In this document: one piece after another, positions 1 to 13,401 of the stretch
How positions within the stretch are numbered: position 1 is the stretch's first letter
Layout of the letters: each line of letters opens with the position of its first letter
DNA from: a virus
Taxonomy: Duplodnaviria; Heunggongvirae; Uroviricota; Caudoviricetes
Length of the DNA: 13,401 bases
Virus record (IMG/VR): IMGVR_UViG_2737471844_000004
Span: 1-13,401 of that record
Reading direction: 5' to 3' (one strand)
Program-made: the position numbers and the translations under genes
The notes under the pieces: generated by a model
Told to the model about the DNA's origin: nothing
Seen by the model: the letters and a program-made list of their open reading frames with translations, nothing else
The model's database searches: none

Positions 1-51
1 ATGTGTTGTAAAATCAGTCGAAGCCTAACAAGTGTGAATGACCTTTTAACC

Positions 52-762
52 ATGACGCAAGTGTTCAATGTTTACTGTGATGAGTCCTGCCATTTAGAAA
101 ATGATGGTCAAAAAGCAATGGTGCTCGGGGCTGTTTGGTGTCCTCTCAATAAGAGGTTTGGTATTGCTAATCGAATACGAGAGATAAAGCTCAAACATGG
201 CTTGGACCCACGTTTTGAAGTCAAATGGACTAAGGTTGGGGCTTCTAAAATTGAGTTTTATAAAGATTTGGTGGATTACTTCTTTGATGATGATGATCTT
301 CATTTCCGGGGATTGGTTATTCCTGACAAAACTCAGCTAAAGCATGATGATTTCGATCAAAGTCATGATGACTGGTACTATAAAATGTATTTTGTCATGT
401 TGAAAACTATTTTTGAGCCAGGAAGTCAATATAGAGTCTTTATTGATATAAAAGATACTCTTGGTCATGAGAAAATACTCAAGTTACATGATGTATTATG
501 TAACAATGCATATGATTTCTCTAGGAAAACAATTTCTAATATTAAGAGAATTAATTCTCATGAAGCTGAGCAATTGCAACTTGCTGATTTATTAATAGGT
601 GCCCTTAGTTATATGCATAGAGGTTTAAATGAAAGTAAGCCAAAACTTTTATTAATTAACAGGATCAGAGAAAGGAGCGGCTATAATCTAACCCAAAATA
701 CTTTGCTTCGAGAGTTAAAGTTTAATCTAATGATCTGGCAATCTAATGGGGGATGTCGATGA
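52..762 (+). CDS. DUF3800-like protein (family call from motif memory); start could instead be ATG at 1
   Basis: ORF 1..762; N-terminal MTQVFNVYCDES and later QLQLADLLIGALSY match the two motifs I recall for DUF3800 (N-terminal DES, C-terminal QxADxL). AT-rich. Stop TGA 760-762 overlaps next start (ATGA). Confidence 0.65.
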   Translation: MTQVFNVYCDESCHLENDGQKAMVLGAVWCPLNKRFGIANRIREIKLKHGLDPRFEVKWTKVGASKIEFYKDLVDYFFDDDDLHFRGLVIPDKTQLKHDDFDQSHDDWYYKMYFVMLKTIFEPGSQYRVFIDIKDTLGHEKILKLHDVLCNNAYDFSRKTISNIKRINSHEAEQLQLADLLIGALSYMHRGLNESKPKLLLINRIRERSGYNLTQNTLLRELKFNLMIWQSNGGCR

Positions 763-1244
763 GTCCGGTTTGGCTACCCGAGCAAATTTTATTAGAACAC
801 TATCAAGGTGAGTGGGAGGCCTACTTTGATAGTGTTTATCAAGCATTCCACCGCGATTTCGTTTTATCTAAACCAGTTTTTCGTGGCGTTCGATTAGGAT
901 TGAAACGTCATCCAGAATATGAAGGTAAATCAGCCACATTCTGGCATATGATTAGCACTGGAAATGTAGAAAGTGAGAGAGTGCCGGATATTCGGCGCTG
1001 CGAAAGAATTAGTTGGCCTAAGCCTGTTATAGATAATAGTACCGATACCTGTTTGAAAGTCTGGGCTGAGCCCAAAGGTAAAAATAGACGTATCCACATT
1101 TGGTTTGAGGATGAGGGATATCTGGTGGTTTTAGATGATAGAGGCGATTTTATGCTTCCATGGACAGCGTTTTATATTGAACATAACCATCAACGAAAGA
1201 AATACAATAAGAGATGGGAAAGACACAATCATAACGGTATTTGA
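759..1244 (+). CDS. Hypothetical protein, translationally coupled partner of the DUF3800-like gene
   Basis: ORF 753..1244; ATG at 759 has GGGGGA 6 nt upstream and overlaps the upstream stop. No recognisable motif. AT-rich like its partner. Confidence 0.6.
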   Translation: MSPVWLPEQILLEHYQGEWEAYFDSVYQAFHRDFVLSKPVFRGVRLGLKRHPEYEGKSATFWHMISTGNVESERVPDIRRCERISWPKPVIDNSTDTCLKVWAEPKGKNRRIHIWFEDEGYLVVLDDRGDFMLPWTAFYIEHNHQRKKYNKRWERHNHNGI

Positions 1245-1548
1245 TAGTAGGCTGGCCGCGCCCTTCCTAGAAGGACGGGGCCGTAACTCCTTCTACACTT
1301 ACGCTAGAAGCTGGTAGATGAGATAGCCTAACTTTAAGTAAACCTGCCTTGCGAGTCAATTAACATTAGAAAGCGATTATGTAAATGTGGATGCTGACTT
1401 GGCGAAAAATCCTTATAAATCAATAGATAGTAGGTTTATTTTCAACTCATAGTTTTTGACTATTAATAGTATGTTATCTATCTAAAAAAAGTTTTCTGTA
1501 TTCATCGCAAAATCAATACTGCTTTAGCATTGTAGTTAGCCATCAGTT

Positions 1549-1575
1549 GCAAAAAGCCTTACCCGTAGGCTTAAC
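1549..1575 (-). terminator. Possible intrinsic terminator downstream of the 59-aa gene
   Basis: On the minus strand AAGCCT-acgggta-AGGCTT followed by TTTGC; the stem is short (6 bp). Confidence 0.3.
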
Positions 1576-1611
1576 GTTTGGCTTGGCTGTAGTCTTACCG
1601 TAACGCTCCGC

Positions 1612-1791
1612 TCACCGTCGTGGCCTGTCCGGTTTCTTCCACTGATACGGCCTCACATCATCCTGCTGGTGGCGTTCCTGTTGCAGCACAACGGAAACAG
1701 GCGCTGAACACCTGTTAATTTTGCTTGCTGGTTGTTTGATTTCGGCAATGCTGCGGATCATCTCCAGCATATCGGCTTCGGTGATGGTCAT
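1612..1791 (-). CDS. Small hypothetical protein (59 aa), below the ORF-track cutoff
   Basis: Hand translation of the minus strand: MTITEADMLEMIRSIAEIKQPASKINRCSAPVSVVLQQERHQQDDVRPYQWKKPDRPRR, stop TGA (plus 1612-1614). SD AAGGTG 6 nt upstream of the ATG (plus 1789-1791). Confidence 0.4.
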   Translation of the reverse strand: MTITEADMLEMIRSIAEIKQPASKINRCSAPVSVVLQQERHQQDDVRPYQWKKPDRPRR

Positions 1792-1823
1792 GATTTACAC
1801 CTTAGGAAATCTTAGGGGGCTGG

Positions 1824-2080
1824 TTGACACTTTCCGGCTTAAGACCTTAACAAACCTTAACATCGCAGGTTGACACACTTGACACTTTTTCGCGAAAAAC
1901 CTTATCAAACCTTAGCATTTCTAAGCATGGCAACTTGACACTTTTCGCGATTTTTTTCGGCTTTTTGACGTGGTAAATCTGGCGCAAGGCCAGTAACGGC
2001 GGGGCTTACAGCGAGGTTGACACTTTTTCGCGTTCAGAGTGTAAAGTGTCAACCCGGCAAGCTGCTCAACTTGACACTTT
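1824..2080. repeat. Array of TTGACAC(TTTTTCGCG) motifs with a second ACCTTA(A/T)CAAACCTTA family; candidate packaging-recognition or protein-binding site
   Basis: TTGACAC at 1824, 1870, 1879, 1935, 2017 and 2071, an inverted copy GTGTCAA at 2046-2052, and a TTGACG variant at 1965. Three copies carry the extension TTTT(T)CGCG. CCTTAACAAACCTTAAC at 1844 and CCTTATCAAACCTTAGC at 1891. Spacing is irregular. Lies directly 3' of the TerS-like gene. Confidence 0.6.
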
Positions 2081-2086
2081 TTGATG

Positions 2087-2614
2087 TCATTGATGGTCTG
2101 ATTTTTCCCATTCAGCTAGGGCGTTTAGCCCGGCTTCACTCCATGATTCCAGTTCATCGGCATAATCACCTGCAACATAGCAGAGTTCGCAACGCAGCAT
2201 ACTAATTGCCAGCCTGGCATTACCTCGCAAATTGTATTGTTCAAAGTAATGCTGCCCGTCGCAATCCTCAAGGCAGATAGCACCATCATCAAGAAATTGC
2301 ACTTCCCAGCCTAATTCCCCGGCTGCATCCAGCACACGCTGCTGTATGCCCTCGTCCGTTGCTGGCGCAGGAATTTTACCGTCTCTGGCCTTAACTGCTT
2401 TCCAGAACTCGCCCCACGTCATTTCCAGCGTTCTCTCTGGCCACATTTCAGAAACTGTGTCTTTTCCCTGTGCTGGTGGGCTGTTCCGCTGCTCTGTCGC
2501 TTCCACATCGATTTTTTTACCGGACATGACCACTTCGCCTTTCTCGATCCAGTCGTAAACTGTCTGGCGGCTTACGCCTTTGTGTTTGGCATATTCTGCC
2601 TTACTCATCAGCAT
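2087..2614 (-). CDS. TerS-like / Nu1-like HTH DNA-binding protein with C-terminal Cys4 cluster; candidate packaging-redirecting (Rpp-like) protein
   Basis: ORF 2087..2614. N-terminus MSKAEYAKHKGVSRQTVYDWIEKG has the HTH pattern of small terminase N-termini. C-terminal C-x3-C-x23-C-x2-C (CLEDC ... CELC). Last gene of the operon, 4 nt after the upstream stop. Confidence 0.55.
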   Translation of the reverse strand: MLMSKAEYAKHKGVSRQTVYDWIEKGEVVMSGKKIDVEATEQRNSPPAQGKDTVSEMWPERTLEMTWGEFWKAVKARDGKIPAPATDEGIQQRVLDAAGELGWEVQFLDDGAICLEDCDGQHYFEQYNLRGNARLAISMLRCELCYVAGDYADELESWSEAGLNALAEWEKSDHQ

Positions 2615-2620
2615 TATGAC

Positions 2621-3292
2621 TCACCCTTCTTTTTCCAGTTGAGCCAGCCGCCCGGATATTTCTTCCAGTTTTTCCAGGGCTGGCTTGCAGGCCGCATCAA
2701 TAACGTCCCGGACCATTCCGGCAAGCTGTTCTTCTGCTGTCGGCGTTGTTACTTCCACGCCCGATGGTTTCCCGCCCTTATCCCAAACACCAAGCGGCAC
2801 GAGCGCAACGTGATCGATAAGAAATGGCGTACCCTCAATAAAAAAATTGTCCTCGCCCATTACATCAGGAACTTCTGCCCCACCTGAGGCACCACAAAAC
2901 ACAACCGACGGACTGGTGGATACCTCCCCTCGGGCTTTCTGGATGTAATCGATGATTTCCTGTCCGTAAATCCGGCATACGCCCCACACCTCGTCACCGC
3001 GAATATACGGCAACATGACGGTGCCAATAATGCGCGACCGTTCGCCCACGTCTTCAAGGGTTTTGCTTTCGGGATGGTCGATAATGACGGGTACTCCGGC
3101 GCAACGTTCCAGGAACTGCGGATTGAGATAAGTTTGCGGTGAACGCCAGACAAATTCTTTTTCTTCGGCGCGGTAGGCCATTCCGGTTCCTGTGATACGC
3201 AGGTTAACCAGCCACATGTTGGAAAACTGATAAGGCGACGGTAGCTGTCCGTCCCGAATCTGCTTCGCCGCCTCAATTTCTGTTAAAAGCAT
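2621..3292 (-). CDS. Hypothetical protein; weak prohead-protease-like pattern plus C-terminal coiled-coil-like tail
   Basis: ORF 2621..3292. VPVIIDHPES ... IIGTV ... GEVSTSPSVVF loosely recalls HK97-type prohead protease His and Ser regions; C-terminus PALEKLEEISGRLAQLEKEG looks scaffold-like. Weak RBS. Confidence 0.55.
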   Translation of the reverse strand: MLLTEIEAAKQIRDGQLPSPYQFSNMWLVNLRITGTGMAYRAEEKEFVWRSPQTYLNPQFLERCAGVPVIIDHPESKTLEDVGERSRIIGTVMLPYIRGDEVWGVCRIYGQEIIDYIQKARGEVSTSPSVVFCGASGGAEVPDVMGEDNFFIEGTPFLIDHVALVPLGVWDKGGKPSGVEVTTPTAEEQLAGMVRDVIDAACKPALEKLEEISGRLAQLEKEG

Positions 3293-3356
3293 AATGTTAT
3301 CCGGTTATAAGCAATAAGCCCCGCCAAATCCGGCAGGGCTGAACTCAGCACGTTTT

Positions 3357-3935
3357 TCATGCCCCCGCGAGGCTTGCAACGTTAATTTTGACCAGGCGAC
3401 GGGGAGGGATTTTGAAGGCGTTCAGCCAGACGTTCGGATCTCCCTGATATTCAGTAATACGACGACCAGCTTCATCCATTCTTACGGTTTTACCCAAATG
3501 GCCCGGCGTGTTTTCCACGGCCCACTGAGCACTTTCCTGAGCAGCCTTGTAAATCTGATCTTCCAGCACCGCCAGCGTTGCAGAATCTGAAACGGAACGA
3601 ATATCCACATCACTGAATTTTTTAGCCAGCTTCTGTGCGCCAATTAATGCACGTTTGCGGTAATCCATCGACTTTTCACCAGCAAACGGGGCCGGAGCGC
3701 GACGGCCCATATTGCTGTATGCGGAATCCGCTTTAGCCTGGGCTTCTGCCAGTGAGGATTCATCTTCGACTGACGCGACGATGTTTTGATTAGCGTTATC
3801 CTCTTTTATGAAATCCTGTGCGGGGATCGCATTCAGAATTTCGATAATCTCCTGCGGAGTGCTTCCCTGCGACTCTGACAGAGCGTTAACCACCTCCATC
3901 AGTTTTAATCGCAAATCTTCTTTGCTTGCTGGCAT
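3357..3935 (-). CDS. Hypothetical protein (192 aa from internal ATG), morphogenesis/packaging module by position
   Basis: ORF 3357..3944 opens at GTG; the ATG at plus 3933-3935 follows GAGAGGTGG at good spacing. No family recognised. Confidence 0.6.
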   Translation of the reverse strand: MPASKEDLRLKLMEVVNALSESQGSTPQEIIEILNAIPAQDFIKEDNANQNIVASVEDESSLAEAQAKADSAYSNMGRRAPAPFAGEKSMDYRKRALIGAQKLAKKFSDVDIRSVSDSATLAVLEDQIYKAAQESAQWAVENTPGHLGKTVRMDEAGRRITEYQGDPNVWLNAFKIPPRRLVKINVASLAGA

Positions 3936-3974
3936 TTTTACCACCTCTCTTTTTTCACCAAAAAATCACGACCA

Positions 3975-4148
3975 TCAGGCCGGACGTTCTACGGGATAAA
4001 GCGCCCGCTGCATTAAACGCCGGGCGACCTCATGAATGCTCGGAGCAATCCCCAGCGGAGAATTGCGGCGTTCCTCGTCCTGGATGCGCTGTAATGCTTC
4101 AATCTGATCACGAGCGAGTAAAACGGGTTTCACGCTGGCTTTTCTCAT
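3975..4148 (-). CDS. Small putative DNA-binding protein (RHH-like pattern), first gene of the module
   Basis: ORF 3975..4172; preferred start MRKASVK at 4148 with AGGAGA 7 nt upstream. Pattern beta-strand KPVLLARDQ followed by two helices. Confidence 0.5.
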   Translation of the reverse strand: MRKASVKPVLLARDQIEALQRIQDEERRNSPLGIAPSIHEVARRLMQRALYPVERPA

Positions 4149-4270
4149 AGTCATATCTCCTGAACAAAACAATGATTATGATTGCACAAACTGAAATGAC
4201 GATCTACATCATTGCAATTTATGAAACAATAACGCATGATGATCGCGTTCTTCCCATTGACTTCAATCAC

Positions 4271-4313
4271 CTGCAAAAATAAAACCCGCAACACTTCTGG
4301 CTGCGGGTTTTTT
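4271..4313. terminator. Bidirectional rho-independent terminator
   Basis: AACCCGCA-(11 nt loop)-TGCGGGTT at 4283-4309, flanked by an A-run (4271-4282) on one side and a T-run (4308-4313) on the other, so it has a U-tract on either strand. Confidence 0.7.
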
Positions 4314-4321
4314 ACTGGCAC

Positions 4322-4345
4322 AAAAAAGCCGGGAAAAATCCCGGC
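4322..4345 (-). terminator. Intrinsic terminator directly after the PerC-like gene
   Basis: GCCGGG-aaaaat-CCCGGC at 4328-4345, preceded on the plus strand by A6 (4322-4327), which gives a U-run on the minus-strand transcript. Sits 6 nt past the stop at 4351. Confidence 0.65.
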
Positions 4346-4350
4346 CTCCG

Positions 4351-4638
4351 TCACTGACTGCAATTTTTCGATCCAGGGTATTTCCTGAATGCCTTACCAT
4401 TGGGCTGATGTAATCCCATCCCGGCATGTGCCCGGCTGATGGTTTCGCGCATCTCCCCGAAATTATCCTGCCGTGCTGGTGGGCGTGCTGCCTTGCGGAT
4501 ACATTCCGCGCGACGTTTTGCCGCCTGTTCCCGTGCCTTGTCATCATTCGCCAGCATGATGACCTCAGCCCACCGCGCCGCCGCTCTCCGGTACAGACCA
4601 CGCGCTTCCAGTGCTTCCGCTTTGCTGTCGTGAATCAT
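4351..4638 (-). CDS. PerC-family-like transcriptional regulator
   Basis: ORF 4351..4638. N-terminus MIHDSKAEALEARGLYRRAAARWAEV and KRRAECIRKA match the PerC/Pch signature as I recall it. Start ATG overlaps the FinO-like stop (ATGA). Confidence 0.6.
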   Translation of the reverse strand: MIHDSKAEALEARGLYRRAAARWAEVIMLANDDKAREQAAKRRAECIRKAARPPARQDNFGEMRETISRAHAGMGLHQPNGKAFRKYPGSKNCSQ

Positions 4639-5231
4639 GCGCCTGTTTTCTCCTTTGCTGCCCGGCGCTGACGTTTGCGCTTCTCATTCAGCGCCACCAG
4701 CCGCGTTTCTGCGTCCTGTTGTTCCTGTGGTGTCACCTCGCCGCACGGCTGGCCTTTCAGGTCGTAGCGTACCCCACCAGCCATTAAGGCGCGGTAATAG
4801 CGCGGACACTGCGCATAAGATGCCAGCGTCGCACGTAATGCCCCTGGCCCGAATGCCAGCCCCCTGACGGCGAGATCCTGCATCAGGTCGTCGAATATCC
4901 CCACCTTAAGCGGCTTCGGTGCTTCCCGGCTGAATAATTCAGGCCACAACTCAGTGAGGCGGTTAATGCGCCTGCGGTTTTTTCGCTGCCGTTTGGTCAT
5001 ATGCCGCCACGGTGTCGCCCCTGTGGGCTTCTGCTGCGCTTTCTGGTTACCGGGCATCACTTTATGCGCCGATGTGGTTTTATCCTGCTGCTGCTGCTGC
5101 TGCTGCTGCTGCGCCGCCTGCGTCGTTTTCTGCGGCGTGCCGTAAATGCCTTTCGGTTTTCTGTTAATAGTCAGCTTAGTCATGCTTTGCCCCATCGTTT
5201 TTACTGATTGTTTCATATCCGGTACTTTCAT
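4635..5231 (-). CDS. FinO/ProQ-domain RNA-binding protein with N-terminal poly-Q tract; start codon uncertain
   Basis: ORF 4635..5231. LWPELFSREAPKPLKVGIFDDLMQDL ... YDLKGQPCGEVTPQEQQDAETRL parallels the ProQ N-terminal/FinO domain. Q9 run encoded by the repeat at 5086-5112. No clear SD at the first ATG; internal ATGs are possible starts. Confidence 0.7.
   Translation of the reverse strand: MKVPDMKQSVKTMGQSMTKLTINRKPKGIYGTPQKTTQAAQQQQQQQQQDKTTSAHKVMPGNQKAQQKPTGATPWRHMTKRQRKNRRRINRLTELWPELFSREAPKPLKVGIFDDLMQDLAVRGLAFGPGALRATLASYAQCPRYYRALMAGGVRYDLKGQPCGEVTPQEQQDAETRLVALNEKRKRQRRAAKEKTGA
5086..5112. repeat. Perfect (CTG)9 / (CAG)9 trinucleotide repeat, in frame within the FinO-like CDS
   Basis: Plus strand reads CTG nine times from 5086 to 5112. 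Confidence 0.95.
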
Positions 5232-5236
5232 CTTCT

Positions 5237-5522
5237 GGGTAGAGGGGTAGACGGCGGGTAGATAACAAAAAATAGTCCTCTACCCACTTAACTTAATGAA
5301 AAAAAACAACTTTCACACATTAGGTAGAGGGGTAGACCGTAAAATAGAAAAGTTTGAAACTTACTTTCTTACAATCTGTGTTTTCCTCTCGCTGTATAAA
5401 AAGTTTTTTGAGCGGGGATGTTGTCTACCCCTCTACCCACTTCTCTGAAAGCCTTGTGCTACGAGGGATTCAGCGGGTAGACAATAAAAAATCACCATCT
5501 ACCCTGTGTCTACCCATCTACC
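5237..5522. repeat. Iteron cluster flanking AT-rich spacers; candidate replication origin
   Basis: About 12 copies of GGTAGA(N)/TCTACC in both orientations (5237-5264, 5277-5287, 5321-5338, 5423-5440, 5473-5483, 5497-5522), including the inverted pair AGGTAGAGGGGTAGAC / GTCTACCCCTCTACCC around an AT-rich core. Immediately 3' of the primase-helicase gene. Confidence 0.65.
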
Positions 5523-5539
5523 TGTTACGGGTATTACTC

Positions 5540-7288
5540 TTATAAAAATTCCTCGGTTCTCTCCGTTTGTATAACGTTGGTTTGTATTCGTCCTTTAAAA
5601 CCTCTTGTCAGGTATTCAGCCCCATATTCTCTTGCTGCTGACTTCATGGCCTTACCAAAATCACCGACACTTAATATTTCTTCTTCCCCCATATACTCCA
5701 TAAAGGCGAGATATAGTCTGTACAGGCTTGTACGCGGATTAAGATCAGTTAATCTCTTACCGCCTCCCATCATCATCCCATGCGGTTCATCAAGAAATGC
5801 AAGCGCCGCACATAACCCAATGACAGGATCAGTTTCCTGTTTTATTTTCAGAGCTTCGGCACCGTCGCGCTGCTCCAACAATAATTCCCGTGCTTTTTCT
5901 GGATCGGAAAAGTTAGCCAGTAATCGACGAATAATGACAGGTATTTCCGCCGCTATCTTTTGCGGTAACTCTTTATCCTTTTCGGTCTCCCTTACAATAT
6001 TATCGAACCGAAAAATTACACGTCGACGCGCAACGCCTCCGGCCCGTTCGGTGAATGTCATCGGCACGTTATTTGTTGCCAGCACGACGGACCTGATAAT
6101 TGTTGTGAAACGCTTTTCATATTTCGGGTTAATTTCAACTGGATCTCCACCCGTTATTTTTTTGATGCCGGATCCTTCACCTGTATATTTCGGCTGGTCT
6201 GCCAGGACAATAAGACGACTTCCGACAACCTGCGCACGCCCGCCAGCATCATCAAGCGATGTCATTTCAGCGCTTACCGTGTTCTGTTTCCCTGCCAGAA
6301 GGGTGGCTATGTGCGTGATTGTGCTCTTGCCGCTCCCGCCTTCCCCTGTGGCCTCAATAAACATCTGCCAGTCGTACCGGTTCGCCATAATCATGTACAG
6401 CGCGGCGCATATACGCATCATCTTTCGCGGGTCTTTTCCTGCGGCGTGATCAAGCCATTTATGAAAGTTTGGCGCGTTGTCGCGGATGTTCTCCCCTGGT
6501 ACTGGTGGCGTGTACTCAATGCCGTTATGCGTGGTGATCCAGTTATCCGGCGAGTGCGGGGAAAATTCGCCAGTTTTCATGTCAAGCACGCCATTAGAGA
6601 ACGGCAATAAATCACCTGACGGTTCCCCCATTGGCCTGGCCATAACTTTTAAAGCATCCACAGCATTACTTATTGCTCTCCGACTAAACGATGTTCCGTT
6701 TTCTTCGTAAATAGCCACCATTTCACGACTAAGATCCAGTGTGCTTACCGGAACCCAAAAATCATCGCGCCAGACGTGGACAACCTCACTCTCCTGATTC
6801 ATTGCTACATCCTGAAATCGTTCAGCTAAAAGTTTTGCCCTTTGGCTGTCCGCCATTCTGGAAAGAGATATTTTGTGTTTTTTCTCGGTCCTTCCTGACA
6901 GAATTTCTCCGCGCTCAGCCTGTTCGCGGATCCGTTGCAGGTAGTCGCGCCAGTTCTCCGGTTCCTGGTCGGTGATGCCTTTGTATAATTTCGCCTCCTG
7001 TACGCCAGCCAGCGCCAGCTTTTCAGCGATAGTATTGATCTGGATTGGCTCTATCTCCCCCGCGATATAGACACGCGCAAAACGGCGTTTCTCGTCAATA
7101 ATGCGGATATTCGCCAGGTCTGCCAGTTGCTTTGGCCCCAGGTAAACAGGAGGCACGTTATCGCCGTGTTTTCGTCCTTCACTTTCAATCCAGTGTTGAG
7201 CATGGGCGTAAGCATCCGTCCCGGCAAAAATGATTACCTCAGTGAATTTATCCTTCGGCTGATATTTTAGACTCGGTGCGTTTTTCAC
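5540..7288 (-). CDS. Primase / SF3 (D5-like) helicase replication initiator, P4 alpha-like
   Basis: ORF 5540..7288, 582 aa. Walker A GEGGSGKST, Walker B-like LIVLAD, motif C VLATNN. GTG start overlaps upstream stop (GTGA) with GGGAGG 6 nt upstream. Confidence 0.85.
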   Translation of the reverse strand: MKNAPSLKYQPKDKFTEVIIFAGTDAYAHAQHWIESEGRKHGDNVPPVYLGPKQLADLANIRIIDEKRRFARVYIAGEIEPIQINTIAEKLALAGVQEAKLYKGITDQEPENWRDYLQRIREQAERGEILSGRTEKKHKISLSRMADSQRAKLLAERFQDVAMNQESEVVHVWRDDFWVPVSTLDLSREMVAIYEENGTSFSRRAISNAVDALKVMARPMGEPSGDLLPFSNGVLDMKTGEFSPHSPDNWITTHNGIEYTPPVPGENIRDNAPNFHKWLDHAAGKDPRKMMRICAALYMIMANRYDWQMFIEATGEGGSGKSTITHIATLLAGKQNTVSAEMTSLDDAGGRAQVVGSRLIVLADQPKYTGEGSGIKKITGGDPVEINPKYEKRFTTIIRSVVLATNNVPMTFTERAGGVARRRVIFRFDNIVRETEKDKELPQKIAAEIPVIIRRLLANFSDPEKARELLLEQRDGAEALKIKQETDPVIGLCAALAFLDEPHGMMMGGGKRLTDLNPRTSLYRLYLAFMEYMGEEEILSVGDFGKAMKSAAREYGAEYLTRGFKGRIQTNVIQTERTEEFL

Positions 7289-7575
7289 TTCTTACCTCCC
7301 GCAACCAACATTGCCCGGATTTTTTTTATATTCGTGGCTGCACGTCTCGCCACTGCCTGTTGTTTGTTTTCCACCAGAATAAAATCACGATCAAACTGAC
7401 GGCGCGGCATTACGCAGTCATATTCGTAAGCCTCACGGCGGTAGGTGATATTGCCTGGCGTAACGTGACGAATAACCACCCGTCCCCCGCGTCTGGTGTC
7501 CCGGAAAATATCACCGGGGCGGATTTCAGGCCGAGAGAGGCCGCTGGCAGTAAAGCCAGAATTTTTCTTTTTCAT
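7285..7575 (-). CDS. Hypothetical basic protein (96 aa)
   Basis: ORF 7285..7575; ATG 4 nt after the upstream stop; coupled to the primase gene. Confidence 0.6.
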   Translation of the reverse strand: MKKKNSGFTASGLSRPEIRPGDIFRDTRRGGRVVIRHVTPGNITYRREAYEYDCVMPRRQFDRDFILVENKQQAVARRAATNIKKIRAMLVAGGKK

Positions 7576-7579
7576 GGTT

Positions 7580-7780
7580 TTATTTTCCTGTCAGCAGTTC
7601 CGGTTTTATTTCCGCACGAATACAAAGTTCAGAAAAAAATTCAGGAGAACCAACAATCTCATTACTTTTCAGTCGGCATTGTGATTTCACTTTCCCTTTA
7701 TCCAGGTAAACCAGTACGCGTCCGGTGAAATCATCTGGCACATTAAGCACTACGGGTACATGCACTTCATGATTATGCAT
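7580..7780 (-). CDS. Small hypothetical protein (66 aa), FTGR-motif family
   Basis: ORF 7580..7780; GGAGGATG SD; start ATGCATAA overlaps upstream stop. Shares DDFTGRVLVYLDKGKV ... PEF motif with both halves of the 7999..8364 protein. Confidence 0.6.
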   Translation of the reverse strand: MHNHEVHVPVVLNVPDDFTGRVLVYLDKGKVKSQCRLKSNEIVGSPEFFSELCIRAEIKPELLTGK

Positions 7781-8006
7781 GGCTTACATCCTCCGTGAAT
7801 TTTCTTCTGTAACGCGCCTCTGCCACATATTCCGCATAGTCCGACGCAATACTAAGAATCATTTCACCCTCTGACTTGTAGCCACTGGTATTGATAAGAA
7901 AATATGCAGCTTTCATCATGTCAGCAACGCTCAACAATGCGCCCGATGTATCTTCCGGTGCGCCATCAAATTCCCGTTTCAGGGAATTAAAACGATCATC
8001 ACGCAT
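7773..8006 (-). CDS. Small hypothetical protein (77 aa)
   Basis: ORF 7773..8006; G-rich SD; start ATGCGTGA overlaps upstream stop by 8 nt. Confidence 0.6.
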   Translation of the reverse strand: MRDDRFNSLKREFDGAPEDTSGALLSVADMMKAAYFLINTSGYKSEGEMILSIASDYAEYVAEARYRRKFTEDVSHA

Positions 8007-8364
8007 GTTTACCCCCCTGAATGACCTGATAACCGCAACTGGTCAGCAACTCGATAAATTCCGGCAGTGTGCCGAAACAGCAATCATCACGCAGCCGTTC
8101 GCAGGATACCTCGACGCCGTTTTCGTAGTGACTCACCATACGTCCGGTAAAATGCAGATCATCATCGTGATGGCTCGTTGACGGCTTAATCAGTCGCGCA
8201 CGTTCCGCCAGTTCCAGCAATGCTTCAACGCTTCCGGCAATTGCACCATCCGGCAGGTGGTAATTACGCACTATGCGCCCGTTCTCCACATGGACCAGTA
8301 GCTGCCCGGTAAATTTCTCGTCAAACTGAATGCTGTTAAGGTCAGAAATTGACAGGTTATGCAT
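7999..8364 (-). CDS. Hypothetical protein with internal tandem duplication of an FTG(Q/R)-x-LV-x-x-E-N-G motif domain
   Basis: ORF 7999..8382; preferred start MHNLSIS at 8364 with AGGAGG upstream, overlapping the upstream stop (ATGCATAA). FTGQLLVHVENGRIV and FTGRMVSHYENGVEV repeat within the protein. Confidence 0.6.
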   Translation of the reverse strand: MHNLSISDLNSIQFDEKFTGQLLVHVENGRIVRNYHLPDGAIAGSVEALLELAERARLIKPSTSHHDDDLHFTGRMVSHYENGVEVSCERLRDDCCFGTLPEFIELLTSCGYQVIQGGKHA

Positions 8365-8581
8365 GGTGCACCTCCTGCACATCAGCCATGATAATTTTTC
8401 CGGCCTTATCCAGTGCCTGATCGGCTTTTAGCTGCACAAATGCTAAATAATGGGAGATGCATTCTGATTCTCTGGCTGCGTGTTTATGCGCCACACCAGC
8501 GATAGCAGAAATCTCAATAAGTGAATCCATCAGCGTTTTGATAGCGTCTACCGCTGCATCAGGCCATGTTGCATTACACAT
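8357..8581 (-). CDS. Small hypothetical protein (74 aa)
   Basis: ORF 8357..8581; AGGAGGTGG SD; start ATGTGTAA overlaps upstream stop by 8 nt. Confidence 0.6.
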   Translation of the reverse strand: MCNATWPDAAVDAIKTLMDSLIEISAIAGVAHKHAARESECISHYLAFVQLKADQALDKAGKIIMADVQEVHHA

Positions 8582-8939
8582 GTTCCACCTCCTGGCGAAT
8601 ACGGGCGGCGAATACCATCACGCAGCCATCAGGAGATTGCTGACGTGCTTCCTGTTCGCTGGTGGCCTCGATGTGAATTACGCGCGGTTGTGCCGTGCTC
8701 AGGGCGATAAAACGCCAGATAAAATTGTTCTCGCATTTCTGAATAAACAGCGTGTTTTCTTCGCGCCCTTTCCATGTTGCCGAGATATAGCCCATGTCAT
8801 TGAGCATCTCGCAGGCATCAACCAGCGTATCAGCAGCTACGTGTACAGTGTTTTTACCGTCAGCTATGCAATCACGGTGCACCGCCAGGAAGGTGTATAT
8901 AAATTTAGGGTGAGTTTGGGTATGCTGTGTTCCAGCCAT
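8574..8939 (-). CDS. Hypothetical protein (121 aa), first gene of the leftward operon
   Basis: Internal ATG (plus 8937-8939) of the long minus-strand open frame, with GAGGT 7 nt upstream and a promoter/operator region immediately 5'. Natural-looking sequence MAGTQHTQTHPKFIYTF... Confidence 0.6.
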   Translation of the reverse strand: MAGTQHTQTHPKFIYTFLAVHRDCIADGKNTVHVAADTLVDACEMLNDMGYISATWKGREENTLFIQKCENNFIWRFIALSTAQPRVIHIEATSEQEARQQSPDGCVMVFAARIRQEVEHV

Positions 8940-9028
8940 AATCGTTACCTCATTTAACGGTTTGGTTAGACGCCCCGCTACTGCCGCAAACAGTTCGGGG
9001 CGTTGTCGTTTACATCCTCTTACTGAGG

Positions 9029-9104
9029 TGTGATTTAAATTAAATTTAACTGAATCACAGGTCAAGTATTTTTTGTGATTCTTTTTTGTGTATACTGAAT
9101 CACA
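9029..9104. promoter_or_regulatory. Divergent promoter region with two TGTGATT-N17-AATCACA operator-like palindromes
   Basis: Palindromes at 9029-9059 and 9074-9104. Plus-strand -10-like TATACT at 9091-9096 lies inside the second; minus-strand -35 TTGACC (9060-9065) and -10 TAATTT (9037-9042) overlap the first. Confidence 0.55.
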
Positions 9105-9126
9105 TCTTTTGTTTAGGAGAATGCAC

Positions 9127-9432
9127 ATGGCAAAAAACACTATCAACGACAAATCAAAACAGATTTCAATTCGTATCCCACATGATGCTTTTGAAGGCAT
9201 GGAATCCGTAAAACTGGACGGTGAAAGCAACGCCGGATTCATAGTAACCGCCATGCGCGGTGAGATCGCCCGCCGCCAGGCAGAAGGAAGCGGAGAAAAT
9301 CCCCTGGTTTCTTCGCTCGATGCGCTGGCGCAGGTGGAAAAAATCGGAGTCAAAGCTGCCGAGGAGATCGGGCAGCTCGTCACCGTCGCACGTGAAGAAC
9401 TCCAGCGCCGCAAGGCCAAAGAATCAGAATAA
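9127..9432 (+). CDS. Small putative DNA-binding regulator (RHH-like); candidate island repressor
   Basis: ORF 9088..9432; ATG at 9127 with AGGAGA 6 nt upstream. Pattern ISIRIP (beta), HDAFEGMESVKL, NAGFIVTAMRGEIARR (helices). The only plus-strand gene in the backbone. Confidence 0.65.
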   Translation: MAKNTINDKSKQISIRIPHDAFEGMESVKLDGESNAGFIVTAMRGEIARRQAEGSGENPLVSSLDALAQVEKIGVKAAEEIGQLVTVAREELQRRKAKESE

Positions 9433-9667
9433 TAACTATCATCGCCGTGGTGTGAGGAACTCCGGCGCATTGCTTTACAGGTACACAGAATGACCAACAA
9501 AGAATCAACCAATACACCATCACCGGCACGGAAAAGACGGCGCAGAAAGATAGAGCACGAATCAGAAAGATTCGCGCCATGTGCTTTTGCCCTTGAGCAA
9601 TTCCTTAAAGAGTACAGGCGCACAAAAATGGGATCGCATACCTGGAAAACATCGCGGCATGGCAATG

Positions 9668-10106
9668 TTAAAGAGCATGAATAGCCCACCAGCAAGCCAG
9701 CACACTGATCACATTGCCCACCAGCCGCAAATCTGGCATTGTTGGCAATGTGTTCAAGTGTGTAGCTTTCCCACTGGTGGCCCTCTGCAGTCGCCTTTGT
9801 TTTATCCAGAACGAAATCAGACATCAGATTGATCAGCACCTGGTGACCTGACAAAATCGCATCAGTCACGCCACCAGCAAAATTTTTTGCTTTCCGGACA
9901 GCGTGGCCAACGGCATTTTGCAGCGAAATATTCTGCATTTCTGGCGTGCTGTAGTAACGGTGATCAGTGCCTTCACTCTGTGCGACCACAACGCTATAAT
10001 CTGCCTCGTAGACAGTAAGCAATATGGCGCAGTAGGCTATTCGTTCACAAAGGCGCTCCGGCAACGGGGCGCTTTCTCTTTTTGTAACGGTCAGAGCGTT
10101 ACACAT
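9668..10106 (-). CDS. Hypothetical ORF with well-defined 5' end but unresolved 3' end; possibly frameshifted
   Basis: ATG at 10106 overlaps the AntA-like stop by 8 nt (ATGTGTAA) and starts MCNA like the gene at 8581. First ~130 aa look protein-like, then Cys/Ser-rich junk; no in-frame stop until 8574. An alternate frame ends at plus 9668. Confidence 0.3.
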
Positions 10107-10899
10107 GGCTGTTTTCCTCCATGCGACGGGCTAACCAACGCTGCGAAAGGCGAATTAATTCAGCTTTCCGCTGGTGGTAGTCCTGGCCTAACTCAATCAG
10201 CGTGATATTGCTCTGCTCAAGGTAAGAAAGGTGCTCAAGCTGCAACACGCTCATGTGGTCGCGTGGTTCACCTGTAATGCCGTTCGCCTGCGCCCACTGT
10301 TTTGCAGTCATGCCACCCAGCACGATACGCGCCAGCATGTTCGCTTCCGTGGTGTAGTGGTGCTGGAGTGTGTTTTTACCCAGTTCAGCCCGGTACGCCT
10401 CCAGCGCGGCACACATTGGCTTAAAGTAGCTGGCAACTGTGATACGGGCTTTCAGTTCCCGGCGTAACGCTGCGGAACGTACAGGCGCAACCTTGTGTAG
10501 CTCCTCCTCGCATTTGATAAAGTACTGACGAACGGCGCGCCCCTGTTCGGTGCGCTCGACCATCGCCAGTTCTTTCGCCATGTTGATAGTGCTCAGGTAG
10601 TCGTGCTCTACACGTTGGCGAGATTTTGCGCTCACCGGATTGGGGGAGGTCAAATTTTCTACGAATTCAAAATCCACGCCCTTTTTAAATCCGTACTCAT
10701 CAATGCGTCCTTTAATCCAAGTTGTGAAATCACGCTTCACACCCAGCGCCTTATGCAACGCTCTGGCGCTAACAATATTGGTTTCACGCCCGCCAATAAC
10801 GCCGGAAATAACCGGGATAATTTCGCCGAAATTTTGTTGGCTCTGGTTTTCAGGCCGAACGAAGCCCTGCCCCTGTACGGGCGTTTTTCGCAGTTTCAT
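10099..10899 (-). CDS. AntA/AntB-type phage antirepressor-like protein
   Basis: ORF 10099..10899. IPVISGVIGGRETNIVSARALHKALGVKRDFTTWIKGRIDEYGF ... MAKELAMVERTEQGRAVRQYFIKCEEEL matches the AntA N-terminal pattern I recall. SD AGGAG 5 nt upstream. Confidence 0.6.
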   Translation of the reverse strand: MKLRKTPVQGQGFVRPENQSQQNFGEIIPVISGVIGGRETNIVSARALHKALGVKRDFTTWIKGRIDEYGFKKGVDFEFVENLTSPNPVSAKSRQRVEHDYLSTINMAKELAMVERTEQGRAVRQYFIKCEEELHKVAPVRSAALRRELKARITVASYFKPMCAALEAYRAELGKNTLQHHYTTEANMLARIVLGGMTAKQWAQANGITGEPRDHMSVLQLEHLSYLEQSNITLIELGQDYHQRKAELIRLSQRWLARRMEENSHV

Positions 10900-10977
10900 A
10901 AAAACTCCTGCTATCGAATTAAGTTACTTTTTATTTGCTGGTGGATAGCTGGGGCTTCTGGCCCCGTAGCTGTTTTA

Positions 10978-11196
10978 TCAGGCTGATGTGTTTCGGCGTT
11001 CTTCCAGCCAGCGATTAACCTCTACCGCATCGAATGCAGTGCTTTTCTCACCCAGTTTGATGGGCTTAGGCATCTTCCCGCTACGCACCCAACGATCGAG
11101 CGTTGATAAGCTGGTACCCAGCAATTCAGCCAGGCGATAGCGGCGGATATAGCCAGTTGCAGGGATTGCGGTTTGAAGTATTGGTTGGTTTTTCAT
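10978..11196 (-). CDS. alpA: AlpA-family DNA-binding regulator (excisionase-like)
   Basis: ORF 10978..11289; probable start MKNQPIL at 11196. RRYRLAELLGTSLSTLDRWVRSGKMPKPIKLG ... VEVNRWLEERR is the typical AlpA signature. Confidence 0.8.
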   Translation of the reverse strand: MKNQPILQTAIPATGYIRRYRLAELLGTSLSTLDRWVRSGKMPKPIKLGEKSTAFDAVEVNRWLEERRNTSA

Positions 11197-11308
11197 ATGC
11201 CCCATTACCTTTGTTGTTGGTTTGTGATTCGTAATAGGGGCATTAAATAACAAATGAAATGATGTGTGTGTGAGTTTTAGAAAAAACACTGTGACTTTTC
11301 TTATTTCA

Positions 11309-12091
11309 CTATCTAAAACGCTCTCGCCAGCTTTTCCAAGTGTTCTTATCTGGTTGTGGGATTACAATGCCTTTTTGAGCACCTATTTGTGCAATTTTTT
11401 TATTTAACTTGTTAGGCGGCAAAGATATTATCTCATTGTCTGTTAATCCGGCAATTCTTAATAATCCATATATCATTTTAAATTGATGTATTGTTAATCT
11501 TGGTAACTTGTGATTTTCTTTTTTTATAGTGTTGTTTATGGAGTAAATTGGAAATCCATTTGTTATTGATTTATAAAGGTTGTCAATGTGCTCTCTGGTT
11601 ATTAATAATGAATCAGGTGTAATCTTAATGTTGCCGCTTGTTTTTGCATGGCATGAAAAAATAAATGTGGGATTCGCAGTGCGACGTGAAAGCGGTATGG
11701 ATGTATTCATAGAGATAGTTTTGTTTCTTACTATAGTCTCTTGAATATCAAAAACTCCAGAAACCTTTGCCTCAAAAATAACACCATTTTCTTTTATTTC
11801 ATCACTATATTCATGAATAATTATGCCAAGAGAGGAAATTTCTTTTTTGATGAGAAAAGAAATAAAATCAATATAGTCTTCATCCTTTGGCCATGTAAAA
11901 TCACGATAACCAAAATACCCCTCACAGTAAGCATTTTTTATTTTTGTGGCAAAATTAATTCTGTTAATATCCTGCCAATGCCATAAATCATCTATCTCAC
12001 ATTCTAAAATTTGAGCTGCTCTATCTAAAGAGCAGAATTCTAATGGAGGTAATTGTTTTTTTTGCCATATTGTTTCATTAATATTTGTCAT
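11309..12091 (-). CDS. Hypothetical protein (260 aa), AT-rich orphan cargo gene between int and alpA
   Basis: ORF 11309..12091. Markedly AT-rich with Asn/Ile/Lys-rich protein composition, unlike the flanking int and alpA. No motif recognised; weak RBS. Confidence 0.6.
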   Translation of the reverse strand: MTNINETIWQKKQLPPLEFCSLDRAAQILECEIDDLWHWQDINRINFATKIKNAYCEGYFGYRDFTWPKDEDYIDFISFLIKKEISSLGIIIHEYSDEIKENGVIFEAKVSGVFDIQETIVRNKTISMNTSIPLSRRTANPTFIFSCHAKTSGNIKITPDSLLITREHIDNLYKSITNGFPIYSINNTIKKENHKLPRLTIHQFKMIYGLLRIAGLTDNEIISLPPNKLNKKIAQIGAQKGIVIPQPDKNTWKSWRERFR

Positions 12092-12147
12092 GATTGCACT
12101 ACCGTTATGAAAAAATATATTCGTTAATGAATTAGCCTTAATGTCTA

Positions 12148-13401
12148 TTATTTATTAGATTGCGTGATGTCAGAACATATCATGTTTTCTAAATTCACCA
12201 GCAAATCAGTCCACTGTGCCAGCGCCGCTTTGCGCTCATCAAAATATTGATGGCGGTTATAAATGCCCTCTACGCCTTTTATGCGGTGGTTAAGGCATCG
12301 TTCAGCAACGATCGGGTCAACTCCCAATGCTGCTAAATGTGTTCGTGCTGTTCGCCGGAAGTCGTGAATTGTAAAGTTGGGGACGTTCGGCATTTCTGCT
12401 CTGACTTTTGCCAATGCAACAGGAAGGGTGCTTTCCTGGATGTGAGGGATCATTCTGTGCTGCATTTTTCTGGCAGGTAATACCCATGCGCTATTGCATG
12501 AAAATGTGTGCAATTCTCGCAACCATTCTATGGTCGCTGGTGGTAATGGTATGTCGATAGCATCGCCATTTTTAGTTCGTTGTTCTGGTAGATGCCAAAT
12601 CGCGCCATCTAAGTCGAATTCATCCCACCTGGCGGCGCATAACTCCATTTTTCTGACACACAATGCTAAGAGCAACTTAAAGGTTAATTCGTTCTGGCGG
12701 CTGAATCCTTTGGCTTTACGCATGGCCTGAAAAAATTGGATTAATTCGTCACGGTTCAGCCAGCGATCACGAGATAATTCTTTCCCACCAGCATCTGATA
12801 CTTCAAAAGCTGAGCAGGGGTTAACCTCCAAAGCAAGGCGTTTAATACCGTAGTCAAATATTCGACGTGTCCACCGAAGAACGTCAGTAGCAATTGTTGG
12901 AGCGCCTCTATCAACAATGCTTTTAAGCATGGCATCAATATGGCGTGGTTTTACATCTTCAACCTTCATGTGGCCTATGGCAGGATTTATGTCTTTATCA
13001 ATGCGCCTGCGGAGAATATCTGGGTGTTTCCATCGGGGAAGTATTTGCCGTGCAAAGTATTCGGCGGCAAGTTCAGAAACATGCAGCGCGTTTTTTTCAG
13101 CTTCTATTTTTGCCAGTGCTTCGGCTTTACGCTGCTGTTTTTCTGCGGCTACGTCATATCCCAAAGCAACTCGTGCGGAAAGTTCTTTTGCCAGTTCCCT
13201 GGCTTTTGATAACGATAATTCAGAATATGAACCAATAAGCATGGCACGAGATTTTCCTGCCAGTTTATATCGAAACCGCCATGTCGGGGATCTATCCACC
13301 TCTCTATACCGGAGATATAGCCCACCACCATCAGCACGACCTTCGAAATGTTCTCCGGCTTTTATCCATGCGCGGATCTGCATATCTGTGAGTTTTGGCA
13401 T
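12148..13401 (-). CDS. int: P4-type tyrosine integrase (site-specific recombinase)
   Basis: ORF 12148..13401, 417 aa. N-terminus MPKLTDMQIRAWIKAGEH...DGGGLYLRY and C-terminal HDFRRTARTHLAALG...ERCLNH...IYNRHQY carry the R...HxxR...Y catalytic signature. ATG sits exactly at the window edge. Confidence 0.95.
   Translation of the reverse strand: MPKLTDMQIRAWIKAGEHFEGRADGGGLYLRYREVDRSPTWRFRYKLAGKSRAMLIGSYSELSLSKARELAKELSARVALGYDVAAEKQQRKAEALAKIEAEKNALHVSELAAEYFARQILPRWKHPDILRRRIDKDINPAIGHMKVEDVKPRHIDAMLKSIVDRGAPTIATDVLRWTRRIFDYGIKRLALEVNPCSAFEVSDAGGKELSRDRWLNRDELIQFFQAMRKAKGFSRQNELTFKLLLALCVRKMELCAARWDEFDLDGAIWHLPEQRTKNGDAIDIPLPPATIEWLRELHTFSCNSAWVLPARKMQHRMIPHIQESTLPVALAKVRAEMPNVPNFTIHDFRRTARTHLAALGVDPIVAERCLNHRIKGVEGIYNRHQYFDERKAALAQWTDLLVNLENMICSDITQSNK

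What the first reader, a model, noticed from the sequence alone, without database searches (positions are those of the whole stretch)
1..1244. AT-rich overlapping two-gene operon (DUF3800-like plus unknown) as candidate novel defence or accessory system at the island's distal end
Two genes with an ATGA overlap sit on the opposite strand to the whole backbone and are visibly AT-richer than it, which marks them as separately acquired cargo. They lie just past the TerS-like gene and repeat array, where satellites usually carry accessory or anti-phage genes. The first has the DES and QLADL motifs I associate with DUF3800, a family with no established function; the DES motif may indicate an acidic catalytic centre. 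The partner has no recognisable domain. I do not know of a named defence system built on this pair. The operon may instead lie just outside the island in the flanking chromosome, since the left att site is not visible.
Basis: partly seen in the sequence, partly recalled or inferred. Interest (0 to 1): 0.82.

Follow-up and report, generated by a model that had tools for sequence, protein, structure and literature searches.

The report
RlfAB-type nuclease pair plus hidden sRNA

Summary
Gene A (window 52-762, +) and gene B (759-1244, +) overlap by ATGA, are AT-rich, and lie inside the att-bounded island.

The pair is not unnamed. It matches the PADLOC candidate PDC-M04 (E 8e-98 and 9e-74) and is homologous to phage P1 rlfA/rlfB. 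I found no experimental test of either.

What the tools added:
- **Linkage.** A sits directly upstream of B in 78 of 79 loci from many phyla.
- **Context.** In 41 of 78 loci the pair sits next to type I restriction-modification genes, usually right after hsdS.
- **A third component.** A 65-85 nt small RNA gene lies just 3' of B, usually convergent (window about 1249-1324, minus strand). It has its own sigma-70-type promoter, two covarying hairpins and a terminator. It is present in 78 of 78 loci with sequence there, including P1, and matches no Rfam 15 family.
- **Orphan copies.** The RNA also occurs without A and B in many phage contigs.

Best reading (confidence about 0.45): a toxin-antitoxin-like anti-phage module whose nuclease proteins are restrained by the RNA, with phage orphan copies acting as mimics. 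No function has been shown.

The parts
1..51 (+). 5' leader of gene A. The ORF extension from base 1 is probably not translated. A promoter-like site lies just upstream of the window.
   Evidence: RefSeq starts the CDS at window 52. The PADLOC model aligns from residue 18 of the long ORF. Promoter-like TTTACA-18-TAAAAT lies at L001 15968-15997, which is window -33 to -4. This is a consensus match only.
52..762 (+). Gene A: a 236-aa DUF3800 protein (RlfA / PDC-M04A family). It is predicted to have a type-2 RNase H-like fold and probably acts as a metal-dependent nuclease.
759..1244 (+). Gene B: a 161-aa protein of the RlfB / PDC-M04B family, translationally coupled to A through the ATGA overlap. 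It is a single-domain protein with no Pfam family.
1249..1324 (-). Small RNA gene, long variant of about 76 nt. The RNA begins 5'-AUCUCAUCUACC..., forms a 5' hairpin whose 3' side holds GAAGGAG (its GAG paired to the 5' CUC), continues with the linker UUACG, and ends in a GC-rich 3' hairpin that abuts B's stop codon.
   Evidence: A covariance model built only from short-variant sequences of other loci hits window 1236-1324 (-) at 51.1 bits, E 1.4e-12. Structure is supported by covariation. The window copy folds as expected, -28.6 kcal/mol, z -2.1. G.U pairs fit only the - strand. No Rfam 15 family matches.
1331..1359 (-). Predicted sigma-70-type promoter of the small RNA: -35 TTGACT at 1359-1354, a 17-nt spacer, -10 TAAAGT at 1336-1331, and a start at A1324.
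   Evidence: Found by the promoter scan at L001 17359-17331 on the - strand. The same geometry is conserved in 80 distinct loci: -35 T 71/80, T 57, G 48; -10 A 59/80 and T 74/80; then an A in 79/80 seven nt downstream. It has not been verified experimentally.
1360..1549 (.). AT-rich spacer that ends the cargo module. Similarity to related islands that lack the pair begins at about 1550.
   Evidence: E. coli genomes without the pair match the window only from 1550 onward.

Best explanation
The region is a self-contained three-part cargo module carried at the distal end of a phage-satellite-like island. It comprises an RNase H2-like DUF3800 nuclease (A), a translationally coupled small partner protein (B), and a small RNA with its own promoter that lies just 3' of B.

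**Shown.**
- The three parts travel together across bacterial phyla, in phage P1/P7 and in a Bifidobacterium phage.
- They sit in defence islands, very often inside type I R-M operons.
- The RNA sequence is conserved more strongly than either protein.
- The RNA also exists alone in many phage genomes.

**Inferred.** The module works like a toxin-antitoxin or abortive-infection system of the RNA-antitoxin kind.
- The constitutively made, presumably short-lived RNA binds A and/or B and keeps the nuclease activity silent.
- Phage infection (loss of host transcription, RNA decay, or a phage factor) lowers the RNA or displaces it.
- A is probably the effector, because it is the more conserved protein and keeps an intact acidic centre. 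It then cuts nucleic acid, possibly RNA in RNA-DNA hybrids, and B possibly cuts or binds RNA. Phage replication stops, or the cell does.
- Orphan RNA copies in phages would be antidotes that mimic the antitoxin.

On this island the module would protect the host and satellite against competing phages.
For: **Module integrity.**
- A is directly upstream of B in 78 of 79 loci.
- One natural A(C-terminus)-B fusion exists, P0348.
- The RNA is found once per locus, right after B, in 78 of 78 loci with sequence there. It is also present in P1, in Bbif-1, and in a contig whose A is only 33% identical.

**The RNA is real and lies on the strand opposite A-B.**
- 96.9% of cells pair, against 87.1% in shuffles, and 11 of 15 pairs change on both sides (0 of 500 shuffles reach this). 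Slid controls pair at 40-56%.
- Frequent G.U pairs (one pair is U.G in 43 of 57 sequences) would be C.A mismatches on the other strand.
- A promoter sits at a fixed distance and a run of U follows the 3' hairpin.
- Held-out long-variant loci are found by a model built from the short variant.

**The RNA probably acts in trans.** In L245 and L288 it is co-directional with B and has its own TTGACC-17-TATAAT promoter.

**Defence context.**
- PADLOC lists the pair as candidate PDC-M04.
- 41 of 78 loci have type I R-M subunits within four ORFs, with an hsdS-to-A gap of 17 nt or less.
- Other neighbours are DRT1 and type III R-M.
- The pair also sits at the end of a primase-bearing island in Yersinia.

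**Dispensable, variable cargo in P1-like elements.** See PMC10695390 and PMC9603915.

**Orphan RNA copies.** 70 of 74 viral contigs with room lack A and B, against 33 of 70 metagenome contigs. Some phages carry tandem copies.

**Precedents.** The RNA antitoxin RCd22 of AbiF and the phage pseudo-ToxI mimic.
Against: - No experiment shows toxicity, RNA-protein binding or phage resistance for any family member.
- The RNA is single-copy and lies downstream of the proteins, unlike the upstream repeat arrays of classical type III systems.
- In P1 a C1 operator lies just upstream of rlfA. The pair may therefore be repressed in lysogens, which is unusual for a prophage defence gene.
- The window copy and other enterobacterial copies lack a good U tract after the 3' hairpin.
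- Orphan RNAs may serve partners that my tblastn screen could not see, or may have a function of their own.
- The promoter and the RNA ends are predictions only.
Confidence: 0.45

Rival explanations
1. The RNA is only a cis-antisense regulator, as in type I toxin-antitoxin systems. Convergent transcription and pairing with the 3' end of the A-B mRNA set A-B levels, and the RNA does not bind the proteins.
For: In most loci the RNA gene is convergent and its 3' hairpin overlaps B's stop codon or 3' coding end. No + strand terminator separates B from the RNA gene.
Against: - The RNA's primary sequence is nearly invariant across phyla even in unpaired positions, and it stays recognisable where A is only 33% identical. 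Simple antisense pairing does not require that.
- Two loci carry the RNA co-directional with B.
- Orphan copies exist far from any A-B mRNA.
Confidence: 0.15
2. The module is a replication accessory, as its P1 name (replication-linked function) implies. The RNase H-like protein would process RNA primers or R-loops at an origin, and the small RNA would act as primer or copy-number regulator, as with ColE1 RNA I/II and RNase H.
For: In P1 the pair lies directly after repL/oriL and is annotated as possibly associated with lytic replication. A has an RNase H fold. In the window it lies near a repeat array and a TerS-like gene.
Against: - Most homologues sit in bacterial chromosomes inside R-M operons, with no replication genes nearby.
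- P1 rlfA and rlfB are non-essential for lytic growth. They are deleted or replaced in P1-like elements.
- The P1 annotation rests on position only.
Confidence: 0.08
3. The module is an offensive or counter-defence tool of mobile elements. Phage P1 and satellites would use the nuclease against host or rival-element nucleic acids, for example RNA-DNA hybrids such as retron msDNA or a helper phage's replication intermediates.
For: The pair is carried by P1/P7, Bbif-1 and satellite-like islands. The C1 operator next to P1 rlfA suggests expression during lytic growth. DUF3800 domains are linked to retron type VII.
Against: About half of the sampled loci are chromosomal and operonic with hsdMS. That is typical of host defence rather than phage offence. 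PADLOC selected the pair as a defence candidate.
Confidence: 0.15
4. The module is a selfish addiction cassette. It stabilises the island, the R-M operon or the P1 plasmid through post-segregational killing and has no role against phage.
For: It has toxin-antitoxin-like architecture with a separately promoted small RNA. It is found on plasmid-prophages and islands. It has spread by strong horizontal transfer, keeping at least 46% identity across phyla.
Against: Its position inside chromosomal R-M operons, its neighbourhood of known defence systems, and the orphan RNA copies in lytic-type phage contigs are easier to explain by phage conflict. The two roles are not mutually exclusive.
Confidence: 0.15

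Closest known systems
Phage P1 rlfA-rlfB (P7 rapA-rapB)
   Same: The protein pair is homologous (A 55% identity, E 3e-70; B 37% identity, E 5e-26) and in the same order. The same small RNA lies just 3' of rlfB at L002 4646-4726 on the - strand. Both sit in low-GC variable cargo regions.
   Different: P1's copy follows repL and has a C1 operator upstream. The window's copy is on a chromosomal satellite-like island. The P1 genes have no demonstrated function, and the RNA is not annotated in the P1 record.
PADLOC candidate system PDC-M04
   Same: Both proteins hit the PDC-M04A and PDC-M04B models almost end to end, and so do P1 RlfA and RlfB.
   Different: PDC-M04 is defined as two proteins. It is a candidate only, and I found no test of it. 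The RNA component and the link to type I R-M come from this analysis.
Type III toxin-antitoxin / Abi systems with RNA antitoxins (ToxIN; AbiF-RCd22)
   Same: A nuclease-type protein sits next to a small structured RNA with its own terminator. These systems have a defence context and a precedent for phage-borne RNA mimics.
   Different: The proteins are unrelated (RNase H-like DUF3800 plus B, rather than ToxN or Abi_2). There are two proteins instead of one. The RNA is single-copy, lies downstream and is usually convergent, not an upstream repeat array. Neutralisation by the RNA is inferred, not shown.
DUF3800-associated RNA motifs I-XI (Weinberg et al. 2017, PMC5737381)
   Same: These are small structured RNAs, several with terminators, found next to DUF3800 genes in either orientation and with unknown function.
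   Different: The RNA here matches none of the Rfam 15 families, which include DUF3800-I and DUF3800-IX. It accompanies a DUF3800 subfamily that also has protein B.
PrrC / RloC-type modules embedded in type I R-M loci
   Same: In about half of the sampled species the pair sits inside or directly after hsdR-hsdM-hsdS, co-oriented and often overlapping hsdS by 4 nt. From general knowledge, PrrC is arranged the same way in EcoprrI.
   Different: The proteins are unrelated. The window's own copy and the P1 copy have no adjacent R-M genes. No evidence links its activity to the R-M enzyme.
Type-2 RNase H (RNase HII, H2A, HIII)
   Different: Sequence identity is only 10-13%. The residues after DE read SCH, not the GRG motif that RNase HII has (the motif is from general knowledge). 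There are extra helices. The substrate is unknown.

Membership tests
Pfam DUF3800 (PF12686) | HMM score above the curated gathering cut-off | tested here: met
   48 bits against a cut-off of 21, E 2.8e-12, covering 148 of 149 profile positions.
Pfam DUF3800 (PF12686) | N-terminal DE(S) motif and C-terminal QxxD motif | tested here: met
   D10-E11-S12 and Q176...D179 are invariant in 120 homologues. The motif definition is as quoted in PMC7736814.
RNase H-like superfamily, type-2 RNase H branch | RNase H fold | tested here: met
RNase H-like superfamily, type-2 RNase H branch | Four catalytic carboxylates (DEDD) in the equivalent structural positions | tested here: inconclusive
   Five acidic residues are invariant (D10, E11, D132, D135, D179). 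No residue-level superposition was available to assign them.
RNase H-like superfamily, type-2 RNase H branch | GRG motif after the DE pair, which recognises the RNA-DNA junction in true RNase HII | tested here: not met
   The sequence reads YCDESCHLE. The motif is known from general knowledge of RNase HII. A should therefore not be filed as an RNase HII orthologue.
PADLOC PDC-M04 | Both component HMMs hit adjacent genes | tested here: met
   PDC-M04A E 8.3e-98 and PDC-M04B E 8.8e-74, on overlapping genes.
PADLOC PDC-M04 | Protection against phage | not testable with these tools
   No paper in the searchable library reports a test.
RelE / colicin D / CdiA-CT (BECR-fold) RNase toxins, for protein B | Significant fold match to the toxin domain | tested here: inconclusive
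Type III toxin-antitoxin systems | RNA antitoxin encoded as tandem repeats upstream of the toxin gene, separated from it by a terminator | tested here: not met
   The RNA is a single copy downstream of B, convergent in nearly all loci.
Type III toxin-antitoxin systems | The RNA binds and neutralises the protein toxin | not testable with these tools
   This needs co-expression and pull-down experiments.
Type I toxin-antitoxin systems | Antisense RNA overlaps the toxin mRNA | tested here: inconclusive
   Convergent overlap with B's 3' end is seen in most loci, but the RNA is co-directional in L245 and L288.
Type I toxin-antitoxin systems | The toxin is a small hydrophobic peptide | tested here: not met
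   A is 236 aa and B is 161 aa, and both model as soluble globular proteins.
Rfam DUF3800-associated RNA motifs | Match to an Rfam covariance model | tested here: not met
   There was no hit at E up to 1 on L001 or on 13 other loci. At E up to 10 on a 96-nt window only trivial terminator-like matches appeared.
Phage-satellite (PICI-like) island accessory cargo | Located inside an att-bounded island that has an integrase, AlpA, a replication protein and packaging-related genes | tested here: met
   A 21-nt direct repeat bounds the element. It encodes an integrase, AlpA, a D5_N/DUF5906 primase, a TerS-like protein and DUF2213. Related islands differ at this end.

The most novel reading that the evidence does not exclude
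The small RNA is the antitoxin, or off-switch, of a two-protein nuclease effector. That would define a new and very widespread class of RNA-controlled abortive-infection system, and it would explain the long-unexplained association between DUF3800 genes and many unrelated structured RNAs. Phages, including many that carry the RNA inside or beside their tRNA gene clusters, would have captured orphan copies of the RNA as a broad-spectrum antidote. Phage P1 would carry the whole module.
Probability: 0.3. Interest if true: 0.9.

Novelty: new variant of a known kind. Interest (0 to 1): 0.8.

Why it matters
- **An untested candidate becomes testable.** PDC-M04 and P1 rlfAB, which have had no known function since the P1 genome was annotated, become a concrete three-part system with clear experiments.
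- **A new RNA family.** The small RNA is conserved from Proteobacteria to a Bifidobacterium phage and is absent from Rfam 15.
- **An older puzzle gets a hypothesis.** Eleven different structured RNAs sit next to DUF3800 genes (Weinberg et al. 2017). This module offers a testable explanation: they may be RNA antitoxins of RNase H-like nucleases.
- **A possible new anti-defence strategy.** The orphan copies in phage genomes, if they are mimics, would be a widespread RNA-based counter-defence.
- **A link to restriction-modification.** The frequent embedding of the pair in type I R-M operons suggests a second-line defence coupled to restriction.

Tried and rejected
- **Rfam scans.** I scanned for the published DUF3800 RNA motifs and found none.
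- **Known relatives of B.**
  - A Pfam scan of all 148 B-family members gave only scattered noise.
  - A profile search of PDB sequences found nothing for B and only noise for A.
  - Foldseek against the PDB found nothing significant for B.
  - The afdb50 library was unavailable.
- **RNA pairing with the A or B mRNA.** I tested whether the RNA's invariant 5' CUCAUC pairs with GAUGAG at A's D-E codons or at B's start codon, and rejected the idea. The D-E codons vary synonymously (GATGAA 32, GACGAA 20, GACGAG 13, GATGAG 13) and the junction sequence is not conserved.
- **Locus L087.** It appeared to have B without A. It is a decayed copy: hsdR runs up to a truncated B, with the RNA intact.
- **Mis-specified DNA patterns.** My first two patterns for the collection scans had one N too many and found nothing. 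The corrected pattern worked.
- **Unavailable sources.** The P1 genome paper is not held. The supplement of Weinberg et al. 2017 is not held.
- **Literature.** No paper contains the hairpin sequence.
- **Same-length phage record.** MT837866.1 has the same length as the window (13,401 nt) but is unrelated. Its A homologue is only 33% identical.
Full report
**1. What is in the window**

The window is a satellite-like island read backwards. An integrase gene lies at 12148-13401 (-), followed by AlpA, an AntA-type antirepressor, a D5_N/DUF5906 primase, ProQ/FinO and PerC homologues, a DUF2213/protease-like gene and a TerS-like gene. All are on the - strand.

The finding sits at the far end on the + strand.
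- Gene A's stop (TGA, 760-762) overlaps gene B's ATG (759-761).
- GC is 0.32-0.41 over 1-1400, against roughly 0.45-0.61 for the backbone.
- The long ORF from base 1 is an upstream extension. RefSeq, the PADLOC model and the length of homologues all place A's start at 52.

**2. The pair lies inside the island**

The first 1,600 bases occur in only 3 of 5,426 complete E. coli genomes. In strain A17 the element lies between dinD and yicC. It is bounded by a perfect 21-nt direct repeat, one copy at the 3' end of yicC and the other 230 nt upstream of gene A. The pair is therefore inside the island.

Related islands share sequence with the window only from base 1550 onward. At this end they carry other genes, one of which hits the PADLOC candidate PDC-S02, or nothing at all. 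This is a variable cargo site.

**3. Identity of the proteins**

*Gene A.*
- It is a DUF3800 protein (Pfam E 2.8e-12).
- D10, E11, D132, D135 and D179 are invariant in 120 homologues.
- This agrees with earlier predictions for other DUF3800 proteins (PMC7736814; PMC10910872).
- The residues after the DE pair are SCH, not the GRG motif of true RNase HII. A is RNase H-like but is not an RNase HII orthologue.

*Gene B.*
- It has no Pfam family, and none of 148 relatives has one. It has no relative of solved structure by sequence.
- Its model is confident (pLDDT 93.8).
- Foldseek finds nothing significant. Its top hit is HigB1 at E 0.4. I treat this resemblance as a lead only.
- The family is large (1,858 clusters at 50% identity) and is essentially always a free-standing protein of about 160 aa. 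One A(C-terminus)-B fusion, P0348, is the exception.

**4. The pair already has names**

- Both proteins match the PADLOC candidate system PDC-M04, at E 8e-98 and 9e-74.
- tblastn shows they are homologues of phage P1 RlfA/RlfB and P7 RapA/RapB, at 55% and 37% identity and in the same order.
- In P1 the genes follow repL and are annotated 'possibly associated with lytic replication'. A C1 operator lies just upstream.
- They are non-essential in a CRISPRi screen (PMC10695390).
- They lie in a low-GC variable region that is deleted or replaced in P1-like elements (PMC6906374, PMC9603915).
- I found no experimental test of PDC-M04 or rlfAB.

**5. Co-occurrence and neighbourhood**

A scan of one genome per species with the B profile returned 80 loci. 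They span Gamma-, Beta-, Alpha- and Deltaproteobacteria, Nitrospirae, Chloroflexi, Chlorobi, Planctomycetes, Bacteroidetes, Spirochaetes, Actinobacteria and others.
- A lies directly upstream on the same strand in 78 of the 79 loci that have room.
- The exception, L087, is a decayed copy.
- A is somewhat better conserved than B (51-82% against 46-74% identity).

I clustered the neighbouring ORFs and ran Pfam on cluster representatives.
- 41 of 78 loci have type I R-M subunits within four ORFs, and 22 have all three.
- The typical order is hsdR-hsdM-hsdS-A-B or hsdM-hsdS-A-B-hsdR.
- When hsdS is the upstream neighbour, the gap to A is never more than 17 nt and is often a 4-nt overlap.

Other neighbours include:
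- a split DRT1 system inside a type I R-M locus in Pseudomonas aeruginosa;
- type III R-M;
- a DUF1156 methylase, Mrr, a YhcG nuclease and Fic;
- in Yersinia, the end of a Zn-ribbon/Toprim primase island.

**6. A third, overlooked component**

Nucleotide similarity between the window and distant loci runs past B's stop codon. Lining up the sequence after B in every locus shows a strikingly conserved element.

Read on the strand opposite A-B, the element is a complete small transcription unit.
- **Promoter.** It has a -35 TTGAnT, a 17-nt spacer and a -10 nAnnnT at fixed distance. The conservation is -35 T in 71 of 80 loci; -10 A in 59 and T in 74 of 80.
- **Start.** An A, present in 79 of 80 loci, lies seven nucleotides after the -10.
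- **RNA.** It reads 5'-AGCUCAUC-UACC-AUGUG-GUAGA-AGGAG-UWACG, followed by a GC-rich hairpin and CAGCnUUUU.

The evidence that the structure is real is as follows.
- On a 57-sequence alignment, 96.9% of cells pair against 87.1% in shuffles. Eleven of 15 pairs change on both sides, which no shuffle in 500 reaches. Slid partners pair at only 40-56%.
- RNAalifold finds the same two hairpins and adds a CUC/GAG extension that partly buries the GGAG.
- G.U pairs are frequent. One pair is U.G in 43 of 57 sequences and another is G.U in 17. These would be C.A mismatches on the A-B strand, so the RNA is read from the opposite strand.

A covariance model built only from the short variant gives these results.
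- It finds the long variant, which was not used to build it. The window copy scores 51.1 bits, E 1.4e-12, at 1236-1324 (-).
- It finds the copy in P1.
- It finds one hit per locus, always just after B, in 78 of 78 genome loci that have sequence there. No other hit appears in about 1 Mb.
- It finds the RNA in Bifidobacterium phage Bbif-1 (E 3e-14), and in a gut-phage contig whose A is only 33% identical (E 1e-6).

No Rfam 15 family matches. Rfam does hold DUF3800-I and DUF3800-IX. No paper in the library contains the hairpin sequence.

**7. The RNA seen from its own side**

A DNA pattern for the 5' hairpin found at least 120 viral contigs and at least 120 metagenome contigs.
- **Viral contigs.** Of the 80 fetched, 74 have room for B, and only 4 of these have A and B next to the RNA. 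The other 70 are orphans in varied contexts. Some lie beside tRNA genes and some are tandem pairs. The orphans keep both hairpins, with abundant compensatory change.
- **Metagenome contigs.** Of 70 with room, 37 have B in the expected position, 30 of them with A as well, and 33 are orphans.
- **Orientation.** In two loci (L245, L288) the RNA lies downstream of B in the same direction with its own TTGACC-17-TATAAT promoter. Antisense overlap with the A-B mRNA is therefore not essential.

Two caveats apply.
- The pattern samples only one sequence variant of the hairpin.
- 'Orphan' means only that tblastn with 3 A and 150 B queries found nothing at E 1e-4.

**8. How it most likely works**

*Shown:* a tightly linked trio that is horizontally mobile. 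It sits in defence neighbourhoods and on phages and satellites, and its RNA is more conserved than its proteins.

*Inferred:* an RNA-controlled toxin-antitoxin or abortive-infection module.
- The RNA, made from its own promoter, would bind A and/or B and hold the nuclease in check.
- Infection would lower or displace the RNA and release the activity.
- Phage orphan copies would be antidotes.

There are precedents for each step. The AbiF toxin is neutralised by the associated RNA RCd22. Phage PhiTE escapes ToxIN by making a mimic of the RNA antitoxin.

The module does not meet the formal definition of type III systems, because it has no upstream repeat array. It does not meet that of type I systems either, because the toxin is not a small peptide and the antisense overlap is dispensable.

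I put about 0.45 on this explanation. The alternatives, set out under rival explanations, are a purely antisense regulator, a replication accessory, an offensive tool of mobile elements, and a pure addiction cassette.

**9. Verdict**

- **Observation:** confirmed.
- **Interpretation:** partly right. The pair is accessory cargo and a plausible defence module. It is wrong in treating the pair as unnamed and as complete.
- **New here:** the RNA partner, its orphan copies in phages, and the embedding of the pair in type I R-M operons. None of these appears in the libraries and papers I could reach. Together they make a long-ignored P1 gene pair directly testable.

Noticed in passing
window 11309-12091 (-): A second AT-rich cargo gene (GC about 0.30, 260 aa) lies between the integrase and AlpA. 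It has no Pfam, PHROG or PADLOC match. It is conserved as WP_001529476.1 in E. coli A17 and may mark a second accessory hotspot of the island.
   Followed up: partly
window about 1824-2085 (L001 17875-18081): An array of at least five copies of (C)AACTTGACACTTTTT(CGCG) lies between the 59-aa gene and the TerS-like gene. It may be iterons or a packaging site of the island.
   Followed up: no
window 5540-7288 compared with L001 22372-23784: The window carries a 582-aa D5_N/DUF5906 primase where E. coli A17 has a RepA-family helicase, although the flanks are 100% identical over 1-1600. The replication module of this island family is swapped between strains. Strain cq9 has both a primase and a RepA fragment.
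   Followed up: partly
window 4635-5231 (-): The ProQ/FinO-family protein has a run of nine glutamines and a lysine/arginine-rich N-terminal half.
   Followed up: no
window 8574-10106 (-): The 510-aa ORF is probably spurious. RefSeq annotates only small genes in the homologous stretch of A17 (an Icd-like protein, a YlcI/YnfO-family protein and others).
   Followed up: no
L003 3433-7300 (Pseudomonas aeruginosa): A DRT1 reverse-transcriptase/nitrilase system is split into two overlapping ORFs. It sits between hsdS and the A-B pair, and all are joined by 4-nt overlaps inside one type I R-M locus next to an Mrr gene.
   Followed up: partly
L109, L166, L167, L172, L125, L171, L132/L165 (viral contigs): Some phage contigs carry two copies of the small RNA, in tandem or close together. 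In other contigs the RNA directly abuts tRNA genes (L129, L157, L135, L149).
   Followed up: partly
L231, L235, L263, L284, L295 (metagenome contigs): In these contigs the small RNA lies next to only a fragment of gene A, with no detectable B. They may be decayed modules or an A-only variant.
   Followed up: no
L001 14756-15580: dinD, directly next to the island's left att repeat in E. coli A17, is annotated as a pseudogene with an internal stop.
   Followed up: no
L096 2543-4302 (E. coli ARS-C101): A related island carries two other hypothetical genes at the same distal site. The larger one hits the PADLOC candidate PDC-S02 at E 3e-10.
   Followed up: partly

What the first reader, a model, noticed from the sequence alone, without database searches (positions are those of the whole stretch)
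1665..12792. Chi octamer (GCTGGTGG) strongly over-represented, in both orientations
I count twelve copies: plus-strand GCTGGTGG at 1665, 2472, 4475, 10170, 10937 and 12536, and the complement CCACCAGC at 4694, 4784, 9686, 9718, 9871 and 12785. A random 8-mer would be expected about 0.4 times over both strands of 13.4 kb, and E. coli averages roughly one per 5 kb (from memory). Three copies cluster within 9686-9878, beside the anomalous junction. None occur in the AT-rich cargo or the 5.0-9.6 kb replication block. This could protect linear or rolling-circle DNA from RecBCD, and it points to an E. coli-like host.
Basis: seen in the sequence. Interest (0 to 1): 0.5.

Follow-up and report, generated by a model that had tools for sequence, protein, structure and literature searches.

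The report
Chi-rich phage satellite of E. coli
This 13.4 kb stretch is a phage-parasitic island (PICI-type satellite) of E. coli that carries the host's RecBCD-controlling "Chi" signal about four times more densely than the chromosome, which suggests the island uses the host's own repair signal instead of making a RecBCD inhibitor.

Summary
There are 13 exact Chi octamers, not 12: 7 on the + strand and 6 on the - strand. Chi is the commonest octamer in the window. Shuffles predict 0.37 copies. Codon-preserving shuffles predict 1.5 to 4.0, and none of 2,000 reached 13. Host chromosome sampled here has 0.24 Chi/kb against 0.97/kb in the window.

The window is an integrated PICI-type phage satellite of E. 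coli. It carries an integrase, AlpA, Ant, Icd-like, a D5/DUF5906 primase, ProQ/FinO, PerC, DUF2213, a TerS-like HTH protein and a PDC-M04 defence cargo. No recombinase or Gam/Abc2 was detected.

Chi enrichment runs through the family: 64 of 83 IMG/VR relatives have at least 0.55 Chi/kb. The model PICI EcCICFT073 has 11 Chi in 11.35 kb, and nine of them are at positions not homologous to the window's. P4, CFT073's lambdoid prophages (one encoding Gam) and a helper-embedded PICI lineage are Chi-free or at host level.

Best reading: functional Chi sites are kept by selection so that RecBCD spares and recombines satellite DNA. This resembles Chi-rich Rec-minus lambdoid phages and P1, but here the sites are not polarised. 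I found no report of this for satellites. The mechanism and the life-cycle stage are inferred, not shown.

The parts
1..13401 (-). Integrated PICI-type phage satellite, with most genes on the - strand. Genes: int 12148-13401; AlpA 10978-11289; AntA 10099-10899; Icd-like 8574-8939; DUF4222 7285-7575; D5/DUF5906 primase 5540-7288; ProQ/FinO 4635-5231; PerC 4351-4638; DUF2213 2621-3292; TerS-like HTH 2087-2614. The + strand cargo PDC-M04A/B lies at 52-1244.
1665..1672 (+). Chi, antisense in the 59-aa ORF 1612-1791 (codons CAC CAG). It lies near the left edge of the conserved core.
   Evidence: intact in 12 of 14 aligned relatives
2472..2479 (+). Chi, antisense in the TerS-like HTH gene (Pro-Pro-Ala, CCA CCA GC).
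   Evidence: 14 of 19 intact
4475..4482 (+). Chi, antisense in PerC (Pro-Pro-Ala).
   Evidence: 18 of 19 intact
4694..4701 (-). Chi, sense strand of the ProQ/FinO gene (Leu-Val frame).
   Evidence: 14 of 19 intact
4774..4781 (-). Chi, sense strand of the ProQ/FinO gene (Ala-Gly-Gly).
   Evidence: 19 of 19 intact
8658..8665 (+). Chi, antisense in the Icd-like gene. A Chi sits at the homologous position in EcCICFT073.
   Evidence: (17 of 19 intact)
9686..9693 (-). Chi, first of a same-orientation triple. Alignment breakpoints fall inside this octamer in 6 of 20 aligned loci (5 of 19 once identical loci are removed).
9718..9725 (-). Chi, second of the triple (Ala-Gly-Gly in the unannotated ORF 9687-10106). 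A Chi sits at the homologous position in EcCICFT073.
   Evidence: (14 of 14 intact, against a local octamer background of 0.62)
9871..9878 (-). Chi, third of the triple.
   Evidence: 17 of 18 intact
10170..10177 (+). Chi, antisense near the 3' end of AntA.
   Evidence: 13 of 14 intact
10937..10944 (+). Chi, intergenic between AntA and AlpA, close to the right edge of the conserved core (matches end at 10899 or 10982).
   Evidence: 14 of 14 intact, against a local background of 0.59
12536..12543 (+). Chi, antisense in the integrase gene (Pro-Pro-Ala).
12785..12792 (-). Chi, sense strand of the integrase gene (Ala-Gly-Gly).

Best explanation
The 13 octamers are genuine Chi sites kept at high density by selection in a PICI-type phage satellite of E. 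coli. The satellite encodes no detectable recombinase or RecBCD inhibitor of its own. Its DNA is exposed as double-strand ends at several points: replication tails and broken forks after induction, terminase cuts, and linear (probably multimeric) DNA injected into a new cell. RecBCD loads at such an end and degrades the DNA until it meets a correctly oriented Chi. It then attenuates its nuclease and loads RecA. With about one Chi per kb, split roughly evenly between the two orientations and spread around the genome, an enzyme entering from any end in either direction is switched after roughly 0.1 to 5 kb. The element is then spared and channelled into recombination: concatemer or multimer formation and resolution, repair, and exchange with related resident islands. 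In this way the satellite uses the host's 'self' signal instead of carrying a Gam-like inhibitor. Shown here: the sites exist, they are strongly enriched, the enrichment is at the DNA level, it recurs in independent lineages, and the sites are conserved above background. Inferred: that RecBCD acts on them, and at which stage of the life cycle.
For: (1) Enrichment against all nulls. With the same Markov-2 model, observed/expected is 20.1 for the window and 3.5 for 200 kb of host chromosome. Density is 0.97/kb against 0.236/kb in the host. (2) The signal is in the DNA, not the proteins. All six reading frames are used. Eleven of 21 Chi-compatible peptide sites are realised as Chi, against 45 of 183 in host long ORFs (Fisher P = 0.01). 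Synonymous shuffles retain only about 4. (3) It is specific to exact Chi: 13 copies against at most 3 for any one-mismatch neighbour. Flanking bases are not conserved, so the octamer is not part of a longer motif. (4) It runs through the family and is partly convergent. The 17 close relatives have 0.58-1.24 Chi/kb. In a primase/ProQ-seeded set of 66 loci there are 491 Chi against 39.9 expected. Unrelated gene families are each Chi-rich: SSB 3.2/kb, ProQ 3.0/kb, PerC 1.7/kb, AntA and DUF2213 about 1.15/kb, primase 0.7/kb. Relatives carry extra Chi at window-equivalent positions 2912, 4548, 6240 and 6501. EcCICFT073 has 11 Chi in 11.35 kb, Chi is its top octamer, and only 2 of the 11 sites are homologous to the window's. 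(5) Chi octamers are conserved above the local background in two reference frames: 88% against 76% (P = 0.025) and 69% against 51% (P = 0.027). (6) No recombinase, exonuclease, Gam or Abc2 was found by Pfam or PHROGs. This matches the published rule that Rec-minus, inhibitor-minus lambdoid phages and P1 are Chi-rich, whereas Gam-plus phages are Chi-free (PMC3784561, PMC12315714). I reproduced that rule here: CFT073's lambdoid prophage DNA has 0 Chi in 62 kb, and the prophage in the icd site encodes Exo, Bet and Gam.
Against: No experiment links these sites to RecBCD in this element. The known helper of the related EcCICFT073 is Gam-plus, so RecBCD should be inhibited during helper-driven replication and packaging. 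EcCICFT073 transfers equally into DH5alpha (recA) and into rec+ strains (PMC6092414, Table 1), so RecA-dependent recombination in the recipient is not required in the laboratory. Orientation is unpolarised (7:6 here, 5:6 in EcCICFT073). The characterised Chi-rich phage LLS has 20:3 facing its cos end, so the cos-entry model does not carry over. A sister lineage with the same replication module (helper-embedded PICIs; 0.06-0.35/kb over the 14 loci, which include flanking prophage DNA; about 0.26/kb for the island delimited in L119) and P4 (0 Chi) manage without enrichment. About nine small ORFs have unknown function, so a novel RecBCD inhibitor cannot be excluded.
Confidence: 0.55

Rival explanations
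1. Chi 'drive' without benefit to the life cycle. These islands are very common and are often present in several copies per cell, so incoming linear satellite DNA frequently recombines with resident relatives through RecBCD and RecA. Segments lying downstream of a correctly oriented Chi survive and are copied into the resident preferentially. Chi-bearing alleles are therefore over-transmitted and accumulate in both orientations, especially beside module junctions.
For: Relatives occur in 2,018 of 5,426 genomes, with up to 6 places per genome, and the family is strongly mosaic. Homology breakpoints lie nearer to Chi than random positions do: 11 of 46 fall within 50 bp against 4.6 expected (P = 0.005). 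Six of 20 aligned loci break inside the Chi at 9686. Orientation is balanced. The recently acquired low-GC cargo has no Chi.
Against: The breakpoint test is confounded. Conserved octamers extend BLAST alignments, and both Chi sites and breakpoints are concentrated in the same variable regions. The absence of Chi from low-GC cargo is also expected from composition alone. The helper-embedded lineage and P4 are equally mobile in E. coli yet are not enriched. The idea still requires the sites to be functional Chi, so it overlaps the best explanation.
Confidence: 0.2
2. Shield against CRISPR adaptation and other defences fed by degraded DNA. RecBCD degradation products between a DNA end and the nearest Chi are the main source of new type I-E spacers (Levy et al. 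2015, as cited in PMC8791490). Dense Chi in both orientations minimises this material from a replicating island, and the island avoids carrying a RecBCD inhibitor that would trigger RecBCD-guarding systems such as retrons or Gabija.
For: Dispersed Chi with balanced orientation is what protection from breaks at random positions requires. The published link between RecBCD, Chi, spacer acquisition and RecBCD guardians is summarised in PMC8791490, and the abstract of PMC12407980 is listed. The island itself carries defence cargo (PDC-M04), so it lives in the arms-race niche.
Against: This is purely inferential. Many E. coli strains have silent or absent CRISPR adaptation (my own knowledge). It does not explain why P4 and the helper-embedded PICIs lack the trait.
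Confidence: 0.1
3. By-product of composition, codon or amino-acid usage, or passive amelioration of an old island towards host Chi content.
For: Chi contains the commonest Leu codon, and E. coli itself over-represents Chi (observed/expected 3.5 in the host sample). Chi-compatible peptides are somewhat more frequent here (1.78/kb of coding sequence against 1.26/kb).
Against: None of 2,000 codon-preserving shuffles reaches 13. Density is 4 times that of the host, and amelioration can only reach host level. All six frames are used, including the non-preferred codon pairs GCT GGT and CCA CCA. One-mismatch neighbours are not enriched. Related elements in the same host range from 0 to 1.36 Chi/kb.
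Confidence: 0.03
4. The octamer is the recognition site of an island-encoded or helper-encoded DNA-binding protein, or part of a dispersed regulatory repeat, and only coincides with Chi.
For: The island encodes several DNA-binding proteins (AlpA, PerC, HTH proteins). One repeated motif array does exist, TTGACACTTT x6 at 1824-2080.
Against: Twelve of the 13 copies lie inside ORFs in varied frames, and their flanks are not conserved. The same exact octamer is enriched in diverged lineages with different regulators, and it is the host's known RecBCD signal. The known repeat array is unrelated in sequence.
Confidence: 0.02

Closest known systems
Chi-rich lambdoid phages lacking a Rec module and RecBCD inhibitor (phage LLS; Bobay et al. 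2013, PMC3784561; Zheng et al. 2025, PMC12315714)
   Same: A mobile element of enterobacteria with no detectable recombinase or Gam/Abc2. Chi is its most frequent octamer, and TGCTGGTG is the runner-up, as reported for LLS and P1. Chi is far above the composition expectation and above host density. Gam-plus relatives in the same host are Chi-free.
   Different: This is a satellite, not a phage: it is 13 kb with no structural or lysis genes. Its density is about 1 per 1.0 kb, against 1 per 1.86 kb in LLS. Its orientation is balanced (7:6) and dispersed, whereas LLS has 20:3 facing cos with a terminal cluster. Dependence on RecBCD has not been tested.
Phage P1 (50 Chi in 94.8 kb; requires RecBCD and RecA for growth; as summarised in PMC12315714)
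   Same: High Chi density with Chi as the top octamer. P1 relies on host recombination to process linear, repeat-containing injected DNA.
   Different: P1 is an autonomous headful-packaging phage and plasmid prophage. Whether this island is packaged by headful or by cos is unknown (no lambda, P2/P4 or P22 packaging site found).
EcCICFT073, the model Gram-negative PICI (PMC6092414, PMC6739421)
   Same: The backbone order is the same: int, AlpA, YlcI, Icd-like, small ORFs, DUF4222, D5-type primase, PerC. The Chi density is the same (11 in 11.35 kb) and so is the balanced orientation.
   Different: Nucleotide similarity is limited to a few segments at 80-92%. EcCICFT073 has two exact lambda cosN sites, capsid and decoration homologues, SSB and RppA. 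The window has none of these. It has a DUF2213 plus PHROG-6216 pair, a TerS-like HTH protein and a TTGACACTTT array instead. I found no mention of Chi content in the papers read.
Chi protection of rolling-circle plasmid multimers and linear DNA from RecBCD (Dabert, Ehrlich and Gruss 1992; Kuzminov et al. 1994; recalled from memory, not read here)
   Same: The proposed mode of action is the same: a correctly oriented Chi stops RecBCD from destroying DNA that has a free double-strand end.
   Different: Those were engineered single sites shown experimentally. Here the case is a natural, dense, two-orientation array and is inferred only.
Satellite phage P4
   Same: An E. coli satellite with a related D5-type primase and Icd-like region.
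   Different: P4 has zero Chi in 11.6 kb. It has sid, delta, psu and epsilon, which are absent here. From my own knowledge, P2/P4 package monomeric circles rather than concatemers, which may remove the need for Chi.

Membership tests
E. coli Chi (crossover hotspot instigator) site | Exact octamer 5'-GCTGGTGG-3' | tested here: met
   13 exact copies
E. coli Chi (crossover hotspot instigator) site | Resides in a host whose RecBCD recognises this octamer | tested here: met
   A 97.9% identical copy lies in an E. coli chromosome, and relatives occur in 2,018 of 5,426 E. coli genomes
E. coli Chi (crossover hotspot instigator) site | Orientation-dependent attenuation of RecBCD nuclease and hotspot activity in vivo | not testable with these tools
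   Needs genetics or biochemistry
Chi-enriched Rec-minus, inhibitor-minus temperate phage class (LLS type) | Chi far above the composition expectation and at or above host density | tested here: met
   Observed/expected 20.1 against 3.5 in the host with the same model; 0.97/kb against 0.236/kb
Chi-enriched Rec-minus, inhibitor-minus temperate phage class (LLS type) | No recombinase or exonuclease module and no Gam/Abc2-type RecBCD inhibitor | tested here: met
   No such hit for any ORF in Pfam or PHROGs. Caveat: about nine small ORFs have unknown function
Chi-enriched Rec-minus, inhibitor-minus temperate phage class (LLS type) | Chi predominantly in one orientation facing the cos end, clustered between ori and cos | tested here: not met
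   7 on + and 6 on -, dispersed; 5:6 in EcCICFT073 with respect to its known cosN sites
Chi-enriched Rec-minus, inhibitor-minus temperate phage class (LLS type) | Is a lambdoid phage with its own morphogenesis and lysis genes | tested here: not met
   No capsid, portal, tail, TerL or lysis genes
Chi-enriched Rec-minus, inhibitor-minus temperate phage class (LLS type) | Growth enhanced by host RecBCD | not testable with these tools
   Experimental
Gram-negative PICI (EcCICFT073 type) | Tyrosine integrase at one end, with an AlpA-family regulator nearby | tested here: met
   Integrase domains PF13356, PF22022 and PF00589; AlpA PF05930 at 33.7 bits against a cut-off of 21
Gram-negative PICI (EcCICFT073 type) | Its own primase/replicase module; size about 10-15 kb; lacks a full set of virion and lysis genes | tested here: met
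   D5_N plus DUF5906 primase; 13.4 kb between yicG and yicC; same gene order as EcCICFT073
Gram-negative PICI (EcCICFT073 type) | Helper cos site (lambda-type cosN) and an Rpp protein | tested here: not met
   No cosN at up to 2 mismatches, whereas EcCICFT073 has two exact copies. The TerS-like HTH protein matched no PDB chain at E <= 0.001 (best hit E = 0.38, an unrelated xylanase; RppC was not among the hits)
Gram-negative PICI (EcCICFT073 type) | Induction, replication and packaging dependent on a helper phage | not testable with these tools
   Experimental. Indirect support: near-identical cores sit at different att sites with different integrases
P4-like satellite | sid, delta, psu and epsilon genes, and the P2 cos site | tested here: not met
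   No such hits. The P4/P2 cos 19-mer is absent at up to 4 mismatches

The most novel reading that the evidence does not exclude
The two-orientation Chi array is a built-in, host-powered recombination system for the satellite. Outward-guarding Chi pairs (- on the left, + on the right) bracket the large Chi-free modules: the replication block 4782-8657, and the int/att/cargo segment from 12793 across the junction to 1664. RecBCD entering a linear incoming copy from either end is switched on just outside a module and loads RecA into the flanking homology. This drives cassette-like replacement of replication, integrase and defence-cargo modules between incoming and resident islands. It would explain both the extreme mosaicism of Gram-negative PICIs and why they stay Chi-rich even when their helpers supply Gam.
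Probability: 0.15. Interest if true: 0.75.

Novelty: new variant of a known kind. Interest (0 to 1): 0.55.

Why it matters
Chi enrichment is an accepted signature of phages that depend on host RecBCD rather than blocking it. Finding the same signature in phage satellites is new as far as I could find. Here it is denser than in LLS or P1, and it is unpolarised. It also appears in the experimentally tractable model island EcCICFT073, whose helper is Chi-free and Gam-plus. This points to an unrecognised dependence of Gam-less satellites on host recombination or on evading RecBCD.

It gives a directly testable prediction: recode 11-13 sites and compare recBCD, recC* and gam backgrounds in an existing genetic system. 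It adds a sequence feature that separates PICI lineages, which are Chi-rich, from P4 and the helper-embedded PICIs, which are not. It also bears on how defence-carrying islands shuffle their cargo. If the sites prove irrelevant to the satellite's fitness, the pattern would still be a rare natural case for 'Chi drive'.

Tried and rejected
- **Composition or codon by-product:** rejected by shuffles, neighbour and permutation controls, and the host baseline.
- **Longer repeat containing Chi:** rejected, because the flanks differ.
- **"Capsid-gene-bearing satellites are the Chi-poor ones":** tested and rejected. Of 36 loci with capsid or decoration genes, 20 are Chi-rich, and primase genes carry similar Chi density in both groups. 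The Chi-poor set is essentially one helper-embedded lineage.
- **Clustering loci into independent lineages:** single linkage at 50% coverage collapsed nearly everything into two groups because of mosaicism, so I could not count independent lineages properly.
- **Polarity relative to a packaging site:** there is no lambda cosN, P2/P4 cos or P22 pac in the window. In EcCICFT073, Chi orientation shows no polarity around its two cosN sites.
- **Outward-facing bracket pattern ('- to +' gaps longer than '+ to -' gaps):** only suggestive. Window P = 0.06. The family Mann-Whitney P = 0.0025 comes from non-independent loci, and only 40 of 70 loci go in the predicted direction.
- **Breakpoint-Chi proximity:** P = 0.005 but confounded.
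- **Rfam:** no RNA family in the window, including the 8.8-11.3 kb region; the only hit was a chance one.
- **Genome-contig scan with the DUF2213 protein:** returned a single distant Nitrospira MAG, which was useless for Chi.
- **PDB sequence search for an Rpp relative:** negative.
- **CFT073 fetches:** two missed EcCICFT073 but supplied the Gam-plus prophage control. The third found the island.

Full report
**1. The observation**

An exact search finds 13 copies of GCTGGTGG in the 13,401-base window.
- The + strand copies start at 1665, 2472, 4475, 8658, 10170, 10937 and 12536.
- The - strand copies start at 4694, 4774, 9686, 9718, 9871 and 12785.

The claim that the 5.0-9.6 kb block is Chi-free is therefore off by one site (8658, in the Icd-like gene). 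The primase and small-ORF segment 5232-8581 and the two low-GC accessory segments (1-1244 and 11309-12091) really have none.

**2. Is it more than chance?**

Yes, by every null I could build.
- Dinucleotide shuffles give 0.37 +/- 0.61, with a maximum of 3.
- Markov models of order 0 to 4 give 0.3 to 2.3.
- Permuting codons within each gene gives 1.5, with a maximum of 5. Permuting only synonymous codons, which keeps every protein and each gene's codon usage, gives 4.0 with a maximum of 10. None of 2,000 runs reaches 13.
- Chi is the single most frequent octamer in the window. The runner-up is TGCTGGTG, which overlaps Chi. The same pattern is reported for phages LLS and P1 (PMC12315714).
- The 24 one-mismatch neighbours of Chi average 0.96 copies (maximum 3). 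The 168 permutations of its letters average 0.49. So the peak is specific to the exact octamer.
- The bases flanking the 13 copies are not conserved.
- All six coding frames are used, including the non-preferred codon pairs GCT-GGT and CCA-CCA.
- Of 21 peptide positions in the window's genes that could encode Chi, 11 do. In long ORFs of the host sample, 45 of 183 do (Fisher P = 0.01).

Against the host:
- 267 kb of E. coli chromosome, from four 50 kb samples plus flanks, holds 63 Chi. That is 0.236/kb, or 1 per 4.2 kb, and agrees with the published figure of 1 per 4.6 kb.
- The window holds 0.97/kb. Poisson P(>=13) is 2.8e-5.
- No 13.4 kb host window exceeded 8 in the 200 kb that was scanned with a sliding window.
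- With one and the same trinucleotide model, observed/expected is 3.5 for the host and 20.1 for the window.
- The chromosome flanks of the island in three genomes have 6 Chi in 24 kb.

**3. What the DNA is**

The window matches E. coli chromosomes. A 97.9% identical copy lies between yicG and yicC in strain Z1323HEC0477. Relatives occur in 2,018 of 5,426 complete genomes, with up to six places per genome. It does not match the phage collection at megablast level.

The gene content is as follows:
- tyrosine integrase (12148-13401);
- an AlpA-family regulator (10978-11289);
- AntA antirepressor;
- YlcI/YnfO;
- an Icd-like protein;
- several small ORFs, and DUF4222;
- a D5_N/DUF5906 primase (5540-7288);
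- ProQ/FinO-like and PerC proteins;
- a DUF2213 protein and a 195-aa protein, which together match PHROG 6216;
- a 175-aa protein whose N-terminus resembles a small-terminase HTH domain;
- a low-GC cargo that matches the PADLOC candidate defence system PDC-M04 (A and B).

The gene order is that of EcCICFT073, the model Gram-negative phage-inducible chromosomal island. A 98.8% identical core sits beside tRNA-Thr with a different integrase and different cargo in another strain. The element is therefore modular and mobile.

It is not P4-like: there is no sid, delta, psu or epsilon, and no P2 cos site. It also lacks the lambda cosN that EcCICFT073 carries twice.

No recombinase, exonuclease, Gam or Abc2 was detected. 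About nine small ORFs remain of unknown function.

**4. The trait belongs to the family**

- Seventeen close relatives from IMG/VR have 0.58-1.24 Chi/kb in both orientations.
- A wider set, seeded with the primase and the ProQ-like protein, gives 491 Chi against 39.9 expected in 66 loci, with a median of 0.69/kb.
- Taken together, 64 of 83 loci have at least 0.55/kb.
- Most window sites are shared with relatives. Relatives also carry Chi at window-equivalent positions 2912, 4548, 6240 and 6501, where the window has none, and in non-homologous modules.
- Unrelated gene families are each Chi-rich: SSB 3.2/kb, ProQ-like 3.0/kb, PerC 1.7/kb, TerS-like 1.2/kb, AntA and DUF2213 about 1.15/kb, and primase 0.7/kb.

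Chi octamers are better conserved than neighbouring random octamers:
- With the window as reference, 88% against 76% of aligned cells are intact (permutation P = 0.025).
- With EcCICFT073 as reference, the figures are 69% against 51% (P = 0.027).

These are modest effects, and the relatives are not independent.

The most telling comparison is within strain CFT073.
- EcCICFT073 (NC_004431, about 1,377,800-1,389,150) has 11 Chi in 11.35 kb: 5 on + and 6 on -.
- Chi is its top octamer.
- Only two of its sites are homologous to the window's (8658 and 9718).
- The lambdoid prophage DNA nearby, totalling 62 kb, has no Chi at all. It includes the prophage in the icd site, which encodes Exo, Bet and Gam and is described as the island's helper in PMC10111431.
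- The chromosome in between is at the usual density.

Two further controls:
- Satellite P4 has no Chi in 11.6 kb.
- One lineage that shares the primase, DUF4222 and Icd module is at or below host level. These are helper-embedded PICIs inserted in a lambdoid capsid gene. The 14 loci, which include flanking prophage DNA, have 0.06-0.35/kb. The island delimited in L119 has about 0.26/kb. The few sites sit next to the primase.

So enrichment does not follow simply from living in E. coli, from being a satellite, or from the shared replication proteins.

**5. How it most likely works**

Established knowledge:
- RecBCD enters double-strand ends and degrades DNA.
- When it meets 5'-GCTGGTGG-3' from that sequence's 3' side, it attenuates its nuclease and loads RecA.
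- Lambdoid phages fall into two groups. One group encodes a Rec module plus Gam or Abc2 and avoids Chi. The other group encodes neither and is Chi-rich.
- LLS and P1 grow better with RecBCD, or require it (PMC3784561, PMC12315714).

The island fits the second group in content and in Chi excess. I therefore infer that its Chi sites are functional and selected, and that RecBCD spares and recombines satellite DNA instead of destroying it.

The arrangement differs from LLS, which has 20:3 facing cos. Here the sites are split 7:6 and dispersed, with same-orientation clusters at 4694/4774 and at 9686/9718/9871. That is what one would want if ends arise at unpredictable positions or on both sides. 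Possible sources are broken forks during amplification, both ends of injected linear multimers, or headful-type ends. This lineage has a TerS-like gene, an adjacent array of six TTGACACTTT repeats, and no known cos site.

Which stage matters is not established, and two facts cut against the simplest versions.
- The EcCICFT073 helper makes Gam.
- EcCICFT073 transfers equally into a recA recipient (PMC6092414, Table 1).

A generalist argument remains open: the islands are mobilised by several helpers, and published work reports that a sizeable minority of lambdoid phages lack Gam. This argument is inference.

**6. Rivals**

- **A drive process.** Chi-linked segments of incoming DNA may be preferentially copied into resident relatives. 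This fits the abundance, multiplicity and mosaicism of the family. It also fits the excess of homology breakpoints near Chi: 11 of 46 within 50 bp against 4.6 expected (P = 0.005), with six of 20 aligned loci breaking inside the 9686 octamer. That test is confounded by the way alignments end at conserved words.
- **A module-exchange variant.** This is suggested by Chi pairs that face outward around the two largest Chi-free segments. Support is weak: window P = 0.06, and 40 of 70 loci go in the predicted direction.
- **A shield against CRISPR spacer acquisition from RecBCD degradation products.** This is compatible with the geometry but untested.
- **A composition or codon by-product, or a different DNA-binding function.** Both are essentially excluded.

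**7. Comparison with what is known, and novelty**

The phenomenon works like the Chi-rich Rec-minus lambdoid phages and P1. It fails two defining features of that class, because it is not a phage and is not polarised. So I file it as a new variant of a known kind rather than as a member.

As an element, it is a new lineage of Gram-negative PICI that lacks the lambda cos and Rpp packaging features.

Full-text searches for Chi or RecBCD together with satellites, PICIs or the octamer itself found no report of Chi enrichment in satellites. The library does not cover all journals, so prior mention cannot be excluded.

**8. Verdict**

- The enrichment is real, acts at the DNA level, runs through the family, and is partly convergent.
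- Its RecBCD-related function is the best-supported reading, at about 0.55, but it is inferred.
- Interest is moderate. The phenomenon is already known for phages. Its extension to satellites, including a model system whose helper is Gam-plus and Chi-free, is unreported as far as I could find and is immediately testable.

Noticed in passing
window 8574-10106 (- strand): A 510-codon stop-free frame runs from just after AntA, antisense through the o9490 and YlcI/YnfO genes, and in frame into the Icd-like gene. PGAP annotates only the last 121 codons and leaves 9685-10099 unannotated. A comparable long ORF (median 356 aa) is present in 54 of 64 Chi-rich relatives. The 9687-10106 part has coding-like GC1 > GC2. 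The part antisense to YlcI does not. No family hit for the 9687-10106 part (Pfam, PHROGs) or for the whole 510-aa ORF (Pfam).
   Followed up: partly
window 1824-2080: Six exact copies of TTGACACTTT (five direct, one inverted, spaced about 55 bp apart in pairs) lie only here, between a 59-aa ORF and the TerS-like HTH gene. This is a candidate packaging (pac or cosB-like) or origin site for this lineage, which lacks lambda cosN.
   Followed up: partly
window 52-1244 (+ strand), GC 0.37: The cargo pair (a DUF3800 protein plus a 161-aa protein) matches the PADLOC candidate defence system PDC-M04, components A (E = 7e-98) and B (E = 1e-73). In a sibling island the same slot holds an orc1/cdc6-family gene instead.
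   Followed up: partly
window 11309-12091 (- strand), GC 0.31: A 260-aa ORF between the integrase and AlpA has no Pfam, PHROG or PADLOC hit and a very low GC. It is probably a second accessory slot.
   Followed up: partly
window 5085-5111: A perfect (CTG)9 run encodes a poly-glutamine tract in the N-terminal part of the ProQ/FinO-like protein. Relatives annotate this protein with different lengths (530-560 nt), so the tract may vary in length.
   Followed up: no
window 2621-3944 (- strand): The DUF2213 protein and the following 195-aa protein match the N-terminal (115-328) and C-terminal (409-544) parts of one 545-aa PHROG (6216). There is also a weak head-maturation-protease hit. This looks like a split protease/scaffold-like pair and might redirect helper capsid assembly.
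   Followed up: partly
L121, L122:1-1700 and L123 (NC_004431: 1360001-1372900 and 1397300-1446700): The lambdoid prophage DNA flanking EcCICFT073 in CFT073 contains no Chi at all in about 62 kb. It includes the Exo/Bet/Gam-encoding prophage in the icd site. This is a clean local reproduction of the published rule that Gam-plus phages avoid Chi.
   Followed up: yes
L119 (NZ_CP027550 1586546-1603046) and loci L045-L056, L063, L067, L076, L089: A helper-embedded PICI lineage (inserted in a lambdoid major-capsid gene) shares the primase, DUF4222 and Icd module but has only 1-4 Chi per locus, most of them within 0.6 kb of the primase gene or inside it. Why this lineage is at host level while EcCICFT073 is about four times higher is unexplained.
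   Followed up: partly
L120 (P4, NC_001609): Satellite phage P4 has zero Chi sites in 11,624 bp, against an expectation of about 0.55.
   Followed up: yes
window 9774-9781: The one-mismatch Chi variant ACTGGTGG lies on the + strand inside the 9686-9878 cluster, in the opposite orientation to the three exact sites.
   Followed up: no

What the first reader, a model, noticed from the sequence alone, without database searches (positions are those of the whole stretch)
1824..2080. Repeat array of TTGACAC motifs next to the TerS-like gene as candidate packaging-recognition site
Six direct and one inverted TTGACAC copies, three with a TTTT(T)CGCG extension, interleave with a second ACCTTA(A/T)CAAACCTTA family within about 260 bp. 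The spacing is irregular, which suits a protein-binding array such as the R sites of lambda cosB rather than CRISPR. It abuts the stop of the TerS-like HTH gene. In E. coli PICIs the Rpp protein is reported to bind island DNA near cos; this could be the analogous site. I could not find a convincing cosN nick site.
Basis: partly seen in the sequence, partly recalled or inferred. Interest (0 to 1): 0.6.

Follow-up and report, generated by a model that had tools for sequence, protein, structure and literature searches.

The report
Packaging-protein binding-site array in a phage satellite
The TTGACAC repeats are real and conserved, and they are most likely the docking sites for the neighbouring terminase-like DNA-binding protein, letting this E. 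coli phage satellite get its own DNA packed into a helper phage's capsids; the DNA cutting site itself is still not found.

Summary
Seven TTGACAC copies (six on +, one on -) all lie in 1824-2077, where 1.7 are expected in the whole window.

The window is a Gram-negative PICI-type satellite: int, alpA, primase and an iteron origin at 5232-5539.

The adjacent 175-aa protein has an N-terminal winged helix-turn-helix of the lambda Nu1 (small terminase) type. This domain is 47% identical to the DNA-binding domain of the Nu1-type TerS of Serratia phage BZS1.

Across Enterobacterales, 107 of 116 IMG/VR occurrences of the array's palindrome sit beside a homologue of this protein. The motif is about 270-fold enriched just downstream of the gene.

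A sister satellite lineage is decisive. There the same motif array follows a cosQ-cosN homologous to the annotated cos of phages BZS1 and phiNP. It occupies the R3 position (bp 47-67), where the phages carry GGTAACA repeats.

So the array is best read as a cosB-like recognition array, analogous to the Rpp/cos1 system but not a member of the Rpp family.

Caveats for this lineage:
- No cosQ or cosN is detectable.
- The gene is inverted relative to the array.
- A 22-mer inside the array is otherwise found in replication origins.

Origin, promoter and excision-site readings were tested and are disfavoured.

The parts
1824..1830 (+). TTGACAC copy 1 (TTGACACTTTCC), the leftmost and least conserved copy
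   Evidence: It is deleted in E. coli STEC276 and F9792 and mutated to TTAACTC in O104:H4.
1870..1885 (+). Overlapping tandem pair TTGACACACTTGACAC (copies 2 and 3); copy 3 carries the TTTTTCGCG extension at 1886-1894
   Evidence: Invariant in the E. coli relatives that have it. The same doublet arrangement (TTGACACTTTACACTTGACAC) occurs in lineage-B satellites at bp 47-67 from cosN.
1935..1949 (+). Copy 4 with its extension, TTGACACTTTTCGCG
   Evidence: invariant in alignment A1.
2017..2032 (+). Copy 5 with its extension, TTGACACTTTTTCGCG; left arm of the palindrome
   Evidence: I3.
2046..2052 (-). Copy 6, inverted (GTGTCAA on +); right arm of the palindrome
   Evidence: The pair TTGACACTTT-N(8-30)-AAAGTGTCAA is the family signature used: 116 IMG/VR stretches, 107 of them beside a homologue of the protein.
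2071..2077 (+). Copy 7, gene-proximal, 9 nt from the stop codon
1844..1859 (+). Second repeat family ACCTTAACAAACCTTA, copy 1; binding partner unknown
   Evidence: Related blocks (CATAACAAACCATAA, CTAACAAAAGCTAAC) occur in Enterobacter-type arrays.
1899..1914 (+). Second repeat family ACCTTATCAAACCTTA, copy 2
1990..2011 (+). 22-mer CCAGTAACGGCGGGGCTTACAG in the 75-nt gap between the left and right copy clusters; function unexplained (a candidate cleavage site or an origin-type element)
   Evidence: It is conserved in many lineage-A arrays. Elsewhere it lies beside iterons in unrelated replication origins.
2087..2614 (-). Gene for a 175-aa protein: an N-terminal Nu1/TerS-type winged HTH (about aa 1-42) plus an alpha/beta C-terminal domain with no confident match
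1612..1791 (-). 59-aa ORF immediately downstream of the array; not a constant partner, because other family members have different sequence here

Best explanation
The 1824-2077 array is a cluster of recognition (R) sites for the winged-helix domain of the adjacent 175-aa protein. That protein is a satellite-encoded derivative of a lambda-Nu1-type small terminase subunit. Together they form the packaging-specificity module of a PICI-type phage satellite.

Proposed mechanism: after induction by a helper phage, the protein binds the TTGACAC(TTTT) sites, either alone or, like Rpp, as a hetero-complex with the helper's TerS. It thereby brings the helper's large terminase onto satellite DNA rather than phage DNA, which starts packaging of the island.

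Shown here:
- The array exists and is conserved.
- The array and the protein are near-obligate neighbours.
- The protein's DNA-binding domain is of the TerS type.
- In a sister lineage the same motif occupies the cosB position of a cos site homologous to an annotated phage cos.

Inferred:
- That the protein binds the motif.
- That the array directs packaging in this lineage.
- Whether cutting is at a fixed site (cos) or headful (pac).
- The identity of the helper.
For: 1. Non-random and conserved. All 7 copies lie in 254 bp. Over 115 related loci the motif density is 11.4 per kb in the 350 nt downstream of the gene and 0.042 per kb elsewhere, a 270-fold difference. These loci are not phylogenetically independent.

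2. Pairing of protein and array. Motif clusters follow the gene in Rouxiella, Raoultella, Buttiauxella, Pantoea, Lelliottia, Enterobacter and Pseudocitrobacter, even at 37-40% protein identity. Of 116 IMG/VR hits to the palindrome, 107 have the gene adjacent.

3. Matching conservation. The N-terminal 40 aa are nearly invariant while the rest of the protein diverges, which matches the invariant motif.

5. Sister lineage B (7 loci). The order is GGGTCC(T/C), 20 nt, ACG, a 12-nt core, CGCG, the spacer CTAGCTATAAnTTTTTGAATTTGA, then the TTGACAC array, then a Nu1-like gene. This cosQ-cosN-spacer is homologous to Citrobacter phage phiNP (79% over 82 nt, E = 4e-11). It also matches the left end of Serratia phage BZS1, where bp 1-12 are annotated cosL and a Nu1-type terS starts at bp 75. 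The phages carry GGTAACA repeats at bp 48-73 and the satellites carry TTGACA(G/C)/TTTACAC/TTGACAC at bp 47-67. This is the lambda R3 position, bp 50-65.

6. Covariation of recognition helix and motif. SRQ(T/A)(V/L)Y(D/S/T)W goes with TTGACAC; SRKTVTSW in the phage goes with GGTAACA.

7. Site order. The copies at 2017 (direct), 2046 (inverted) and 2071 (direct) next to the gene have the same order as lambda R3, R2 and R1.

8. Precedent. EcCICFT073 has cosN-cosB directly upstream of rppA, and Rpp redirects TerS to a PICI-specific cosB (PMC6739421).

9. Position. The array sits at the boundary between the conserved core and the variable cargo. From general knowledge, this is where P4 and lambda carry their cos sites.
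Against: - In the window and in all 108 lineage-A loci there is no cosQ (GGGTCCT) and no lambda- or BZS1-type cosN.
- The gene is always inverted, with its 3' end abutting the array, unlike lambda, EcCICFT073 and lineage B.
- No phage in INPHARED carries the array or the protein. Phages sharing the island's DUF2213 head gene have no TTGACAC near their terminase genes. No helper is therefore identified.
- The C-terminal domain does not resemble a TerS oligomerisation or TerL-binding domain.
- The 22-mer in the array's gap lies beside iterons in unrelated replication origins.
- Two loci (L022, L023) encode the same DNA-binding domain without an array; one of these genes is truncated and the other has a different C-terminal part.
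- No biochemical or genetic data exist for this family.
Confidence: 0.6

Rival explanations
1. Operator array for a transcription regulator. The HTH protein would be a repressor or activator (some databases call homologues 'repressor'). The repeats would be its operators, controlling the downstream ORF and cargo genes or acting as a roadblock or insulator at the border between core and cargo. In lineage B they would autoregulate the gene.
Against: None of the seven TTGACA hexamers has a usable -10 element: the scan found 0 promoter-like sites in 1400-2700. In lineage A the array is downstream of its gene, and the downstream neighbour is not conserved. In lineage B the array sits at the exact cosB position of a cos site homologous to an annotated phage cos, replacing the phage's TerS sites. 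A purely regulatory role does not explain this.
Confidence: 0.15
2. Replication-associated site. The array would be a second origin, a crr-like enhancer or a partition site, with TTGACAC copies acting as iterons for the HTH protein around an origin-type 22-mer.
For: The 22-mer at 1990-2011 is found beside iterons in several unrelated contexts. One is the p0111/RepFIB-type origin of P1-like phage-plasmids, about 399 plasmids. Another is directly 3' of Toprim plus D5-helicase genes in L170. A third is 3' of a Prim-Pol/AAA_25 gene in L153. Repeats flank the 22-mer on both sides, as in those origins. From general knowledge, P4 uses two separated iteron regions, ori and crr.
Against: The island has a classical origin elsewhere. 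At least 14 GGGTAGA iterons in both orientations flank an AT-rich centre at 5232-5539, directly after the primase stop codon. In the E. coli A17 relative the replicase module is swapped and has its own CCTCACTTTT iterons, yet the TTGACAC array and the gene are about 99-100% identical. The array therefore does not co-vary with the replicase. There is no AT-rich unwinding block: GC is 0.45-0.47 across the array against 0.39-0.42 at the origin. Copy spacing of 54-82 bp is atypical for iterons. Many lineage-A arrays and all lineage-B arrays lack the 22-mer. The DNA-binding domain derives from a terminase subunit.
Confidence: 0.12
3. Interference-only decoy. The protein and array would mainly titrate or mislocalise the helper's small terminase to block helper packaging, without being needed for satellite packaging.
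For: Rpp both blocks helper packaging and promotes PICI packaging (PMC6739421). The island carries defence cargo, PDC-M04.
Against: A multi-site cis array conserved next to the gene in more than 100 elements is not needed for a protein-only inhibitor. Lineage B couples the array to a complete cos.
Confidence: 0.06
4. Binding sites for a recombination directionality factor (excisionase) in an attP arm.
For: The Xis/Cox-type fold and weak excisionase-model hits.
Against: The array is at least 1.8 kb of variable cargo away from the island end and more than 10 kb from int. The island has its own AlpA at 10978-11289.
Confidence: 0.02

Closest known systems
Rpp / cos1 system of E. coli PICI EcCICFT073 (Fillol-Salom et al. 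2019, PMC6739421; Murialdo & Feiss 2022, PMC9026076)
   Same: Both are PICI-type satellites. Both encode a small protein with a Nu1-like winged-helix DNA-binding domain next to a satellite-specific recognition sequence. In the sister lineage B, cosQ and cosN match the helper type while cosB differs, exactly as in EcCICFT073.
   Different: There is no sequence homology to RppA or RppC beyond a 25-aa HTH stretch. The protein has 175 aa against 144-153, with a different alpha/beta C-terminal domain. Rpp-type PICIs are proposed to have a single R3-like site, whereas this array has 5-7 copies spread over 254 bp. In the window the gene is inverted and no cosQ or cosN is present.
lambda cosB (R3-I1-R2-R1) bound by gpNu1
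   Same: Repeated sites for a Nu1-type wHTH lie next to the small-terminase-like gene. The gene-proximal triplet is direct, inverted, direct, like R3, R2, R1. In lineage B the first site lies at bp 47 from the left end, where lambda R3 is at bp 50-65.
   Different: The motif differs (TTGACAC rather than CGTTTCC-type). The arms of the inverted pair are only 16 nt apart, and no IHF consensus was recognised between them. Extra copies lie 80-250 bp away. The window has no cosN. The array abuts the gene's 3' end.
cos of Serratia phage vB_SspM_BZS1 (MT843275) and Citrobacter phage phiNP (OR565852)
   Same: These phages have the closest TerS DNA-binding domain, 47% identical to the window protein. 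Their cosQ-cosN-spacer is shared with lineage-B satellites.
   Different: Their R sites are GGTAACA, and their TerS is a full Nu1-type protein paired with a gpA-type TerL. The window shares neither their cosN nor their R sites.
SaPI TerS with its pac site, and SPP1 pacL-pacC-pacR (from general knowledge, not tested here)
   Same: The satellite encodes its own small-terminase-like specificity factor with a cognate site in or near the gene. Binding-site clusters lie on both sides of a central gap.
   Different: Those are headful systems of Gram-positive bacteria with unrelated TerS folds and oligomers. No evidence here shows that the 175-aa protein binds a TerL.
Iteron origins and the P4 ori/crr
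   Same: Clustered short repeats in both orientations; an origin-associated 22-mer is present.
   Different: The array does not co-vary with the replicase and is not AT-rich. The true iteron origin lies elsewhere, at 5232-5539.

Membership tests
Gram-negative PICI (context of the array) | int, alpA and pri genes, co-oriented | tested here: met
   int at 12148-13401, AlpA at 10978-11289 and a D5_N/DUF5906 primase at 5540-7288, all on the minus strand. Definition taken.
Gram-negative PICI (context of the array) | origin of replication immediately downstream of pri | tested here: met
   At least 14 GGGTAGA iterons flank an AT-rich centre at 5232-5539.
Gram-negative PICI (context of the array) | induction, replication and transfer by a helper phage | not testable with these tools
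   No helper was identified.
Rpp protein family | sequence homology to RppA, RppB or RppC | tested here: not met
   No PDB sequence hit to RppC with either the single sequence or the profile. BLASTP against RppA gives only 9 of 25 identities in the HTH, pairwise E = 0.001.
Rpp protein family | TerS(Nu1)-like winged-helix DNA-binding domain | tested here: met
Rpp protein family | gene directly downstream of, and co-oriented with, cosQ-cosN-cosB | tested here: not met
   The window gene is inverted and no cosQ or cosN is present. The feature is met in EcCICFT073 and in lineage B.
Rpp protein family | heterodimerises with helper TerS and redirects packaging | not testable with these tools
   Needs two-hybrid or pull-down assays and transfer assays.
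lambda-type cosB | several R sites for a Nu1-type DNA-binding domain, with the middle one inverted | tested here: met
   Copies at 2017 (+), 2046 (-) and 2071 (+). Orientation rule from PMC9026076. Binding itself is inferred.
lambda-type cosB | fixed distance (about 48-65 bp) from a cosN with a cosQ upstream | tested here: not met
   No cosQ or cosN in the window or in 108 lineage-A loci. Met in lineage B, where the first site is at bp 47.
lambda-type cosB | lies between cosN and the start of the small-terminase gene | tested here: not met
   The array abuts the stop codon of the gene.
lambda-type cosB | IHF site between R3 and R2 | tested here: inconclusive
   By eye there is no WATCAANNNNTTR match in 2024-2045. 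The ACCTTAWCAAACCTTA elements are near-matches with the wrong spacing. No dedicated scan was run.
Iteron-type replication origin | iterons co-vary with, and lie next to, the initiator or replicase gene | tested here: not met
   The replicase module is swapped between the window and E. coli A17, each with its own iterons (GGGTAGA or CCTCACTTTT), while the TTGACAC array is unchanged.
Iteron-type replication origin | AT-rich unwinding element | tested here: not met
   GC is 0.45-0.47 over 1651-2250.
CRISPR array | regularly spaced repeats of 24-40 nt with unique spacers | tested here: not met
   The core is 7-16 nt, the spacing is irregular and the orientations are mixed.

The most novel reading that the evidence does not exclude
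The array may be more than a cosB analogue. It could be a composite nucleoprotein site in which terminase-type R sites surround a previously undescribed 22-bp element, CCAGTAAYGGCGSGGCTTACAG. That element also sits beside the iterons of unrelated replication origins: p0111-type phage-plasmids, and satellites with D5-helicase or Prim-Pol replicases. If the element binds a common host factor or acts as a priming or cleavage signal, this satellite family would physically couple replication to initiation of packaging. Alternatively, the element would be a widely shared cleavage signal that lets diverse small replicons be packaged by one helper type.
Probability: 0.15. Interest if true: 0.75.

Novelty: new variant of a known kind. 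Interest (0 to 1): 0.58.

Why it matters
The Rpp paradigm shows that Gram-negative PICIs redirect a helper's terminase to a satellite-specific cosB. The sequence actually recognised there has only been proposed, as a single R3-like site.

This family offers four things:
- A clearly defined, multi-copy recognition motif.
- A second, non-Rpp solution built on the same Nu1-type DNA-binding domain.
- A natural swap in which helper and satellite share cosQ and cosN but differ in the repeat (GGTAACA versus TTGACAC) and in two recognition-helix residues.
- Candidate helpers, phiNP and BZS1, for the sister lineage.

Together these make packaging specificity directly testable by swapping motifs and helices.

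The module also marks the border of a variable cargo slot that carries defence genes, so it bears on how such genes are mobilised among Enterobacterales. About 3% of complete E. coli genomes carry it.

Tried and rejected
- **Promoter cluster** (TTGACA is the -35 consensus): 0 promoter-like sites in 1400-2700.
- **Known RNA family:** no Rfam match in the array.
- **Lambda, P2/P4 and BZS1 cosN, and cosQ, in the window:** none found. A recurrent 4-mismatch BZS1-cosN-like hit about 3.5 kb away lies inside the ProQ/FinO coding sequence and was rejected.
- **Origin of the primase:** rejected, because the real iteron origin is at 5232-5539 and co-varies with the replicase.
- **Mimicry of the helper's site:** phages sharing the DUF2213 head gene (Rac-SA53, PdC23, Chronis) have no motif near their terminase genes, and Rac-SA53 TerS is an unrelated Terminase_2 protein.
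- **Searches of the phage collection** with the array, the protein and the lineage-B protein: no match.
- **Lambda cosN followed by TTGACAC in IMG/VR:** only chance hits inside coding regions.
- **Wider search for lineage B:** no new member was found, and L175 is a chance hit.
- **Contig ends as virion termini:** no terminal repeats; the ends are gene-boundary cuts.
- **Search with the 45-aa DNA-binding domain alone:** returned only truncated fragments, with no full-length phage TerS.
- **The 22-mer as cosN:** the frame ACG-N12-GCG and an R copy at bp 48-54 looked attractive. However, its distance to the R sites varies (56, 82 and 99 bp) among relatives, and it occurs in plasmid origins. This remains open and is not adopted.
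- **Literature:** no paper holds the 22-mer, and no paper links TTGACAC to a terminase site in such elements.

Full report
**Observation.** TTGACAC occurs seven times in the window, all between 1824 and 2077. Six copies are on the + strand (1824, 1870, 1879, 1935, 2017, 2071) and one is on the - strand (2046-2052). Shuffles of the window give a mean of 1.7, and none of 200 reaches 7. The real unit is longer, roughly SSTTGACACTTT(T)(T)CGCG. Three copies carry the CGCG extension. The main copies are spaced 55, 56, 82 and 54 bp apart. The copies at 2017 and 2046 form a perfect 12-nt inverted repeat. The second family, ACCTTAWCAAACCTTA, occurs twice, at 1844 and 1899, where 0.01 is expected. The array ends 9 nt before the stop codon of the minus-strand ORF 2087-2614.

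**Context.** The window is a chromosomal island of E. coli. The segment 1600-2620 is 100% identical in strain A17, where the island lies between yicC and dinD. The segment is present in 170 of 5,426 complete E. coli genomes and in no plasmid of those E. coli assemblies. The genes, all on the minus strand, are:
- a tyrosine integrase,
- AlpA,
- an AntA-like protein,
- an Icd-like segment,
- a D5_N/DUF5906 primase,
- ProQ/FinO,
- a DUF2213 head-protein homologue,
- the 175-aa HTH protein.

This is the gene set of a Gram-negative PICI (definition quoted). Beyond the array lie a 59-aa ORF and a cargo pair that matches the PADLOC candidate defence system PDC-M04.

**The protein and the array travel together.**
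- In 20 loci from species-representative genomes, TTGACAC/GTGTCAA clusters lie within about 300 bp downstream of the gene. This holds in Escherichia, Rouxiella, Raoultella, Buttiauxella, Pantoea, Lelliottia, Enterobacter and Pseudocitrobacter, even at 37-40% protein identity.
- The signature TTGACACTTT-N(8-30)-AAAGTGTCAA occurs in 116 IMG/VR stretches, and 107 of them have a homologue of the protein directly adjacent.
- Over 115 loci the motif density is 11.4 per kb in the 350 nt after the gene and 0.042 per kb elsewhere. These loci are related, so this figure is descriptive rather than a probability.
- Among E. coli variants the core copies are invariant while the flanking bases and the leftmost copy vary.

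**A sister lineage shows what the motif does.** Seven IMG/VR loci (L032, L075, L083, L099, L123, L135, L136; lineage B) encode a different protein of about 190 aa. Its N-terminus is related (44% identity over 41 aa to the window protein) and it hits phrog_57 over residues 1-89. In these loci the TTGACAC array lies upstream of the gene and is co-oriented with it.

About 50 nt further upstream, every lineage-B locus carries GGGTCC(T/C), then 20 nt, then ACG, a 12-nt core (GGCATTGCGCGC in most loci) and CGCG, followed by the spacer CTAGCTATAAnTTTTTGAATTTGA. This is the lambda layout of cosQ and cosN with identical spacing, as seen in EcCICFT073 cos1. The block is homologous to Citrobacter phage phiNP (79% over 82 nt, E = 4e-11). 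It also matches the left end of Serratia phage BZS1, whose record annotates bp 1-12 (GCATTGCGCGCC) as the left cohesive end. In BZS1 a Nu1-type terS starts at bp 75 and a gpA-type terL follows.

After the shared spacer the phages have GGTAACA repeats at bp 48-73. The satellites instead have TTGACA(G/C), TTTACAC and TTGACAC at bp 47-67. Lambda R3 occupies bp 50-65, and in lambda-like phages R2 is inverted relative to R3 and R1 (PMC9026076). In lineage B, TTGACAC is therefore the R site of a cosB: helper-type cosQ and cosN, satellite-specific cosB, and a satellite Nu1-like protein. This is the logic shown genetically for Rpp (PMC6739421).

**Link back to the window.**
- The window protein's DNA-binding domain is 47% identical and 76% similar to that of BZS1 TerS.
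- The recognition helix covaries with the repeat. SRQTVYDW (window) and SRQALY(S/T)W (lineage B) go with TTGACAC. SRKTVTSW (BZS1) goes with GGTAACA.
- The three gene-proximal copies in the window run direct, inverted, direct, as in lineage B and in lambda.

I therefore take the array to be the set of R sites of this protein and, most likely, the packaging-specificity site of the island.

**What does not fit.** None of the 108 lineage-A loci, the window included, has a cosQ or a lambda- or BZS1-type cosN. In lineage A the gene is always inverted, so that its 3' end abuts the array. No helper phage is identified:
- The array and the protein have no match in 50,697 phage records.
- The phages that share the DUF2213 head gene use an unrelated Terminase_2 TerS and lack the motif.

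Whether this lineage is cut at a fixed site or packaged by the headful remains open.

**An unexplained element.** The 75-nt gap between the left and right copy clusters holds CCAGTAACGGCGGGGCTTACAG (1990-2011). A degenerate search found the element in 37 IMG/VR stretches. Some are lineage-A satellites. The others are unrelated contexts in which it lies directly beside iterons:
- the p0111/RepFIB-type origin of P1-like phage-plasmids, about 399 plasmids,
- a position just 3' of Toprim plus D5-helicase genes in L170,
- a position 3' of a Prim-Pol/AAA_25 gene in L153,
- a repeat-rich intergenic region near lysis and terminase genes in L152, L154, L159 and L169.

No paper in the library contains the sequence. 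Its frame, ACG-N12-GCG, resembles a lambda-type cosN, and the inverted copy would then fall at bp 48-54. However, its distance to the R sites varies among relatives (56, 82 and 99 bp), and its home in plasmid origins argues against that reading. It is the main reason I keep a replication-related rival alive.

**Rivals tested.**
- *Origin of replication.* The island's origin is at 5232-5539, with at least 14 GGGTAGA iterons around an AT-rich centre directly after the primase gene. In the A17 relative the replicase module (window 5197-6900) is replaced by a RepA-family helicase with its own CCTCACTTTT iterons, yet the array and the gene are unchanged. The array is also not AT-rich.
- *Promoters.* No hexamer has a usable -10 element.
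- *Excision sites.* The array is separated from both island ends by kilobases of variable DNA, and AlpA is present.
- *Regulator with operators.* This cannot be excluded, because the fold is shared with Xis, Cox and BldC. It does not explain the lineage-B geometry.

**Verdict.** The correct description is 'a new, non-Rpp variant of the PICI packaging-redirection module with a multi-copy R-site array'. It is not 'the Rpp site'. The cut site and the helper for this lineage are unknown. Confidence is about 0.85 that the repeats are the protein's binding sites and about 0.6 that their role in this lineage is packaging specificity.

Noticed in passing
window 5232-5539: Replication origin of the island. 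At least 14 GGGTAGA(G/C/T) iterons in direct and inverted orientation flank an AT-rich centre (about 5338-5420), immediately downstream of the primase stop codon at 5540.
   Followed up: yes
window 5197-6900 versus L001 17579-19797: The replication module is swapped relative to the otherwise 94-99% identical island of E. coli A17. The window has a D5_N primase with GGGTAGA iterons; A17 has a RepA-family helicase with CCTCACTTTT iterons at L001:18363-18772.
   Followed up: yes
window 1990-2011; L149:1501-1528; L150-L170: The 22-mer CCAGTAAYGGCG(C/G)GGCTTACAG is shared between lineage-A arrays and the iteron regions of unrelated replication origins: p0111/RepFIB phage-plasmids, Toprim plus D5-helicase elements and Prim-Pol/AAA_25 elements. 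Its function is unknown and no paper in the library contains it.
   Followed up: partly
window 1-1244 (+ strand): The cargo pair DUF3800 (1-762) plus a 163-aa protein (753-1244) matches PADLOC candidate defence system PDC-M04 A and B (E = 8e-98 and 9e-74). In relatives the slot next to the array holds other cargo: an AAA ATPase with DUF4435 (PARIS-like by name, in O104:H4), DUF4747, and an RNA-binding-domain protein. The slot therefore behaves as a variable cargo hotspot.
   Followed up: partly
L075, L099, L083, L123, L135, L136, L032: A rare second satellite lineage (7 IMG/VR loci) has a cos whose cosQ-cosN-spacer matches phages phiNP and BZS1. It also has a TTGACAC cosB and its own Nu1-like gene. 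Some members carry tape-measure-like and minor-tail genes just upstream. In L083 the Nu1-like gene is followed by myovirus sheath, tube and DNA_circ_N genes, which may mean the satellite is embedded in or next to its helper.
   Followed up: partly
L010, L012, L013, L015, L016, L036, L057, L067, L103, L105 (not in the window): A further conserved element, GTTTCGT(T/A)T, lies 8-10 nt after the inverted copy, for example AAAGTGTCAACCTGTCGGGTTTCGTTTCC. It resembles the lambda R1/R2 sequence CTGTCGTTTCCTTTCT and could be a half-site for a helper TerS next to the satellite's own site.
   Followed up: partly
window 2621-3292 and 3357-3944 (- strand): Two adjacent ORFs match different parts (positions 115-328 and 409-544) of one 545-position phage family, phrog_6216/DUF2213. 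In phages Rac-SA53, PdC23 and Chronis this is a single head-module gene between the portal/head-morphogenesis genes and the major capsid gene. The island copy is either split or a shortened derivative.
   Followed up: partly
L147:48-73 and 240-300: In phage BZS1 the GGTAACA repeat continues inside the terS coding sequence, where it encodes a G-N-K/N-rich repeat. The phage's R-like sequence and part of its TerS protein are thus written in the same DNA.
   Followed up: no
window 8574-10106 (- strand): A 510-aa ORF has only its last 50 or so residues matching Icd-like cell-division inhibitors. The A17 relative annotates several small genes here, so the long ORF may not be a real gene.
   Followed up: no
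L022:3660-3960: In Serratia aquatilis, a gene with the same N-terminal DNA-binding domain but a different C-terminal part follows a cluster of TGTTCAC(C) repeats. This is the P4 type-I iteron (from memory), and the cluster lies downstream of a 615-aa ORF. No TTGACAC array occurs within 4 kb.
   Followed up: partly

What the first reader, a model, noticed from the sequence alone, without database searches (positions are those of the whole stretch)
2087..2614. TerS-like HTH protein with a C-terminal four-cysteine cluster
The N-terminus looks like a small-terminase HTH, but the C-terminus carries C-x3-C-x23-C-x2-C, a likely zinc-binding module that I do not associate with canonical TerS. This is a plausible DNA-recognition subunit that hijacks a helper terminase.
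Basis: inference. Interest (0 to 1): 0.5.

Follow-up and report, generated by a model that had tools for sequence, protein, structure and literature searches.

The report
Satellite-island DNA-binding protein with its own repeat array
This gene from an E. coli phage-satellite island encodes a two-domain DNA-binding protein that always travels with a block of repeated DNA motifs right after it, most likely the island's own packaging address label; the four cysteines that drew attention are a recent quirk of one lineage and not a conserved zinc site.

Summary
The ORF is real (minus strand, 2614→2087, 175 aa) and has C114-x3-C118-x23-C142-x2-C145. The cluster is not a family feature. None of 104 full-length cluster representatives has all four Cys. 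Consensus there is Y/G/R/C, and the four-Cys allele occurs only in relatives ≥94.8% identical.

The window is a ~14-kb E. coli PICI-type phage satellite. The protein has a nearly invariant N-terminal winged HTH (aa 1–43, λ Nu1/Xis type), a disordered linker and an orphan α/β C-terminal domain. That domain resembles neither RppC's coiled coil nor a TerS oligomerisation domain.

The new finding is a repeat array just 3′ of the gene (window 1797–2086). It has six direct and one inverted TTGACAC copies, and related islands keep a cluster of this motif downstream of the gene. The motif is 85-fold enriched there (p≈1e-60). The array is not the origin (GGGTAGA iterons at 5224–5523), lies 0.1–2 kb from att, and is absent from plasmids, phages and the candidate helper. 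No λ or P2 cos is present.

Best reading (≈45%): an island-encoded packaging-specificity factor plus its recognition site. It would be analogous in function to Rpp+cosB or SaPI TerS+pac, but not a member of those families.

The parts
2087..2614 (-). Target gene, 175 aa: two-domain DNA-binding protein, last gene of the island's late operon
   Evidence: ORF and translation; 115 homologues, Enterobacterales only, nearly all 'hypothetical'; AF2 model mean pLDDT 88.4
2486..2614 (-). N-terminal winged HTH, aa 1-43, nearly invariant across the family (K4 Y7 S14 R15 Q16 Y19 K33 invariant)
2444..2485 (-). Variable linker, aa 44-57; the model is disordered (pLDDT <50) at about aa 46-55
   Evidence: pLDDT <50 at model residues 45-54; conservation 0.17 for aa 46-60
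2090..2443 (-). C-terminal orphan α/β domain (aa 58-175; β-α-α-β-β-β-α-β-α). Carries the lineage-specific Cys codons at 2273-2275, 2261-2263, 2189-2191 and 2180-2182
1797..2086 (.). Repeat array directly 3' of the gene. TTGACAC (+ strand) at 1824, 1870, 1879, 1935, 2017 and 2071; inverted GTGTCAA at 2046-2052; imperfect copies at 1965 and 2081. Extended motif in gene orientation is AAAAGTGT(C/A)AA. Presumed binding sites of the HTH and candidate packaging-recognition site
   Evidence: 85-fold enrichment downstream of homologues in 19 divergent loci, Poisson 1e-60; seen right after the gene in every whole IMG/VR contig examined that has more than 30 bp there (35 of 39; the other 4 are cut at the stop codon), and in L011/L014/L024 as a cluster 1.5-4 kb downstream behind cargo; architecture conserved (A3); homology block with L007 is exactly 1797-2614
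1985..2012 (.). Semi-conserved central segment (gene orientation ...GTAAGCCCCGCCGTTACTGGCC...) between the proximal and distal motif clusters; candidate cleavage or second-factor site (speculative)
   Evidence: Conserved in window, L007, L012, L016, L059 and L062 in alignment A3; no phage match
1799..1925 (.). Second repeat type: three pairs of CCTTA(R) (YTAAGG in gene orientation) spaced 10-11 bp, each next to a TTGACAC copy; possible sites for the RHH-like partner
   Evidence: the repeat finder D2/D4; 70-fold enriched in the array, E. coli clade only
3975..4172 (-). orf65 (probably starts at 4151/4148): small ribbon-helix-helix-like protein, found upstream of the target in 9 of the 20 related genome loci
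   Evidence: Synteny; AF2 pLDDT 86, extended strand plus 2 helices; no Pfam, PHROG or PDB sequence match
2621..3292 (-). DUF2213 protein (223 aa), homologous to the N-part of a phage head-module protein (scaffold/protease position); optional neighbour of the target
   Evidence: Pfam DUF2213; phrog_6216 E=7e-80; 54% identity to Rac-SA53 'nudix/TolA', which lies between the portal/head-morphogenesis genes and the capsid gene
3357..3944 (-). orf195, homologous to the C-part of the same phage protein (phrog_6216 positions 409-544)

Best explanation
The gene and the 290-bp repeat array after it form one module of a phage-inducible chromosomal island (PICI-type satellite). The protein's invariant N-terminal winged HTH (λ Nu1/Xis type) binds the AAAAGTGT(C/A)AA copies: an inverted pair about 30 bp apart next to the stop codon, plus several direct copies. 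The flexible linker lets the C-terminal α/β domain make protein contacts, either with itself to bridge sites or with a terminase subunit supplied by the helper phage (or, in some islands, by the island's own TerS). The resulting nucleoprotein complex marks island DNA as the packaging substrate. In function this is the same as Rpp+cosB in λ-dependent E. coli PICIs or TerS+pac in SaPIs, but it is built from an unrelated C-terminal domain and a different site architecture. Shown: domain architecture, co-inheritance and conservation of gene plus array, late-zone position, and exclusion of origin, att and plasmid roles. Inferred: that the HTH binds the array, and that the outcome is packaging. The four cysteines are a recent, lineage-specific substitution pattern and not a conserved zinc site.
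Confidence: 0.45

Rival explanations
1. Transcription factor. The protein is a regulator (repressor, activator or roadblock) and the array is an operator cluster. It would control cargo genes or the small ORF downstream, insulate them from late-operon read-through, or titrate the protein away from helper promoters.
Against: No σ70-like promoter is called in the array. No conserved gene follows the array: orf59 is found only in the E. coli clade, and elsewhere cargo, att or chromosome follows. Five to nine sites over 260 bp at the 3' end of an operon is atypical for an operator. The gene sits among virion genes, not in the regulatory region next to int/alpA.
Confidence: 0.2
2. Recombination directionality factor (excisionase) or other integration accessory protein, with the array as arm-type sites of attP.
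Against: The distance from array to att varies: ~2 kb in A17 and the window with a defence system in between, 0.45-1.2 kb in L024. Site spacing of 25-82 bp with an inverted pair is unlike tandem Xis sites. A canonical AlpA-like gene sits next to int. At 175 aa with an extra 115-aa domain the protein is atypical for RDFs. There is no similarity to any phage Xis by tblastn.
Confidence: 0.08
3. Replication or maintenance accessory. The array would be a second cis-replication region (like P4 crr), a centromere or partition site, or a multimer-resolution site bound by the HTH protein, possibly with the RHH-like orf65.
Against: A classic origin with different iterons (GGGTAGA) lies next to the primase. 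The array is unchanged when the origin and helicase module is swapped. The family is absent from 72,556 plasmids. No ParA/ParM-type partner or resolvase is present in the window.
Confidence: 0.1
4. One reading: the C-terminal four-Cys cluster binds zinc and is a functional part of a helper-hijacking DNA-recognition subunit.
For: The spacing C-x3-C...C-x2-C is present and unlikely by chance in one sequence. Within the E. coli clade Cys residues accumulate stepwise at exactly these positions (WGRC, WGCC, CDCC/CYCC, CCCC), which could reflect selection for a new metal site. Cys114 and Cys118 lie on a β-hairpin and Cys142 and Cys145 on one face of the adjacent helix.
Against: 0 of 104 cluster representatives and 89 of 96 loci lack the full set. 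The domain is predicted confidently from an alignment dominated by sequences without these Cys, so the fold does not depend on metal. Cys142 and Cys145 sit mid-helix, which is not at a helix N-terminus or a knuckle as in classical zinc ribbons. No zinc-finger family or fold match was found.
Confidence: 0.1

Closest known systems
Rpp (RppA/B/C; redirecting phage packaging protein of λ/φ80-dependent E. coli PICIs; PDB 6HLK, 6HN7; PMC6739421, PMC9026076)
   Different: No detectable sequence similarity to RppC (phmmer and profile searches of PDB at E≤10). The C-terminus is an α/β domain rather than the α4-α6 coiled-coil dimeriser. 175 aa versus 135-153 aa. The recognition site lies downstream of the gene and has 5-9 repeated motifs, whereas cos-PICI lies upstream of rpp with cosQ/cosN and a single proposed R3. 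No λ-type cosN or cosQ anywhere. The likely helpers are not λ-like.
SaPI small terminase (TerS_S) with SaPI pac site
   Same: A satellite-encoded DNA-recognition factor that directs the helper's packaging motor to satellite DNA at a satellite-specific site. It lies at the end of the morphogenesis operon, next to capsid-size remodelling genes.
   Different: SaPI TerS is a true TerS homologue with an oligomerisation domain and a TerL-binding region. The present protein shares only a 42-aa HTH with one TerS family (PHROG 57) and coexists with a genuine Terminase_2 TerS in Pantoea islands.
λ gpNu1 (TerS) DNA-binding domain with cosB R sites
   Different: There is no match beyond the DBD, no TerL-binding C-terminus, no adjacent terL, and no cosN. 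The sites lie 3' of the gene rather than 5'.
Excisionase/Cox-type winged-HTH proteins (Pukovnik Xis 4J2N, P2 Cox 4LHF, RdfS 8DGL)
   Different: They are single-domain proteins of 50-90 aa acting at att arms or promoters. Here there is an extra 115-aa domain, the array is at a variable distance (0.1-2 kb) from att, and the repeats are not tandem.

Membership tests
Rpp (redirecting phage packaging) family | Detectable sequence homology to RppA/B/C | tested here: not met
   phmmer and family-profile hmmsearch against all PDB chains (which include RppC 6HLK/6HN7) at E≤10 return no Rpp
Rpp (redirecting phage packaging) family | N-terminal wHTH DBD that mimics the λ TerS DBD | tested here: met
Rpp (redirecting phage packaging) family | C-terminal three-helix region with a long coiled-coil α6 for homo- and heterodimerisation | tested here: not met
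Rpp (redirecting phage packaging) family | cosQ-cosN of λ type immediately upstream of the gene | tested here: not met
   The upstream gap is 6 nt; there is no cosN with fewer than 3 mismatches in the window and none near the array in ~100 loci
Rpp (redirecting phage packaging) family | Binds helper TerS and blocks helper packaging | not testable with these tools
Small terminase subunit (TerS; Nu1, Terminase_2 and others) | Full-length match to a TerS family, including oligomerisation and TerL-binding regions | tested here: not met
   Only aa 1-42 match PHROG 57; no Pfam TerS family; no similarity to TerS of Rac-SA53, PdC23 or Chronis; fold searches find only the DBD
Small terminase subunit (TerS; Nu1, Terminase_2 and others) | Encoded next to terL, as the sole small subunit | tested here: not met
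   No terL in the window; in L008 a genuine Terminase_2 TerS sits immediately upstream of the homologue, so the two are distinct components
Structural zinc-binding module (Cys4 zinc ribbon, knuckle or treble clef) | Four metal ligands conserved across homologues | tested here: not met
   0/104 representatives have all four; CCCC only in 7/96 loci, all ≥94.8% identical
Structural zinc-binding module (Cys4 zinc ribbon, knuckle or treble clef) | Match to a zinc-finger family or fold | tested here: not met
Structural zinc-binding module (Cys4 zinc ribbon, knuckle or treble clef) | Metal actually bound / ligand geometry | not testable with these tools
   Model coordinates not exposed; needs ICP-MS or a crystal structure
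Excisionase / recombination directionality factor | Small single-domain wHTH protein | tested here: not met
Excisionase / recombination directionality factor | Binding sites within the att arm close to the core | tested here: not met
   The array is ~2 kb from attL in A17 and the window, 0.45-1.2 kb in L024 and ~0.1 kb in L015, so the distance is not conserved
PICI (phage-inducible chromosomal island) - the element that carries the gene | Integrase, AlpA-type regulator, primase/replicase with adjacent origin, size 10-20 kb, no full set of structural or lysis genes, flanking att repeats | tested here: met
   induction by a helper was not testable

The most novel reading that the evidence does not exclude
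This protein family plus its AAAAGTGT(C/A)AA array would be a previously undescribed, Rpp-independent packaging-redirection system used by a large class of enterobacterial PICIs, including the 'type C' islands whose packaging is currently unexplained. A Nu1-like HTH would be tethered to a new α/β adaptor domain that recruits terminases of non-λ (probably headful) helpers to a multi-site, island-specific pac-like region, perhaps together with a small RHH protein. A side possibility is that the E. coli lineage is in the process of evolving a new Cys4 metal site on this domain.
Probability: 0.35. Interest if true: 0.7.

Novelty: new variant of a known kind. Interest (0 to 1): 0.45.

Why it matters
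How Gram-negative PICIs get packaged is understood only for λ/φ80-dependent islands (Rpp + cos). For islands such as EcCIMP1, the authors state that no terminase or packaging module can be recognised (PMC11773190). The family described here occurs in many Enterobacterales genera: Escherichia, Citrobacter, Klebsiella, Enterobacter, Serratia, Pantoea, Raoultella, Yersinia and others. It is found on more than 100 IMG/VR contigs, always as the last late gene and always with the same repeat array. If it is the packaging-specificity module, it gives a testable handle on the mobilisation of islands that carry defence systems and virulence cargo. It would also be a compact protein-plus-site cassette that could be used to engineer transducing particles. 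It also corrects an appealing but wrong lead: the zinc cluster is not a family feature.

Tried and rejected
- Sequence searches of the PDB with the protein and with the family profile found no Rpp, TerS or zinc-finger match.
- Foldseek against PDB and BFVD found nothing significant. AFDB50 was unavailable.
- tblastn of the protein and blastn of the array region against 50,697 phage genomes found no match. A 121-bp central segment gave only chance-level hits.
- λ cosN search in the window gave chance level only. λ and P2 cos searches across ~100 loci found none near the array.
- The origin hypothesis for the array was rejected: a separate GGGTAGA iteron origin lies at 5224-5523, and the array is unchanged when the replication module is swapped.
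- The att-arm (Xis site) hypothesis was weakened by the variable 0.1-2 kb distance to att.
- The promoter hypothesis was not supported, since no σ70-like site is called in the array.
- The plasmid or partition context was rejected: only one HTH-only hit in PLSDB.
- Helper-site mimicry was rejected for the candidate helper: Rac-SA53 has no strict motif in 50 kb.
- Virome contig ends and terminal repeats, tried as a proxy for packaging termini, were uninformative. There were no DTRs and several contigs were trimmed at gene boundaries.
- Genomic context of the standalone C-domain proteins could not be read because the contigs were too short.
- Single-strand folding of the array gave only a modest z-score (-2.6) and was not pursued.
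- Literature searches for DUF2213 and for PICI/PerC found no description of this family.

Full report
**Observation.** The ORF lies on the minus strand (ATG at 2614, stop at 2087-2089) and encodes 175 aa, MLMSKAEYAKHKGVSRQTVYDW... Its only four cysteines are at 114, 118, 142 and 145, giving C-x3-C-x23-C-x2-C. The start codon is 6 nt after the stop of the upstream DUF2213 gene and has a GAAGGGTGA Shine-Dalgarno-like sequence in front. Random placement of four Cys in 175 positions gives two close pairs with p≈0.006, or ≈0.001 with all constraints. So the pattern is real and unusual for a single sequence.

**The cysteines are not a family feature.** A database search found 115 homologues. All are from Enterobacterales and almost all are annotated as hypothetical. 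In 104 full-length cluster representatives, none has all four Cys. The usual residues are Y/F/W at 114, G/D at 118, R/M at 142 and C at 145, with C145 present in 69 of 104. Among 96 DNA loci the CCCC pattern occurs only in 7, all ≥94.8% identical to the query. The pattern is CDCC at 93% identity, CYCC at 88-89% and WGRC at 83%. There is no Cys at any of the four positions at 37-45% identity. A structural zinc site would be conserved, and this one is not. Position 114 is normally an aromatic residue, which suggests a core position. The stepwise gain of Cys within the E. coli clade is curious. It leaves a small chance that this allele binds metal, but the family does not need it.

**What the element is.** The window is 99-100% identical over most of its length to a ~14.3-kb island in E. 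coli A17. That island lies between yicC and dinD and is bounded by a 21-bp direct repeat. Read in the direction of transcription (minus strand), the gene content is:
- P4-type integrase, a 260-aa ORF, an AlpA-like HTH, an AntA-type antirepressor and several small ORFs;
- a D5-type primase-helicase, followed by a classic origin (more than 10 GGGTAGA iterons in both orientations around an AT-rich core, 5224-5523);
- a ProQ/FinO protein and PerC;
- after a terminator-like hairpin, the operon orf65 - orf195 - DUF2213 - target.

Beyond the target lie the repeat array, a 59-aa ORF and a two-gene candidate defence system (PADLOC PDC-M04 A+B, E 8e-98 and 9e-74). This is a PICI-type phage satellite. 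It belongs to the class that the EcCIMP1 paper describes as lacking recognisable terminase or packaging genes (PMC11773190).

**The protein.** AlphaFold2 with a 99-sequence alignment gives mean pLDDT 88.4. The model has three parts:
- a winged HTH (aa 1-43);
- a disordered linker (about aa 46-55);
- a compact α/β domain (aa ~60-170, pLDDT 94-98).

**The repeat array (new).** The intergenic DNA immediately 3' of the stop codon contains six direct TTGACAC copies (+ strand 1824, 1870, 1879, 1935, 2017, 2071), one inverted copy (2046-2052) and two imperfect ones. There is no other copy anywhere in the 13.4-kb window. In 19 divergent genome loci from at least 12 genera, the 7-mer is 85-fold enriched in the 350 bp after the gene: 39 copies in 6.65 kb against 18 in 261 kb, Poisson ≈1e-60. 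In all 35 of 39 whole IMG/VR contigs that have more than 30 bp after the gene, the cluster is present. The other four are cut at the gene's stop codon. Positions are fixed within each subfamily.

Alignment of arrays from proteins only 37-60% identical shows a conserved layout (A3):
- an invariant inverted pair, TTGACACTTT-N~23-AAAAGTGTCAAcc;
- a variable centre, with a semi-conserved ...CCGCCGTTACTGG... in several lineages;
- two or more direct AAAGTGTCAAcc copies.

In the E. coli clade each distal copy is accompanied by a pair of YTAAGG repeats 10-11 bp apart. These pairs are 70-fold enriched in the array. In L011, L014 and L024 (which shares only the HTH), the array is displaced 1.5-4 kb by inserted cargo: PADLOC defence candidates in L024, an unannotated ORF in L011, and unexamined DNA in L014. 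An invariant recognition helix paired with an invariant motif core strongly suggests that the HTH binds these sites. That step is inferred and has not been shown.

**What the array is not.**
- Not the origin. The GGGTAGA iteron origin sits next to the primase, and A17 has replaced window 5207-6899 (origin plus the helicase part) with a RepA-type module. A17 keeps window 1-5206, which includes the array, at 99.3% identity, and 1800-3400 is 100% identical.
- Not an att arm. The distance to att is ~2 kb here, 0.45-1.2 kb in L024 and ~0.1 kb in a degenerate island.
- Not a σ70 promoter by consensus scan, and no conserved gene follows it.
- Not a copy of a helper site. The candidate helper Rac-SA53 has no strict motif in 50 kb.
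- Not a λ or P2 cos. Neither occurs near the array in ~100 loci.

In E. ruysiae (L007) the block of homology to the window is exactly 1797-2614, that is, array plus gene, with unrelated DNA on both sides. The two parts behave as one module.

**Context pointing to packaging.** The target is always the last gene of the island's late zone. The gene just upstream differs between islands and, where it can be annotated, is a captured virion gene:
- DUF2213 and orf195 here. These are homologous to the N- and C-parts of a 430-550-aa protein that sits between the portal/head-morphogenesis genes and the major capsid gene in Rac-SA53, PdC23 and Chronis;
- λ-type tail assembly protein I, a tape measure protein, a gpV-like spike, a neck protein and an ejection/transglycosylase-like protein;
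- families of unknown function.

In Pantoea stewartii islands a genuine Terminase_2 small terminase lies 47 bp upstream of the homologue and is followed by the array. That places the gene in a packaging neighbourhood. It also shows that the target is a separate component from TerS. A small RHH-like protein (orf65; AF2 pLDDT 86, strand plus two helices) lies upstream of the target in 9 of the 20 related genome loci. It could bind the second repeat type.

**Mechanism proposed.** The HTH domains bind the repeats. The flexible linker and C-domain bridge sites and/or recruit a terminase subunit, so that island concatemers are chosen for packaging. This matches the logic of Rpp+cosB (PMC6739421, PMC9026076) and SaPI TerS+pac, with different parts. 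I put this at about 45%. DNA binding to the array on its own I rate at about 75%. The rivals are a transcriptional regulator or roadblock (~20%), a replication/partition accessory (~10%), an excisionase-type factor (~8%) and a functional zinc site in this allele (~10%, which is not exclusive of the others).

**Novelty and score.** The zinc lead is not supported. The HTH and the packaging idea are partly supported and are sharpened by the discovery of the co-inherited array. As a probable new variant of satellite packaging redirection it is moderately interesting, at 0.45, but the evidence is entirely computational.

Noticed in passing
window 5224-5523: Classic replication origin directly after the D5-type primase gene: more than 10 GGGTAGA(G/C) iterons in both orientations flanking an AT-rich core.
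   Followed up: partly
window 5207-6899 vs L001 17389-19596: E. coli A17 carries the same island with the origin and the C-terminal helicase part of the replication gene replaced by a RepA-family helicase module. The N-terminal ~140 aa of the primase are retained at 86% identity. This looks like a modular swap of initiator plus origin.
   Followed up: partly
window 1-1244 (+ strand): DUF3800 protein plus a 163-aa protein match the two-gene candidate defence system PADLOC PDC-M04 A/B (E 8e-98 and 9e-74). This is cargo at the distal end of the island. In L024 the cargo inserted between gene and array matches other PADLOC defence candidates, and L011 has an unannotated insert there.
   Followed up: partly
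window 2621-3944 (- strand): orf195 and the DUF2213 protein correspond to the C- and N-terminal parts of a single phage head-module protein (phrog_6216, 545 positions), but in permuted order: the C-part gene comes first. A terminator-like hairpin (3317-3340) lies between them. Possibly a capsid-size remodelling pair derived from a helper scaffold/protease.
   Followed up: partly
L008 27-7525 and L009 (Pantoea stewartii ATCC 8199): Satellite-like islands that carry a primase, baseplate hub and gpV-like spike genes, their own Terminase_2 TerS and the target homologue plus array. This is an unusual mix of tail and packaging genes for a small island, and the genome has four copies of the family.
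   Followed up: partly
P0131, P0132, P0137, P0139, P0140, P0142, P0147: Standalone versions of the C-terminal α/β domain (130-149 aa, no HTH) exist in unidentified bacteria, so the domain has an autonomous function. The contigs were too short to read context.
   Followed up: partly
window 2180-2275 (codons 114, 118, 142, 145) and loci L036-L057: Within the E. coli clade, Cys residues accumulate stepwise at the same four positions (WGRC, WGCC, CDCC/CYCC, CCCC) as identity to the query rises from 77-83% to ≥95%. This could be drift or the emergence of a new metal or redox site.
   Followed up: partly
window 4635-5231 (- strand): The ProQ/FinO-domain protein has an N-terminal extension with a run of nine glutamines (QQQQQQQQQ). 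A17 annotates a shorter start.
   Followed up: no
window 8574-10106 (- strand): The 510-aa ORF listed mechanically is probably not a gene. In A17 this stretch is annotated as several small genes, including an Icd-like cell-division inhibitor and a YlcI/YnfO-family protein on the opposite strand.
   Followed up: no
window 1612-1791 (- strand) and 1245-1611: A 59-aa ORF with a good RBS follows the array but is conserved only in the E. coli/E. ruysiae clade. It is followed by ~370 bp of AT-rich non-coding DNA before the defence cargo.
   Followed up: no
window 4281-4311 and 4175-4202 (- strand): A strong terminator-like hairpin after perC is followed by a promoter-like site in front of orf65. This suggests that orf65-orf195-DUF2213-target is a separate late transcription unit.
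   Followed up: no

What the first reader, a model, noticed from the sequence alone, without database searches (positions are those of the whole stretch)
2621..3935. Two mid-sized proteins upstream of the TerS-like gene may be capsid-morphogenesis factors
The 223-aa protein has a weak prohead-protease-like pattern (VPVIIDH, IIGTV, GEVSTSPS) and a coiled-coil-like C-terminus; the 192-aa protein is unassigned. Their position mirrors the capsid-remodelling genes that precede terS in SaPIs, but there is no capsid gene here. The protease resemblance is weak and from memory.
Basis: inference. Interest (0 to 1): 0.4.

Follow-up and report, generated by a model that had tools for sequence, protein, structure and literature searches.

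The report
Satellite island carries split phage protease–scaffold
An E. coli phage-satellite island with no capsid gene carries, as two separate genes in reversed order, the two halves of its likely helper phage's single head-maturation protease/scaffold gene, which points to an undescribed way for a satellite to interfere with its helper's capsid assembly.

The parts
2621..3292 (-). 223-aa detached prohead-protease homologue: DUF2213 domain (about residues 1-175) plus one long C-terminal helix (186-222). It is homologous to residues 1-226 of the phage 430-440-aa head gene.
3357..3935 (-). 192-aa scaffold-fragment homologue: island-specific N-terminal helical hairpin (about 8-39), a low-confidence linker (47-57), and a C-terminal domain (about 58-186) homologous to the last ~130 residues of the phage 430-440-aa head gene.
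   Evidence: 64% identity to Rac-SA53 residues 295-423, 2e-56. 64% to the co-resident A17 prophage protein, residues 305-433. phrog_6216 columns 409-544. 30% identity (2e-16) to the C-terminus of a separate 314-aa gene that follows the protease gene in phage contig L006. AF2 pLDDT 79. No fold match in PDB or BFVD. dN/dS 0.15-0.25.
3317..3340 (-). GC-rich stem-loop (10 bp, 7 G-C) in the 64-nt spacer between the two genes. It may be a partial terminator/attenuator that lowers protease expression relative to scaffold fragment.
   Evidence: Found by the terminator scan. RNAfold -17 to -23 kcal/mol in five E. coli islands. A hairpin at the same position with a different sequence occurs in Pantoea (-21 kcal/mol), and in Klebsiella it is a canonical terminator with a T7 run. 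The function is inferred.
3975..4148 (-). 57-aa gene that always precedes the pair. No family match. Identical or nearly so among E. coli islands, and present at the same length in the Pantoea and Klebsiella islands.
   Evidence: RefSeq annotation. Synteny. dN about 0.24 to Pantoea/Klebsiella with dS saturated. No Pfam/PHROG/NCBIfam hit. GGAGA ribosome-binding site.
4175..4202 (-). Sigma-70-like promoter match (TCGTCA-16-CATAAT) immediately upstream of the 57-aa gene.
   Evidence: This is a consensus match only, and the number of such matches in the region is not above the shuffle expectation.
4271..4346 (-). Two tandem intrinsic-terminator-like hairpins with T-runs just after the perC stop codon. 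They separate the 57/192/223/175 operon from upstream transcription.
   Evidence: Read directly from the sequence. The second hairpin (4311..4281, 12 bp) was also found by the scan.
2087..2614 (-). 175-aa protein with an N-terminal HTH. Its ribosome-binding site overlaps the end of the protease gene, so it is probably translationally coupled. It occupies the slot that bona fide TerS genes hold in sister islands.
   Evidence: phrog_57 TerS 1.4e-7, residues 1-42 only, plus HTH_17. No PDB sequence match, including Rpp. No phage tblastn hit. No similarity to the Rac-SA53 or A17 TerS. RBS AGAAGGGTGA.

Best explanation
The window is a phage-inducible chromosomal island (PICI-type satellite: integrase, AlpA-like, D5-type primase, PerC, ProQ/FinO, no structural genes). 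Its late operon (57-aa gene, 192-aa gene, hairpin, 223-aa gene, 175-aa HTH gene) carries a rebuilt copy of one helper-phage head gene. In Rac-SA53-like phages that gene encodes a single polypeptide: an assemblin-fold maturation protease, a helix, a ~70-residue Glu/Ala/Lys-rich linker, and a C-terminal domain. It sits in the protease/scaffold slot between portal and capsid genes, much like P2 gpO.

Shown: the island keeps both functional ends as separate, selected genes, lacks the linker, and places the C-domain gene first.

Inferred mechanism: the 192-aa protein uses the helper-type C-terminal domain to occupy the scaffold-binding sites on the helper's capsid protein. Because it has a short, different N-terminal part, it competes with the full-length helper scaffold and changes shell curvature, as CpmB and Rcm do in staphylococci. 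This would favour small capsids that fit the ~14-kb island but not the 52-kb phage. Shells built on the short scaffold would contain little helper protease, since the helper delivers its protease only as a fusion to its own scaffold. The island would therefore supply a free protease (223 aa, catalytic residues intact), possibly docked through its C-terminal helix. The hairpin and the weak ribosome-binding site ahead of the protease gene would keep the protease sub-stoichiometric.
For: Island identity.

Two halves of one phage gene.

The phage gene sits between portal/head-morphogenesis and the major head protein.

Protease fold and conserved H73, S125/127, D160/H161. The His-Ser-Asp order of the gp21-type triad is taken from PMC5694885.

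The fused canonical form is widespread: 2,333 representative proteins at E<=0.001, and the best 150 are all 340-1,015 aa. When the two parts are separate genes in a phage, the order is protease then scaffold.

Pfam's namesake for the family, Pa193 gp24, is a putative scaffold with a segment bound inside the capsid at the five-fold vertices (PMC11456595).

The split, reversed order with the 57-aa gene and the intergenic hairpin is conserved in Pantoea and Klebsiella islands at 56-61% protein identity.

Purifying selection, and every copy intact.

Most island copies of each half form a clade (87% bootstrap) that is sister to the same Rac-SA53-like phage clade.

Co-occurrence: at least 11 of 30 listed island genomes are among the 60 listed genomes with the Rac-SA53 head module, against 0.33 expected, P about 5e-15. 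These include strain A17, whose island segment is 99.8-100% identical to this window and which has an apparently complete morphogenesis module.

Precedent for scaffold mimicry by satellites: CpmB (PMC6893505) and Rcm (PMC12409344).

T4 proheads hold about 55 protease copies against about 580 scaffold copies (PMC9958956), which fits an attenuator placed before the protease gene.
Against: No experiment links these genes to capsid size, interference or transfer.

The C-terminal domain has no solved or predicted structural relative. That it binds capsid protein is inferred only from its position in the phage gene and from analogy.

Island and helper copies are only 54-64% identical. This could mean adaptation to an unsampled helper, or a function that has drifted away from the helper's.

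The one well-studied E. coli PICI, EcCICFT073, uses phage-sized capsids and is reported to lack capsid-morphogenesis genes, so small capsids are not a general rule for enterobacterial PICIs.

The proposed docking of the protease helix onto the 192-aa N-terminus has no support; the similarity between these segments is not significant (hhalign P about 0.1).

Promoter and terminator matches are not more frequent than in shuffled sequence.

The co-occurrence statistic is not corrected for clonal relatedness and uses truncated hit lists.
Confidence: 0.5

Rival explanations
1. Interference only. The two proteins act as poisons of helper morphogenesis rather than builders of island-sized capsids. The free, untethered protease would cleave helper scaffold or capsid protein prematurely. 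The C-domain fragment would cap scaffold-binding sites as a dominant-negative, lowering phage yield in a defence-like way, while the island is packaged into whatever normal capsids remain.
For: The homology evidence is the same as for the main explanation. The island carries other anti-phage cargo, the candidate system PDC-M04. EcCICFT073 shows that E. coli PICIs can interfere without changing capsid size. Truncated assembly proteins are classic dominant-negatives (general knowledge).
Against: A pure poison would also destroy the capsids the island needs. Conservation of an intact catalytic set and of both genes together, directly upstream of a TerS-type gene, looks more like a constructive packaging module. 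Neither protein matches any PADLOC defence model.
Confidence: 0.2
2. Helper-independence or compatibility module. The island supplies its own maturation protease and scaffold end so that it can use capsid proteins from a wider range of helpers, or from helpers whose own protease-scaffold gene it represses. Capsid size would not change.
For: Capsid-forming PICIs show that satellites can carry their own head-assembly genes (bioRxiv 10.1101/2022.09.08.507074). Island copies are diverged from any sampled phage copy, at most 55% and 64% identity. One island variant also carries helper-like baseplate-region genes.
Against: The helper already encodes the full gene, so plain duplication of function gives no obvious benefit. 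Loss of the linker and the split are unexplained under this view. No capsid or portal gene accompanies the pair.
Confidence: 0.12
3. Decaying relics of a prophage head module, or hitch-hiking fragments without current function.
For: Fragmented copies of the fused gene do occur in cryptic prophages. For example, Shigella boydii has a 216-aa N-terminal piece and a 238-aa C-terminal piece from the fused-type lineage.
Against: dN/dS is 0.04-0.25 and every copy examined is intact. The same reversed order is kept across E. coli, Pantoea and Klebsiella islands with dS saturated. Ribosome-binding sites and operon structure are retained. Catalytic residues are invariant.
Confidence: 0.03
4. The database names are right: a NUDIX hydrolase (192 aa) and a TolA-like envelope protein (223 aa), unrelated to capsids.
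For: RefSeq and UniRef names on many cluster members.
Against: Neither protein has a NUDIX or TolA domain in Pfam. The names come from phage homologues that carry an extra N-terminal NUDIX domain or the EAK-rich linker.
Confidence: 0.01

Closest known systems
SaPI1 CpmB (with CpmA) and SaPIpT1028 Rcm, satellite internal scaffolds that compete with the helper scaffold
   Same: They are satellite-encoded, small and helical, and sit in the late operon next to terS. They share the helper scaffold's capsid-binding C-terminal element, so the helper cannot easily escape (PMC6893505, PMC12409344). The 192-aa protein likewise retains the helper-type C-terminal domain behind a different, shorter N-terminal part.
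   Different: No sequence relationship to CpmB or Rcm was found. The shared element here is a ~130-residue domain at 64% identity rather than a short motif. The host is Gram-negative and the helper's scaffold is fused to its protease. The partner gene is a protease homologue, not CpmA. Capsid-size redirection is not demonstrated here.
Rac-SA53-type phage 430-440-aa DUF2213 protein (phrog_6216) and, more distantly, Pa193 gp24 and P2 gpO protease-scaffold fusions
   Same: Direct homology: 54% over the protease half and 64% over the C-terminal domain. Same fold class and same conserved His/Ser/Asp-His residues. P2 gpO is the textbook case of a protease and scaffold in one chain, and it is used by the satellite P4.
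   Different: The island has two genes instead of one, in reverse order. The ~70-residue charged linker is missing and the C-domain gene has a new N-terminus. The genes are not flanked by portal and capsid genes. P4 encodes no gpO homologue and uses the external scaffold Sid instead.
Capsid-forming PICIs (cf-PICIs)
   Same: PICI-type satellites of Enterobacterales that carry head-assembly genes of phage origin.
   Different: cf-PICIs encode the complete set needed to build their own small capsids (bioRxiv 10.1101/2022.09.08.507074). This island has no capsid, portal or connector gene, so it must act on helper-made capsid protein.
EcCICFT073-type E. coli PICIs (Rpp)
   Same: Same overall island plan (int, alpA, primase, late operon) and the same host species.
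   Different: EcCICFT073 is a cos-type island that redirects the helper TerS with Rpp. It is packaged in phage-sized capsids and is reported to lack capsid-morphogenesis genes (PMC6739421, PMC6092414). The 175-aa protein here has no sequence match to any PDB chain, Rpp included.
SaPIbov5 Ccm / PmCI172 capsid-protein homologue
   Same: A satellite copy of a helper head protein used to redirect assembly.
   Different: Those are homologues of the major capsid protein itself. Here the copied gene is the protease-scaffold.

Membership tests
Pfam PF09979 (DUF2213 / Pa193_gp24) | Whole-protein score above the curated gathering threshold | tested here: met
   223-aa protein: 28.1 bits against a cut-off of 22, residues 39-168. 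25 of 26 aligned homologues match.
Prohead maturation protease of the assemblin fold (T4 gp21 / herpesvirus protease / HK97 gp4 class) | Assemblin-type beta-barrel fold | tested here: met
Prohead maturation protease of the assemblin fold | Conserved catalytic His, Ser and a third Asp/His, in that order along the chain | tested here: inconclusive
   H73, S125 and S127 are invariant and D160/H161 are at least 90% conserved in 26 homologues, in the His-Ser-Asp order reported for gp21-type enzymes (PMC5694885). I could not obtain the residue-level superposition or the model coordinates, so equivalence to the known triad and the spatial arrangement are not verified.
Prohead maturation protease of the assemblin fold | Proteolytic processing of scaffold and capsid proteins inside the prohead | not testable with these tools
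   Needs biochemistry or mass spectrometry of particles.
Prohead maturation protease of the assemblin fold | Gene located in the head module between portal and major capsid genes | tested here: not met
   True for the phage homologues. The island copy has no portal or capsid neighbour. This is the feature that makes the island copy unusual. It does not argue against homology.
Phage internal scaffolding protein (for the 192-aa protein) | Homology to, or derivation from, the scaffold portion of a head-module gene | tested here: met
   64% identity to the C-terminal ~130 residues of the phage gene. The same domain ends a separate 314-aa gene that follows the protease gene in phage contig L006.
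Phage internal scaffolding protein | Binds the major capsid protein and is removed on maturation | not testable with these tools
   No multimer prediction was available. The only experimental hint is the Pa193 gp24 fragment seen on the capsid interior (PMC11456595), and no sequence link from that fragment to this C-domain was detectable.
SaPI CpmA/CpmB capsid-morphogenesis proteins | Sequence homology to CpmA or CpmB | tested here: not met
   No Pfam, PHROG, NCBIfam or PDB-sequence hit other than DUF2213 and phrog_6216. CpmB has a solved structure (PDB 2L8T/6B23 according to PMC6893505) and was not matched. The similarity is functional analogy only.
PICI-type phage satellite | Integrase, AlpA-type regulator and primase/replicase in one direction, followed by a packaging operon; about 10-15 kb; no virion structural genes | tested here: met
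   ORF map and domain hits. In strain A17 the related island lies between yicC and dinD and spans about 14 kb. No match to the helper's structural genes.
PICI-type phage satellite | Induction, replication and packaging by a helper phage | not testable with these tools
   Only indirect evidence: strong co-occurrence with Rac-SA53-type prophages.
Capsid-forming PICI | Own major capsid, portal and head-tail connector genes | tested here: not met
   None in the window.
Rpp (redirecting phage packaging) of EcCICFT073-type PICIs, for the 175-aa neighbour | Sequence similarity to crystallised Rpp proteins | tested here: not met
   phmmer against all PDB chains: best E=0.38, to a xylanase. The structural work on Rpp is reported in PMC6739421.

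The most novel reading that the evidence does not exclude
A capsid-less satellite has taken its helper's single-chain protease-scaffold and rebuilt it as a two-component system: a short scaffold made in excess from the first gene, and a free maturation protease made at low level behind an attenuator. This system would assemble helper capsid protein into island-sized shells and also mature them. It would be the first satellite-encoded prohead protease acting on a helper's capsid, and a capsid-size switch made by shortening and uncoupling the helper's own scaffold.
Probability: 0.35. Interest if true: 0.75.

Novelty: new variant of a known kind. Interest (0 to 1): 0.6.

Why it matters
Satellites are known to remodel helper capsids with unrelated external cages (Sid, TcaP), capsid-protein copies (Ccm) or small scaffold mimics (CpmB, Rcm). 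All well-characterised scaffold mimics are staphylococcal. For enterobacterial PICIs the only worked-out hijacking mechanism is terminase redirection by Rpp.

This module would add a Gram-negative case whose evolutionary origin can be read directly: both pieces come from one identifiable helper gene. It includes a protease, which no capsid-less satellite is known to carry.

It also offers a natural experiment on how scaffold length and protease tethering set capsid size and maturation in phages with protease-scaffold fusions. Candidate helper-satellite pairs already co-reside in sequenced strains such as A17.

On the practical side, the 'NUDIX hydrolase' and 'TolA' names on hundreds of database entries for these proteins are wrong.

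Tried and rejected
1. Sequence searches of the 223-aa protein, the phage 430-aa protein and three family profiles against all PDB chains gave nothing relevant. The first profile was swamped by NUDIX hits from NUDIX-fused members, and the NUDIX-free profile hit only low-complexity coiled coils. The protease link therefore rests on fold comparison and Pfam/PHROG membership.

3. I suspected that the N-terminus of the 192-aa protein derives from the helix after the protease domain, which would support a tandem-duplication-and-deletion origin and a docking model. hhalign picks that register, but P is about 0.1 over 12-14 columns, so this is not supported.

4. The 175-aa neighbour was tested as Rpp, as the helper's TerS, and against all phage records. 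It matched none. Only its N-terminal HTH resembles TerS or excisionase families.

5. Promoter and terminator scans are no richer than shuffled sequence. I rely on positional conservation of the intergenic hairpin instead.

6. PADLOC does not list either protein as a known defence component.

7. Nine literature searches (DUF2213; PICI with protease, scaffold or size redirection; satellite with prohead protease; Pa193 gp24; gp21 catalytic triad) found no description of this module. Subscription-only papers are not covered.

Full report
**Setting.** All the relevant genes lie on the minus strand. From right to left the window encodes:
- a tyrosine integrase (13401..12148), a 260-aa protein and an AlpA-like HTH protein (11289..10978);
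- several small genes and a D5-type primase (7288..5540);
- a ProQ/FinO-family protein (5231..4635) and a PerC-family regulator (4638..4351);
- a 57-aa gene (4148..3975), the 192-aa gene (3935..3357), the 223-aa gene (3292..2621) and a 175-aa HTH protein (2614..2087).

A low-GC two-gene cassette follows on the plus strand. In E. coli strain A17 a mosaic relative of this island lies between yicC and dinD and spans about 14 kb. Its 2.7-kb late region is 99.8% identical to the window. This is the layout of a PICI-type phage satellite.

**Observation check.** Both ORFs, their lengths and the quoted motifs are real. The 192-aa start at ATG 3935 has a strong ribosome-binding site, and the mechanical ORF from GTG 3944 is 3 codons longer. 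The 223-aa protein ends in a single long predicted helix, residues 186-222.

**The 223-aa protein.**
- It passes Pfam's curated threshold for DUF2213 (28.1 bits against 22). It weakly matches a PHROG annotated as head maturation protease.
- An AlphaFold model built on 26 homologues is confident (pLDDT 85, pTM 0.74).
- Across the 26 homologues, H73, S125-T126-S127-P128 and E153 are invariant and D160/H161 nearly so. This is the His, Ser, Asp/His order of gp21-type and herpesvirus enzymes (PMC5694885).
- I could not superpose residues, so the catalytic assignment is an inference from conservation.

**The 192-aa protein.** It has no Pfam or NCBIfam match and no structural relative, but it is not an orphan. 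Both target proteins hit one PHROG, phrog_6216, at different column ranges. A DNA search of phage genomes found a single 430-aa gene in Escherichia phage Rac-SA53 that covers both.
- The 223-aa protein aligns to residues 1-226 of that protein (54% identity, 6e-85).
- Residues 61-189 of the 195-aa ORF (58-186 in the 192-aa numbering) align to residues 295-423 (64% identity, 2e-56).
- Between those parts the phage protein has a ~70-residue Glu/Ala/Lys-rich linker that the island lacks.
- In Rac-SA53 the gene order is TerS, TerL, portal, head-morphogenesis protein, this gene, a 205-aa gene, then the major head protein. That is the usual slot for the protease/scaffold.
- Pfam's current namesake for the family, Pseudomonas phage Pa193 gp24, is a 478-aa putative scaffolding protein. 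A helix-turn-helix of it is seen bound to the capsid interior at the five-fold vertices (PMC11456595).

**How unusual the arrangement is.**
- An exhaustive profile search of 1.84 billion representative proteins found 2,333 relatives at E<=0.001. The best 150 are all 340-1,015 aa. Many match the whole profile, protease through to C-domain, in one stretch, often behind a further N-terminal extension of 120-180 aa. Ranking by score favours fused proteins, so this shows that fused forms are numerous. It does not show that split forms are rare.
- In a phage contig where the protease (here NUDIX-fused) and the C-domain protein are separate genes, the protease gene comes first, and the C-domain ends the next gene of 314 aa.
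- In the island the C-domain gene comes first.
- The same order (57-aa gene, ~190-199-aa gene, ~221-224-aa gene, then a packaging gene) is found in islands of Pantoea agglomerans and Klebsiella aerogenes. Their proteins are only 56-61% identical to these, and bona fide TerS genes (Sf6-type) follow directly.

**Function versus decay.**
- Within E. coli variants (dS about 0.1-0.16), dN/dS is 0.04-0.16 for the protease gene and 0.15-0.25 for the C-domain gene. Every copy examined is intact.
- In neighbour-joining trees, 9 of 10 island protease domains and 11 of 13 island C-domains form clades with 87% bootstrap. Each clade is sister to the same Rac-SA53-like fused phage clade. This fits one old capture of a fused gene rather than repeated recent pick-ups or two unrelated acquisitions.

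**Operon anatomy.**
- Two strong terminator-like hairpins follow perC. Then comes a sigma-70-like match, and then the 57-aa gene with a GGAGA ribosome-binding site.
- The 64-nt spacer between the two target genes holds a 10-bp GC-rich hairpin.
- A hairpin occupies the same spacer in Pantoea with a different sequence. In Klebsiella it is a canonical terminator with a run of seven T.
- The protease gene has a weak ribosome-binding site, and the 175-aa gene's site overlaps the protease stop codon.
- Scan counts are not above the shuffle expectation, so only the positional conservation carries weight.

**Link to a helper.**
- The island pair occurs at >=90% nucleotide identity in 34 of 5,426 complete E. 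coli genomes. The Rac-SA53-type head module occurs in 88.
- At least 11 of the 30 listed island genomes are among the 60 listed head-module genomes, against 0.33 expected (hypergeometric P about 5e-15). This is not corrected for clonality, and it is a lower bound because the lists are truncated.
- Strain A17 carries both. Its prophage region has lysis genes, TerS, TerL, portal, head-morphogenesis protein, a 440-aa DUF2213 gene, a 205-aa gene, the capsid gene, and tail and baseplate genes.
- The island proteins are 53.5% and 64.3% identical to that prophage protein. tblastx finds nothing else in the window that matches the prophage morphogenesis region.
- In Pantoea the island module lies directly next to such a head module.

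**Mechanism.** What is shown: a capsid-less satellite keeps, under selection, a protease-fold homologue and a C-terminal-domain homologue of one head gene from the phage type it co-occurs with. They are separated, linker-less and in reversed order, with a conserved hairpin between them.

What is inferred:
- The 192-aa protein competes with the helper's full-length scaffold for capsid-protein binding and alters shell geometry. This is how CpmB and Rcm work; they share the helper scaffold's capsid-binding end (PMC6893505, PMC12409344).
- The helper delivers its protease only as a fusion to its own scaffold, so shells built on the island's scaffold would lack protease. The island would therefore provide a free one.
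- The attenuator and weak ribosome-binding site would keep it sub-stoichiometric. T4 proheads carry roughly 55 protease copies to 580 scaffold copies (PMC9958956).
- The island is about 14 kb and Rac-SA53 is 52.3 kb, so a smaller shell would exclude the phage genome.

I put about 0.5 on this constructive model, about 0.2 on a purely inhibitory role, about 0.12 on a compatibility role without size change, and very little on decay or on the database names.

**Comparison with known systems.**
- It works most like CpmB/Rcm, but there is no homology to them. The shared element is a whole domain, and the partner is a protease.
- It is homologous to phage protease-scaffold fusions (the Rac-SA53 type; more distantly Pa193 gp24; conceptually P2 gpO), but it differs in architecture and context.
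- It is not a capsid-forming PICI, since it has no capsid or portal gene.
- It is not of the EcCICFT073/Rpp type. That island is reported to lack capsid-morphogenesis genes and to use phage-sized capsids, and the 175-aa neighbour does not match Rpp or any other solved protein.
- None of the searches I ran of open-access papers and bioRxiv returned a description of a prohead protease in a capsid-less satellite or of this split gene.

**Verdict.** The thing itself is a new variant of a known kind (satellite capsid-assembly hijacking) with a clear, testable mechanism and natural helper-satellite pairs available. Interest 0.6.

Noticed in passing
window 1-762 (+) and 753-1244 (+): A DUF3800 protein plus a 163-aa protein match both components of the PADLOC candidate defence system PDC-M04 (8e-98 and 9e-74). 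The region has only 36-38% GC, so it is probably accessory anti-phage cargo at the island's end.
   Followed up: partly
window 2621-3935; many RefSeq/UniRef entries: Database names for these proteins ('NUDIX hydrolase' for the 192-194-aa protein, 'TolA' for the 223-aa protein) are carried over from phage homologues with an extra NUDIX domain or an EAK-rich linker. Neither island protein contains such a domain.
   Followed up: yes
L010 (E. coli 08-00022) 121-1424, minus strand: In this island variant the gene after the protease is not the 175-aa HTH protein. Instead there are an 88-aa gene and a 345-aa gene (phrog_196, baseplate hub), 78% and 73% identical to baseplate-region genes of the A17 prophage. 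Either this satellite variant carries helper tail-gene homologues, or it marks an island/prophage junction.
   Followed up: partly
L003 (Pantoea agglomerans) 8350-16628: The island module (199 aa, 221 aa, Sf6-type TerS, 275-aa TerS-like) is followed within 550 bp by portal, a 276-aa gene, a 438-aa DUF2213 gene, a 208-aa gene and the capsid gene of a Rac-SA53-like prophage. No TerL lies between them. This could be a satellite and helper remnant in tandem, or a recombinant.
   Followed up: partly
L007 (metagenome contig) 838-9038: A small element with a Toprim primase, an AAA_25 helicase and a serine recombinase carries a fused 345-aa DUF2213-plus-C-domain gene but no recognisable capsid gene. 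It may be another kind of satellite that uses the same helper gene without splitting it.
   Followed up: no
window 4635-5231 (-) and 4351-4638 (-): A ProQ/FinO-family RNA-chaperone homologue with a run of nine glutamines, and a PerC-family activator, sit just upstream of the late operon. perC is followed by two tandem terminators. The Klebsiella sister island has a Q-like antiterminator gene in this region, which hints at antitermination control.
   Followed up: no
window 3975-4148 (-): A 57-aa gene always precedes the pair. It is identical or nearly so among E. coli islands and has no family match. By eye it resembles a ribbon-helix-helix regulator. That reading was not tested.
   Followed up: partly
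L012 (E. coli A17) 12735-14171: RefSeq names the prophage's 478-aa portal-position protein 'anti-CBASS protein Acb1 family protein'. The orthologous Rac-SA53 protein is a clear portal (phrog_146, 7e-74).
   Followed up: no
window 8574-10106 (-): This 510-aa ORF looks spurious. It is low in complexity and overlaps shorter ORFs. In the related A17 island the corresponding region is annotated as several small genes.
   Followed up: no
window 5540-7288 (-) compared with L002 14373-15785: The replication module is mosaic. The window has a D5-type primase, whereas the A17 island, whose late region is 99.8% identical, has a RepA-family helicase instead.
   Followed up: no

What the first reader, a model, noticed from the sequence alone, without database searches (positions are those of the whole stretch)
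4635..5231. FinO/ProQ-domain protein carrying a poly-Q tract encoded by a perfect (CAG)9 repeat
A satellite-encoded FinO-domain RNA chaperone could modulate host or helper RNAs. The N-terminal region contains nine consecutive glutamines from an uninterrupted trinucleotide repeat, a classic substrate for slipped-strand mispairing. Because the unit is 3 nt, length changes would alter poly-Q length without frameshifting.
Basis: partly seen in the sequence, partly recalled or inferred. Interest (0 to 1): 0.55.

Follow-up and report, generated by a model that had tools for sequence, protein, structure and literature searches.

The report
Satellite FinO-domain protein, expanded poly-glutamine allele
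This is a small RNA-binding (FinO/ProQ-type) protein gene on an E. coli phage-satellite island, already annotated as such; a CAG repeat in its floppy N-terminal tail has recently grown from 3 to 9 copies, which is a real but rare and probably near-neutral length variant and not a switch.

Summary
Both parts of the finding hold. ORF 4635-5231 (-) contains a perfect (CAG)9 at 5085-5111, where shuffled sequence gives none. The protein matches Pfam ProQ/FinO (84 bits, cutoff 27). An AlphaFold model hits only FinO-domain structures, and the RNA 3'-end pocket residues (ProQ G37, Y70, R80) are conserved.

The window is identical to E. coli JUDM01000017.1. The 182-aa product, starting at 5183 rather than 5231, is RefSeq WP_047675802.1, "ProQ/FINO family protein".

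The gene lies between the primase/iteron origin and a translationally coupled perC in a PICI-type satellite that shares its backbone with EcCICFT073.

Copy number does vary. Nearly all homologues have QEQ, QKQ or (CAG)3. These are about 320 complete E. coli genomes, 56 IMG/VR loci and 120 protein clusters. One allele group carries (CAG)5, (CAG)6 (one substitution away from this gene) and (CAG)9. Another island expanded a 9-nt unit at the same spot.

The tract sits in a low-confidence (pLDDT below 50), indel-tolerant segment upstream of the basic helix and FinO domain. It cannot shift the frame, so I read it as a slippage-derived, probably near-neutral length polymorphism.

The RNA partner and the role of this island-restricted FinO clade are unknown. 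Interest is modest.

The parts
4635..5183 (-). Most likely coding sequence of the FinO/ProQ-domain protein (182 aa, MTKLTINRKPKG...). The open frame extends upstream to the ATG at 5231 (198 aa).
   Evidence: ORF list and translation. The exact 182-aa product is WP_047675802.1/KHJ07078.1, 'ProQ/FINO family protein'. Homologue N-termini and conservation begin at this Met.
5085..5111 (-). Perfect (CAG)9 encoding Q25-Q33 of the 182-aa protein (Q41-Q49 of the 198-aa ORF).
   Evidence: TRF result and exact pattern match with 0 expected by chance. The extra six codons are gaps in at least 95% of 83 aligned homologues. DNA alignment gives the allele series QEQ, Q5, Q6, Q9.
5013..5156 (-). Predicted disordered, Q/T/K-rich N-terminal segment (residues 10-57 of the 182-aa protein) that contains the repeat. 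It follows a conserved N-terminal motif, MTKLTINRKPKGIYG.
   Evidence: AlphaFold2 gives pLDDT below 50 for residues 10-51 and 55-57, with no secondary structure. Several indel sites occur among homologues.
4947..4994 (-). Arginine/lysine-rich helix (KRQRKNRRRINRL..., residues 64-79) immediately before the FinO domain.
   Evidence: Helix H64-79 has pLDDT around 90. R72, R75 and L76 are invariant in 38 homologues. Net charge of residues 57-76 is +9.
4662..4979 (-). FinO/ProQ domain (Pfam PF04352, residues 85-190 of the 198-aa ORF), followed by a basic C-terminal helix (KRKRQRRAAKEK).
   Evidence: Pfam E=9e-24. PDB sequence hits 5nb9, 1dvo, 3mw6, 7rgu. Foldseek top hit 1dvo, E=1.7e-6, rmsd 2.0 Å. 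Y129, R139 and G95 align with ProQ Y70, R80 and G37 and are invariant or nearly invariant.
4351..4638 (-). PerC-family regulator gene. Its ATG overlaps the FinO gene's TGA (ATGA at 4635-4638), so the two are probably translationally coupled.
   Evidence: Pfam PerC E=2e-32. A PerC gene lies under or beside the match in all 40 listed E. coli genomes of the 311 that hold a match.
4281..4311 (-). Strong intrinsic-terminator hairpin (12-bp stem with a U tail) ending the finO-perC transcription unit. A second hairpin lies just upstream of it.
   Evidence: Terminator scan. The fold is -18.1 kcal/mol, and the tandem hairpins are also seen in EcCICFT073.
5236..5523 (.). Iteron array: 12 GGTAGA/TCTACC hexamers, with the 15-mer GGTAGAGGGGTAGAC in direct and inverted copies, around an AT-rich core. 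This is the probable satellite replication origin, directly upstream of the FinO gene.
   Evidence: Repeat finder. Hexamer count and GC profile. Its position after the primase gene matches the PICI origin organisation described in PMC6092414.
5540..7288 (-). P4-type primase/helicase (D5_N, DUF5906), the upstream gene of the same rightward operon.
   Evidence: Pfam and NCBIfam hits. 70% identical to the EcCICFT073 primase.

Best explanation
The gene encodes a 182-aa FinO-domain RNA-binding protein. It belongs to a clade confined to PICI-type phage satellites of Escherichia and close relatives. It is transcribed with, and translationally coupled to, a PerC-family regulator, just downstream of the satellite's primase and iteron origin. 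By homology it should bind structured RNA 3' ends, meaning an intrinsic-terminator hairpin plus U tail. Binding would use the conserved Tyr/Arg concave pocket, with help from the flanking arginine-rich helix and basic C-terminal helix. This would protect one or a few satellite, helper-phage or host transcripts, or promote their pairing. That step is inferred, and no RNA partner was identified. The (CAG)9 tract is a recent replication-slippage expansion of an ancestral three-codon site. A G-to-C change turned CAG-GAG-CAG into a pure (CAG)3, which then grew to 5, 6 and 9 copies in one closely related allele group. Because the unit is 3 nt, only the length of a disordered N-terminal spacer changes. 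That spacer separates a conserved N-terminal motif from the basic helix and FinO domain. The expansion is most likely neutral or mildly modulatory. It is not an on/off contingency switch.
For: Domain identity: Pfam ProQ/FinO 84 bits against a cutoff of 27. phmmer to ProQ NTD, FinO, NMB1681 and RocC gives E=6e-12 to 1e-6. The AF2 model has pLDDT around 90 or above over residues 61-170, and its top 26 PDB hits are all FinO-domain proteins. ProQ G37, Y70 and R80 align with G95, Y129 and R139, which are invariant or nearly invariant in 38 homologues. Y70 and R80 are individually required for ProQ-RNA binding, and R80 contacts the RNA 3' end in the RocC/RocR co-crystal (PMC10168233).

Context: int, AlpA, AntA, Icd-like, DUF4222, primase, iterons, FinO, PerC. 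The backbone is shared with EcCICFT073. The ATGA overlap with perC is read directly from the sequence.

Slippage: a perfect 27-nt repeat. The allele series is QEQ/QKQ/Q3 (common), Q4, Q5, Q6 and Q9, all in frame. The Q9 gene differs from the Q6 gene of strain JNU by 1 substitution in 510 ungapped columns. Q5 and Q6 alleles are among its nearest relatives, at 1-8 differences, interleaved with QEQ alleles at 6-10. An independent expansion of a 9-nt unit, (ACGCAGGCG)x4, occurs at the same site in another island.

Neutrality: the tract lies in a pLDDT<50 segment with several other indels. Expanded alleles were seen at 2 of 366 matching places in 321 complete genomes (judged from the 60 top-ranked rows, where longer tracts rank first) and at 2 of 56 IMG/VR loci.
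Against: No RNA ligand was found. Rfam gave only sub-threshold terminator-like hits in the window. No cis-antisense RNA candidate stood out in the promoter/terminator scan. The tandem terminators after perC are also present in the SSB-type island EcCICFT073, so they are not specific to FinO-type islands. RNA binding is inferred from homology only. The neutrality of tract length is an inference from rarity, predicted disorder and indel tolerance. In F-plasmid FinO the region N-terminal to the domain contributes to chaperone activity (my own knowledge, not checked here), so a spacer change could matter. Within-strain instability was not examined.
Confidence: 0.8

Rival explanations
1. Adaptive tuning knob. 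Poly-Q length is selected to modulate the chaperone, for example spacer length between the N-terminal motif and the RNA-binding core, self-association, or condensate formation. Slippage would then give the satellite rapidly evolvable RNA-regulatory strength.
For: Copy number is polymorphic among near-identical genes: Q5, Q6 and Q9 lie within 0-8 substitutions of each other. A second, different repeat expanded at the very same site in another island. The tract lies between a conserved N-terminal motif and the basic helix.
Against: More than 95% of homologues keep three codons, often interrupted (QEQ, QKQ, QER), which suppresses slippage. The segment is predicted disordered and tolerates other indels. 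The longest allele was seen only in this one protein sequence.
Confidence: 0.12
2. Classical contingency (phase-variation) locus. Repeat changes switch the protein, or the downstream coupled perC, on and off.
For: A perfect 9-unit simple-sequence repeat lies inside a coding region of a mobile element. perC translation is probably coupled to this ORF (ATGA overlap).
Against: The unit is 3 nt, and every observed allele differs by a multiple of 3 and stays in frame. No frameshifted or truncated variant centred on the tract was seen among the 120 cluster representatives.
Confidence: 0.02
3. Assembly or sequencing artefact. The nine copies are a mis-assembly of a shorter tract.
For: The source is a draft assembly (JUDM01000017.1). 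No complete E. coli genome carries nine copies.
Against: The identical 182-aa protein is listed for six E. coli entries in UniRef100, and the contig is found in two samples. A 27-nt repeat is far shorter than a sequencing read. Intermediate Q5 and Q6 alleles exist in independent complete genomes and IMG/VR contigs.
Confidence: 0.03
4. The protein serves satellite DNA replication rather than riboregulation, as a nucleic-acid-binding accessory at the origin. It would then be functionally analogous to the SSB that occupies the same slot in EcCICFT073.
For: It has the same position, between primase/origin and perC, as the SSB gene of EcCICFT073. It lies immediately next to the iterons. A Logan protein (P0051) looks like an SSB N-terminus fused to the FinO C-terminal part. 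FopA, a plasmid FinO-domain protein, controls replication through an antisense RNA (PMC9977716).
Against: The RNA 3'-end pocket residues are strictly conserved. All characterised family members bind RNA (PMC9977716). Positional replacement in a mosaic island is weak evidence of shared function.
Confidence: 0.1

Closest known systems
FinO (F-like plasmid fertility inhibition protein; PDB 1DVO)
   Same: Same domain and fold: best Foldseek hit, rmsd 2.0 Å over 102 columns, and phmmer E=3.5e-10. Similar size (182 against 186 aa). Both have a basic N-terminal extension leading into the domain and a C-terminal helix. Both are encoded on a mobile element.
   Different: Only about 33% identical over the domain. 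It scores 64 bits against the 136-bit cutoff of NCBIfam PRK13754, so it is not a FinO orthologue. It sits on a chromosomal phage satellite, not a conjugative plasmid. No FinP/traJ-like antisense pair was identified here.
ProQ (enterobacterial global RNA chaperone; PDB 5NB9 N-terminal domain)
   Same: The FinO domain gives the best sequence hit (E=6e-12). G37, Y70, R80, R58, K35, D82 and G85 are conserved in the alignment.
   Different: It scores 59 bits against the 127-bit cutoff of the ProQ equivalog model, and the match stops at profile position 120 of 205. It therefore lacks ProQ's linker and C-terminal Tudor-like domain. It is an accessory, island-borne paralogue found in only about 6% of complete E. 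coli genomes.
FopA, RocC and NMB1681 (other small or specialised FinO-domain proteins)
   Same: These are FinO-domain proteins with one or a few RNA partners that bind terminator hairpins. RocC and NMB1681 are strong structural matches, with TM-score normalised to the target up to 0.84. FopA is plasmid/phage-associated and stabilises a replication-control antisense RNA (PMC9977716).
   Different: No partner RNA is known for the satellite protein. Sequence identity is 26-30%. The genomic setting (PICI, coupled to perC) is different.
PICI satellites of the EcCICFT073 / O-island 51 (CP-933C) type
   Same: Same backbone and gene order: int, AlpA, YlcI/YnfO, Icd-like, DUF4222, P4-type primase, origin, one variable slot, perC, packaging genes (PMC6092414, PMC3378721). 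The DUF4222 protein is probably the RgdR family, judging by size and position.
   Different: In EcCICFT073 the slot before perC holds a hypothetical gene plus an SSB, not a FinO-domain gene. ProQ/FinO-like genes in PICIs have so far only been listed as annotations (PMC13612085). I found no functional study.
Simple-sequence contingency loci of bacteria
   Same: A perfect short tandem repeat inside a gene, with copy-number polymorphism among close relatives.
   Different: The unit is 3 nt, so there is no frameshift switching, and only the length of a disordered segment changes.

Membership tests
FinO/ProQ domain family (Pfam PF04352) | Significant match to the family HMM above the curated threshold | tested here: met
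   PF04352 E=9.1e-24, 84 bits against a gathering score of 27. Residues 85-190 of the 198-aa ORF cover profile positions 4-108 of 109.
FinO/ProQ domain family (Pfam PF04352) | FinO-domain fold (helical bundle with a beta-hairpin forming a concave face) | tested here: met
   The AF2 model has pLDDT around 90 or above for residues 61-170, with elements H96-107, H113-124, H127-135, E138-140, E146-149 and H152-181. The top 26 Foldseek PDB hits are FinO, NMB1681, RocC and Lpp1663, all at E<=7e-5 with probability 1.00. The next hit has E=1.7.
FinO/ProQ domain family (Pfam PF04352) | Conserved concave-pocket residues that hold the RNA 3' end (ProQ Y70 and R80, plus G37) | tested here: met
   Alignment to ProQ places Y129, R139 and G95 at these positions. 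Y129 and R139 are invariant and G95 is at least 90% conserved in 38 homologues. Their requirement for binding is documented in PMC10168233.
FinO/ProQ domain family (Pfam PF04352) | Binds structured RNA (terminator hairpin plus 3' tail) and acts as a chaperone or protector | not testable with these tools
   This needs EMSA or CLIP. No Rfam family reached threshold in the window.
FinO sensu stricto (NCBIfam NF010317 / PRK13754) | Score above the curated subfamily cutoff | tested here: not met
   64.3 bits against a cutoff of 136. 30-41% identity to plasmid FinO and ProQ/FinO-family proteins, over residues 76-166 only.
ProQ orthologue (NCBIfam NF003434 equivalog) | Full-length match including the linker and C-terminal domain, above cutoff | tested here: not met
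   58.7 bits against a cutoff of 127. Only profile positions 5-120 of 205 are matched, and the protein ends after the FinO domain and a short basic helix.
Simple-sequence contingency (phase-variation) locus | Perfect tandem repeat with copy-number polymorphism among close relatives | tested here: met
   (CAG)9 here. (CAG)6 in JNU and L016, (CAG)5 in TUM9757 and L017, and (CAG)3 or interrupted tracts elsewhere.
Simple-sequence contingency (phase-variation) locus | Length change switches expression (frameshift or promoter spacing) | tested here: not met
   The unit is 3 nt and lies inside the CDS. All alleles remain in frame and full length.
Simple-sequence contingency (phase-variation) locus | Length heterogeneity within a single population | not testable with these tools
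   No read data are available.
PICI-type phage satellite (Gram-negative, EcCICFT073-like) | int, alpA, pri/rep with an adjacent iteron origin, unidirectional operon, about 10-17 kb, no tail or lysis genes | tested here: met
   The domains are present and the iterons lie at 5236-5523. The primase is 70% identical to that of the experimentally mobilised EcCICFT073 (PMC6092414). Most related IMG/VR contigs are 10-17 kb. Helper-dependent induction itself is not testable here.

The most novel reading that the evidence does not exclude
The FinO-domain protein is a satellite weapon or regulator. On helper-phage induction it would bind terminator-type RNAs of the helper or host, or the satellite's own finO-perC or replication transcripts, to redirect gene expression in the satellite's favour. 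The slippage-prone poly-Q/TQA site would act as an evolvable spacer that tunes this activity. That would be the first RNA-chaperone-based layer in satellite-helper conflict.
Probability: 0.12. Interest if true: 0.65.

Novelty: new member of a known kind. Interest (0 to 1): 0.3.

Why it matters
FinO-domain proteins are one of the three major bacterial RNA-chaperone families. Their known mobile-element members (FinO, FopA) each control a key step of their element through one antisense RNA. A distinct, uncharacterised clade is fixed next to perC in a common family of E. coli phage satellites: about 6% of complete genomes carry it, and plasmid FinO proteins are no more than about 40% identical to it. 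This suggests satellites may also use RNA-level control, which has not been studied. The poly-Q allele is mainly a clean natural example of trinucleotide slippage in E. coli: a point change that purifies a (CAG)3, then growth to 5, 6 and 9 copies. It also marks a disordered site that tolerates insertions, which could be useful for tagging the protein. It does not by itself reveal a new mechanism.

Tried and rejected
1. Exact-pattern scans of metagenome contigs and genome contigs for the flank plus at least four CAG copies, to collect more expanded alleles. They returned only chance matches in unrelated high-GC organisms, with no FinO homologue by tblastn.

2. An Rfam scan of the whole window at E<=1, looking for a partner sRNA such as a C4/CI-type antisense RNA. 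It gave only three sub-threshold, terminator-like hits: ncr1175, anti-hemB and isrK.

3. The idea that the A-rich/U-rich terminator after perC is a FinO-specific ligand. An equivalent pair of terminators follows perC in EcCICFT073, which has an SSB instead of FinO, so this was dropped.

4. RgdR as a possible identity for this gene. RgdR is a 99-aa protein with an RGD motif, which probably corresponds to the DUF4222 gene at 7285-7575 and not to the FinO-like gene.

5. The 257-aa 'members' of protein cluster 1 are unrelated sequences, a clustering artefact, and were ignored.

6. PADLOC gave no hit for the FinO-like or PerC proteins, so there is no support for a known defence role.

7. Literature searches found PICI ProQ/FinO genes mentioned only as annotations, with no functional work.

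8. ORFs on the plus strand across the repeat (poly-Leu, poly-Ala or poly-Cys readings, for example 5001-5207) were treated as spurious. The minus-strand frame carries the family match.

Full report
**Observation**

The minus-strand ORF 4635..5231 (198 aa) exists. Tandem Repeats Finder reports a period-3 array of 9.3 perfect copies at 5085-5112. The nine in-frame CAG codons are at 5085-5111 (-). None of 200 dinucleotide-preserving shuffles of the window gave a match, even allowing two mismatches. The translation contains nine consecutive glutamines.

**Source and start codon**

The window is identical to part of E. coli assembly GCA_000798595.1, contig JUDM01000017.1. The exact 198-aa and 186-aa products are not in the 15-billion-protein collection. 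The 182-aa product starting MTKLTINRKPKG (ATG at 5183) is present. It is WP_047675802.1/KHJ07078.1, 'ProQ/FINO family protein', and UniRef100 lists it for six E. coli entries. Of 120 cluster representatives, 83 were selected because they begin M-x(1-2)-L-[TS]-[IL], and family conservation starts at that methionine. The 48 nt upstream abut the origin iterons. I therefore take 4635..5183 as the likely CDS, in which the Q9 tract is residues 25-33.

**Domain identity**

- Pfam ProQ/FinO (PF04352) matches at E=9e-24 with 84 bits, against a gathering score of 27.
- NCBIfam's FinO subfamily model scores 64 bits (cutoff 136) and its ProQ equivalog model scores 59 bits (cutoff 127). The protein is therefore an orthologue of neither.
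- phmmer against PDB sequences finds ProQ-NTD (6e-12), FinO (3.5e-10), NMB1681 and RocC.
- An AlphaFold2 model built on 38 homologues has pLDDT around 90 or above over residues 61-170. Its 26 best Foldseek PDB matches are all FinO-domain proteins, led by FinO 1DVO at rmsd 2.0 Å. The next hit has E=1.7.
- In the ProQ alignment, G95, Y129 and R139 correspond to ProQ G37, Y70 and R80. Y129 and R139 are invariant in the family alignment and G95 is nearly so.
- Y70 and R80 are individually indispensable for ProQ-RNA binding, and R80 contacts the RNA 3' end in the RocC/RocR structure (PMC10168233).

The ProQ part agrees with the PDB-chain alignment printed.

**Architecture**

- Residues 1-15 form a conserved motif, M-T-K-L-T-I-N-R-K-P-K-G-I-Y-G.
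- Residues 10-51 and 55-57 have pLDDT below 50 and no predicted secondary structure. Residues 16-56 are about 90% Q/T/S/N/G/P/K/A.
- An arginine-rich helix spans residues 64-79. Net charge of residues 57-76 is +9.
- The FinO domain follows, then a long basic C-terminal helix.

The poly-Q tract lies in the disordered part. The six extra glutamines are gap columns in at least 95% of 83 aligned homologues. The same segment holds other indels, for example a four-residue insert (consensus QSRK) present in about half of the sequences.

**Genomic context**

Gene order on the minus strand is:
- integrase (12148-13401)
- a 260-aa protein of unknown function
- AlpA
- AntA
- a divergent YlcI/YnfO gene
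- Icd-like gene
- several small ORFs
- DUF4222
- P4-type primase (5540-7288)
- an iteron array (5236-5523), with 12 GGTAGA/TCTACC hexamers around an AT-rich core
- the FinO-like gene
- perC (4351-4638), whose ATG overlaps the FinO stop codon as ATGA
- tandem terminators
- a DUF2213/protease-like gene and a TerS-like HTH gene

The backbone is shared with EcCICFT073, an experimentally helper-mobilised PICI. Identities are primase 70%, Icd-like 74%, DUF4222 51% and PerC 53% (PMC6092414). The 'satellite-encoded' claim is therefore supported by homology. In EcCICFT073 the slot before perC holds a hypothetical gene and an SSB rather than a FinO-like gene.

**Distribution**

Homologues of at least 80% DNA identity occur in 311-321 of 5,426 complete E. 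coli genomes. All are on chromosomes. In all 40 rows listed, a PerC gene lies under or beside the match. On plasmids, tblastn finds only FinO-family genes with 30-41% identity over residues 76-166. One 80%-identical hit is a 4.8-Mb record that is evidently a chromosome. Among 50,697 phage records there are six weak hits. PHROGs has FinO-like families, all of unknown function. This is a distinct, island-restricted clade of the FinO family. A 2026 comparative-genomics paper lists ProQ/FinO-like and PerC genes in Enterobacter PICIs as annotations only (PMC13612085). I found no functional study.

- Among 120 protein-cluster representatives, the longest Q run is 0 in 25, 2 in 52, 3 in 42 and 4 in one.
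- Among complete E. coli genomes, a 131-nt probe across the tract ranks three records above all others. These are JNU with (CAG)6, TUM9757 with (CAG)5, and Z1323HEC0477, which carries (ACGCAGGCG)x4 (TQA x4) at the same place. All other listed rows have the three-codon span.
- Among 56 IMG/VR loci the longest Q run is 2 in 35, 3 in 19, 5 in one and 6 in one.
- The DNA alignment shows that the common close allele is CAG-GAG-CAG. A pure (CAG)3 exists in related alleles. The expanded alleles are pure CAG.
- Excluding gapped columns, the Q9 gene differs from the JNU Q6 gene at 1 of 510 positions. It differs from the other Q5 and Q6 alleles at 5-8 positions. QEQ alleles are interleaved at 6-10 differences.

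All length differences are multiples of three and every allele is full length. The pattern is what slippage on a purified trinucleotide tract predicts. Nine copies is the longest allele I found.

**Interpretation**

Shown:
- a FinO-domain protein with an intact RNA 3'-end pocket
- a location on a PICI-type satellite, coupled to perC
- a polymorphic in-frame CAG tract in a low-confidence, indel-tolerant segment

Inferred:
- The protein binds terminator-type RNA structures, as all characterised family members do (PMC9977716).
- The expansion arose by replication slippage.
- The expansion is neutral or only mildly modulatory. This rests on its rarity (about 1-2% of alleles), its confinement to one allele group, and its position in a disordered spacer.

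It is not a phase-variation switch, because no length change can shift the frame. A tuning-knob role cannot be excluded. In F-plasmid FinO the region N-terminal to the domain contributes to chaperone activity (my own knowledge, not checked here). A second repeat type has also expanded at the same site. The RNA partner is unknown. Rfam finds nothing above threshold. The terminators after perC are not specific to FinO-bearing islands.

**Verdict**

The finding is accurate but largely already captured by public annotation. The gene is a new, uncharacterised member of a known family in a known kind of element. The poly-Q tract is a rare slippage allele. Interest is modest at 0.3. The more interesting open question is what a FinO-domain protein does for a phage satellite.

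Noticed in passing
window 5236-5523: There are twelve GGTAGA/TCTACC hexamers here. The 15-mer GGTAGAGGGGTAGAC occurs at 5238 and 5323, with its inverted copy at 5423, and the array flanks an AT-rich core of about 30-40% GC. It lies between the primase gene and the FinO gene and is probably the satellite's iteron-type replication origin.
   Followed up: partly
window 1-762 (+) and 753-1244 (+): The DUF3800 protein and its overlapping partner match the PADLOC candidate anti-phage system PDC-M04, subunits A and B (E=8e-98 and 9e-74). The satellite therefore carries a candidate defence cassette at its accessory end. In strain JNU the same position holds an Orc1/Cdc6-family gene instead.
   Followed up: partly
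L015 (E. coli CFT073, NC_004431.1 1384284-1385207): In the experimentally studied PICI EcCICFT073, the slot between the primase/origin and perC holds a hypothetical gene plus an SSB instead of the FinO-like gene. This looks like modular replacement of one nucleic-acid-binding protein by another.
   Followed up: partly
L003 3049-3606 (E. coli Z1323HEC0477): A different repeat has expanded at exactly the same site: (ACGCAGGCG)x4, giving TQA-TQA-TQA-TQA. The spot is a recurrent slippage site with more than one unit size.
   Followed up: yes
protein P0051 (Logan contig, 190 aa): This protein has an N-terminus that looks SSB-like to me (MTAQIAAYGRLVADPQ..., not tested) joined to the FinO-like C-terminal part from ...PGNQNAQQSRK onward. 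It may be a recombinant between the SSB-type and FinO-type island variants.
   Followed up: no
window 7285-7575 (-): The DUF4222 protein (96 aa...EIRPGDIFRD...) sits just before the primase. By size and position it probably belongs to the RgdR family, the O-island 51 regulator of type III secretion (PMC3378721). Here it has RPGD rather than the RGD motif.
   Followed up: no
window 4272-4345 (-): Two tandem intrinsic-terminator hairpins follow perC: GCCGGGA-TTTTT-CCCGGC-T6 and a 12-bp stem with A-rich and U-rich flanks. The arrangement is conserved in EcCICFT073. Weak sub-threshold Rfam hits (isrK, ncr1175) fall on it.
   Followed up: partly
window 8574-10106 (-): The 510-aa ORF listed here is an artefact of taking the first start codon. 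The annotated gene is the 121-aa Icd-like protein at 8574-8939. A divergent YlcI/YnfO gene lies at 9127-9432 (+), and the region between them is likely the island's regulatory switch.
   Followed up: no
L012 6-356 and L013 9-356 (STEC005, ETEC1716): In some related islands an annotated hypothetical CDS of about 116 aa ends 8 nt inside the FinO gene's start, in the region upstream of the FinO gene, which in the window is the intergenic iteron region. I did not check whether this is a real gene or an over-call across the origin.
   Followed up: no

What the first reader, a model, noticed from the sequence alone, without database searches (positions are those of the whole stretch)
4351..4638. PerC-like regulator carried by the island, coupled to the FinO-like gene
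PerC/Pch-type proteins activate virulence regulons such as LEE via ler in pathogenic E. coli. A PerC-like gene overlapping the FinO-like gene and followed by two terminators looks like a regulatory cargo module that could cross-talk with host transcription.
Basis: partly seen in the sequence, partly recalled or inferred. Interest (0 to 1): 0.45.

Follow-up and report, generated by a model that had tools for sequence, protein, structure and literature searches.

The report
PerC-family regulator in a phage satellite
The gene is a real, already-annotated PerC-family small regulator in the backbone of a 13-kb E. coli phage satellite, and it is ordinary for such islands: it is unlikely to be a LEE activator and it is not the island's cargo.

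Summary
Observation confirmed. The ORF at 4351-4638 (minus strand, 95 aa) matches Pfam PerC over its full length (E 2e-32). Its ATG overlaps the stop of a ProQ/FinO-domain gene (4635-5231) by 4 bp (ATGA). Two tandem intrinsic terminators follow it.

The identical protein is already annotated in RefSeq as a 'PerC family transcriptional regulator'. [quoted passage not shown]

The window is a whole PICI-type satellite. The gene is not in the accessory slot, which holds a PDC-M04 candidate defence pair at 1-1244. It lies in a conserved backbone slot: primase, iteron ori, (SSB), (ProQ), PerC, terminator, packaging genes.

It is only 43-51% identical to every tested member. EPEC PerC and PchABC activate LEE, Sakai PchE has little effect, and EcCIMP1_025 represses LEE1. 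A LEE-activator role is therefore not supported.

The predicted fold is a TPR-like helical N-domain with no helix-turn-helix, and it gives weak ANR-family hits. The most likely mechanism is modulation of H-NS-type silencing complexes, with pleiotropic effects on host genes.

ProQ-PerC linkage is frequent (19 of 21 loci) but not obligatory. Low interest.

The parts
4351..4638 (-). PerC-family gene, 95 aa. Predicted N-terminal three-helix domain (residues about 5-50), a fourth helix (61-74) and a disordered tail.
   Evidence: Pfam PF06069 E 2.2e-32, full length. Conserved residues. AF2 model with pLDDT about 90 over residues 1-50. 100% identical to RefSeq WP_000581049.1 in strain JNU.
4635..5231 (-). 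ProQ/FinO-domain gene. The longest ORF is 198 aa; the true start is probably 5183-5195, by comparison with homologues. It has an N-terminal basic and poly-Q region, a FinO domain at residues about 84-190, and a basic C-terminal tail.
   Evidence: PF04352 E 9e-24. ProQ 5NB9 E 6e-12, FinO 1DVO E 4e-10, with the conserved R/Y/R positions aligned. Homologue N-termini begin MTTLTI.../MGQSMTKL....
4635..4638 (-). ATGA stop/start overlap between the ProQ-like and PerC-like genes (translational coupling).
   Evidence: Sequence. The same -4 junction is present in 19 of 21 loci that carry the ProQ-like gene.
4650..4655 (-). AAGGAG Shine-Dalgarno-like motif, 11 nt upstream of the PerC ATG and inside the ProQ-like coding sequence.
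   Evidence: Read from the sequence.
4321..4346 (-). Terminator 1: GCCGGGA-UUUU-UCCCGGC hairpin followed by UUUUUU, beginning 5 nt after the PerC stop codon.
   Evidence: RNA fold. Analogous single terminators follow PerC in Sakai Sp7, L030 and L003.
4271..4311 (-). Terminator 2: a 12-bp stem with an A-rich 5' flank and a U-rich tail. By eye it could also terminate plus-strand transcripts.
   Evidence: Terminator scan and fold.
5237..5515 (.). Replication-origin-like iteron field between the primase stop and the ProQ-like start. The promoter of the ProQ-PerC operon presumably lies here (not mapped).
   Evidence: 10 GGGTAGA copies, all in this interval, against 0.79 expected. Repeat families. 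In O157 the pchE transcript starts in the equivalent region downstream of the primase gene (PMC7369912).
5540..7288 (-). P4-type primase/helicase (D5_N, DUF5906): the replication module upstream of the ori.
   Evidence: Pfam and NCBIfam.
3975..4172 (-). First gene of the next transcription unit (57-65 aa, no family hit), with a sigma-70-like promoter match at 4202-4175. Homologues lie downstream of PerC in other satellites.
   Evidence: Promoter scan. Homologous small ORFs downstream of PerC in L015 and L020.

Best explanation
The gene encodes a PerC-family protein (the family of PerC, Pch and, more distantly, ANR proteins): a small, all-helical regulator with no classical DNA-binding fold. 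It is a backbone gene of a PICI-type phage satellite.

It is the last gene of a short operon that starts in or next to the iteron ori. It is translated by coupling to the upstream ProQ/FinO-like RNA-binding protein. The operon is closed by two intrinsic terminators before the packaging genes.

By analogy with Pch proteins, and more remotely with ANR proteins, the protein most likely acts on H-NS/StpA/Hha-type nucleoprotein complexes or their partner regulators at AT-rich DNA. This would shift expression of silenced host genes (the curli, flagella and LEE type of targets seen for relatives) and perhaps of AT-rich parts of the island itself.

Shown here: family membership, operon anatomy, the conserved slot and purifying selection. 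Inferred: the H-NS-directed mechanism and the targets. It is not expected to be a dedicated LEE/ler activator.
For: Family membership.

Island type and position. The window carries integrase, an AlpA-type HTH protein, AntA, Icd-like, an RgdR-like DUF4222 protein, primase, ori iterons, ProQ, PerC, terminators, DUF2213 and TerS-like genes, then candidate defence cargo.

The same slot is used in Sakai Sp7/EcCIEDL933, cf-PICIs, Nu1/Rpp-type PICIs, E. albertii, Enterobacter, Kluyvera and Shimwellia. The ProQ-PerC DNA block occurs with three different replication modules.

Operon: the ATGA overlap, terminators after PerC in several lineages, and 5'RACE in O157 showing pchE on a polycistronic mRNA with the upstream ORFs (PMC7369912).

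Host effects of relatives: PMC6265319, PMC7369912, PMC11773190.

Selection: dN/dS 0.24-0.53.
Against: No experiment exists for this allele. It is only 43-51% identical to every tested member, and those members differ in the direction of their effect.

The ANR link is weak for this protein (14.4 bits against a cut-off of 32). hhalign of the PerC alignment against Rnr gave probability 0.3. Pairwise identity to Rnr is not significant by shuffling.

No promoter was found in the ori region by the consensus scan. The host phenotypes of PchE come mainly from plasmid over-expression.
Confidence: 0.55

Rival explanations
1. One reading: a PerC/PchABC-like activator of virulence regulons (LEE1/ler), carried as regulatory cargo.
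For: Same Pfam family as EPEC PerC and PchABC. The N-terminal motif residues are shared. Some PICI-encoded PerC homologues are said to activate LEE (PMC6092414).
Against: 43-44% identity to EPEC PerC and to the PchABC-type protein. The closer tested relatives have little effect on LEE (PchE: PMC6265319, citing Iyoda 2004 and Porter 2005) or repress LEE1 (EcCIMP1_025: PMC11773190). It lacks the C-terminal extension of the 104-aa group-1 Pch. It lies in the backbone slot, not the accessory end.
Confidence: 0.1
2. An ANR-type anti-activator: the N-terminal three-helix domain binds AraC/XylS-family activators and H-NS/Ler directly and mainly represses, as proposed for EcCIMP1_025.
For: ANR model hits in one register for all PerC proteins tested. 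Family-conserved residues align with Rnr in that register: A7, E11, G14, Y16, A19, W23, R36, R42 and C46. A phage ANR protein and 60-aa phage proteins superpose on the N-domain, with TM-score 0.68-0.75 relative to the target. EcCIMP1_025 represses LEE1 and scores 31.1 bits on the ANR model.
Against: This protein scores 14.4 bits, below the 32-bit cut-off. hhalign probability is 0.3. Foldseek E-values are not significant. Unlike ANR proteins it has a conserved 45-residue C-terminal half. EPEC PerC and PchABC give similarly weak ANR hits yet activate.
Confidence: 0.2
3. A satellite life-cycle regulator: PerC, with or without the ProQ-like protein, controls the island's own packaging operon, its replication, or its interplay with the helper phage. 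Host effects would be side effects.
For: The slot between the replication and packaging modules is conserved across PICI and cf-PICI lineages and genera. Terminators separate it from a promoter-bearing downstream unit. The ProQ-like gene abuts the ori, and plasmid FinO-family proteins (FopA, PcnR) control replication through antisense RNAs (PMC9977716, PMC8053102).
Against: AlpA is the established master inducer of Gram-negative PICIs. pchE in O157 is expressed without induction and falls on SOS induction. EcCIMP1 carries its PerC gene at the far end of the island. No mutant data on PerC in any PICI were found in the papers searched.
Confidence: 0.15

Closest known systems
PchE (ECs1588) of E. 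coli O157:H7 Sakai, in Sp7 / OI-51, the cf-PICI EcCIEDL933
   Same: PerC family, about 90 aa, 51% identical. Same slot in a satellite, after the primase and ori and before the packaging genes, and followed by a terminator. On a polycistronic mRNA with the upstream genes (PMC7369912).
   Different: Preceded by SSB, not by a ProQ/FinO gene. The island makes its own capsids. Identity is too low to transfer the csgD/flagella phenotypes. The 54-aa protein that NCBI also names 'PchE' (P0106, 91% identical over residues 1-54) is a 1-bp-deletion frameshift allele of the window-type gene.
EcCIMP1_025 (PerC-like gene of the PICI EcCIMP1, E. coli MP1)
   Same: PerC-family gene in an E. coli PICI. 46% identical over 91 residues. 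A near-identical variant of the window island (strain JNU) uses the same tRNA-Thr/proA attachment site as EcCIMP1.
   Different: It lies at the integrase-distal end of its island, with no ProQ or SSB upstream. It is shown to silence LEE1 in C. rodentium (PMC11773190). It scores much higher on the ANR model (31.1 against 14.4 bits).
EPEC PerC (pMAR7 perABC) and EHEC PchA/B/C
   Same: Same Pfam family, with conserved N-terminal motif LYRRAAxRW, R36, R43 and C46. Pch acts by relieving H-NS silencing (PMC4764244).
   Different: 43-44% identity. These genes are encoded on the EAF plasmid after perA/perB, or in lambdoid prophages after the lysis genes. They are proven LEE1 activators. PchABC has a longer C-terminus.
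ANR family (Aar, Rnr; NCBIfam NF033650)
   Same: Small helical proteins of mobile elements. The PerC N-domain aligns in one register with the ANR signature residues. ANR proteins bind H-NS and Ler.
   Different: Below the curated cut-off. ANR proteins are 55-77 aa and lack the PerC C-terminal half. Homology is suggestive, not established.
FinO / FopA / ProQ RNA chaperones (for the upstream partner gene)
   Same: A FinO domain with the conserved RNA-binding positions aligned. Mobile-element encoded. Known ligands are terminator hairpins with U tails.
   Different: An N-terminal poly-Q and basic region. Satellite-borne, next to an ori, and coupled to a PerC gene. No RNA ligand is known.

Membership tests
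PerC family (Pfam PF06069) | Profile HMM score above the gathering cut-off over the full domain | tested here: met
   111.6 bits against 22.6, residues 1-89 on model positions 1-89 of 90.
PerC family (Pfam PF06069) | Conserved residues of the family (D4, A7, L10, E11, G14, RRAA 17-20, R22, W23, R36, R43, C46) and about 90 aa in length | tested here: met
   All are present in a 12-sequence alignment that includes EPEC PerC, PchABC-type and EcCIMP1_025, and in a 76-sequence alignment.
PerC family (Pfam PF06069) | Transcriptional activation of LEE1/ler, the activity that named the family | not testable with these tools
   Literature only. The closest tested relatives have little effect (PchE) or repress (EcCIMP1_025).
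Group 1 Pch (PchA/B/C) | Near-identity to PchA/B/C, 104 aa with a C-terminal extension, and encoded in a lambdoid prophage | tested here: not met
   43% identity to the 104-aa prophage copy (L007). The window protein is 95 aa and lies in a PICI backbone.
PchE (group 3, ECs1588) | Orthologue-level identity to ECs1588 | tested here: not met
   51% identity over 90 aa. The genomic slot is shared.
ANR family (NCBIfam NF033650) | HMM score of at least 32 bits | tested here: not met
   14.4 bits, E 0.024, residues 6-52. Rnr itself scores 56.9 bits.
ANR family (NCBIfam NF033650) | A three-helix protein of about 55-77 aa that binds AraC-type regulators and H-NS | tested here: inconclusive
   The N-domain is predicted as three helices and superposes on a phage ANR protein (TM-score 0.71 relative to the target, E not significant). 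There is an extra C-terminal half. Binding is not testable here.
Gram-negative PICI (host element) | Integrase at one end, an AlpA-type regulator, a primase/rep gene followed by an iteron ori, about 10-15 kb, and no tail or lysis genes | tested here: met
   [not shown]
Gram-negative PICI (host element) | Induction, replication and packaging dependent on a helper phage | not testable with these tools
ProQ/FinO family (partner gene) | FinO-domain HMM above the cut-off, with conserved RNA-binding positions | tested here: met
   PF04352 84 bits against 27. The alignment to ProQ 5NB9 and FinO 1DVO keeps the LR..L, Y and R.D positions; assigning them to ProQ R58, Y70 and R80 is from my own knowledge.

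The most novel reading that the evidence does not exclude
The ProQ/FinO-PerC pair is a conserved two-gene regulatory module of the satellite backbone, not just two neighbouring genes. The FinO-like protein would bind the terminator-type 3' end of the operon mRNA, or an ori-proximal or antisense RNA. The PerC-like protein would counter H-NS silencing. Together they would set the island's replication and packaging expression and reprogramme the host. PerC and ANR proteins would then form one superfamily of H-NS-directed small regulators spread by phages and satellites.
Probability: 0.12. Interest if true: 0.55.

Novelty: already known. Interest (0 to 1): 0.2.

Why it matters
It matters little as a discovery. 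The identical protein is already named in RefSeq, and PerC-family genes in E. coli PICIs are documented.

The useful points are corrective:
- The family name should not be read as 'LEE activator'. Tested members at similar distance activate, repress or have little effect.
- The gene sits in a conserved backbone slot of PICIs and cf-PICIs rather than among the cargo. This raises an untested question: what do PerC-type proteins, and the often-coupled FinO-like protein, do for the satellite itself?
- The weak but consistent PerC-ANR similarity offers one mechanistic frame, protein-level action on H-NS complexes, that could reconcile the opposite phenotypes.

Tried and rejected
- PDB sequence search with the PerC protein: no hit at E up to 1.
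- Rfam on the whole window: nothing near any gathering score, only weak terminator-like hits at 4278-4361. No known sRNA explains the twin terminators.
- Consensus promoter scan: no sigma-70-like site in the ori region upstream of the ProQ-like gene.
- Aligning the primase-to-next-gene intergenic regions of four islands, to transfer the O157 transcription start site: they are not alignable, because each island has its own iterons.
- hhalign of the PerC alignment against Rnr: probability 0.3. The shuffle test of gapless identity to Rnr was not significant. I therefore do not claim ANR membership.
- Foldseek against viral structures: no hit at E 0.001 or better. The afdb50 library was not available.
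- Porter et al. 2005 (PMC543544) is not held, so statements about PchD and PchE on LEE rest on later papers that cite it.
- Calling the protein a PchE orthologue was rejected. True Sakai PchE is only 51% identical, and the 91% match is to a frameshifted allele that merely carries the PchE name.
- 'Obligate ProQ-PerC pair' was rejected. PerC genes 64-67% identical to this one follow SSB directly with no ProQ gene. Two ProQ-like genes are followed by a different small gene.
- PADLOC gives no defence-system hit for the PerC-like or ProQ-like protein.

Full report
OBSERVATION. The minus-strand ORF 4351..4638 (ATG start, 95 aa) is a full-length PerC-family protein. It matches Pfam PF06069 at E 2.2e-32, 111.6 bits against a cut-off of 22.6, covering model positions 1-89 of 90, and PHROG 994 at E 8e-36. 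It keeps every residue that is invariant in an alignment with EPEC PerC, a PchABC-type protein, EcCIMP1_025 and others. It evolves under purifying selection, with dN/dS of 0.24-0.53 against homologues 51-92% identical. Other reading frames across the region have no meaningful family hit.

The upstream ORF 4635..5231 is a ProQ/FinO-domain protein. It matches PF04352 at E 9e-24, the ProQ N-terminal domain 5NB9 at E 6e-12 and FinO 1DVO at E 4e-10. Its TGA overlaps the PerC ATG as ATGA (4635-4638), and an AAGGAG lies at 4650-4655.

Five nucleotides after the PerC stop come two hairpin-plus-U-run terminators, at about 4321-4346 and 4271-4311. The pair folds at -41.8 kcal/mol with z = -4.7.

Reading the minus strand, the gene order is:
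- integrase (12148-13401) and a 260-aa protein;
- an AlpA-type HTH protein and an AntA antirepressor;
- an Icd-like region and small ORFs;
- a DUF4222 protein, 48% identical to RgdR ECs1581;
- a P4-type primase (5540-7288);
- an iteron field, with all 10 GGGTAGA copies in 5237-5515 against 0.79 expected;
- ProQ-like, PerC-like and the two terminators;
- a promoter-like site and a 65-aa gene, a 195-aa protein, DUF2213, a TerS-like HTH protein and a 59-aa protein.

On the opposite strand at the far end lies an AT-rich pair, a DUF3800 protein plus a 163-aa protein. It matches the PADLOC candidate defence system PDC-M04 at E 8e-98 and 9e-74. This is the anatomy of a Gram-negative phage-inducible chromosomal island (PMC6092414). 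The accessory slot is the PDC-M04 end, not the ProQ-PerC block.

ALREADY KNOWN. RefSeq annotates the same pair as 'ProQ/FINO family protein | PerC family transcriptional regulator'. The JNU protein WP_000581049.1 is 100% identical to the window protein. A 1.4-kb query around the pair finds 321 of 5426 complete E. coli genomes, and 38 of them cover at least 80% of it. PerC-family regulators are named as frequent PICI genes in PMC6092414 and PMC11773190. PerC and ProQ are listed, separately, as PICI accessory genes in PMC13612085.

PLACEMENT IN THE FAMILY. Identity to characterised members is uniformly modest:
- Sakai PchE (ECs1588): 51%.
- EcCIMP1_025: 46%.
- EPEC PerC: 44%, and a 104-aa PchABC-type prophage copy: 43%.

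The 54-aa protein that NCBI names PchE (P0106) is 91% identical over residues 1-54. It is a 1-bp-deletion frameshift allele of the window-type gene, not the Sakai PchE.

The tested members behave differently from one another. PerC and PchABC activate LEE1. PchD and PchE have little effect on LEE. Over-expressed PchE represses csgD and curli and induces flagella (PMC6265319, PMC7369912). EcCIMP1_025 silences LEE1 (PMC11773190). The family name therefore predicts neither the target nor the direction of the effect for this allele.

CONSERVED SLOT AND THE ProQ COUPLING. In satellites from E. coli, E. albertii, E. ruysiae, Enterobacter, Kluyvera and Shimwellia, the PerC gene lies on the same strand just after the replication module.
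- In some islands it is 9-15 bp after an SSB gene: L011-14, L021, L026-29 and Sakai Sp7.
- In others it overlaps a ProQ-like gene by 4 bp: the window, L001, L003-5, L009, L010, L024, L030-34, L036-40 and L043.

These islands include capsid-forming PICIs and Nu1/Rpp-type PICIs, and they carry unrelated primases or helicases and unrelated iterons.

Of 21 loci holding the ProQ-like gene, 19 have PerC at the -4 junction. Many of these loci are close relatives, so they are not independent counts. Two cf-PICI loci have a different 82-aa gene at that position. Conversely, PerC genes 64-67% identical to this one lack ProQ.

The pair is therefore frequent but not obligatory. ATGA-type overlaps are also the normal junction in this island, for example 7285-7288.

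A terminator after PerC recurs in Sakai Sp7, L030 and L003, but not in all lineages. In O157, 5'RACE places pchE on a polycistronic mRNA that starts downstream of the primase gene. That mRNA is expressed without induction and falls on SOS induction.

The ProQ-PerC block is also the most GC-rich part of the window, at 58-61% against 32-54% elsewhere.

Pch is reported to lack homology to DNA-binding proteins and to activate LEE1 purely by relieving H-NS/StpA/Hha silencing (PMC4764244).

All five PerC-family proteins I scanned give hits in one register to the NCBIfam ANR model over residues about 6-52:
- EcCIMP1_025: E 1.6e-7, 31.1 bits against a cut-off of 32.
- EPEC PerC: E 0.0017.
- Sakai PchE: E 0.0021.
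- The window protein: E 0.024.
- PchABC-type: E 0.046.

A profile search of 1.84 billion representatives finds only 304 clusters. Of 24 short hits (about 55-90 aa) that match only the N-domain, 15 also match the ANR model at E 1e-3 or better. In that register the family-conserved PerC residues align with identical residues of Rnr. ANR proteins bind H-NS, Ler and AraC-type activators (PMC10148876, PMC4983702).

Against this, hhalign against Rnr alone gives probability 0.3, the pairwise identity is not significant by shuffling, and the Foldseek hits to phage ANR-like proteins are not significant.

My best reading is a small protein-interaction regulator that perturbs H-NS-type silencing complexes, with pleiotropic and context-dependent effects on host genes and possibly on AT-rich parts of the island. 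Confidence is about 0.55. The anatomy is shown. The mechanism is inferred.

THE PARTNER. The FinO domain is intact and flanked by basic regions. FinO-family proteins bind terminator hairpins with U tails (PMC9674577, PMC9977716). Terminator 2 has the A-rich 5' flank and U-rich 3' tail of such ligands, and the gene abuts the ori. Binding to its own 3' end, or to a replication-control RNA, is possible but is pure inference. Rfam finds no known RNA here.

VERDICT. This is a correct observation of an ordinary, already-annotated gene. The 'cargo' and LEE-activator parts are not supported. The only mildly new points are the conserved backbone slot, the frequent ProQ coupling and the PerC-ANR resemblance, and all three need experiments.

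Noticed in passing
window 1-762 (+) and 753-1244 (+): A DUF3800 protein (253 aa in the longest ORF, which starts at the window edge; 236 aa in RefSeq) and an overlapping 163-aa protein match both components of the PADLOC candidate defence system PDC-M04 (E 8e-98 and 9e-74). The pair is AT-rich (33-41% GC), on the opposite strand, at the integrase-distal end. This is the island's real accessory cargo.
   Followed up: partly
window 5237-5515: Ten GGGTAGA iterons in both orientations (0.79 expected) flank an AT-rich core between the primase stop and the ProQ-like start. This is a PICI-type replication origin. Other islands have different iterons at the same place.
   Followed up: yes
window 7285-7575 (-): The DUF4222 protein is 48% identical to RgdR (ECs1581), the O157 satellite-encoded regulator of type III secretion. 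The RGD motif of Sakai RgdR reads PGD here. A CGD variant from strain ED1a was reported not to activate type III secretion (PMC3378721).
   Followed up: partly
L003:10001-10165 (also L004, L005), compared with window 4351-4638: The 54-aa 'transcriptional regulator PchE' of NCBI (P0106, seen on at least 47 contigs) is a 1-bp-deletion frameshift allele of the 95-aa window-type gene. True Sakai PchE (ECs1588, 90 aa) is a different lineage, 51% identical.
   Followed up: yes
window 4401-5200: The ProQ-PerC block has 58-61% GC against 32-54% in the rest of the island. It is also found joined to three different replication modules, as if it moves as a cassette.
   Followed up: partly
[not shown]
   Followed up: no
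L003:17294-17590, L004:15835-16131, L030:9051-9353: Some related islands carry a second, divergent PerC-family gene (98-100 aa, 38% identical to the window protein) at the accessory end, in addition to the backbone copy.
   Followed up: no
window 4271-4311: By eye, terminator 2 could also terminate plus-strand transcripts (hairpin followed by TTTTTT on the plus strand), so a short antisense or divergent RNA ending here is conceivable. The scan did not call it on the plus strand, and no good plus-strand promoter was seen.
   Followed up: partly
L008 (NZ_CP148430.1, 12,152-bp circular 'plasmid'): A record deposited as a small non-mobilizable plasmid carries an integrase, a TOPRIM/DUF927 primase and a PerC-family gene. 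It looks like an excised, circular EcCIMP1-like PICI rather than a plasmid.
   Followed up: no
L035:1631-1864 (E. coli E2348/69): The ANR gene rnr lies next to DUF3164 and DUF2786 genes and an AAA ATPase, which from my own knowledge looks like the early region of a Mu-like prophage. ANR genes, like PerC genes, are thus phage-borne.
   Followed up: no

What the first reader, a model, noticed from the sequence alone, without database searches (positions are those of the whole stretch)
5237..5522. Iteron-rich candidate origin immediately downstream of the primase-helicase
About twelve GGTAGA(N) heptamers in both orientations, including a 16-bp inverted pair, flank AT-rich spacers. Iterons around an AT-rich core placed directly 3' of the replication initiator gene is the arrangement described for SaPI origins. 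The FinO-like gene starts right at the edge of this cluster, so origin and promoter functions may overlap.
Basis: partly seen in the sequence, partly recalled or inferred. Interest (0 to 1): 0.45.

Follow-up and report, generated by a model that had tools for sequence, protein, structure and literature searches.

The report
Replication origin of an E. coli PICI
The repeat cluster is real and is almost certainly the replication origin of a phage-inducible chromosomal island (a phage satellite) of E. coli, built from the same GGTAGA repeats as the experimentally tested origin of the island EcCICFT073, so it is an ordinary member of a known kind.

Summary
Observation confirmed: exactly 12 GGTAGA hexamers lie in 5238-5522, out of 16 in the window, where about 3 are expected by chance in the whole window. 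The 12 form six mirror pairs, all centred on coordinate 5380, around an 86-bp core of 34% GC.

The window is a Gram-negative PICI. All genes are on the minus strand: int, alpA, antA-like, DUF4222, Pri-Rep, this cluster, ProQ/FinO-like, PerC, packaging genes.

The Pri-Rep gene is 70% identical to that of EcCICFT073. The published EcCICFT073 ori fragment carries 11 copies of the same GGTAGA unit directly after its gene. Removing that fragment impaired pri-dependent plasmid maintenance (PMC6092414).

In a 78%-identical relative, iteron bases are 71/72 conserved against 70.5% elsewhere. More distant initiators carry different repeats at the same place. The Pri-Rep C-terminus matches the P4 alpha origin-binding domain (1KA8).

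Two side claims are not:
- The ProQ gene starts at 5183, not 5231, and no promoter-like site is present.
- A primase domain is not demonstrable.

Minor new details: exact dyad symmetry, and arm order circularly permuted relative to EcCICFT073. Low interest; new member of a known kind.

The parts
5540..7288 (-). Pri-Rep initiator gene (582 aa). It has an N-terminal domain of unknown function (aa 1-143), a D5_N domain (151-281), an SF3-type helicase (DUF5906, 314-420) and a C-terminal winged-helix origin-binding domain (486-576).
   Evidence: Pfam. 7OLA helicase match, E 1.8e-13, and 1KA8 (P4 alpha origin-binding domain), E 8e-9 and 6e-10. 70% identical to EcCICFT073 Pri-Rep. PHROGs for the N-terminus.
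5424..5522 (.). Pri-proximal iteron arm with six iterons: TCTACC at 5424 and 5432; GGTAGA at 5476; TCTACC at 5498, 5509 and 5517.
   Evidence: It is the mirror image of the other arm about coordinate 5380.
5338..5423 (.). Central AT-rich core (GC 0.34) between the two inner iteron doublets. It is the candidate melting region. The least stable 30-mer of the intergenic region is 5340-5371.
   Evidence: nearest-neighbour dG of -31.7 against a window mean of -40.2 (sd 3.9).
5238..5337 (.). Pri-distal iteron arm with six iterons: GGTAGA at 5238, 5246 and 5257; TCTACC at 5279; GGTAGA at 5323 and 5331.
5285..5322 (.). A-tract spacer (GC 0.24) inside the distal arm. It is conserved in all architectures, including EcCICFT073, and is a second candidate for the melting or bending site.
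5445..5473 (.). Imperfect inverted repeat (hairpin) inside the proximal arm, at the position mirroring the A-tract spacer. It is degenerate here and perfect in the cq9-type relatives.
   Evidence: z -1.9 here and z -9.1 in L002; alignment with one compensatory T:A to A:T change.
5216..5234 (.). Conserved flank TATCCGGTACTTTCATCTT. It travels with the ori module in E. coli relatives. It contains the ATG at 5231 that the longest ORF call takes as the ProQ start.
   Evidence: homology to cq9 resumes at 5216. The flank is absent in Citrobacter.
4635..5183 (-). Neighbouring ProQ/FinO-family gene, not part of the origin. Its true start is the ATG at 5183, 55 bp from the nearest iteron.
   Evidence: Pfam ProQ, E 9e-24. 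RefSeq start in the identical JNU locus. The same start and leader appear in cq9 and E. ruysiae behind different upstream DNA.

Best explanation
The cluster at 5238-5522 is the vegetative replication origin (ori) of a Gram-negative phage-inducible chromosomal island (PICI) of E. coli.

Proposed mechanism:
1. After induction of the island, the Pri-Rep protein encoded just upstream (5540-7288, minus strand) is made.
2. Its C-terminal winged-helix domain recognises the GGGTAGA iterons.
3. [quoted passage not shown]
4. The AT-rich DNA between the arms melts, and the helicase loads itself without DnaA.
5. Replication then proceeds with host polymerase. Priming is by host primase or by an unproven activity of the N-terminal domain.

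Shown here:
- The repeats, their statistics and their symmetry.
- The island context.
- Homology of the initiator and of the iterons to the tested EcCICFT073 replicon.
- Selective conservation of the iterons.
- Association of the repeats with the rep gene rather than with the downstream gene.
- Homology of the C-terminus to the P4 alpha origin-binding domain.

Inferred: binding, hexamer loading, the site of melting and the source of primers.
For: 1. Twelve of the window's 16 GGTAGA copies fall in 285 bp, against 2.9 expected in the whole window.

2. The gene order on the minus strand is the Gram-negative PICI layout described in PMC6092414: int, alpA, antA, DUF4222, Pri-Rep, cluster, ProQ, PerC, DUF2213, terS-like. 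The same island sits at tRNA-Thr/proA in E. coli JNU.

3. EcCICFT073 Pri-Rep is 70% identical. Its ori holds 11 GGTAGA copies, which are all the copies near that gene. Primers rep-2cNotI and rep-3cNotI show that the pri-ori and pri-delta-ori plasmids differ by exactly this segment. Deleting it significantly reduced pri-dependent plasmid maintenance (Fig. 2b text).

4. Against the 78%-identical cq9 ori, iteron columns are 71/72 identical and other columns 182/258, Fisher p = 1e-8. Several 1-bp indels rule out coding.

5. The repeats follow the initiator, not the downstream gene.
- GGTAGA clusters follow the gene in Shigella, E. ruysiae (55% identity), Citrobacter and about 80 IMG/VR contigs, with different downstream genes.
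- More distant relatives carry other repeats at the same place: Morganella TGTTCA x11, Serratia GTGAACAG, Aeromonas CAGTGCC.
- A RepA-helicase remnant in cq9 is followed by its own AGTGAGG cluster.

6. Pri-Rep aa 486-576 aligns end to end with the P4 alpha origin-binding domain 1KA8 (E 6e-10). Residues 224-440 align with the SaPI5 PriRep helicase 7OLA.

7. The layout matches the SaPI rule quoted in PMC9371898: 6-12 iterons directly after rep, half on each side of an AT-rich centre, and inner iterons pointing in opposite directions.

8. There is no DnaA box or IHF consensus in the region. This fits a self-loading initiator.
Against: - No experiment exists on this particular sequence. Function is inferred from a 70%-identical initiator whose origin has a different arm order.
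- In the published test, deleting the EcCICFT073 ori reduced colony numbers but did not abolish them.
- The central core (GC 0.34) is not the most AT-rich DNA in the window. In EcCICFT073 the equivalent core is flanked by iterons on one side only, so the melting site is uncertain.
- The structure model of Pri-Rep was too poor to use (pLDDT 45).
- No recognisable primase domain was found.
Confidence: 0.9

Rival explanations
1. The repeats are operator sites for a transcription regulator (for example AlpA, PerC or another island protein). They would control a promoter for the downstream ProQ-PerC-packaging genes and would not be an origin.
For: The cluster lies upstream of the ProQ/FinO-like gene in the same orientation. 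Palindromic arrays of short sites are typical of operators.
Against: - No sigma-70-like promoter is found in 5000-5700 on either strand.
- Gram-negative PICIs are described as transcribed unidirectionally as an operon.
- The repeats stay attached to the pri-rep stop codon when the downstream gene differs (EcCICFT073, L038, Citrobacter) or is 900 bp away (cq9).
- The repeat sequence changes with the initiator lineage.
- The homologous segment is needed for pri-dependent plasmid maintenance.
Confidence: 0.04
2. The cluster is a DNA packaging signal (pac or cos-like) recognised by the island's small-terminase-like protein.
For: PICIs carry packaging signals. A terS-like HTH protein is encoded at 2087-2614.
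Against: - No lambda cosN-like sequence is present in the window.
- The repeats co-vary with the rep gene, not with the packaging genes. EcCICFT073 has capsid and decoration genes and is packaged through helper cos sites, yet it carries the same iterons.
- The cluster position is fixed to the rep stop codon.
Confidence: 0.02
3. The cluster is an origin by descent but is inactive in this copy: a relic in a decaying island.
For: The hairpin element in the proximal arm is degenerate here compared with relatives. This ori type is rare, found in 10 of 5,426 complete E. coli genomes.
Against: - All 12 iteron cores are intact and exactly symmetric.
- Pri-Rep is a full-length ORF identical to a protein seen on 47 contigs.
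- The int, alpA and packaging genes are intact ORFs.
- The iterons are under clear purifying selection.
Confidence: 0.04

Closest known systems
Replication origin of the E. coli PICI EcCICFT073 (Fillol-Salom et al. 2018, ISME J, PMC6092414)
   Same: - The same iteron core GGTAGA.
- The same position directly after a homologous Pri-Rep gene (70% identity).
- The same arm modules: a doublet, a ~40-bp spacer, a single inverted iteron, a 16-nt T/A-run, then a triplet.
- The same island type.
   Different: - The arm order is circularly permuted. Reading from the pri-rep stop, this window has >>> < >> | 93 bp core | << > <<<. EcCICFT073 has << > <<< | 31 bp | >> < >>, followed by half of the core and then the next gene.
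- The count is 12 iterons here against 11.
- The downstream gene is ProQ/FinO-like here, and a small hypothetical gene plus SSB there.
SaPI origins of Staphylococcus aureus (Rep / PriRep with iterons; summarised in PMC9371898)
   Same: - 6-12 short iterons lie directly 3' of the initiator gene.
- Half lie on each side of an AT-rich centre, with the inner iterons in opposite orientation.
- The initiator is a self-loading SF3 helicase with a C-terminal winged-helix domain. The helicase region matches SaPI5 PriRep 7OLA at E 1.8e-13.
   Different: - The host phylum, iteron sequence and island regulation (AlpA, unidirectional operon) all differ.
- Only the helicase core is detectably homologous.
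Phage-plasmid/satellite P4 alpha protein with ori and crr
   Same: - The C-terminal origin-binding domain is homologous (1KA8, E 6e-10).
- The D5_N/SF3 helicase core is of the same family (TIGR01613 'P4 family').
- Both use short iterons.
   Different: - From my own knowledge, P4 uses TGTTCACC iterons in two separate loci, ori and crr. Neither abuts the alpha stop codon.
- From my own knowledge, alpha (777 aa) has a defined N-terminal primase.
- Here there is one cluster next to the gene, the iteron is GGTAGA, no second cluster exists in the window, and no recognisable primase domain was found.

Membership tests
Gram-negative PICI replication origin (Fillol-Salom 2018) | Lies immediately 3' of the island's replication initiator (pri-rep) gene. 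| tested here: met
   The stop codon is at 5540-5542. The first iteron is at 5517-5522 and the last at 5238.
Gram-negative PICI replication origin (Fillol-Salom 2018) | Two sets of iterons flank an AT-rich region. | tested here: met
   Six iterons lie on each side of the 86-bp core at 5338-5423, GC 0.34.
Gram-negative PICI replication origin (Fillol-Salom 2018) | The host element is a PICI: int, alpA, unidirectional gene order, pri-rep and packaging or interference genes, about 10-15 kb in size. | tested here: met
   Pfam and PHROG assignments fit, and all genes are on the minus strand. The identical island lies next to tRNA-Thr in JNU. The att sites lie outside the window.
Gram-negative PICI replication origin (Fillol-Salom 2018) | Sequence homology to an experimentally tested member. 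| tested here: met
   The iteron and arm modules are the same as in EcCICFT073 ori, L003 8740-9042. Pri-Rep is 70% identical.
Gram-negative PICI replication origin (Fillol-Salom 2018) | The pri-rep plus ori segment drives autonomous replication, and deleting the ori impairs it. | not testable with these tools
   This has been shown only for EcCICFT073.
SaPI-type self-loading Rep/ori system | The initiator is an SF3 or SF6 helicase carrying a C-terminal winged-helix domain that reads the iterons. | tested here: met
   Sequence matches to 7OLA (helicase) and 1KA8 (winged-helix origin-binding domain). Binding itself was not tested.
P4 ori/crr system | TGTTCACC type iterons sit in two separated loci (ori and crr), bound by alpha. 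| tested here: not met
   The iteron is GGTAGA. There is a single cluster, and the other four GGTAGA copies in the window are isolated.
P4 ori/crr system | The initiator carries an N-terminal primase domain. | tested here: inconclusive
   Residues 1-143 have no Pfam hit even at E 10 and match only phrog_2850, of unknown function. Primase-annotated PHROGs align only from aa ~133-150 onward. The AF2 model was too poor for a fold search.
Classical iteron plasmid oriV (RepA, pi or TrfA type) | DnaA boxes and an IHF site accompany the iterons. | tested here: not met
   No TTATCCACA at up to 1 mismatch and no WATCAANNNNTTR within 5184-5539.

The most novel reading that the evidence does not exclude
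Two alleles of the same initiator family read the same GGTAGA iteron, but their origins have circularly permuted arms.

- Window type: the triplets are outermost and the doublets face a 93-bp core.
- EcCICFT073 type: the triplets are back to back, 31 bp apart.

In the window type, all 12 sites are exactly mirror-symmetric about one point although the spacers are not palindromic. One-bp indels in one arm are matched in the other arm in diverged relatives: gaps of 8,11,22,44,8|93|8,44,22,11,8 against 8,11,23,44,9|92|9,44,23,11,9.

If this geometry is functional, it records how two hexamers with six winged helices each are measured onto DNA. The two natural architectures would then give a direct test of head-to-head versus tail-to-tail loading of self-loading SF3 helicases. 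PMC9371898 states that this question is open.
Probability: 0.25. Interest if true: 0.4.

Novelty: new member of a known kind. Interest (0 to 1): 0.15.

Why it matters
It marks where this island starts copying itself after a helper phage induces it. It also identifies the island as a PICI-type satellite with a self-contained replicon.

Practical consequences:
- The window-type and EcCICFT073-type islands share the iteron, which predicts cross-recognition between their initiators and origins. That would affect how the two island types behave in one cell.
- The exact symmetry and the permuted arms offer a cheap natural experiment on helicase loading geometry.

Beyond that, the finding repeats what was published in 2018.

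Tried and rejected
- **Known RNA families.** The Rfam scan of the whole window at gathering thresholds, and of 5100-5650 at E<=1, gave no match. There are no tRNAs.
- **Promoter or terminator.** No sigma-70-like site was found. The two terminator-like hairpins are on the + strand, antisense to the genes, and occur at chance level.
- **DnaA box, IHF consensus, lambda cosN.** None in the region.
- **Small + strand ORFs across the cluster (5296-5448, 5354-5545).** Rejected as coding, because the alignment with cq9 has several 1-bp indels.
- **Structure of Pri-Rep.** The AF2 run on a 13-sequence alignment gave pLDDT 45 and pTM 0.26. The available homologues are all at least 70% identical. No fold search was run on this model.
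- **Hairpin in the proximal arm as a conserved structure.** It is strong in cq9 (z -9.1), weak here (z -1.9) and not significant in EcCICFT073 (z -0.8). One compensatory change was seen. This is too little to call.
- **Search for later papers on Gram-negative PICI origins.** The held library contains nothing beyond PMC6092414. Fig. 2a of that paper lists iteron sequences of several E. coli PICIs but could not be read, so this exact ori type may already be drawn there.

Full report
**The observation**

The region was read directly. GGTAGA occurs 16 times in the 13,401-bp window counting both strands, and 12 of these lie between 5238 and 5522. Dinucleotide-preserving shuffles of the whole window give 2.94 on average and never more than 7. 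The 7-mer GGGTAGA occurs 10 times, all inside the cluster, against 0.79 expected.

On the + strand the unit reads GGTAGA at 5238, 5246, 5257, 5323, 5331 and 5476. It reads TCTACC at 5279, 5424, 5432, 5498, 5509 and 5517.

**Anatomy**

The 12 sites form six mirror pairs, and every pair is centred on exactly 5380.0. Read from the stop codon of the upstream gene, the orientation string is >>> < >> | core | << > <<<. The start-to-start gaps are 8, 11, 22, 44, 8 | 93 | 8, 44, 22, 11, 8.

The arms are not simple palindromes. Without gaps only 61 of 109 positions match between one arm and the reverse complement of the other, and most of those are the iterons themselves. The 44-bp spacer is an A-tract of 24% GC in one arm (5285-5322). 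In the other arm it is a 53% GC imperfect hairpin (5438-5475). The 16-nt spacers (5263-5278 and 5482-5497) are A-runs in the same direction in both arms.

The central core 5338-5423 has 34% GC. It holds the least stable 30-mer of the intergenic region, at 5340-5371, with dG -31.7 against a window mean of -40.2 and sd 3.9.

**Context**

All genes around the cluster are on the minus strand:

| Coordinates | Assignment |
|---|---|
| 12148-13401 | tyrosine integrase |
| 11309-12091 | low-GC ORF of unknown function |
| 10978-11289 | AlpA |
| 10099-10899 | AntA-like |
| within 8574-10106 | Icd-like segment |
| 7285-7575 | DUF4222 |
| 5540-7288 | 582-aa D5_N/DUF5906 protein (Pri-Rep) |
| 5238-5522 | the iteron cluster |
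| 4635-5183 | ProQ/FinO family |
| 4351-4638 | PerC |
| 2621-3292 | DUF2213 |
| 2087-2614 | terS-like HTH protein |

This is the layout of Gram-negative phage-inducible chromosomal islands described by Fillol-Salom et al. 2018 (PMC6092414). Window positions 1550-10982 are 98.8% identical to an island next to tRNA-Thr and proA in E. coli JNU, and the ori region is 100% identical.

**Link to a tested origin**

The supplement of PMC6092414 contains a primer for the EcCICFT073 pri deletion that reads ...CAGGTAGACAGGGTAGACAG.... I fetched that locus from CFT073 as L003.

- Its Pri-Rep is 70% identical to the window's protein over the full length.
- The 290 bp after its stop codon hold 11 GGTAGA copies.
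- The reverse primers of the published pri-ori and pri-delta-ori plasmids map to L003 ~8740 and ~9043. The two constructs therefore differ by exactly the iteron segment.
- The paper reports that plasmid maintenance at the restrictive temperature needed rep and was significantly reduced by the ori deletion.

The window's cluster is thus the homologue of an origin with experimental support.

**Comparative evidence**

*Iterons are selectively conserved.* A 78%-identical version of the ori occurs in six pig and baboon E. coli genomes, for example cq9 (L002). In the pairwise alignment, iteron columns are 71/72 identical and all other columns 182/258 (70.5%), Fisher p = 1e-8. Several 1-bp indels exclude a coding function for the + strand ORFs that cross the region.

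*The repeats follow the initiator gene, not the downstream gene.*
- The downstream gene is ProQ here.
- It is a small hypothetical gene and SSB in CFT073 and L038, and other small genes in Citrobacter.
- In cq9, 900 bp of foreign DNA separate the ori from ProQ.

*The repeat sequence changes with the initiator lineage.* GGTAGA persists down to 55% protein identity in E. ruysiae, where the unit is TTGGTAGACAG. Relatives at 42-51% identity carry other repeats at the same place:
- TGTTCA x11 in Morganella.
- GTGAACAG in Serratia.
- CAGTGCC x5 in Aeromonas.

The foreign insert in cq9 is a RepA-helicase pseudogene followed by its own AGTGAGG cluster. This shows that rep and ori move together as modules.

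**Two architectures**

About 80 IMG/VR contigs and the genome loci fall into two classes that track the Pri-Rep allele.

- *Window class.* Pri-Rep is at least 88% identical to the window's. This class has the symmetric arrangement described above.
- *EcCICFT073 class.* Pri-Rep is about 70% identical. The same two arms appear in swapped order: << > <<< | 31-32 bp | >> < >>. The first half of the core follows, and then the next gene.

The second arrangement is a circular permutation of the first. A tandem duplication followed by trimming would produce it.

Within the window class, the cq9 and Citrobacter subtypes have gaps of 8, 11, 23, 44, 9 | 92 | 9, 44, 23, 11, 9. One-bp insertions in one arm are therefore mirrored in the other. 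The window-type ori is rare, found in 10 of 5,426 complete E. coli genomes. The primer sequence from the pri-proximal end of the EcCICFT073 ori is found in 286.

**The initiator**

- Residues 224-440 match the helicase of SaPI5 PriRep (7OLA, E 1.8e-13).
- Residues 486-576 align end to end with the P4 alpha origin-binding winged-helix domain (1KA8, E 8e-9, and 6e-10 for the isolated domain).
- Residues 1-143 have no Pfam match even at E 10 and match only phrog_2850, of unknown function.
- PHROG families annotated as primase align only from residue ~133-150 onward, to their C-terminal halves.

The label 'primase' seems to come from the 'P4 family primase C-terminal domain' model (TIGR01613), which matches residues 228-490, the D5_N-helicase region. 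A primase activity is not shown. An AlphaFold model from the available shallow alignment was too poor to use (pLDDT 45).

**Mechanism**

The best-supported reading is the SaPI/PICI model summarised in PMC9371898:
1. The winged-helix domains of a self-loading SF3 helicase bind the iterons on both sides of an AT-rich stretch.
2. The DNA melts without ATP.
3. Two hexamers load.

Here there are six sites per arm, which equals the number of winged helices in a hexamer. This numerology is my inference.

The absence of DnaA boxes and IHF consensus sites fits a host-initiator-independent origin. Which AT-rich stretch melts is open. The central core is the least stable, but only the A-tract spacer and the first half of the core are present in both architectures.

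The longest ORF for the ProQ-like gene starts at 5231, 7 bp from the first iteron. RefSeq starts the identical gene at the ATG corresponding to 5183. The leader CAGTAAAAACGATGGGGCAAAGCATG is conserved between the window and cq9, and its 3' part (AACGATGGGGCAAAGCATG) also in E. ruysiae. The DNA upstream of it is unrelated in all three contexts.

The ATG at 5231 lies in the block TATCCGGTACTTTCATCTT. In cq9 this block stays with the ori, 900 bp away from ProQ. The gene therefore starts 55 bp beyond the cluster.

No sigma-70-like promoter and no minus-strand terminator were found between pri-rep and ProQ. This is consistent with read-through transcription of the island operon. An overlap of origin and promoter is not supported, though it is not excluded.

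**Rivals**

- An operator array for the downstream genes, a packaging site, and an inactive relic were considered. The evidence for and against each is given in the rival section. Together I give them about 0.1.
- No known RNA family matches the region.

**Novelty and score**

The kind is known and has been tested in a close relative with the same iteron. Fig. 2a of the 2018 paper, which I could not see, may even include this ori type.

What I add is descriptive: the exact dyad symmetry, the mirrored indels, the permuted arm order between alleles, the corrected ProQ start, and the lack of a recognisable primase domain. I rate it a new member of a known kind with interest 0.15.

Noticed in passing
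window 5085-5111 (minus-strand gene 4635-5183): A (CTG)9 run encodes a poly-glutamine tract in the ProQ/FinO-like protein. The otherwise near-identical JNU island has 6 units, and the cq9 homologue has essentially none (QEQ). It is a length-polymorphic triplet repeat inside a putative RNA chaperone gene.
   Followed up: partly
window 1-762 and 753-1244 (+ strand): This is a low-GC (0.31-0.43) two-gene cargo at the end of the island. It has strong matches to the PADLOC candidate defence pair PDC-M04A (E 8e-98; Pfam DUF3800) and PDC-M04B (E 9e-74). It is absent from the JNU copy of the island, which carries an orc1/cdc6-family gene there.
   Followed up: partly
L002 (E. coli cq9) 8130-9012: Between the GGTAGA ori and the ProQ gene lies the 3' part of a RepA-family helicase pseudogene. 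It is followed by its own cluster of AGTGAGG/CCTCACT repeats (7 exact copies) in very AT-rich DNA. This is a remnant of a second, different rep-ori module and evidence that these modules are exchanged as units.
   Followed up: partly
window 5445-5473; L002 9231-9263; L037 3316-3348: An inverted repeat occupies the 44-bp spacer of the pri-proximal arm. It is perfect with 14 bp in cq9 (z -9.1) and keeps pairing in Citrobacter through a T:A to A:T double change. It is degenerate in the window, with 3 mismatches (z -1.9). It is not followed by a T-run on either strand. Its function is unknown.
   Followed up: partly
window 6860-7288 (Pri-Rep residues 1-143): The N-terminal domain of the so-called primase has no Pfam match and matches only phrog_2850, of unknown function. 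The AF2 model suggests an alternating beta-alpha fold with moderate local confidence (pLDDT 60-84). Whether it primes DNA synthesis is open.
   Followed up: partly
window 8574-10106 (minus strand): A 510-aa ORF has family support only in its last 44 residues (Icd-like, E 8e-22). RefSeq annotates the 98.8%-identical JNU region as a 121-aa Icd-like gene plus two small + strand genes (YlcI/YnfO family and a hypothetical). Positive AT skew at 9150-9750 also argues that most of the long ORF is not real.
   Followed up: partly
window 11309-12091 (minus strand): A 260-aa ORF with GC about 0.30 lies between int and alpA. It has no match in Pfam, NCBIfam or PADLOC. It is probably accessory cargo at the usual PICI hotspot.
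   Followed up: no
L006 (Morganella morganii) 4410-4710: Eleven TGTTCA repeats lie directly after a 51%-identical Pri-Rep homologue. The unit resembles the TGTTCACC iteron I recall for phage P4. Serratia relatives (L010, L017, L035) carry GTGAACAG.
   Followed up: no

What the first reader, a model, noticed from the sequence alone, without database searches (positions are those of the whole stretch)
7580..8939. Chain of five small genes joined by near-identical 8-nt start/stop overlaps, with a duplicated FTGR-motif domain
Each junction has the form ATG-YRT-RA (ATGTGTAA, ATGCATAA, ATGCGTGA, ATGCATAA), so every protein ends in His-Ala or His-Val and the next begins Met-Cys, Met-His or Met-Arg. 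Each also has its own SD. The 121-aa protein at 7999..8364 contains two copies of a motif (FTGQLLVHVENGRIV, FTGRMVSHYENGVEV) that recurs in the 66-aa protein (FTGRVLVYLDKGKV ... PEF). This suggests duplication within a tightly coupled operon feeding into the primase.
Basis: seen in the sequence. Interest (0 to 1): 0.5.

Follow-up and report, generated by a model that had tools for sequence, protein, structure and literature searches.

The report
Overlapping small-gene cassettes in a phage satellite
The five small genes are real protein-coding cassettes in the replication operon of a common E. coli phage satellite, joined by the shortest possible "+1 frame" stop/start overlap, and one of them is an internal duplication of an uncharacterised prophage domain (Rem family); this is an ordinary kind of operon whose proteins still have no known function.

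Summary
On the minus strand, five genes (8574-8939, 8357-8581, 7999-8364, 7773-8006, 7580-7780) are joined by four 8-nt overlaps, each with a Shine-Dalgarno motif 5-9 nt upstream. The chain continues into DUF4222 and a D5_N/DUF5906 primase-helicase.

The FTG motif is a real about 60-aa domain. It occurs twice in the 121-aa protein and once in the 66-aa protein (BLASTP E 9e-9 to 5e-4; PHROG 340). It belongs to the Rem family (Pfam PF27490, named after E. coli K-12 Qin prophage Rem). Its function is unknown and no fold match was found.

The window is an EcCIMP1-like phage-inducible chromosomal island at thrW. In 71 distinct related chains, the junctions upstream of DUF4222 are mostly 8-nt (156) or 11-nt (29) overlaps. 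One to five cassettes are gained, lost or recombined at these joints. dN/dS is 0.09-0.33.

Six of the eight junction bases are forced by geometry, so "near-identical" is overstated. Translational coupling is plausible but untested.

Two side observations:
- A G6 run before gene 4 is G5 (fusing genes 3 and 4) or G7 in a few genomes.
- A 161-601-codon stop-free frame runs from antA, antisense through ylcI, into the Icd-like gene. It shows no amino-acid constraint and is unexplained.

The parts
8574..8939 (-). Gene 1: Icd-like protein, 121 aa, first gene of the chain
   Evidence: NCBIfam NF033153 phage_ICD_like E 6e-23 on residues 73-116. [quoted passage not shown] Variable sites by codon position are 17/13/52.
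8574..8581 (-). Joint J1: ATGTGTAA, with Shine-Dalgarno GGAGG at 8588-8592
   Evidence: Direct reading.
8357..8581 (-). Gene 2 (p2): 74 aa, function unknown
   Evidence: PHROG 5146 E 1.7e-48. dN/dS 0.33 vs L003. No match in Pfam, NCBIfam, PADLOC or PDB sequences.
8357..8364 (-). Joint J2: ATGCATAA, with Shine-Dalgarno GGAGG at 8371-8375
   Evidence: Direct reading. The same joint links Icd-like directly to p3 in L002, where p2 is missing.
7999..8364 (-). Gene 3 (p3): 121 aa, two tandem Rem-family domains (about 8182-8364 and 7999-8181)
   Evidence: PHROG 340 in two stretches, E 4e-30. Internal repeat E 6e-7. Secondary structure repeated twice in the model. dN/dS 0.09-0.20. PF27490 is recorded on homologues that are 79-82% identical.
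8012..8017 (-). G6 run that serves as the Shine-Dalgarno motif of gene 4; its length sets whether genes 3 and 4 are separate or fused
   Evidence: G5 gives a fused 196-aa protein, G6 an 8-nt overlap, G7 a 2-nt gap. Among complete E. coli genomes with an exact junction match: G6 234, G7 9, G5 4.
7999..8006 (-). Joint J3: ATGCGTGA
   Evidence: Direct reading.
7773..8006 (-). Gene 4 (p4): 77 aa, function unknown
   Evidence: PHROG 24341 E 1.2e-47. 69 homologue clusters; every organism name shown is E. coli, and none has a Pfam family. dN/dS 0.18-0.20 at dS about 1.3.
7773..7780 (-). Joint J4: ATGCATAA, with Shine-Dalgarno GGAGG at 7790-7794
   Evidence: Direct reading.
7580..7780 (-). Gene 5 (p5): 66 aa, single Rem-family domain
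   Evidence: PHROG 340 E 1.7e-20. AlphaFold pLDDT 88, beta-hairpin plus helix. A profile search finds 93 clusters. dN/dS 0.19 vs L011.
7285..7575 (-). DUF4222 gene, 96 aa, 4 nt after gene 5
   Evidence: Pfam PF13973 E 3.9e-19.
5540..7288 (-). Primase-helicase-type replication protein, 582 aa, GTGA overlap with DUF4222
   Evidence: Pfam D5_N E 4.9e-13 and DUF5906 E 1.1e-9. TIGR01613 E 6.7e-30. PHROG 864 DNA primase E 1e-138.
10099..10106 (-). Fifth joint of the same form (CATGTGTAA, GGAGG 9 nt upstream) at the antA stop; it opens the long stop-free frame
   Evidence: Direct reading. The same start, MCNALTV, is present in 33 of 78 related viral-contig loci.
8940..10098 (-). Stop-free extension of the Icd-like frame, antisense to ylcI/ynfO (9127-9432 +) and to a 64-aa ORF (9490-9684 +)
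   Evidence: See the noticed-in-passing list.

Best explanation
What it is. This is the early/replication operon of a phage satellite: a Gram-negative phage-inducible chromosomal island (PICI) of the EcCIMP1 type, integrated at tRNA-Thr thrW next to proA in E. coli. Between the Icd-like gene and the DUF4222-primase pair sits a variable array of small accessory-gene cassettes. This window has four:
- p2, 74 aa.
- p3, 121 aa, two Rem domains.
- p4, 77 aa.
- p5, 66 aa, one Rem domain.

Shown:
- All are genuine protein-coding genes under purifying selection.
- p3 is an old tandem duplication of the Rem-family domain, and p5 is a single-domain paralogue.
- The stop/start joints are the shortest possible phase +1 overlap (ATG-NN-T-R-A), each preceded by a Shine-Dalgarno motif inside the upstream gene. 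That geometry dictates the ...H-[AV] tails and the M-x-[ND] heads.
- The same joints recur throughout the family, including distant relatives. They are the points at which cassettes are present, absent or exchanged.

Inferred mechanism:
- The seven genes are read from one mRNA that starts at the promoter region divergent from ylcI.
- A ribosome that terminates at one cassette re-initiates at the ATG 5 nt upstream of its stop codon, helped by the internal Shine-Dalgarno motif (termination-reinitiation).
- The cassettes, DUF4222 and the primase would then be made in a fixed order and proportion, and would depend on translation of the first cistron.
- The short conserved joints (Shine-Dalgarno, spacer, start, stop; 10-20 nt) also provide microhomology. 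This would let cassettes be precisely deleted or swapped while keeping the relay intact.

Function of the small proteins: not shown. My best guess is that they are protein-binding accessory factors acting with the Icd-like protein and the primase during satellite induction or interference with helper or competing phages. In the ECOR61 locus, whose reported gene lengths and overlaps match a chain type found here, transposon hits in the Icd-like gene and the two cassettes after it suppressed phage-gene-triggered cell death.
For: Element identity:
- 99.9% identity to E. coli JNU, with integrase, tRNA-Thr and proA flanking.
- AlpA, AntA, Icd-like, primase, ProQ/FinO and PerC genes are present.
- EcCIMP1 sits at the same site and has the same kind of overlapping small-gene chain (PMC11773190).

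Coding status:
- dN/dS 0.09-0.33 at the largest divergences.
- 93 Rem-family clusters at 50% identity.
- p5 model pLDDT 88.
- The exact Icd-like protein is indexed in 1,682 collection blocks. The downstream gene lengths 74-121-77-66 recur in 7 of the 10 places shown.

Duplication.

Rem family:
- PF27490 is recorded on close homologues. The family name 'Rem' appears.
- K-12 Rem vs the family profile: hhalign probability 95%, E 3.9e-8.

Joints conserved:
- 12 E. coli loci plus the more distant loci L013 and L014.
- 71 distinct chains from 78 viral-contig loci: 8-nt overlaps 156, 11-nt 29, other overlaps few. The 4-nt overlaps (68) are, in every chain listed, the DUF4222-primase junction.
- Residue 3 of Rem proteins is N, K or E in 36 of 44 sequences. 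That fits an overlapped TAA/TGA stop across the family.

Cassette exchange at joints:
- The L002 Icd-to-p3 joint equals the left half of J1 plus the right half of J2, across the shared CAGGAGGTG.
- Chains with 1 to 5 cassettes occur.
- Chimeras and deletion derivatives between Rem copies occur.

Coupling plausibility: PMC6728339 and PMC10666635 show reinitiation at short overlaps in E. coli and count -8 among the coupling-competent distances.

Functional lead: Silas et al., bioRxiv 10.1101/2023.04.06.535777. The ECOR61 gene pattern of 61 aa (8-nt overlap) followed by 63 aa (1-nt overlap) is among the chains recovered here.
Against: - No experiment or expression data for this element. Coupling, the single transcript and all protein functions are inferred.
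- PMC10666635 states that -8 overlaps reinitiate less efficiently than shorter overlaps. Each gene also has its own Shine-Dalgarno motif, so independent initiation could suffice.
- No RNA structure sequesters the start sites (z-scores -1.2 to +0.2). The classical unfolding type of coupling is therefore not supported.
- The Rem domain has no detectable structural relative and no defence-family match. The functional guess rests on one related locus whose cassettes differ in length from these. Transposon effects there could also be polar.
- My start-codon choice in the 78-locus survey used Shine-Dalgarno score first and then proximity to the upstream stop. This may slightly favour short overlaps.
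Confidence: 0.72

Rival explanations
1. The overlaps are only compaction or recombination scars. Each cassette is translated independently from its own Shine-Dalgarno motif, with no dependence on the upstream gene.
For: - Every joint has a good Shine-Dalgarno motif at normal spacing.
- -8 overlaps are reported to reinitiate less well than -4 or -1 (PMC10666635).
- The G7 allele (2-nt gap) and joints with -1 to -6 nt gaps occur naturally without loss of the downstream gene.
Against: - The same phase +1 overlap persists over large divergence and with unrelated upstream genes.
- G6 is strongly predominant over G5 and G7: 234 vs 4 and 9 genomes.
- Distances from -8 to +10 nt are enriched for coupled pairs and complex subunits in E. 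coli.
Confidence: 0.2
2. The chain is one ancestral long gene broken by frameshift mutations, that is, a decaying pseudogene. Alternatively, it is read as a fusion by programmed +1 frameshifting at each stop.
For: - Every joint shifts to the +1 frame.
- Natural fusions exist: p3+p4 at 196 aa and a p2-like protein plus p4 at 154 aa, the latter equal to PHROG 2512.
Against: - Each cassette has its own ATG and Shine-Dalgarno motif and occurs alone or in other orders.
- dN/dS is well below 1 in each gene.
- The fused p3+p4 allele is rare: 4 of about 247 exact matches.
- The last sense codons (GTG, GCA, GCG) cannot re-pair in the +1 frame. The Shine-Dalgarno motif also lies 11-15 nt before the stop, not the 3 nt of the prfB-type site (direct reading, compared with my own knowledge of prfB).
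Confidence: 0.04
3. The small ORFs are chance reading frames and are not translated.
For: No Pfam or NCBIfam family in the local libraries for p2-p5. No solved-structure homologue by sequence for p2, p4 or the Rem profile.
Against: - Purifying selection.
- PHROG families with E values down to 1e-48.
- 93 diverged Rem clusters.
- A confident fold prediction.
- Transposon phenotypes in cassettes of the ECOR61 locus.
Confidence: 0.02
4. Together with the Icd-like protein and the primase, the cassettes form an abortive-infection or superinfection-exclusion device rather than replication accessories. A phage protein triggers the operon, and the Icd-like protein kills or arrests the cell.
For: Silas et al. 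report the following for ECOR61:
- Growth inhibition triggered by phage orf24 was suppressed by insertions in the Icd-like gene and the two cassettes downstream of it.
- All six linked genes, including the primase, were needed to reconstitute the effect.

The ECOR61 gene-length and overlap pattern is among the chains recovered here.
Against: - The ECOR61 cassettes differ in length (61 and 63 aa).
- No PADLOC match for any chain protein.
- The reconstituted effect was described as muted.
- Insertions may be polar on downstream genes.
- This reading does not exclude a replication role.
Confidence: 0.25

Closest known systems
Gram-negative phage-inducible chromosomal islands (EcCIMP1, EcCICFT073, EcCIEDL933)
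   Same: - Same integration site as EcCIMP1 (thrW next to proA).
- Same gene order: integrase, AlpA-type regulator, AntA antirepressor, Icd-like, a run of small overlapping hypothetical genes, primase, then a PerC-type regulator.
   Different: - The EcCIMP1 small genes have different lengths and were not compared by sequence. Its joints are a mix of 4-, 8- and 14-nt overlaps. It has a TOPRIM/DUF927 primase and lacks the long stop-free frame.
- Helper dependence of the window element is untested.
E. coli K-12 Qin prophage protein Rem / Pfam PF27490 'Rem' / PHROG 340
   Same: The FTG-x-hairpin-helix domain of p3 (two copies) and p5 belongs to this family.
   Different: - K-12 Rem is 83 aa. It aligns only over 41 columns and only by profile comparison; BLASTP finds nothing.
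- It is not in an overlapping chain.
- No family member has a known function.
Translational coupling by termination-reinitiation at short gene overlaps (Huber et al. 2019, 2023)
   Same: Co-directional genes, an overlap within the -8 to +6 nt range, and a Shine-Dalgarno motif inside the upstream gene.
   Different: - The usual overlaps are -4 and -1. Here -8 (phase +1) is used almost exclusively, four or five times in a row.
- It is conserved as a cassette boundary.
- Coupling is not demonstrated here.
Phage P1 immI operon (c4 RNA, icd, ant) and the P4 immunity region. From my own knowledge: translation of the first small ORF controls transcription of downstream genes through polarity.
   Same: An Icd-like gene heads an operon of tightly linked genes in a P4/PICI-type element, and an AntA-type gene is nearby.
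   Different: - No C4/CI-type RNA was detected at the gathering threshold or at E values up to 5.
- antA lies upstream of the Icd-like gene here, not downstream.
- No evidence on Rho-dependent polarity.
Prophage cell-death locus of E. coli ECOR61 (Silas et al., bioRxiv 2023)
   Same: An Icd-like gene of the same length (366 nt) is followed by a small gene with an 8-nt overlap and further small genes, then a primase. These small genes give a phenotype when disrupted.
   Different: The cassettes are 61 and 63 aa, not 74/121/77/66. I could not obtain the ECOR61 sequence to compare it directly.
Mosaic gene-boundary exchange in lambdoid phages (from my own knowledge)
   Same: Short conserved sequences at start/stop junctions coincide with module boundaries.
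   Different: Here the joint is a specific 8-nt overlap plus a Shine-Dalgarno motif in a satellite. The evidence for recombination at the joint is comparative only.

Membership tests
Rem family (Pfam PF27490 / PHROG 340) | Significant match to the family profile | tested here: met
   PHROG 340: p3 E 4e-30 in two stretches, p5 E 1.7e-20. K-12 Rem vs the family alignment A2: hhalign probability 95%, E 3.9e-8.
Rem family (Pfam PF27490 / PHROG 340) | Score above Pfam's own gathering threshold for PF27490 | not testable with these tools
   The model is absent from the local Pfam copy: homologues P0022 and P0023 give no hit locally. Only precomputed labels on those homologues are available.
Gram-negative phage-inducible chromosomal island | Tyrosine integrase at one end, next to a specific attachment site | tested here: met
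   Integrase ORF at 12148-13401. In the JNU locus it abuts tRNA-Thr and proA. EcCIMP1 is at the same site.
Gram-negative phage-inducible chromosomal island | AlpA-family regulator and a primase/replication module; size about 10-15 kb | tested here: met
   Phage_AlpA E 3.4e-8. D5_N/DUF5906 primase. The island spans about 13 kb in JNU.
Gram-negative phage-inducible chromosomal island | Excision, replication and packaging only on helper-phage induction | not testable with these tools
   Needs experiments. Shown for EcCIMP1 in PMC11773190.
Termination-reinitiation coupled gene pairs | Co-directional genes at -8 to +6 nt, with a Shine-Dalgarno motif upstream of the downstream start | tested here: met
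   Four -8 overlaps, one +4 gap and one -4 overlap, with a Shine-Dalgarno motif at each -8 and -4 overlap.
Termination-reinitiation coupled gene pairs | Downstream translation depends on upstream translation reaching the stop codon | not testable with these tools
   Requires reporter fusions or ribosome profiling.
P1/P4-type antisense-RNA immunity (C4/CI RNA upstream of icd) | C4-family RNA gene next to the icd-like gene | tested here: not met
   No Rfam match at gathering thresholds. Only chance-level matches at E values up to 5 in 8500-10200.
Programmed +1 frameshift site (prfB type) | A P-site codon able to re-pair in the +1 frame, and a Shine-Dalgarno-like element about 3 nt upstream of the shift site | tested here: not met
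   The codons before the stops are GTG, GCA, GCG and GCA. The Shine-Dalgarno motif lies 11-15 nt before the stop. The criteria come from my own knowledge.
Known anti-phage defence systems (PADLOC) | Match of a chain protein to a defence-system model | tested here: not met
   No match for Icd-like, p2-p5 or DUF4222. Only a weak mad3 match for the primase, E 0.0014.

The most novel reading that the evidence does not exclude
The chain may be part of a longer, uninterrupted relay of translation, about 4.6 kb, running from the antA stop (10099-10106) to the primase stop (5540). The link would be the stop-free frame that crosses ylcI and the divergent promoter region in antisense. That frame is kept open in 27 leader-region sequence clusters but shows no amino-acid constraint. 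It would act as a translated spacer: ribosome traffic, not its protein product, would carry expression (and protection from Rho) from the AlpA/AntA operon into the Icd-cassette-primase operon, through conserved CATGNNTAA joints. Replication and Icd toxicity would then depend on continuous translation.
Probability: 0.12. Interest if true: 0.65.

Novelty: new member of a known kind. Interest (0 to 1): 0.3.

Why it matters
- The Icd-like region matches 1,494 of 5,426 complete E. coli genomes. The p3-p4 junction is present in about 297 of them. These uncharacterised proteins are therefore common.
- The work places the FTG motif in a named family (Rem).
- It shows that the small genes are selected cassettes with conserved joints.
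- It links them to the one related locus with a phenotype, phage-triggered cell death in ECOR61.
- It gives concrete constructs for testing coupling and cassette function.
- The chain itself is a familiar type of satellite early operon, so the gain is annotation and testable hypotheses rather than a new principle.
- The long unconstrained open frame upstream is the item most worth a separate look.

Tried and rejected
- Rfam found nothing in the window at gathering thresholds. Only chance-level matches appeared at E values up to 5 around the Icd leader. A C4/CI-type antisense RNA is therefore not supported.
- The p3 model has low confidence (pLDDT 62). I used it only for secondary-structure order.
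- PDB sequence searches for the Rem profile, p2 and p4 gave nothing meaningful.
- PADLOC had no match for the chain proteins.
- RNA folding of 81 nt around each joint gave z-scores of -1.2 to +0.2. Structure-based occlusion of the start sites is not supported.
- The promoter and terminator scan gave only consensus-level matches, at about the shuffle expectation for promoters.
The single-protein scan of species-representative genomes returned only one locus.
- tblastn of p3 and p5 against 50,697 phage genomes gave no match. Against plasmids, p3 matched two records. The family appears confined to chromosomal islands.
- I first read the G5 fused allele as common, from cluster sizes. Several such contigs also have other broken genes. 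Complete genomes show it is rare: 4 vs 234. I therefore dropped regulated phase variation.
- A test for avoidance of stop-creating substitutions in the long frame is invalid. The sequences had been selected for being open. I rely on the unselected survey instead.
Full report
**Observation**

Reading the minus strand and translating the annotated frames confirms five genes joined by four 8-nt overlaps.

| Gene | Coordinates (minus strand) | Length |
|---|---|---|
| Icd-like | 8574-8939 | 121 aa |
| p2 | 8357-8581 | 74 aa |
| p3 | 7999-8364 | 121 aa |
| p4 | 7773-8006 | 77 aa |
| p5 | 7580-7780 | 66 aa |

| Joint | Sequence | Shine-Dalgarno motif | Spacer |
|---|---|---|---|
| J1 | ATGTGTAA | GGAGG | 6 nt |
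| J2 | ATGCATAA | GGAGG | 6 nt |
| J3 | ATGCGTGA | GGGGGG | 5 nt |
| J4 | ATGCATAA | GGAGG | 9 nt |

- The chain continues after a 4-nt gap into a DUF4222 gene (7285-7575).
- A GTGA overlap then leads into a 582-aa D5_N/DUF5906 primase-helicase gene (5540-7288).
- The stated protein ends (H-V, H-A) and starts (M-C, M-H, M-R) are correct.

**How much of the junction similarity is informative**

- An 8-nt overlap has to read ATG-NN-T-R-A. Six of the eight positions are fixed, and the downstream protein must start M-x-[N/K/D/E].
- The remaining shared features are a C before the ATG and CAGGAGGTG before J1 and J2. They are real but not invariant in relatives: TATG in L007, ATGGGTAA in L002, ATGCATGA in L034.
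- The unusual part is the repetition. PMC10666635 reports -4 as by far the commonest overlap in E. coli, followed by -1 and then -8. It counts 62 of 2,511 pairs at -8 in Haloferax volcanii, and all distances from -8 to +6 together make up 24% of E. coli pairs.
- Four in a row is therefore not a chance arrangement. The joints are not independent, however, because they are related cassette boundaries (see below).

**The repeated motif is a domain**

- BLASTP gives E 9e-9 for p5 against the first half of p3 and E 5e-4 against the second half. The two halves of p3 match each other at E 6e-7.
- PHROG 340 matches p3 in two stretches and p5 once.
- A profile of the copies finds 93 clusters (at 50% identity) among 1.84 billion representatives. 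Most are 60-90 aa proteins with the signature FTGR-[VIL]-L-V-x-[VL]-E-N-G ... F-x-E-L-A-x-x-A-G-[YW].
- AlphaFold models p5 confidently (pLDDT 88) as a beta-hairpin followed by a helix.
- The p3 model has lower confidence (pLDDT 62) but repeats the same strand-strand-strand-helix order twice.
- Two-domain relatives at only 19-42% identity exist, one of them next to an unrelated 288-aa gene. The duplication is therefore old.
- The collection labels close homologues with Pfam PF27490, named 'Rem'. This model is missing from the local Pfam copy.
- The K-12 Qin prophage protein Rem aligns to the family profile with hhalign probability 95%, E 3.9e-8.
- No solved or predicted viral structure resembles the domain.
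- tblastn of p3 and p5 finds nothing in 50,697 phage genomes. Against plasmids, p3 matches two records.

**Context**

- The window is 99.9% identical to a locus in E. coli JNU that lies between tRNA-Thr/proA and paoD.
- Gene content: integrase, a 260-aa protein, AlpA, AntA, a divergent YlcI/YnfO gene, the chain, the primase, ProQ/FinO-like, PerC-like, a DUF2213 protease-like protein and a TerS-like protein.
- This is the organisation of Gram-negative phage-inducible chromosomal islands.
- EcCIMP1 is experimentally shown to be helper-dependent (PMC11773190). It sits at the same site and also has a run of small overlapping genes between Icd-like and primase.

**The small genes are selected**

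- Nei-Gojobori dN/dS against the most divergent same-length orthologues is 0.33 for p2, 0.09-0.20 for p3, 0.18-0.20 for p4 (at dS about 1.3) and 0.19 for p5.
- p4 has 69 homologue clusters. Every organism name shown is E. coli, and no family name is attached.

**The joints are cassette boundaries**

- Twelve E. coli loci, ten places carrying the identical Icd-like protein and 78 viral-contig loci show one to five cassettes between Icd-like and DUF4222.
- In 71 distinct chains the junction counts are: 156 of 8 nt, 29 of 11 nt (an 8-nt joint whose TAA has become CAA), 68 of 4 nt and short gaps for the rest. In every chain listed, the 4-nt overlap is the DUF4222-primase junction and the gaps lie mostly before DUF4222. 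The caveat is that starts were chosen by Shine-Dalgarno score and then proximity to the upstream stop.
- In L002, p2 is missing. The Icd-to-p3 joint there is exactly the left half of J1 joined to the right half of J2 across the shared CAGGAGGTG.
- Relatives at 36-40% identity, L013 and L014, keep ...H-H-A*/M-[HR]-N joints behind unrelated upstream genes. L014 is probably from Salmonella; I infer this only from a neighbouring NEL/LRR gene in the related locus L015.
- In the family alignment, residue 3 is N in 29 of 44 sequences, K in 5 and E in 2. The background frequency of N is 5%. This is as expected if the overlapped TAA/TGA is a family-wide feature.
- Deletion derivatives and chimeras between the Rem copies are frequent.

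**The G run before p4**

- The Shine-Dalgarno motif of p4 is a G6 run (8012-8017).
- G5 fuses p3 and p4 into a 196-aa protein. G7 puts a TAA stop 2 nt before the ATG.
- In another upstream context, G7 gives a fused 154-aa protein (equal to PHROG 2512) and G9 gives a 28-nt overlap.
- Among complete E. coli genomes with an exact match to the junction, G6 is found in 234, G7 in 9 and G5 in 4.
- This is occasional homopolymer slippage against a favoured G6 state, not evident phase variation.
- Several draft contigs with G5 also have other broken genes. One finished genome, CP117668, has G5 with all other genes intact.

**Mechanism**

- Shown: the geometry, the Shine-Dalgarno motifs, conservation and selection.
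- Inferred: one transcript and ribosome hand-over by termination-reinitiation. Reporter work on short overlaps in E. coli supports this in general (PMC6728339, PMC10666635). The same work says -8 is less efficient than -4 or -1.
- No stable RNA structure covers the starts, so unfolding-type coupling is not indicated.
- No C4/CI-type RNA was found.

**Function**

- Function is unknown.
- The best lead is the ECOR61 prophage locus of Silas et al.. Insertions in a 366-nt Icd-like gene and in the two small genes after it (8-nt and 1-nt overlaps) suppressed cell death triggered by a phage accessory gene. All six linked genes, including the primase, were needed to reconstitute the effect.
- A chain with exactly this length and overlap pattern is in my survey.

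**Side observation: a long stop-free frame**

- The Icd-like frame is open for 510 codons from an ATG at 10106. That ATG overlaps the antA stop in a fifth CATGTGTAA joint.
- The frame runs antisense through a 64-aa ORF, through ylcI/ynfO (a genuine family, NF041551, E 3.7e-18) and through the divergent promoter region.
- In 78 unselected viral-contig loci the frame is open for 88-601 codons (median 340) upstream of the Icd domain. In the other two frames the first stop lies a median of 22 codons away (maximum 71). The leader region falls into 27 sequence clusters.
- Where it is not antisense to a plus-strand ORF, the frame shows no coding signature. dN/dS is 0.8-1.0 against four close relatives and 0.5-1.0 against the most divergent one, L009. 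Variable sites by codon position are 60/66/67, against 17/13/52 in the annotated Icd-like part.
- The frame is absent from EcCIMP1 and from L014.
- I cannot decide between a long, poorly constrained protein and selection for translation as such.

**Verdict**

The finding is real and correctly read. It is a member of a known kind: a compact, probably translationally coupled early operon of a phage satellite, with uncharacterised accessory cassettes and an old domain duplication. Interest is modest.

Noticed in passing
window 8574-10106 (minus strand); also L002-L012, L020, L022, L035-L114: - A stop-free frame of 510 codons starts at a fifth CATGTGTAA joint on the antA stop. It runs antisense through ylcI/ynfO and the divergent promoter region, and ends as the Icd-like protein.
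- In 78 related loci it is open for 88-601 codons upstream of the Icd domain (median 340). The control frames have a median of 22 and a maximum of 71. The loci fall into 27 leader-region sequence clusters.
- It shows no codon-position or dN/dS signature outside the parts antisense to plus-strand ORFs.
- Unexplained.
   Followed up: partly
window 8012-8017 (minus-strand G6): The homopolymer that serves as the Shine-Dalgarno motif of p4 varies in length. G5 fuses p3 and p4 (196 aa), and G7 ends p3 2 nt before the p4 start. Complete E. coli genomes with an exact junction match: G6 234, G7 9, G5 4. A second upstream context shows G7 (fused, 154 aa) vs G9.
   Followed up: yes
window 1-762 and 753-1244 (plus strand): Two overlapping genes match the PADLOC candidate defence pair PDC-M04A (E 8e-98) and PDC-M04B (E 9e-74). 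They form an accessory cargo module at the far end of the island.
   Followed up: no
window 8970-9104: Operator-like repeats lie in the region between the Icd-like gene and ylcI: ACTGAATCACA at 9049-9059 and 9094-9104, and the inverted copy TGTGATTC at 9074-9081. An 8-bp GC-rich hairpin (ACGCCCCG/CGGGGCGT, 8970-9003) lies in the Icd-like leader.
   Followed up: no
window 7285-7320; P0101, P0145; L013 1229-1381: The N-terminal peptide M-x-x-K-N-S-G-[FL]-[TI]-A-[SG]-G of DUF4222 proteins also heads some Rem-domain proteins. This suggests that 5' gene ends are exchanged between cassette types.
   Followed up: no
L007, L005, L026, L034 and others, downstream of DUF4222: The replication protein after DUF4222 varies between islands with near-identical cassette chains: 582-604-aa D5_N/DUF5906 primases, 466-470-aa RepA/AAA_25 helicases and 707-710-aa DUF927 proteins.
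   Followed up: no
L002 3432-4364, L009 3104-4036; L003 4097-4544, L004 4339-4572: RefSeq annotation is inconsistent for the region upstream of the Icd-like gene. Some genomes carry a 310-aa 'Icd-like protein'. Others carry YlcI/YnfO on the opposite strand plus 'Icd-like, incomplete' pseudogene fragments.
   Followed up: partly
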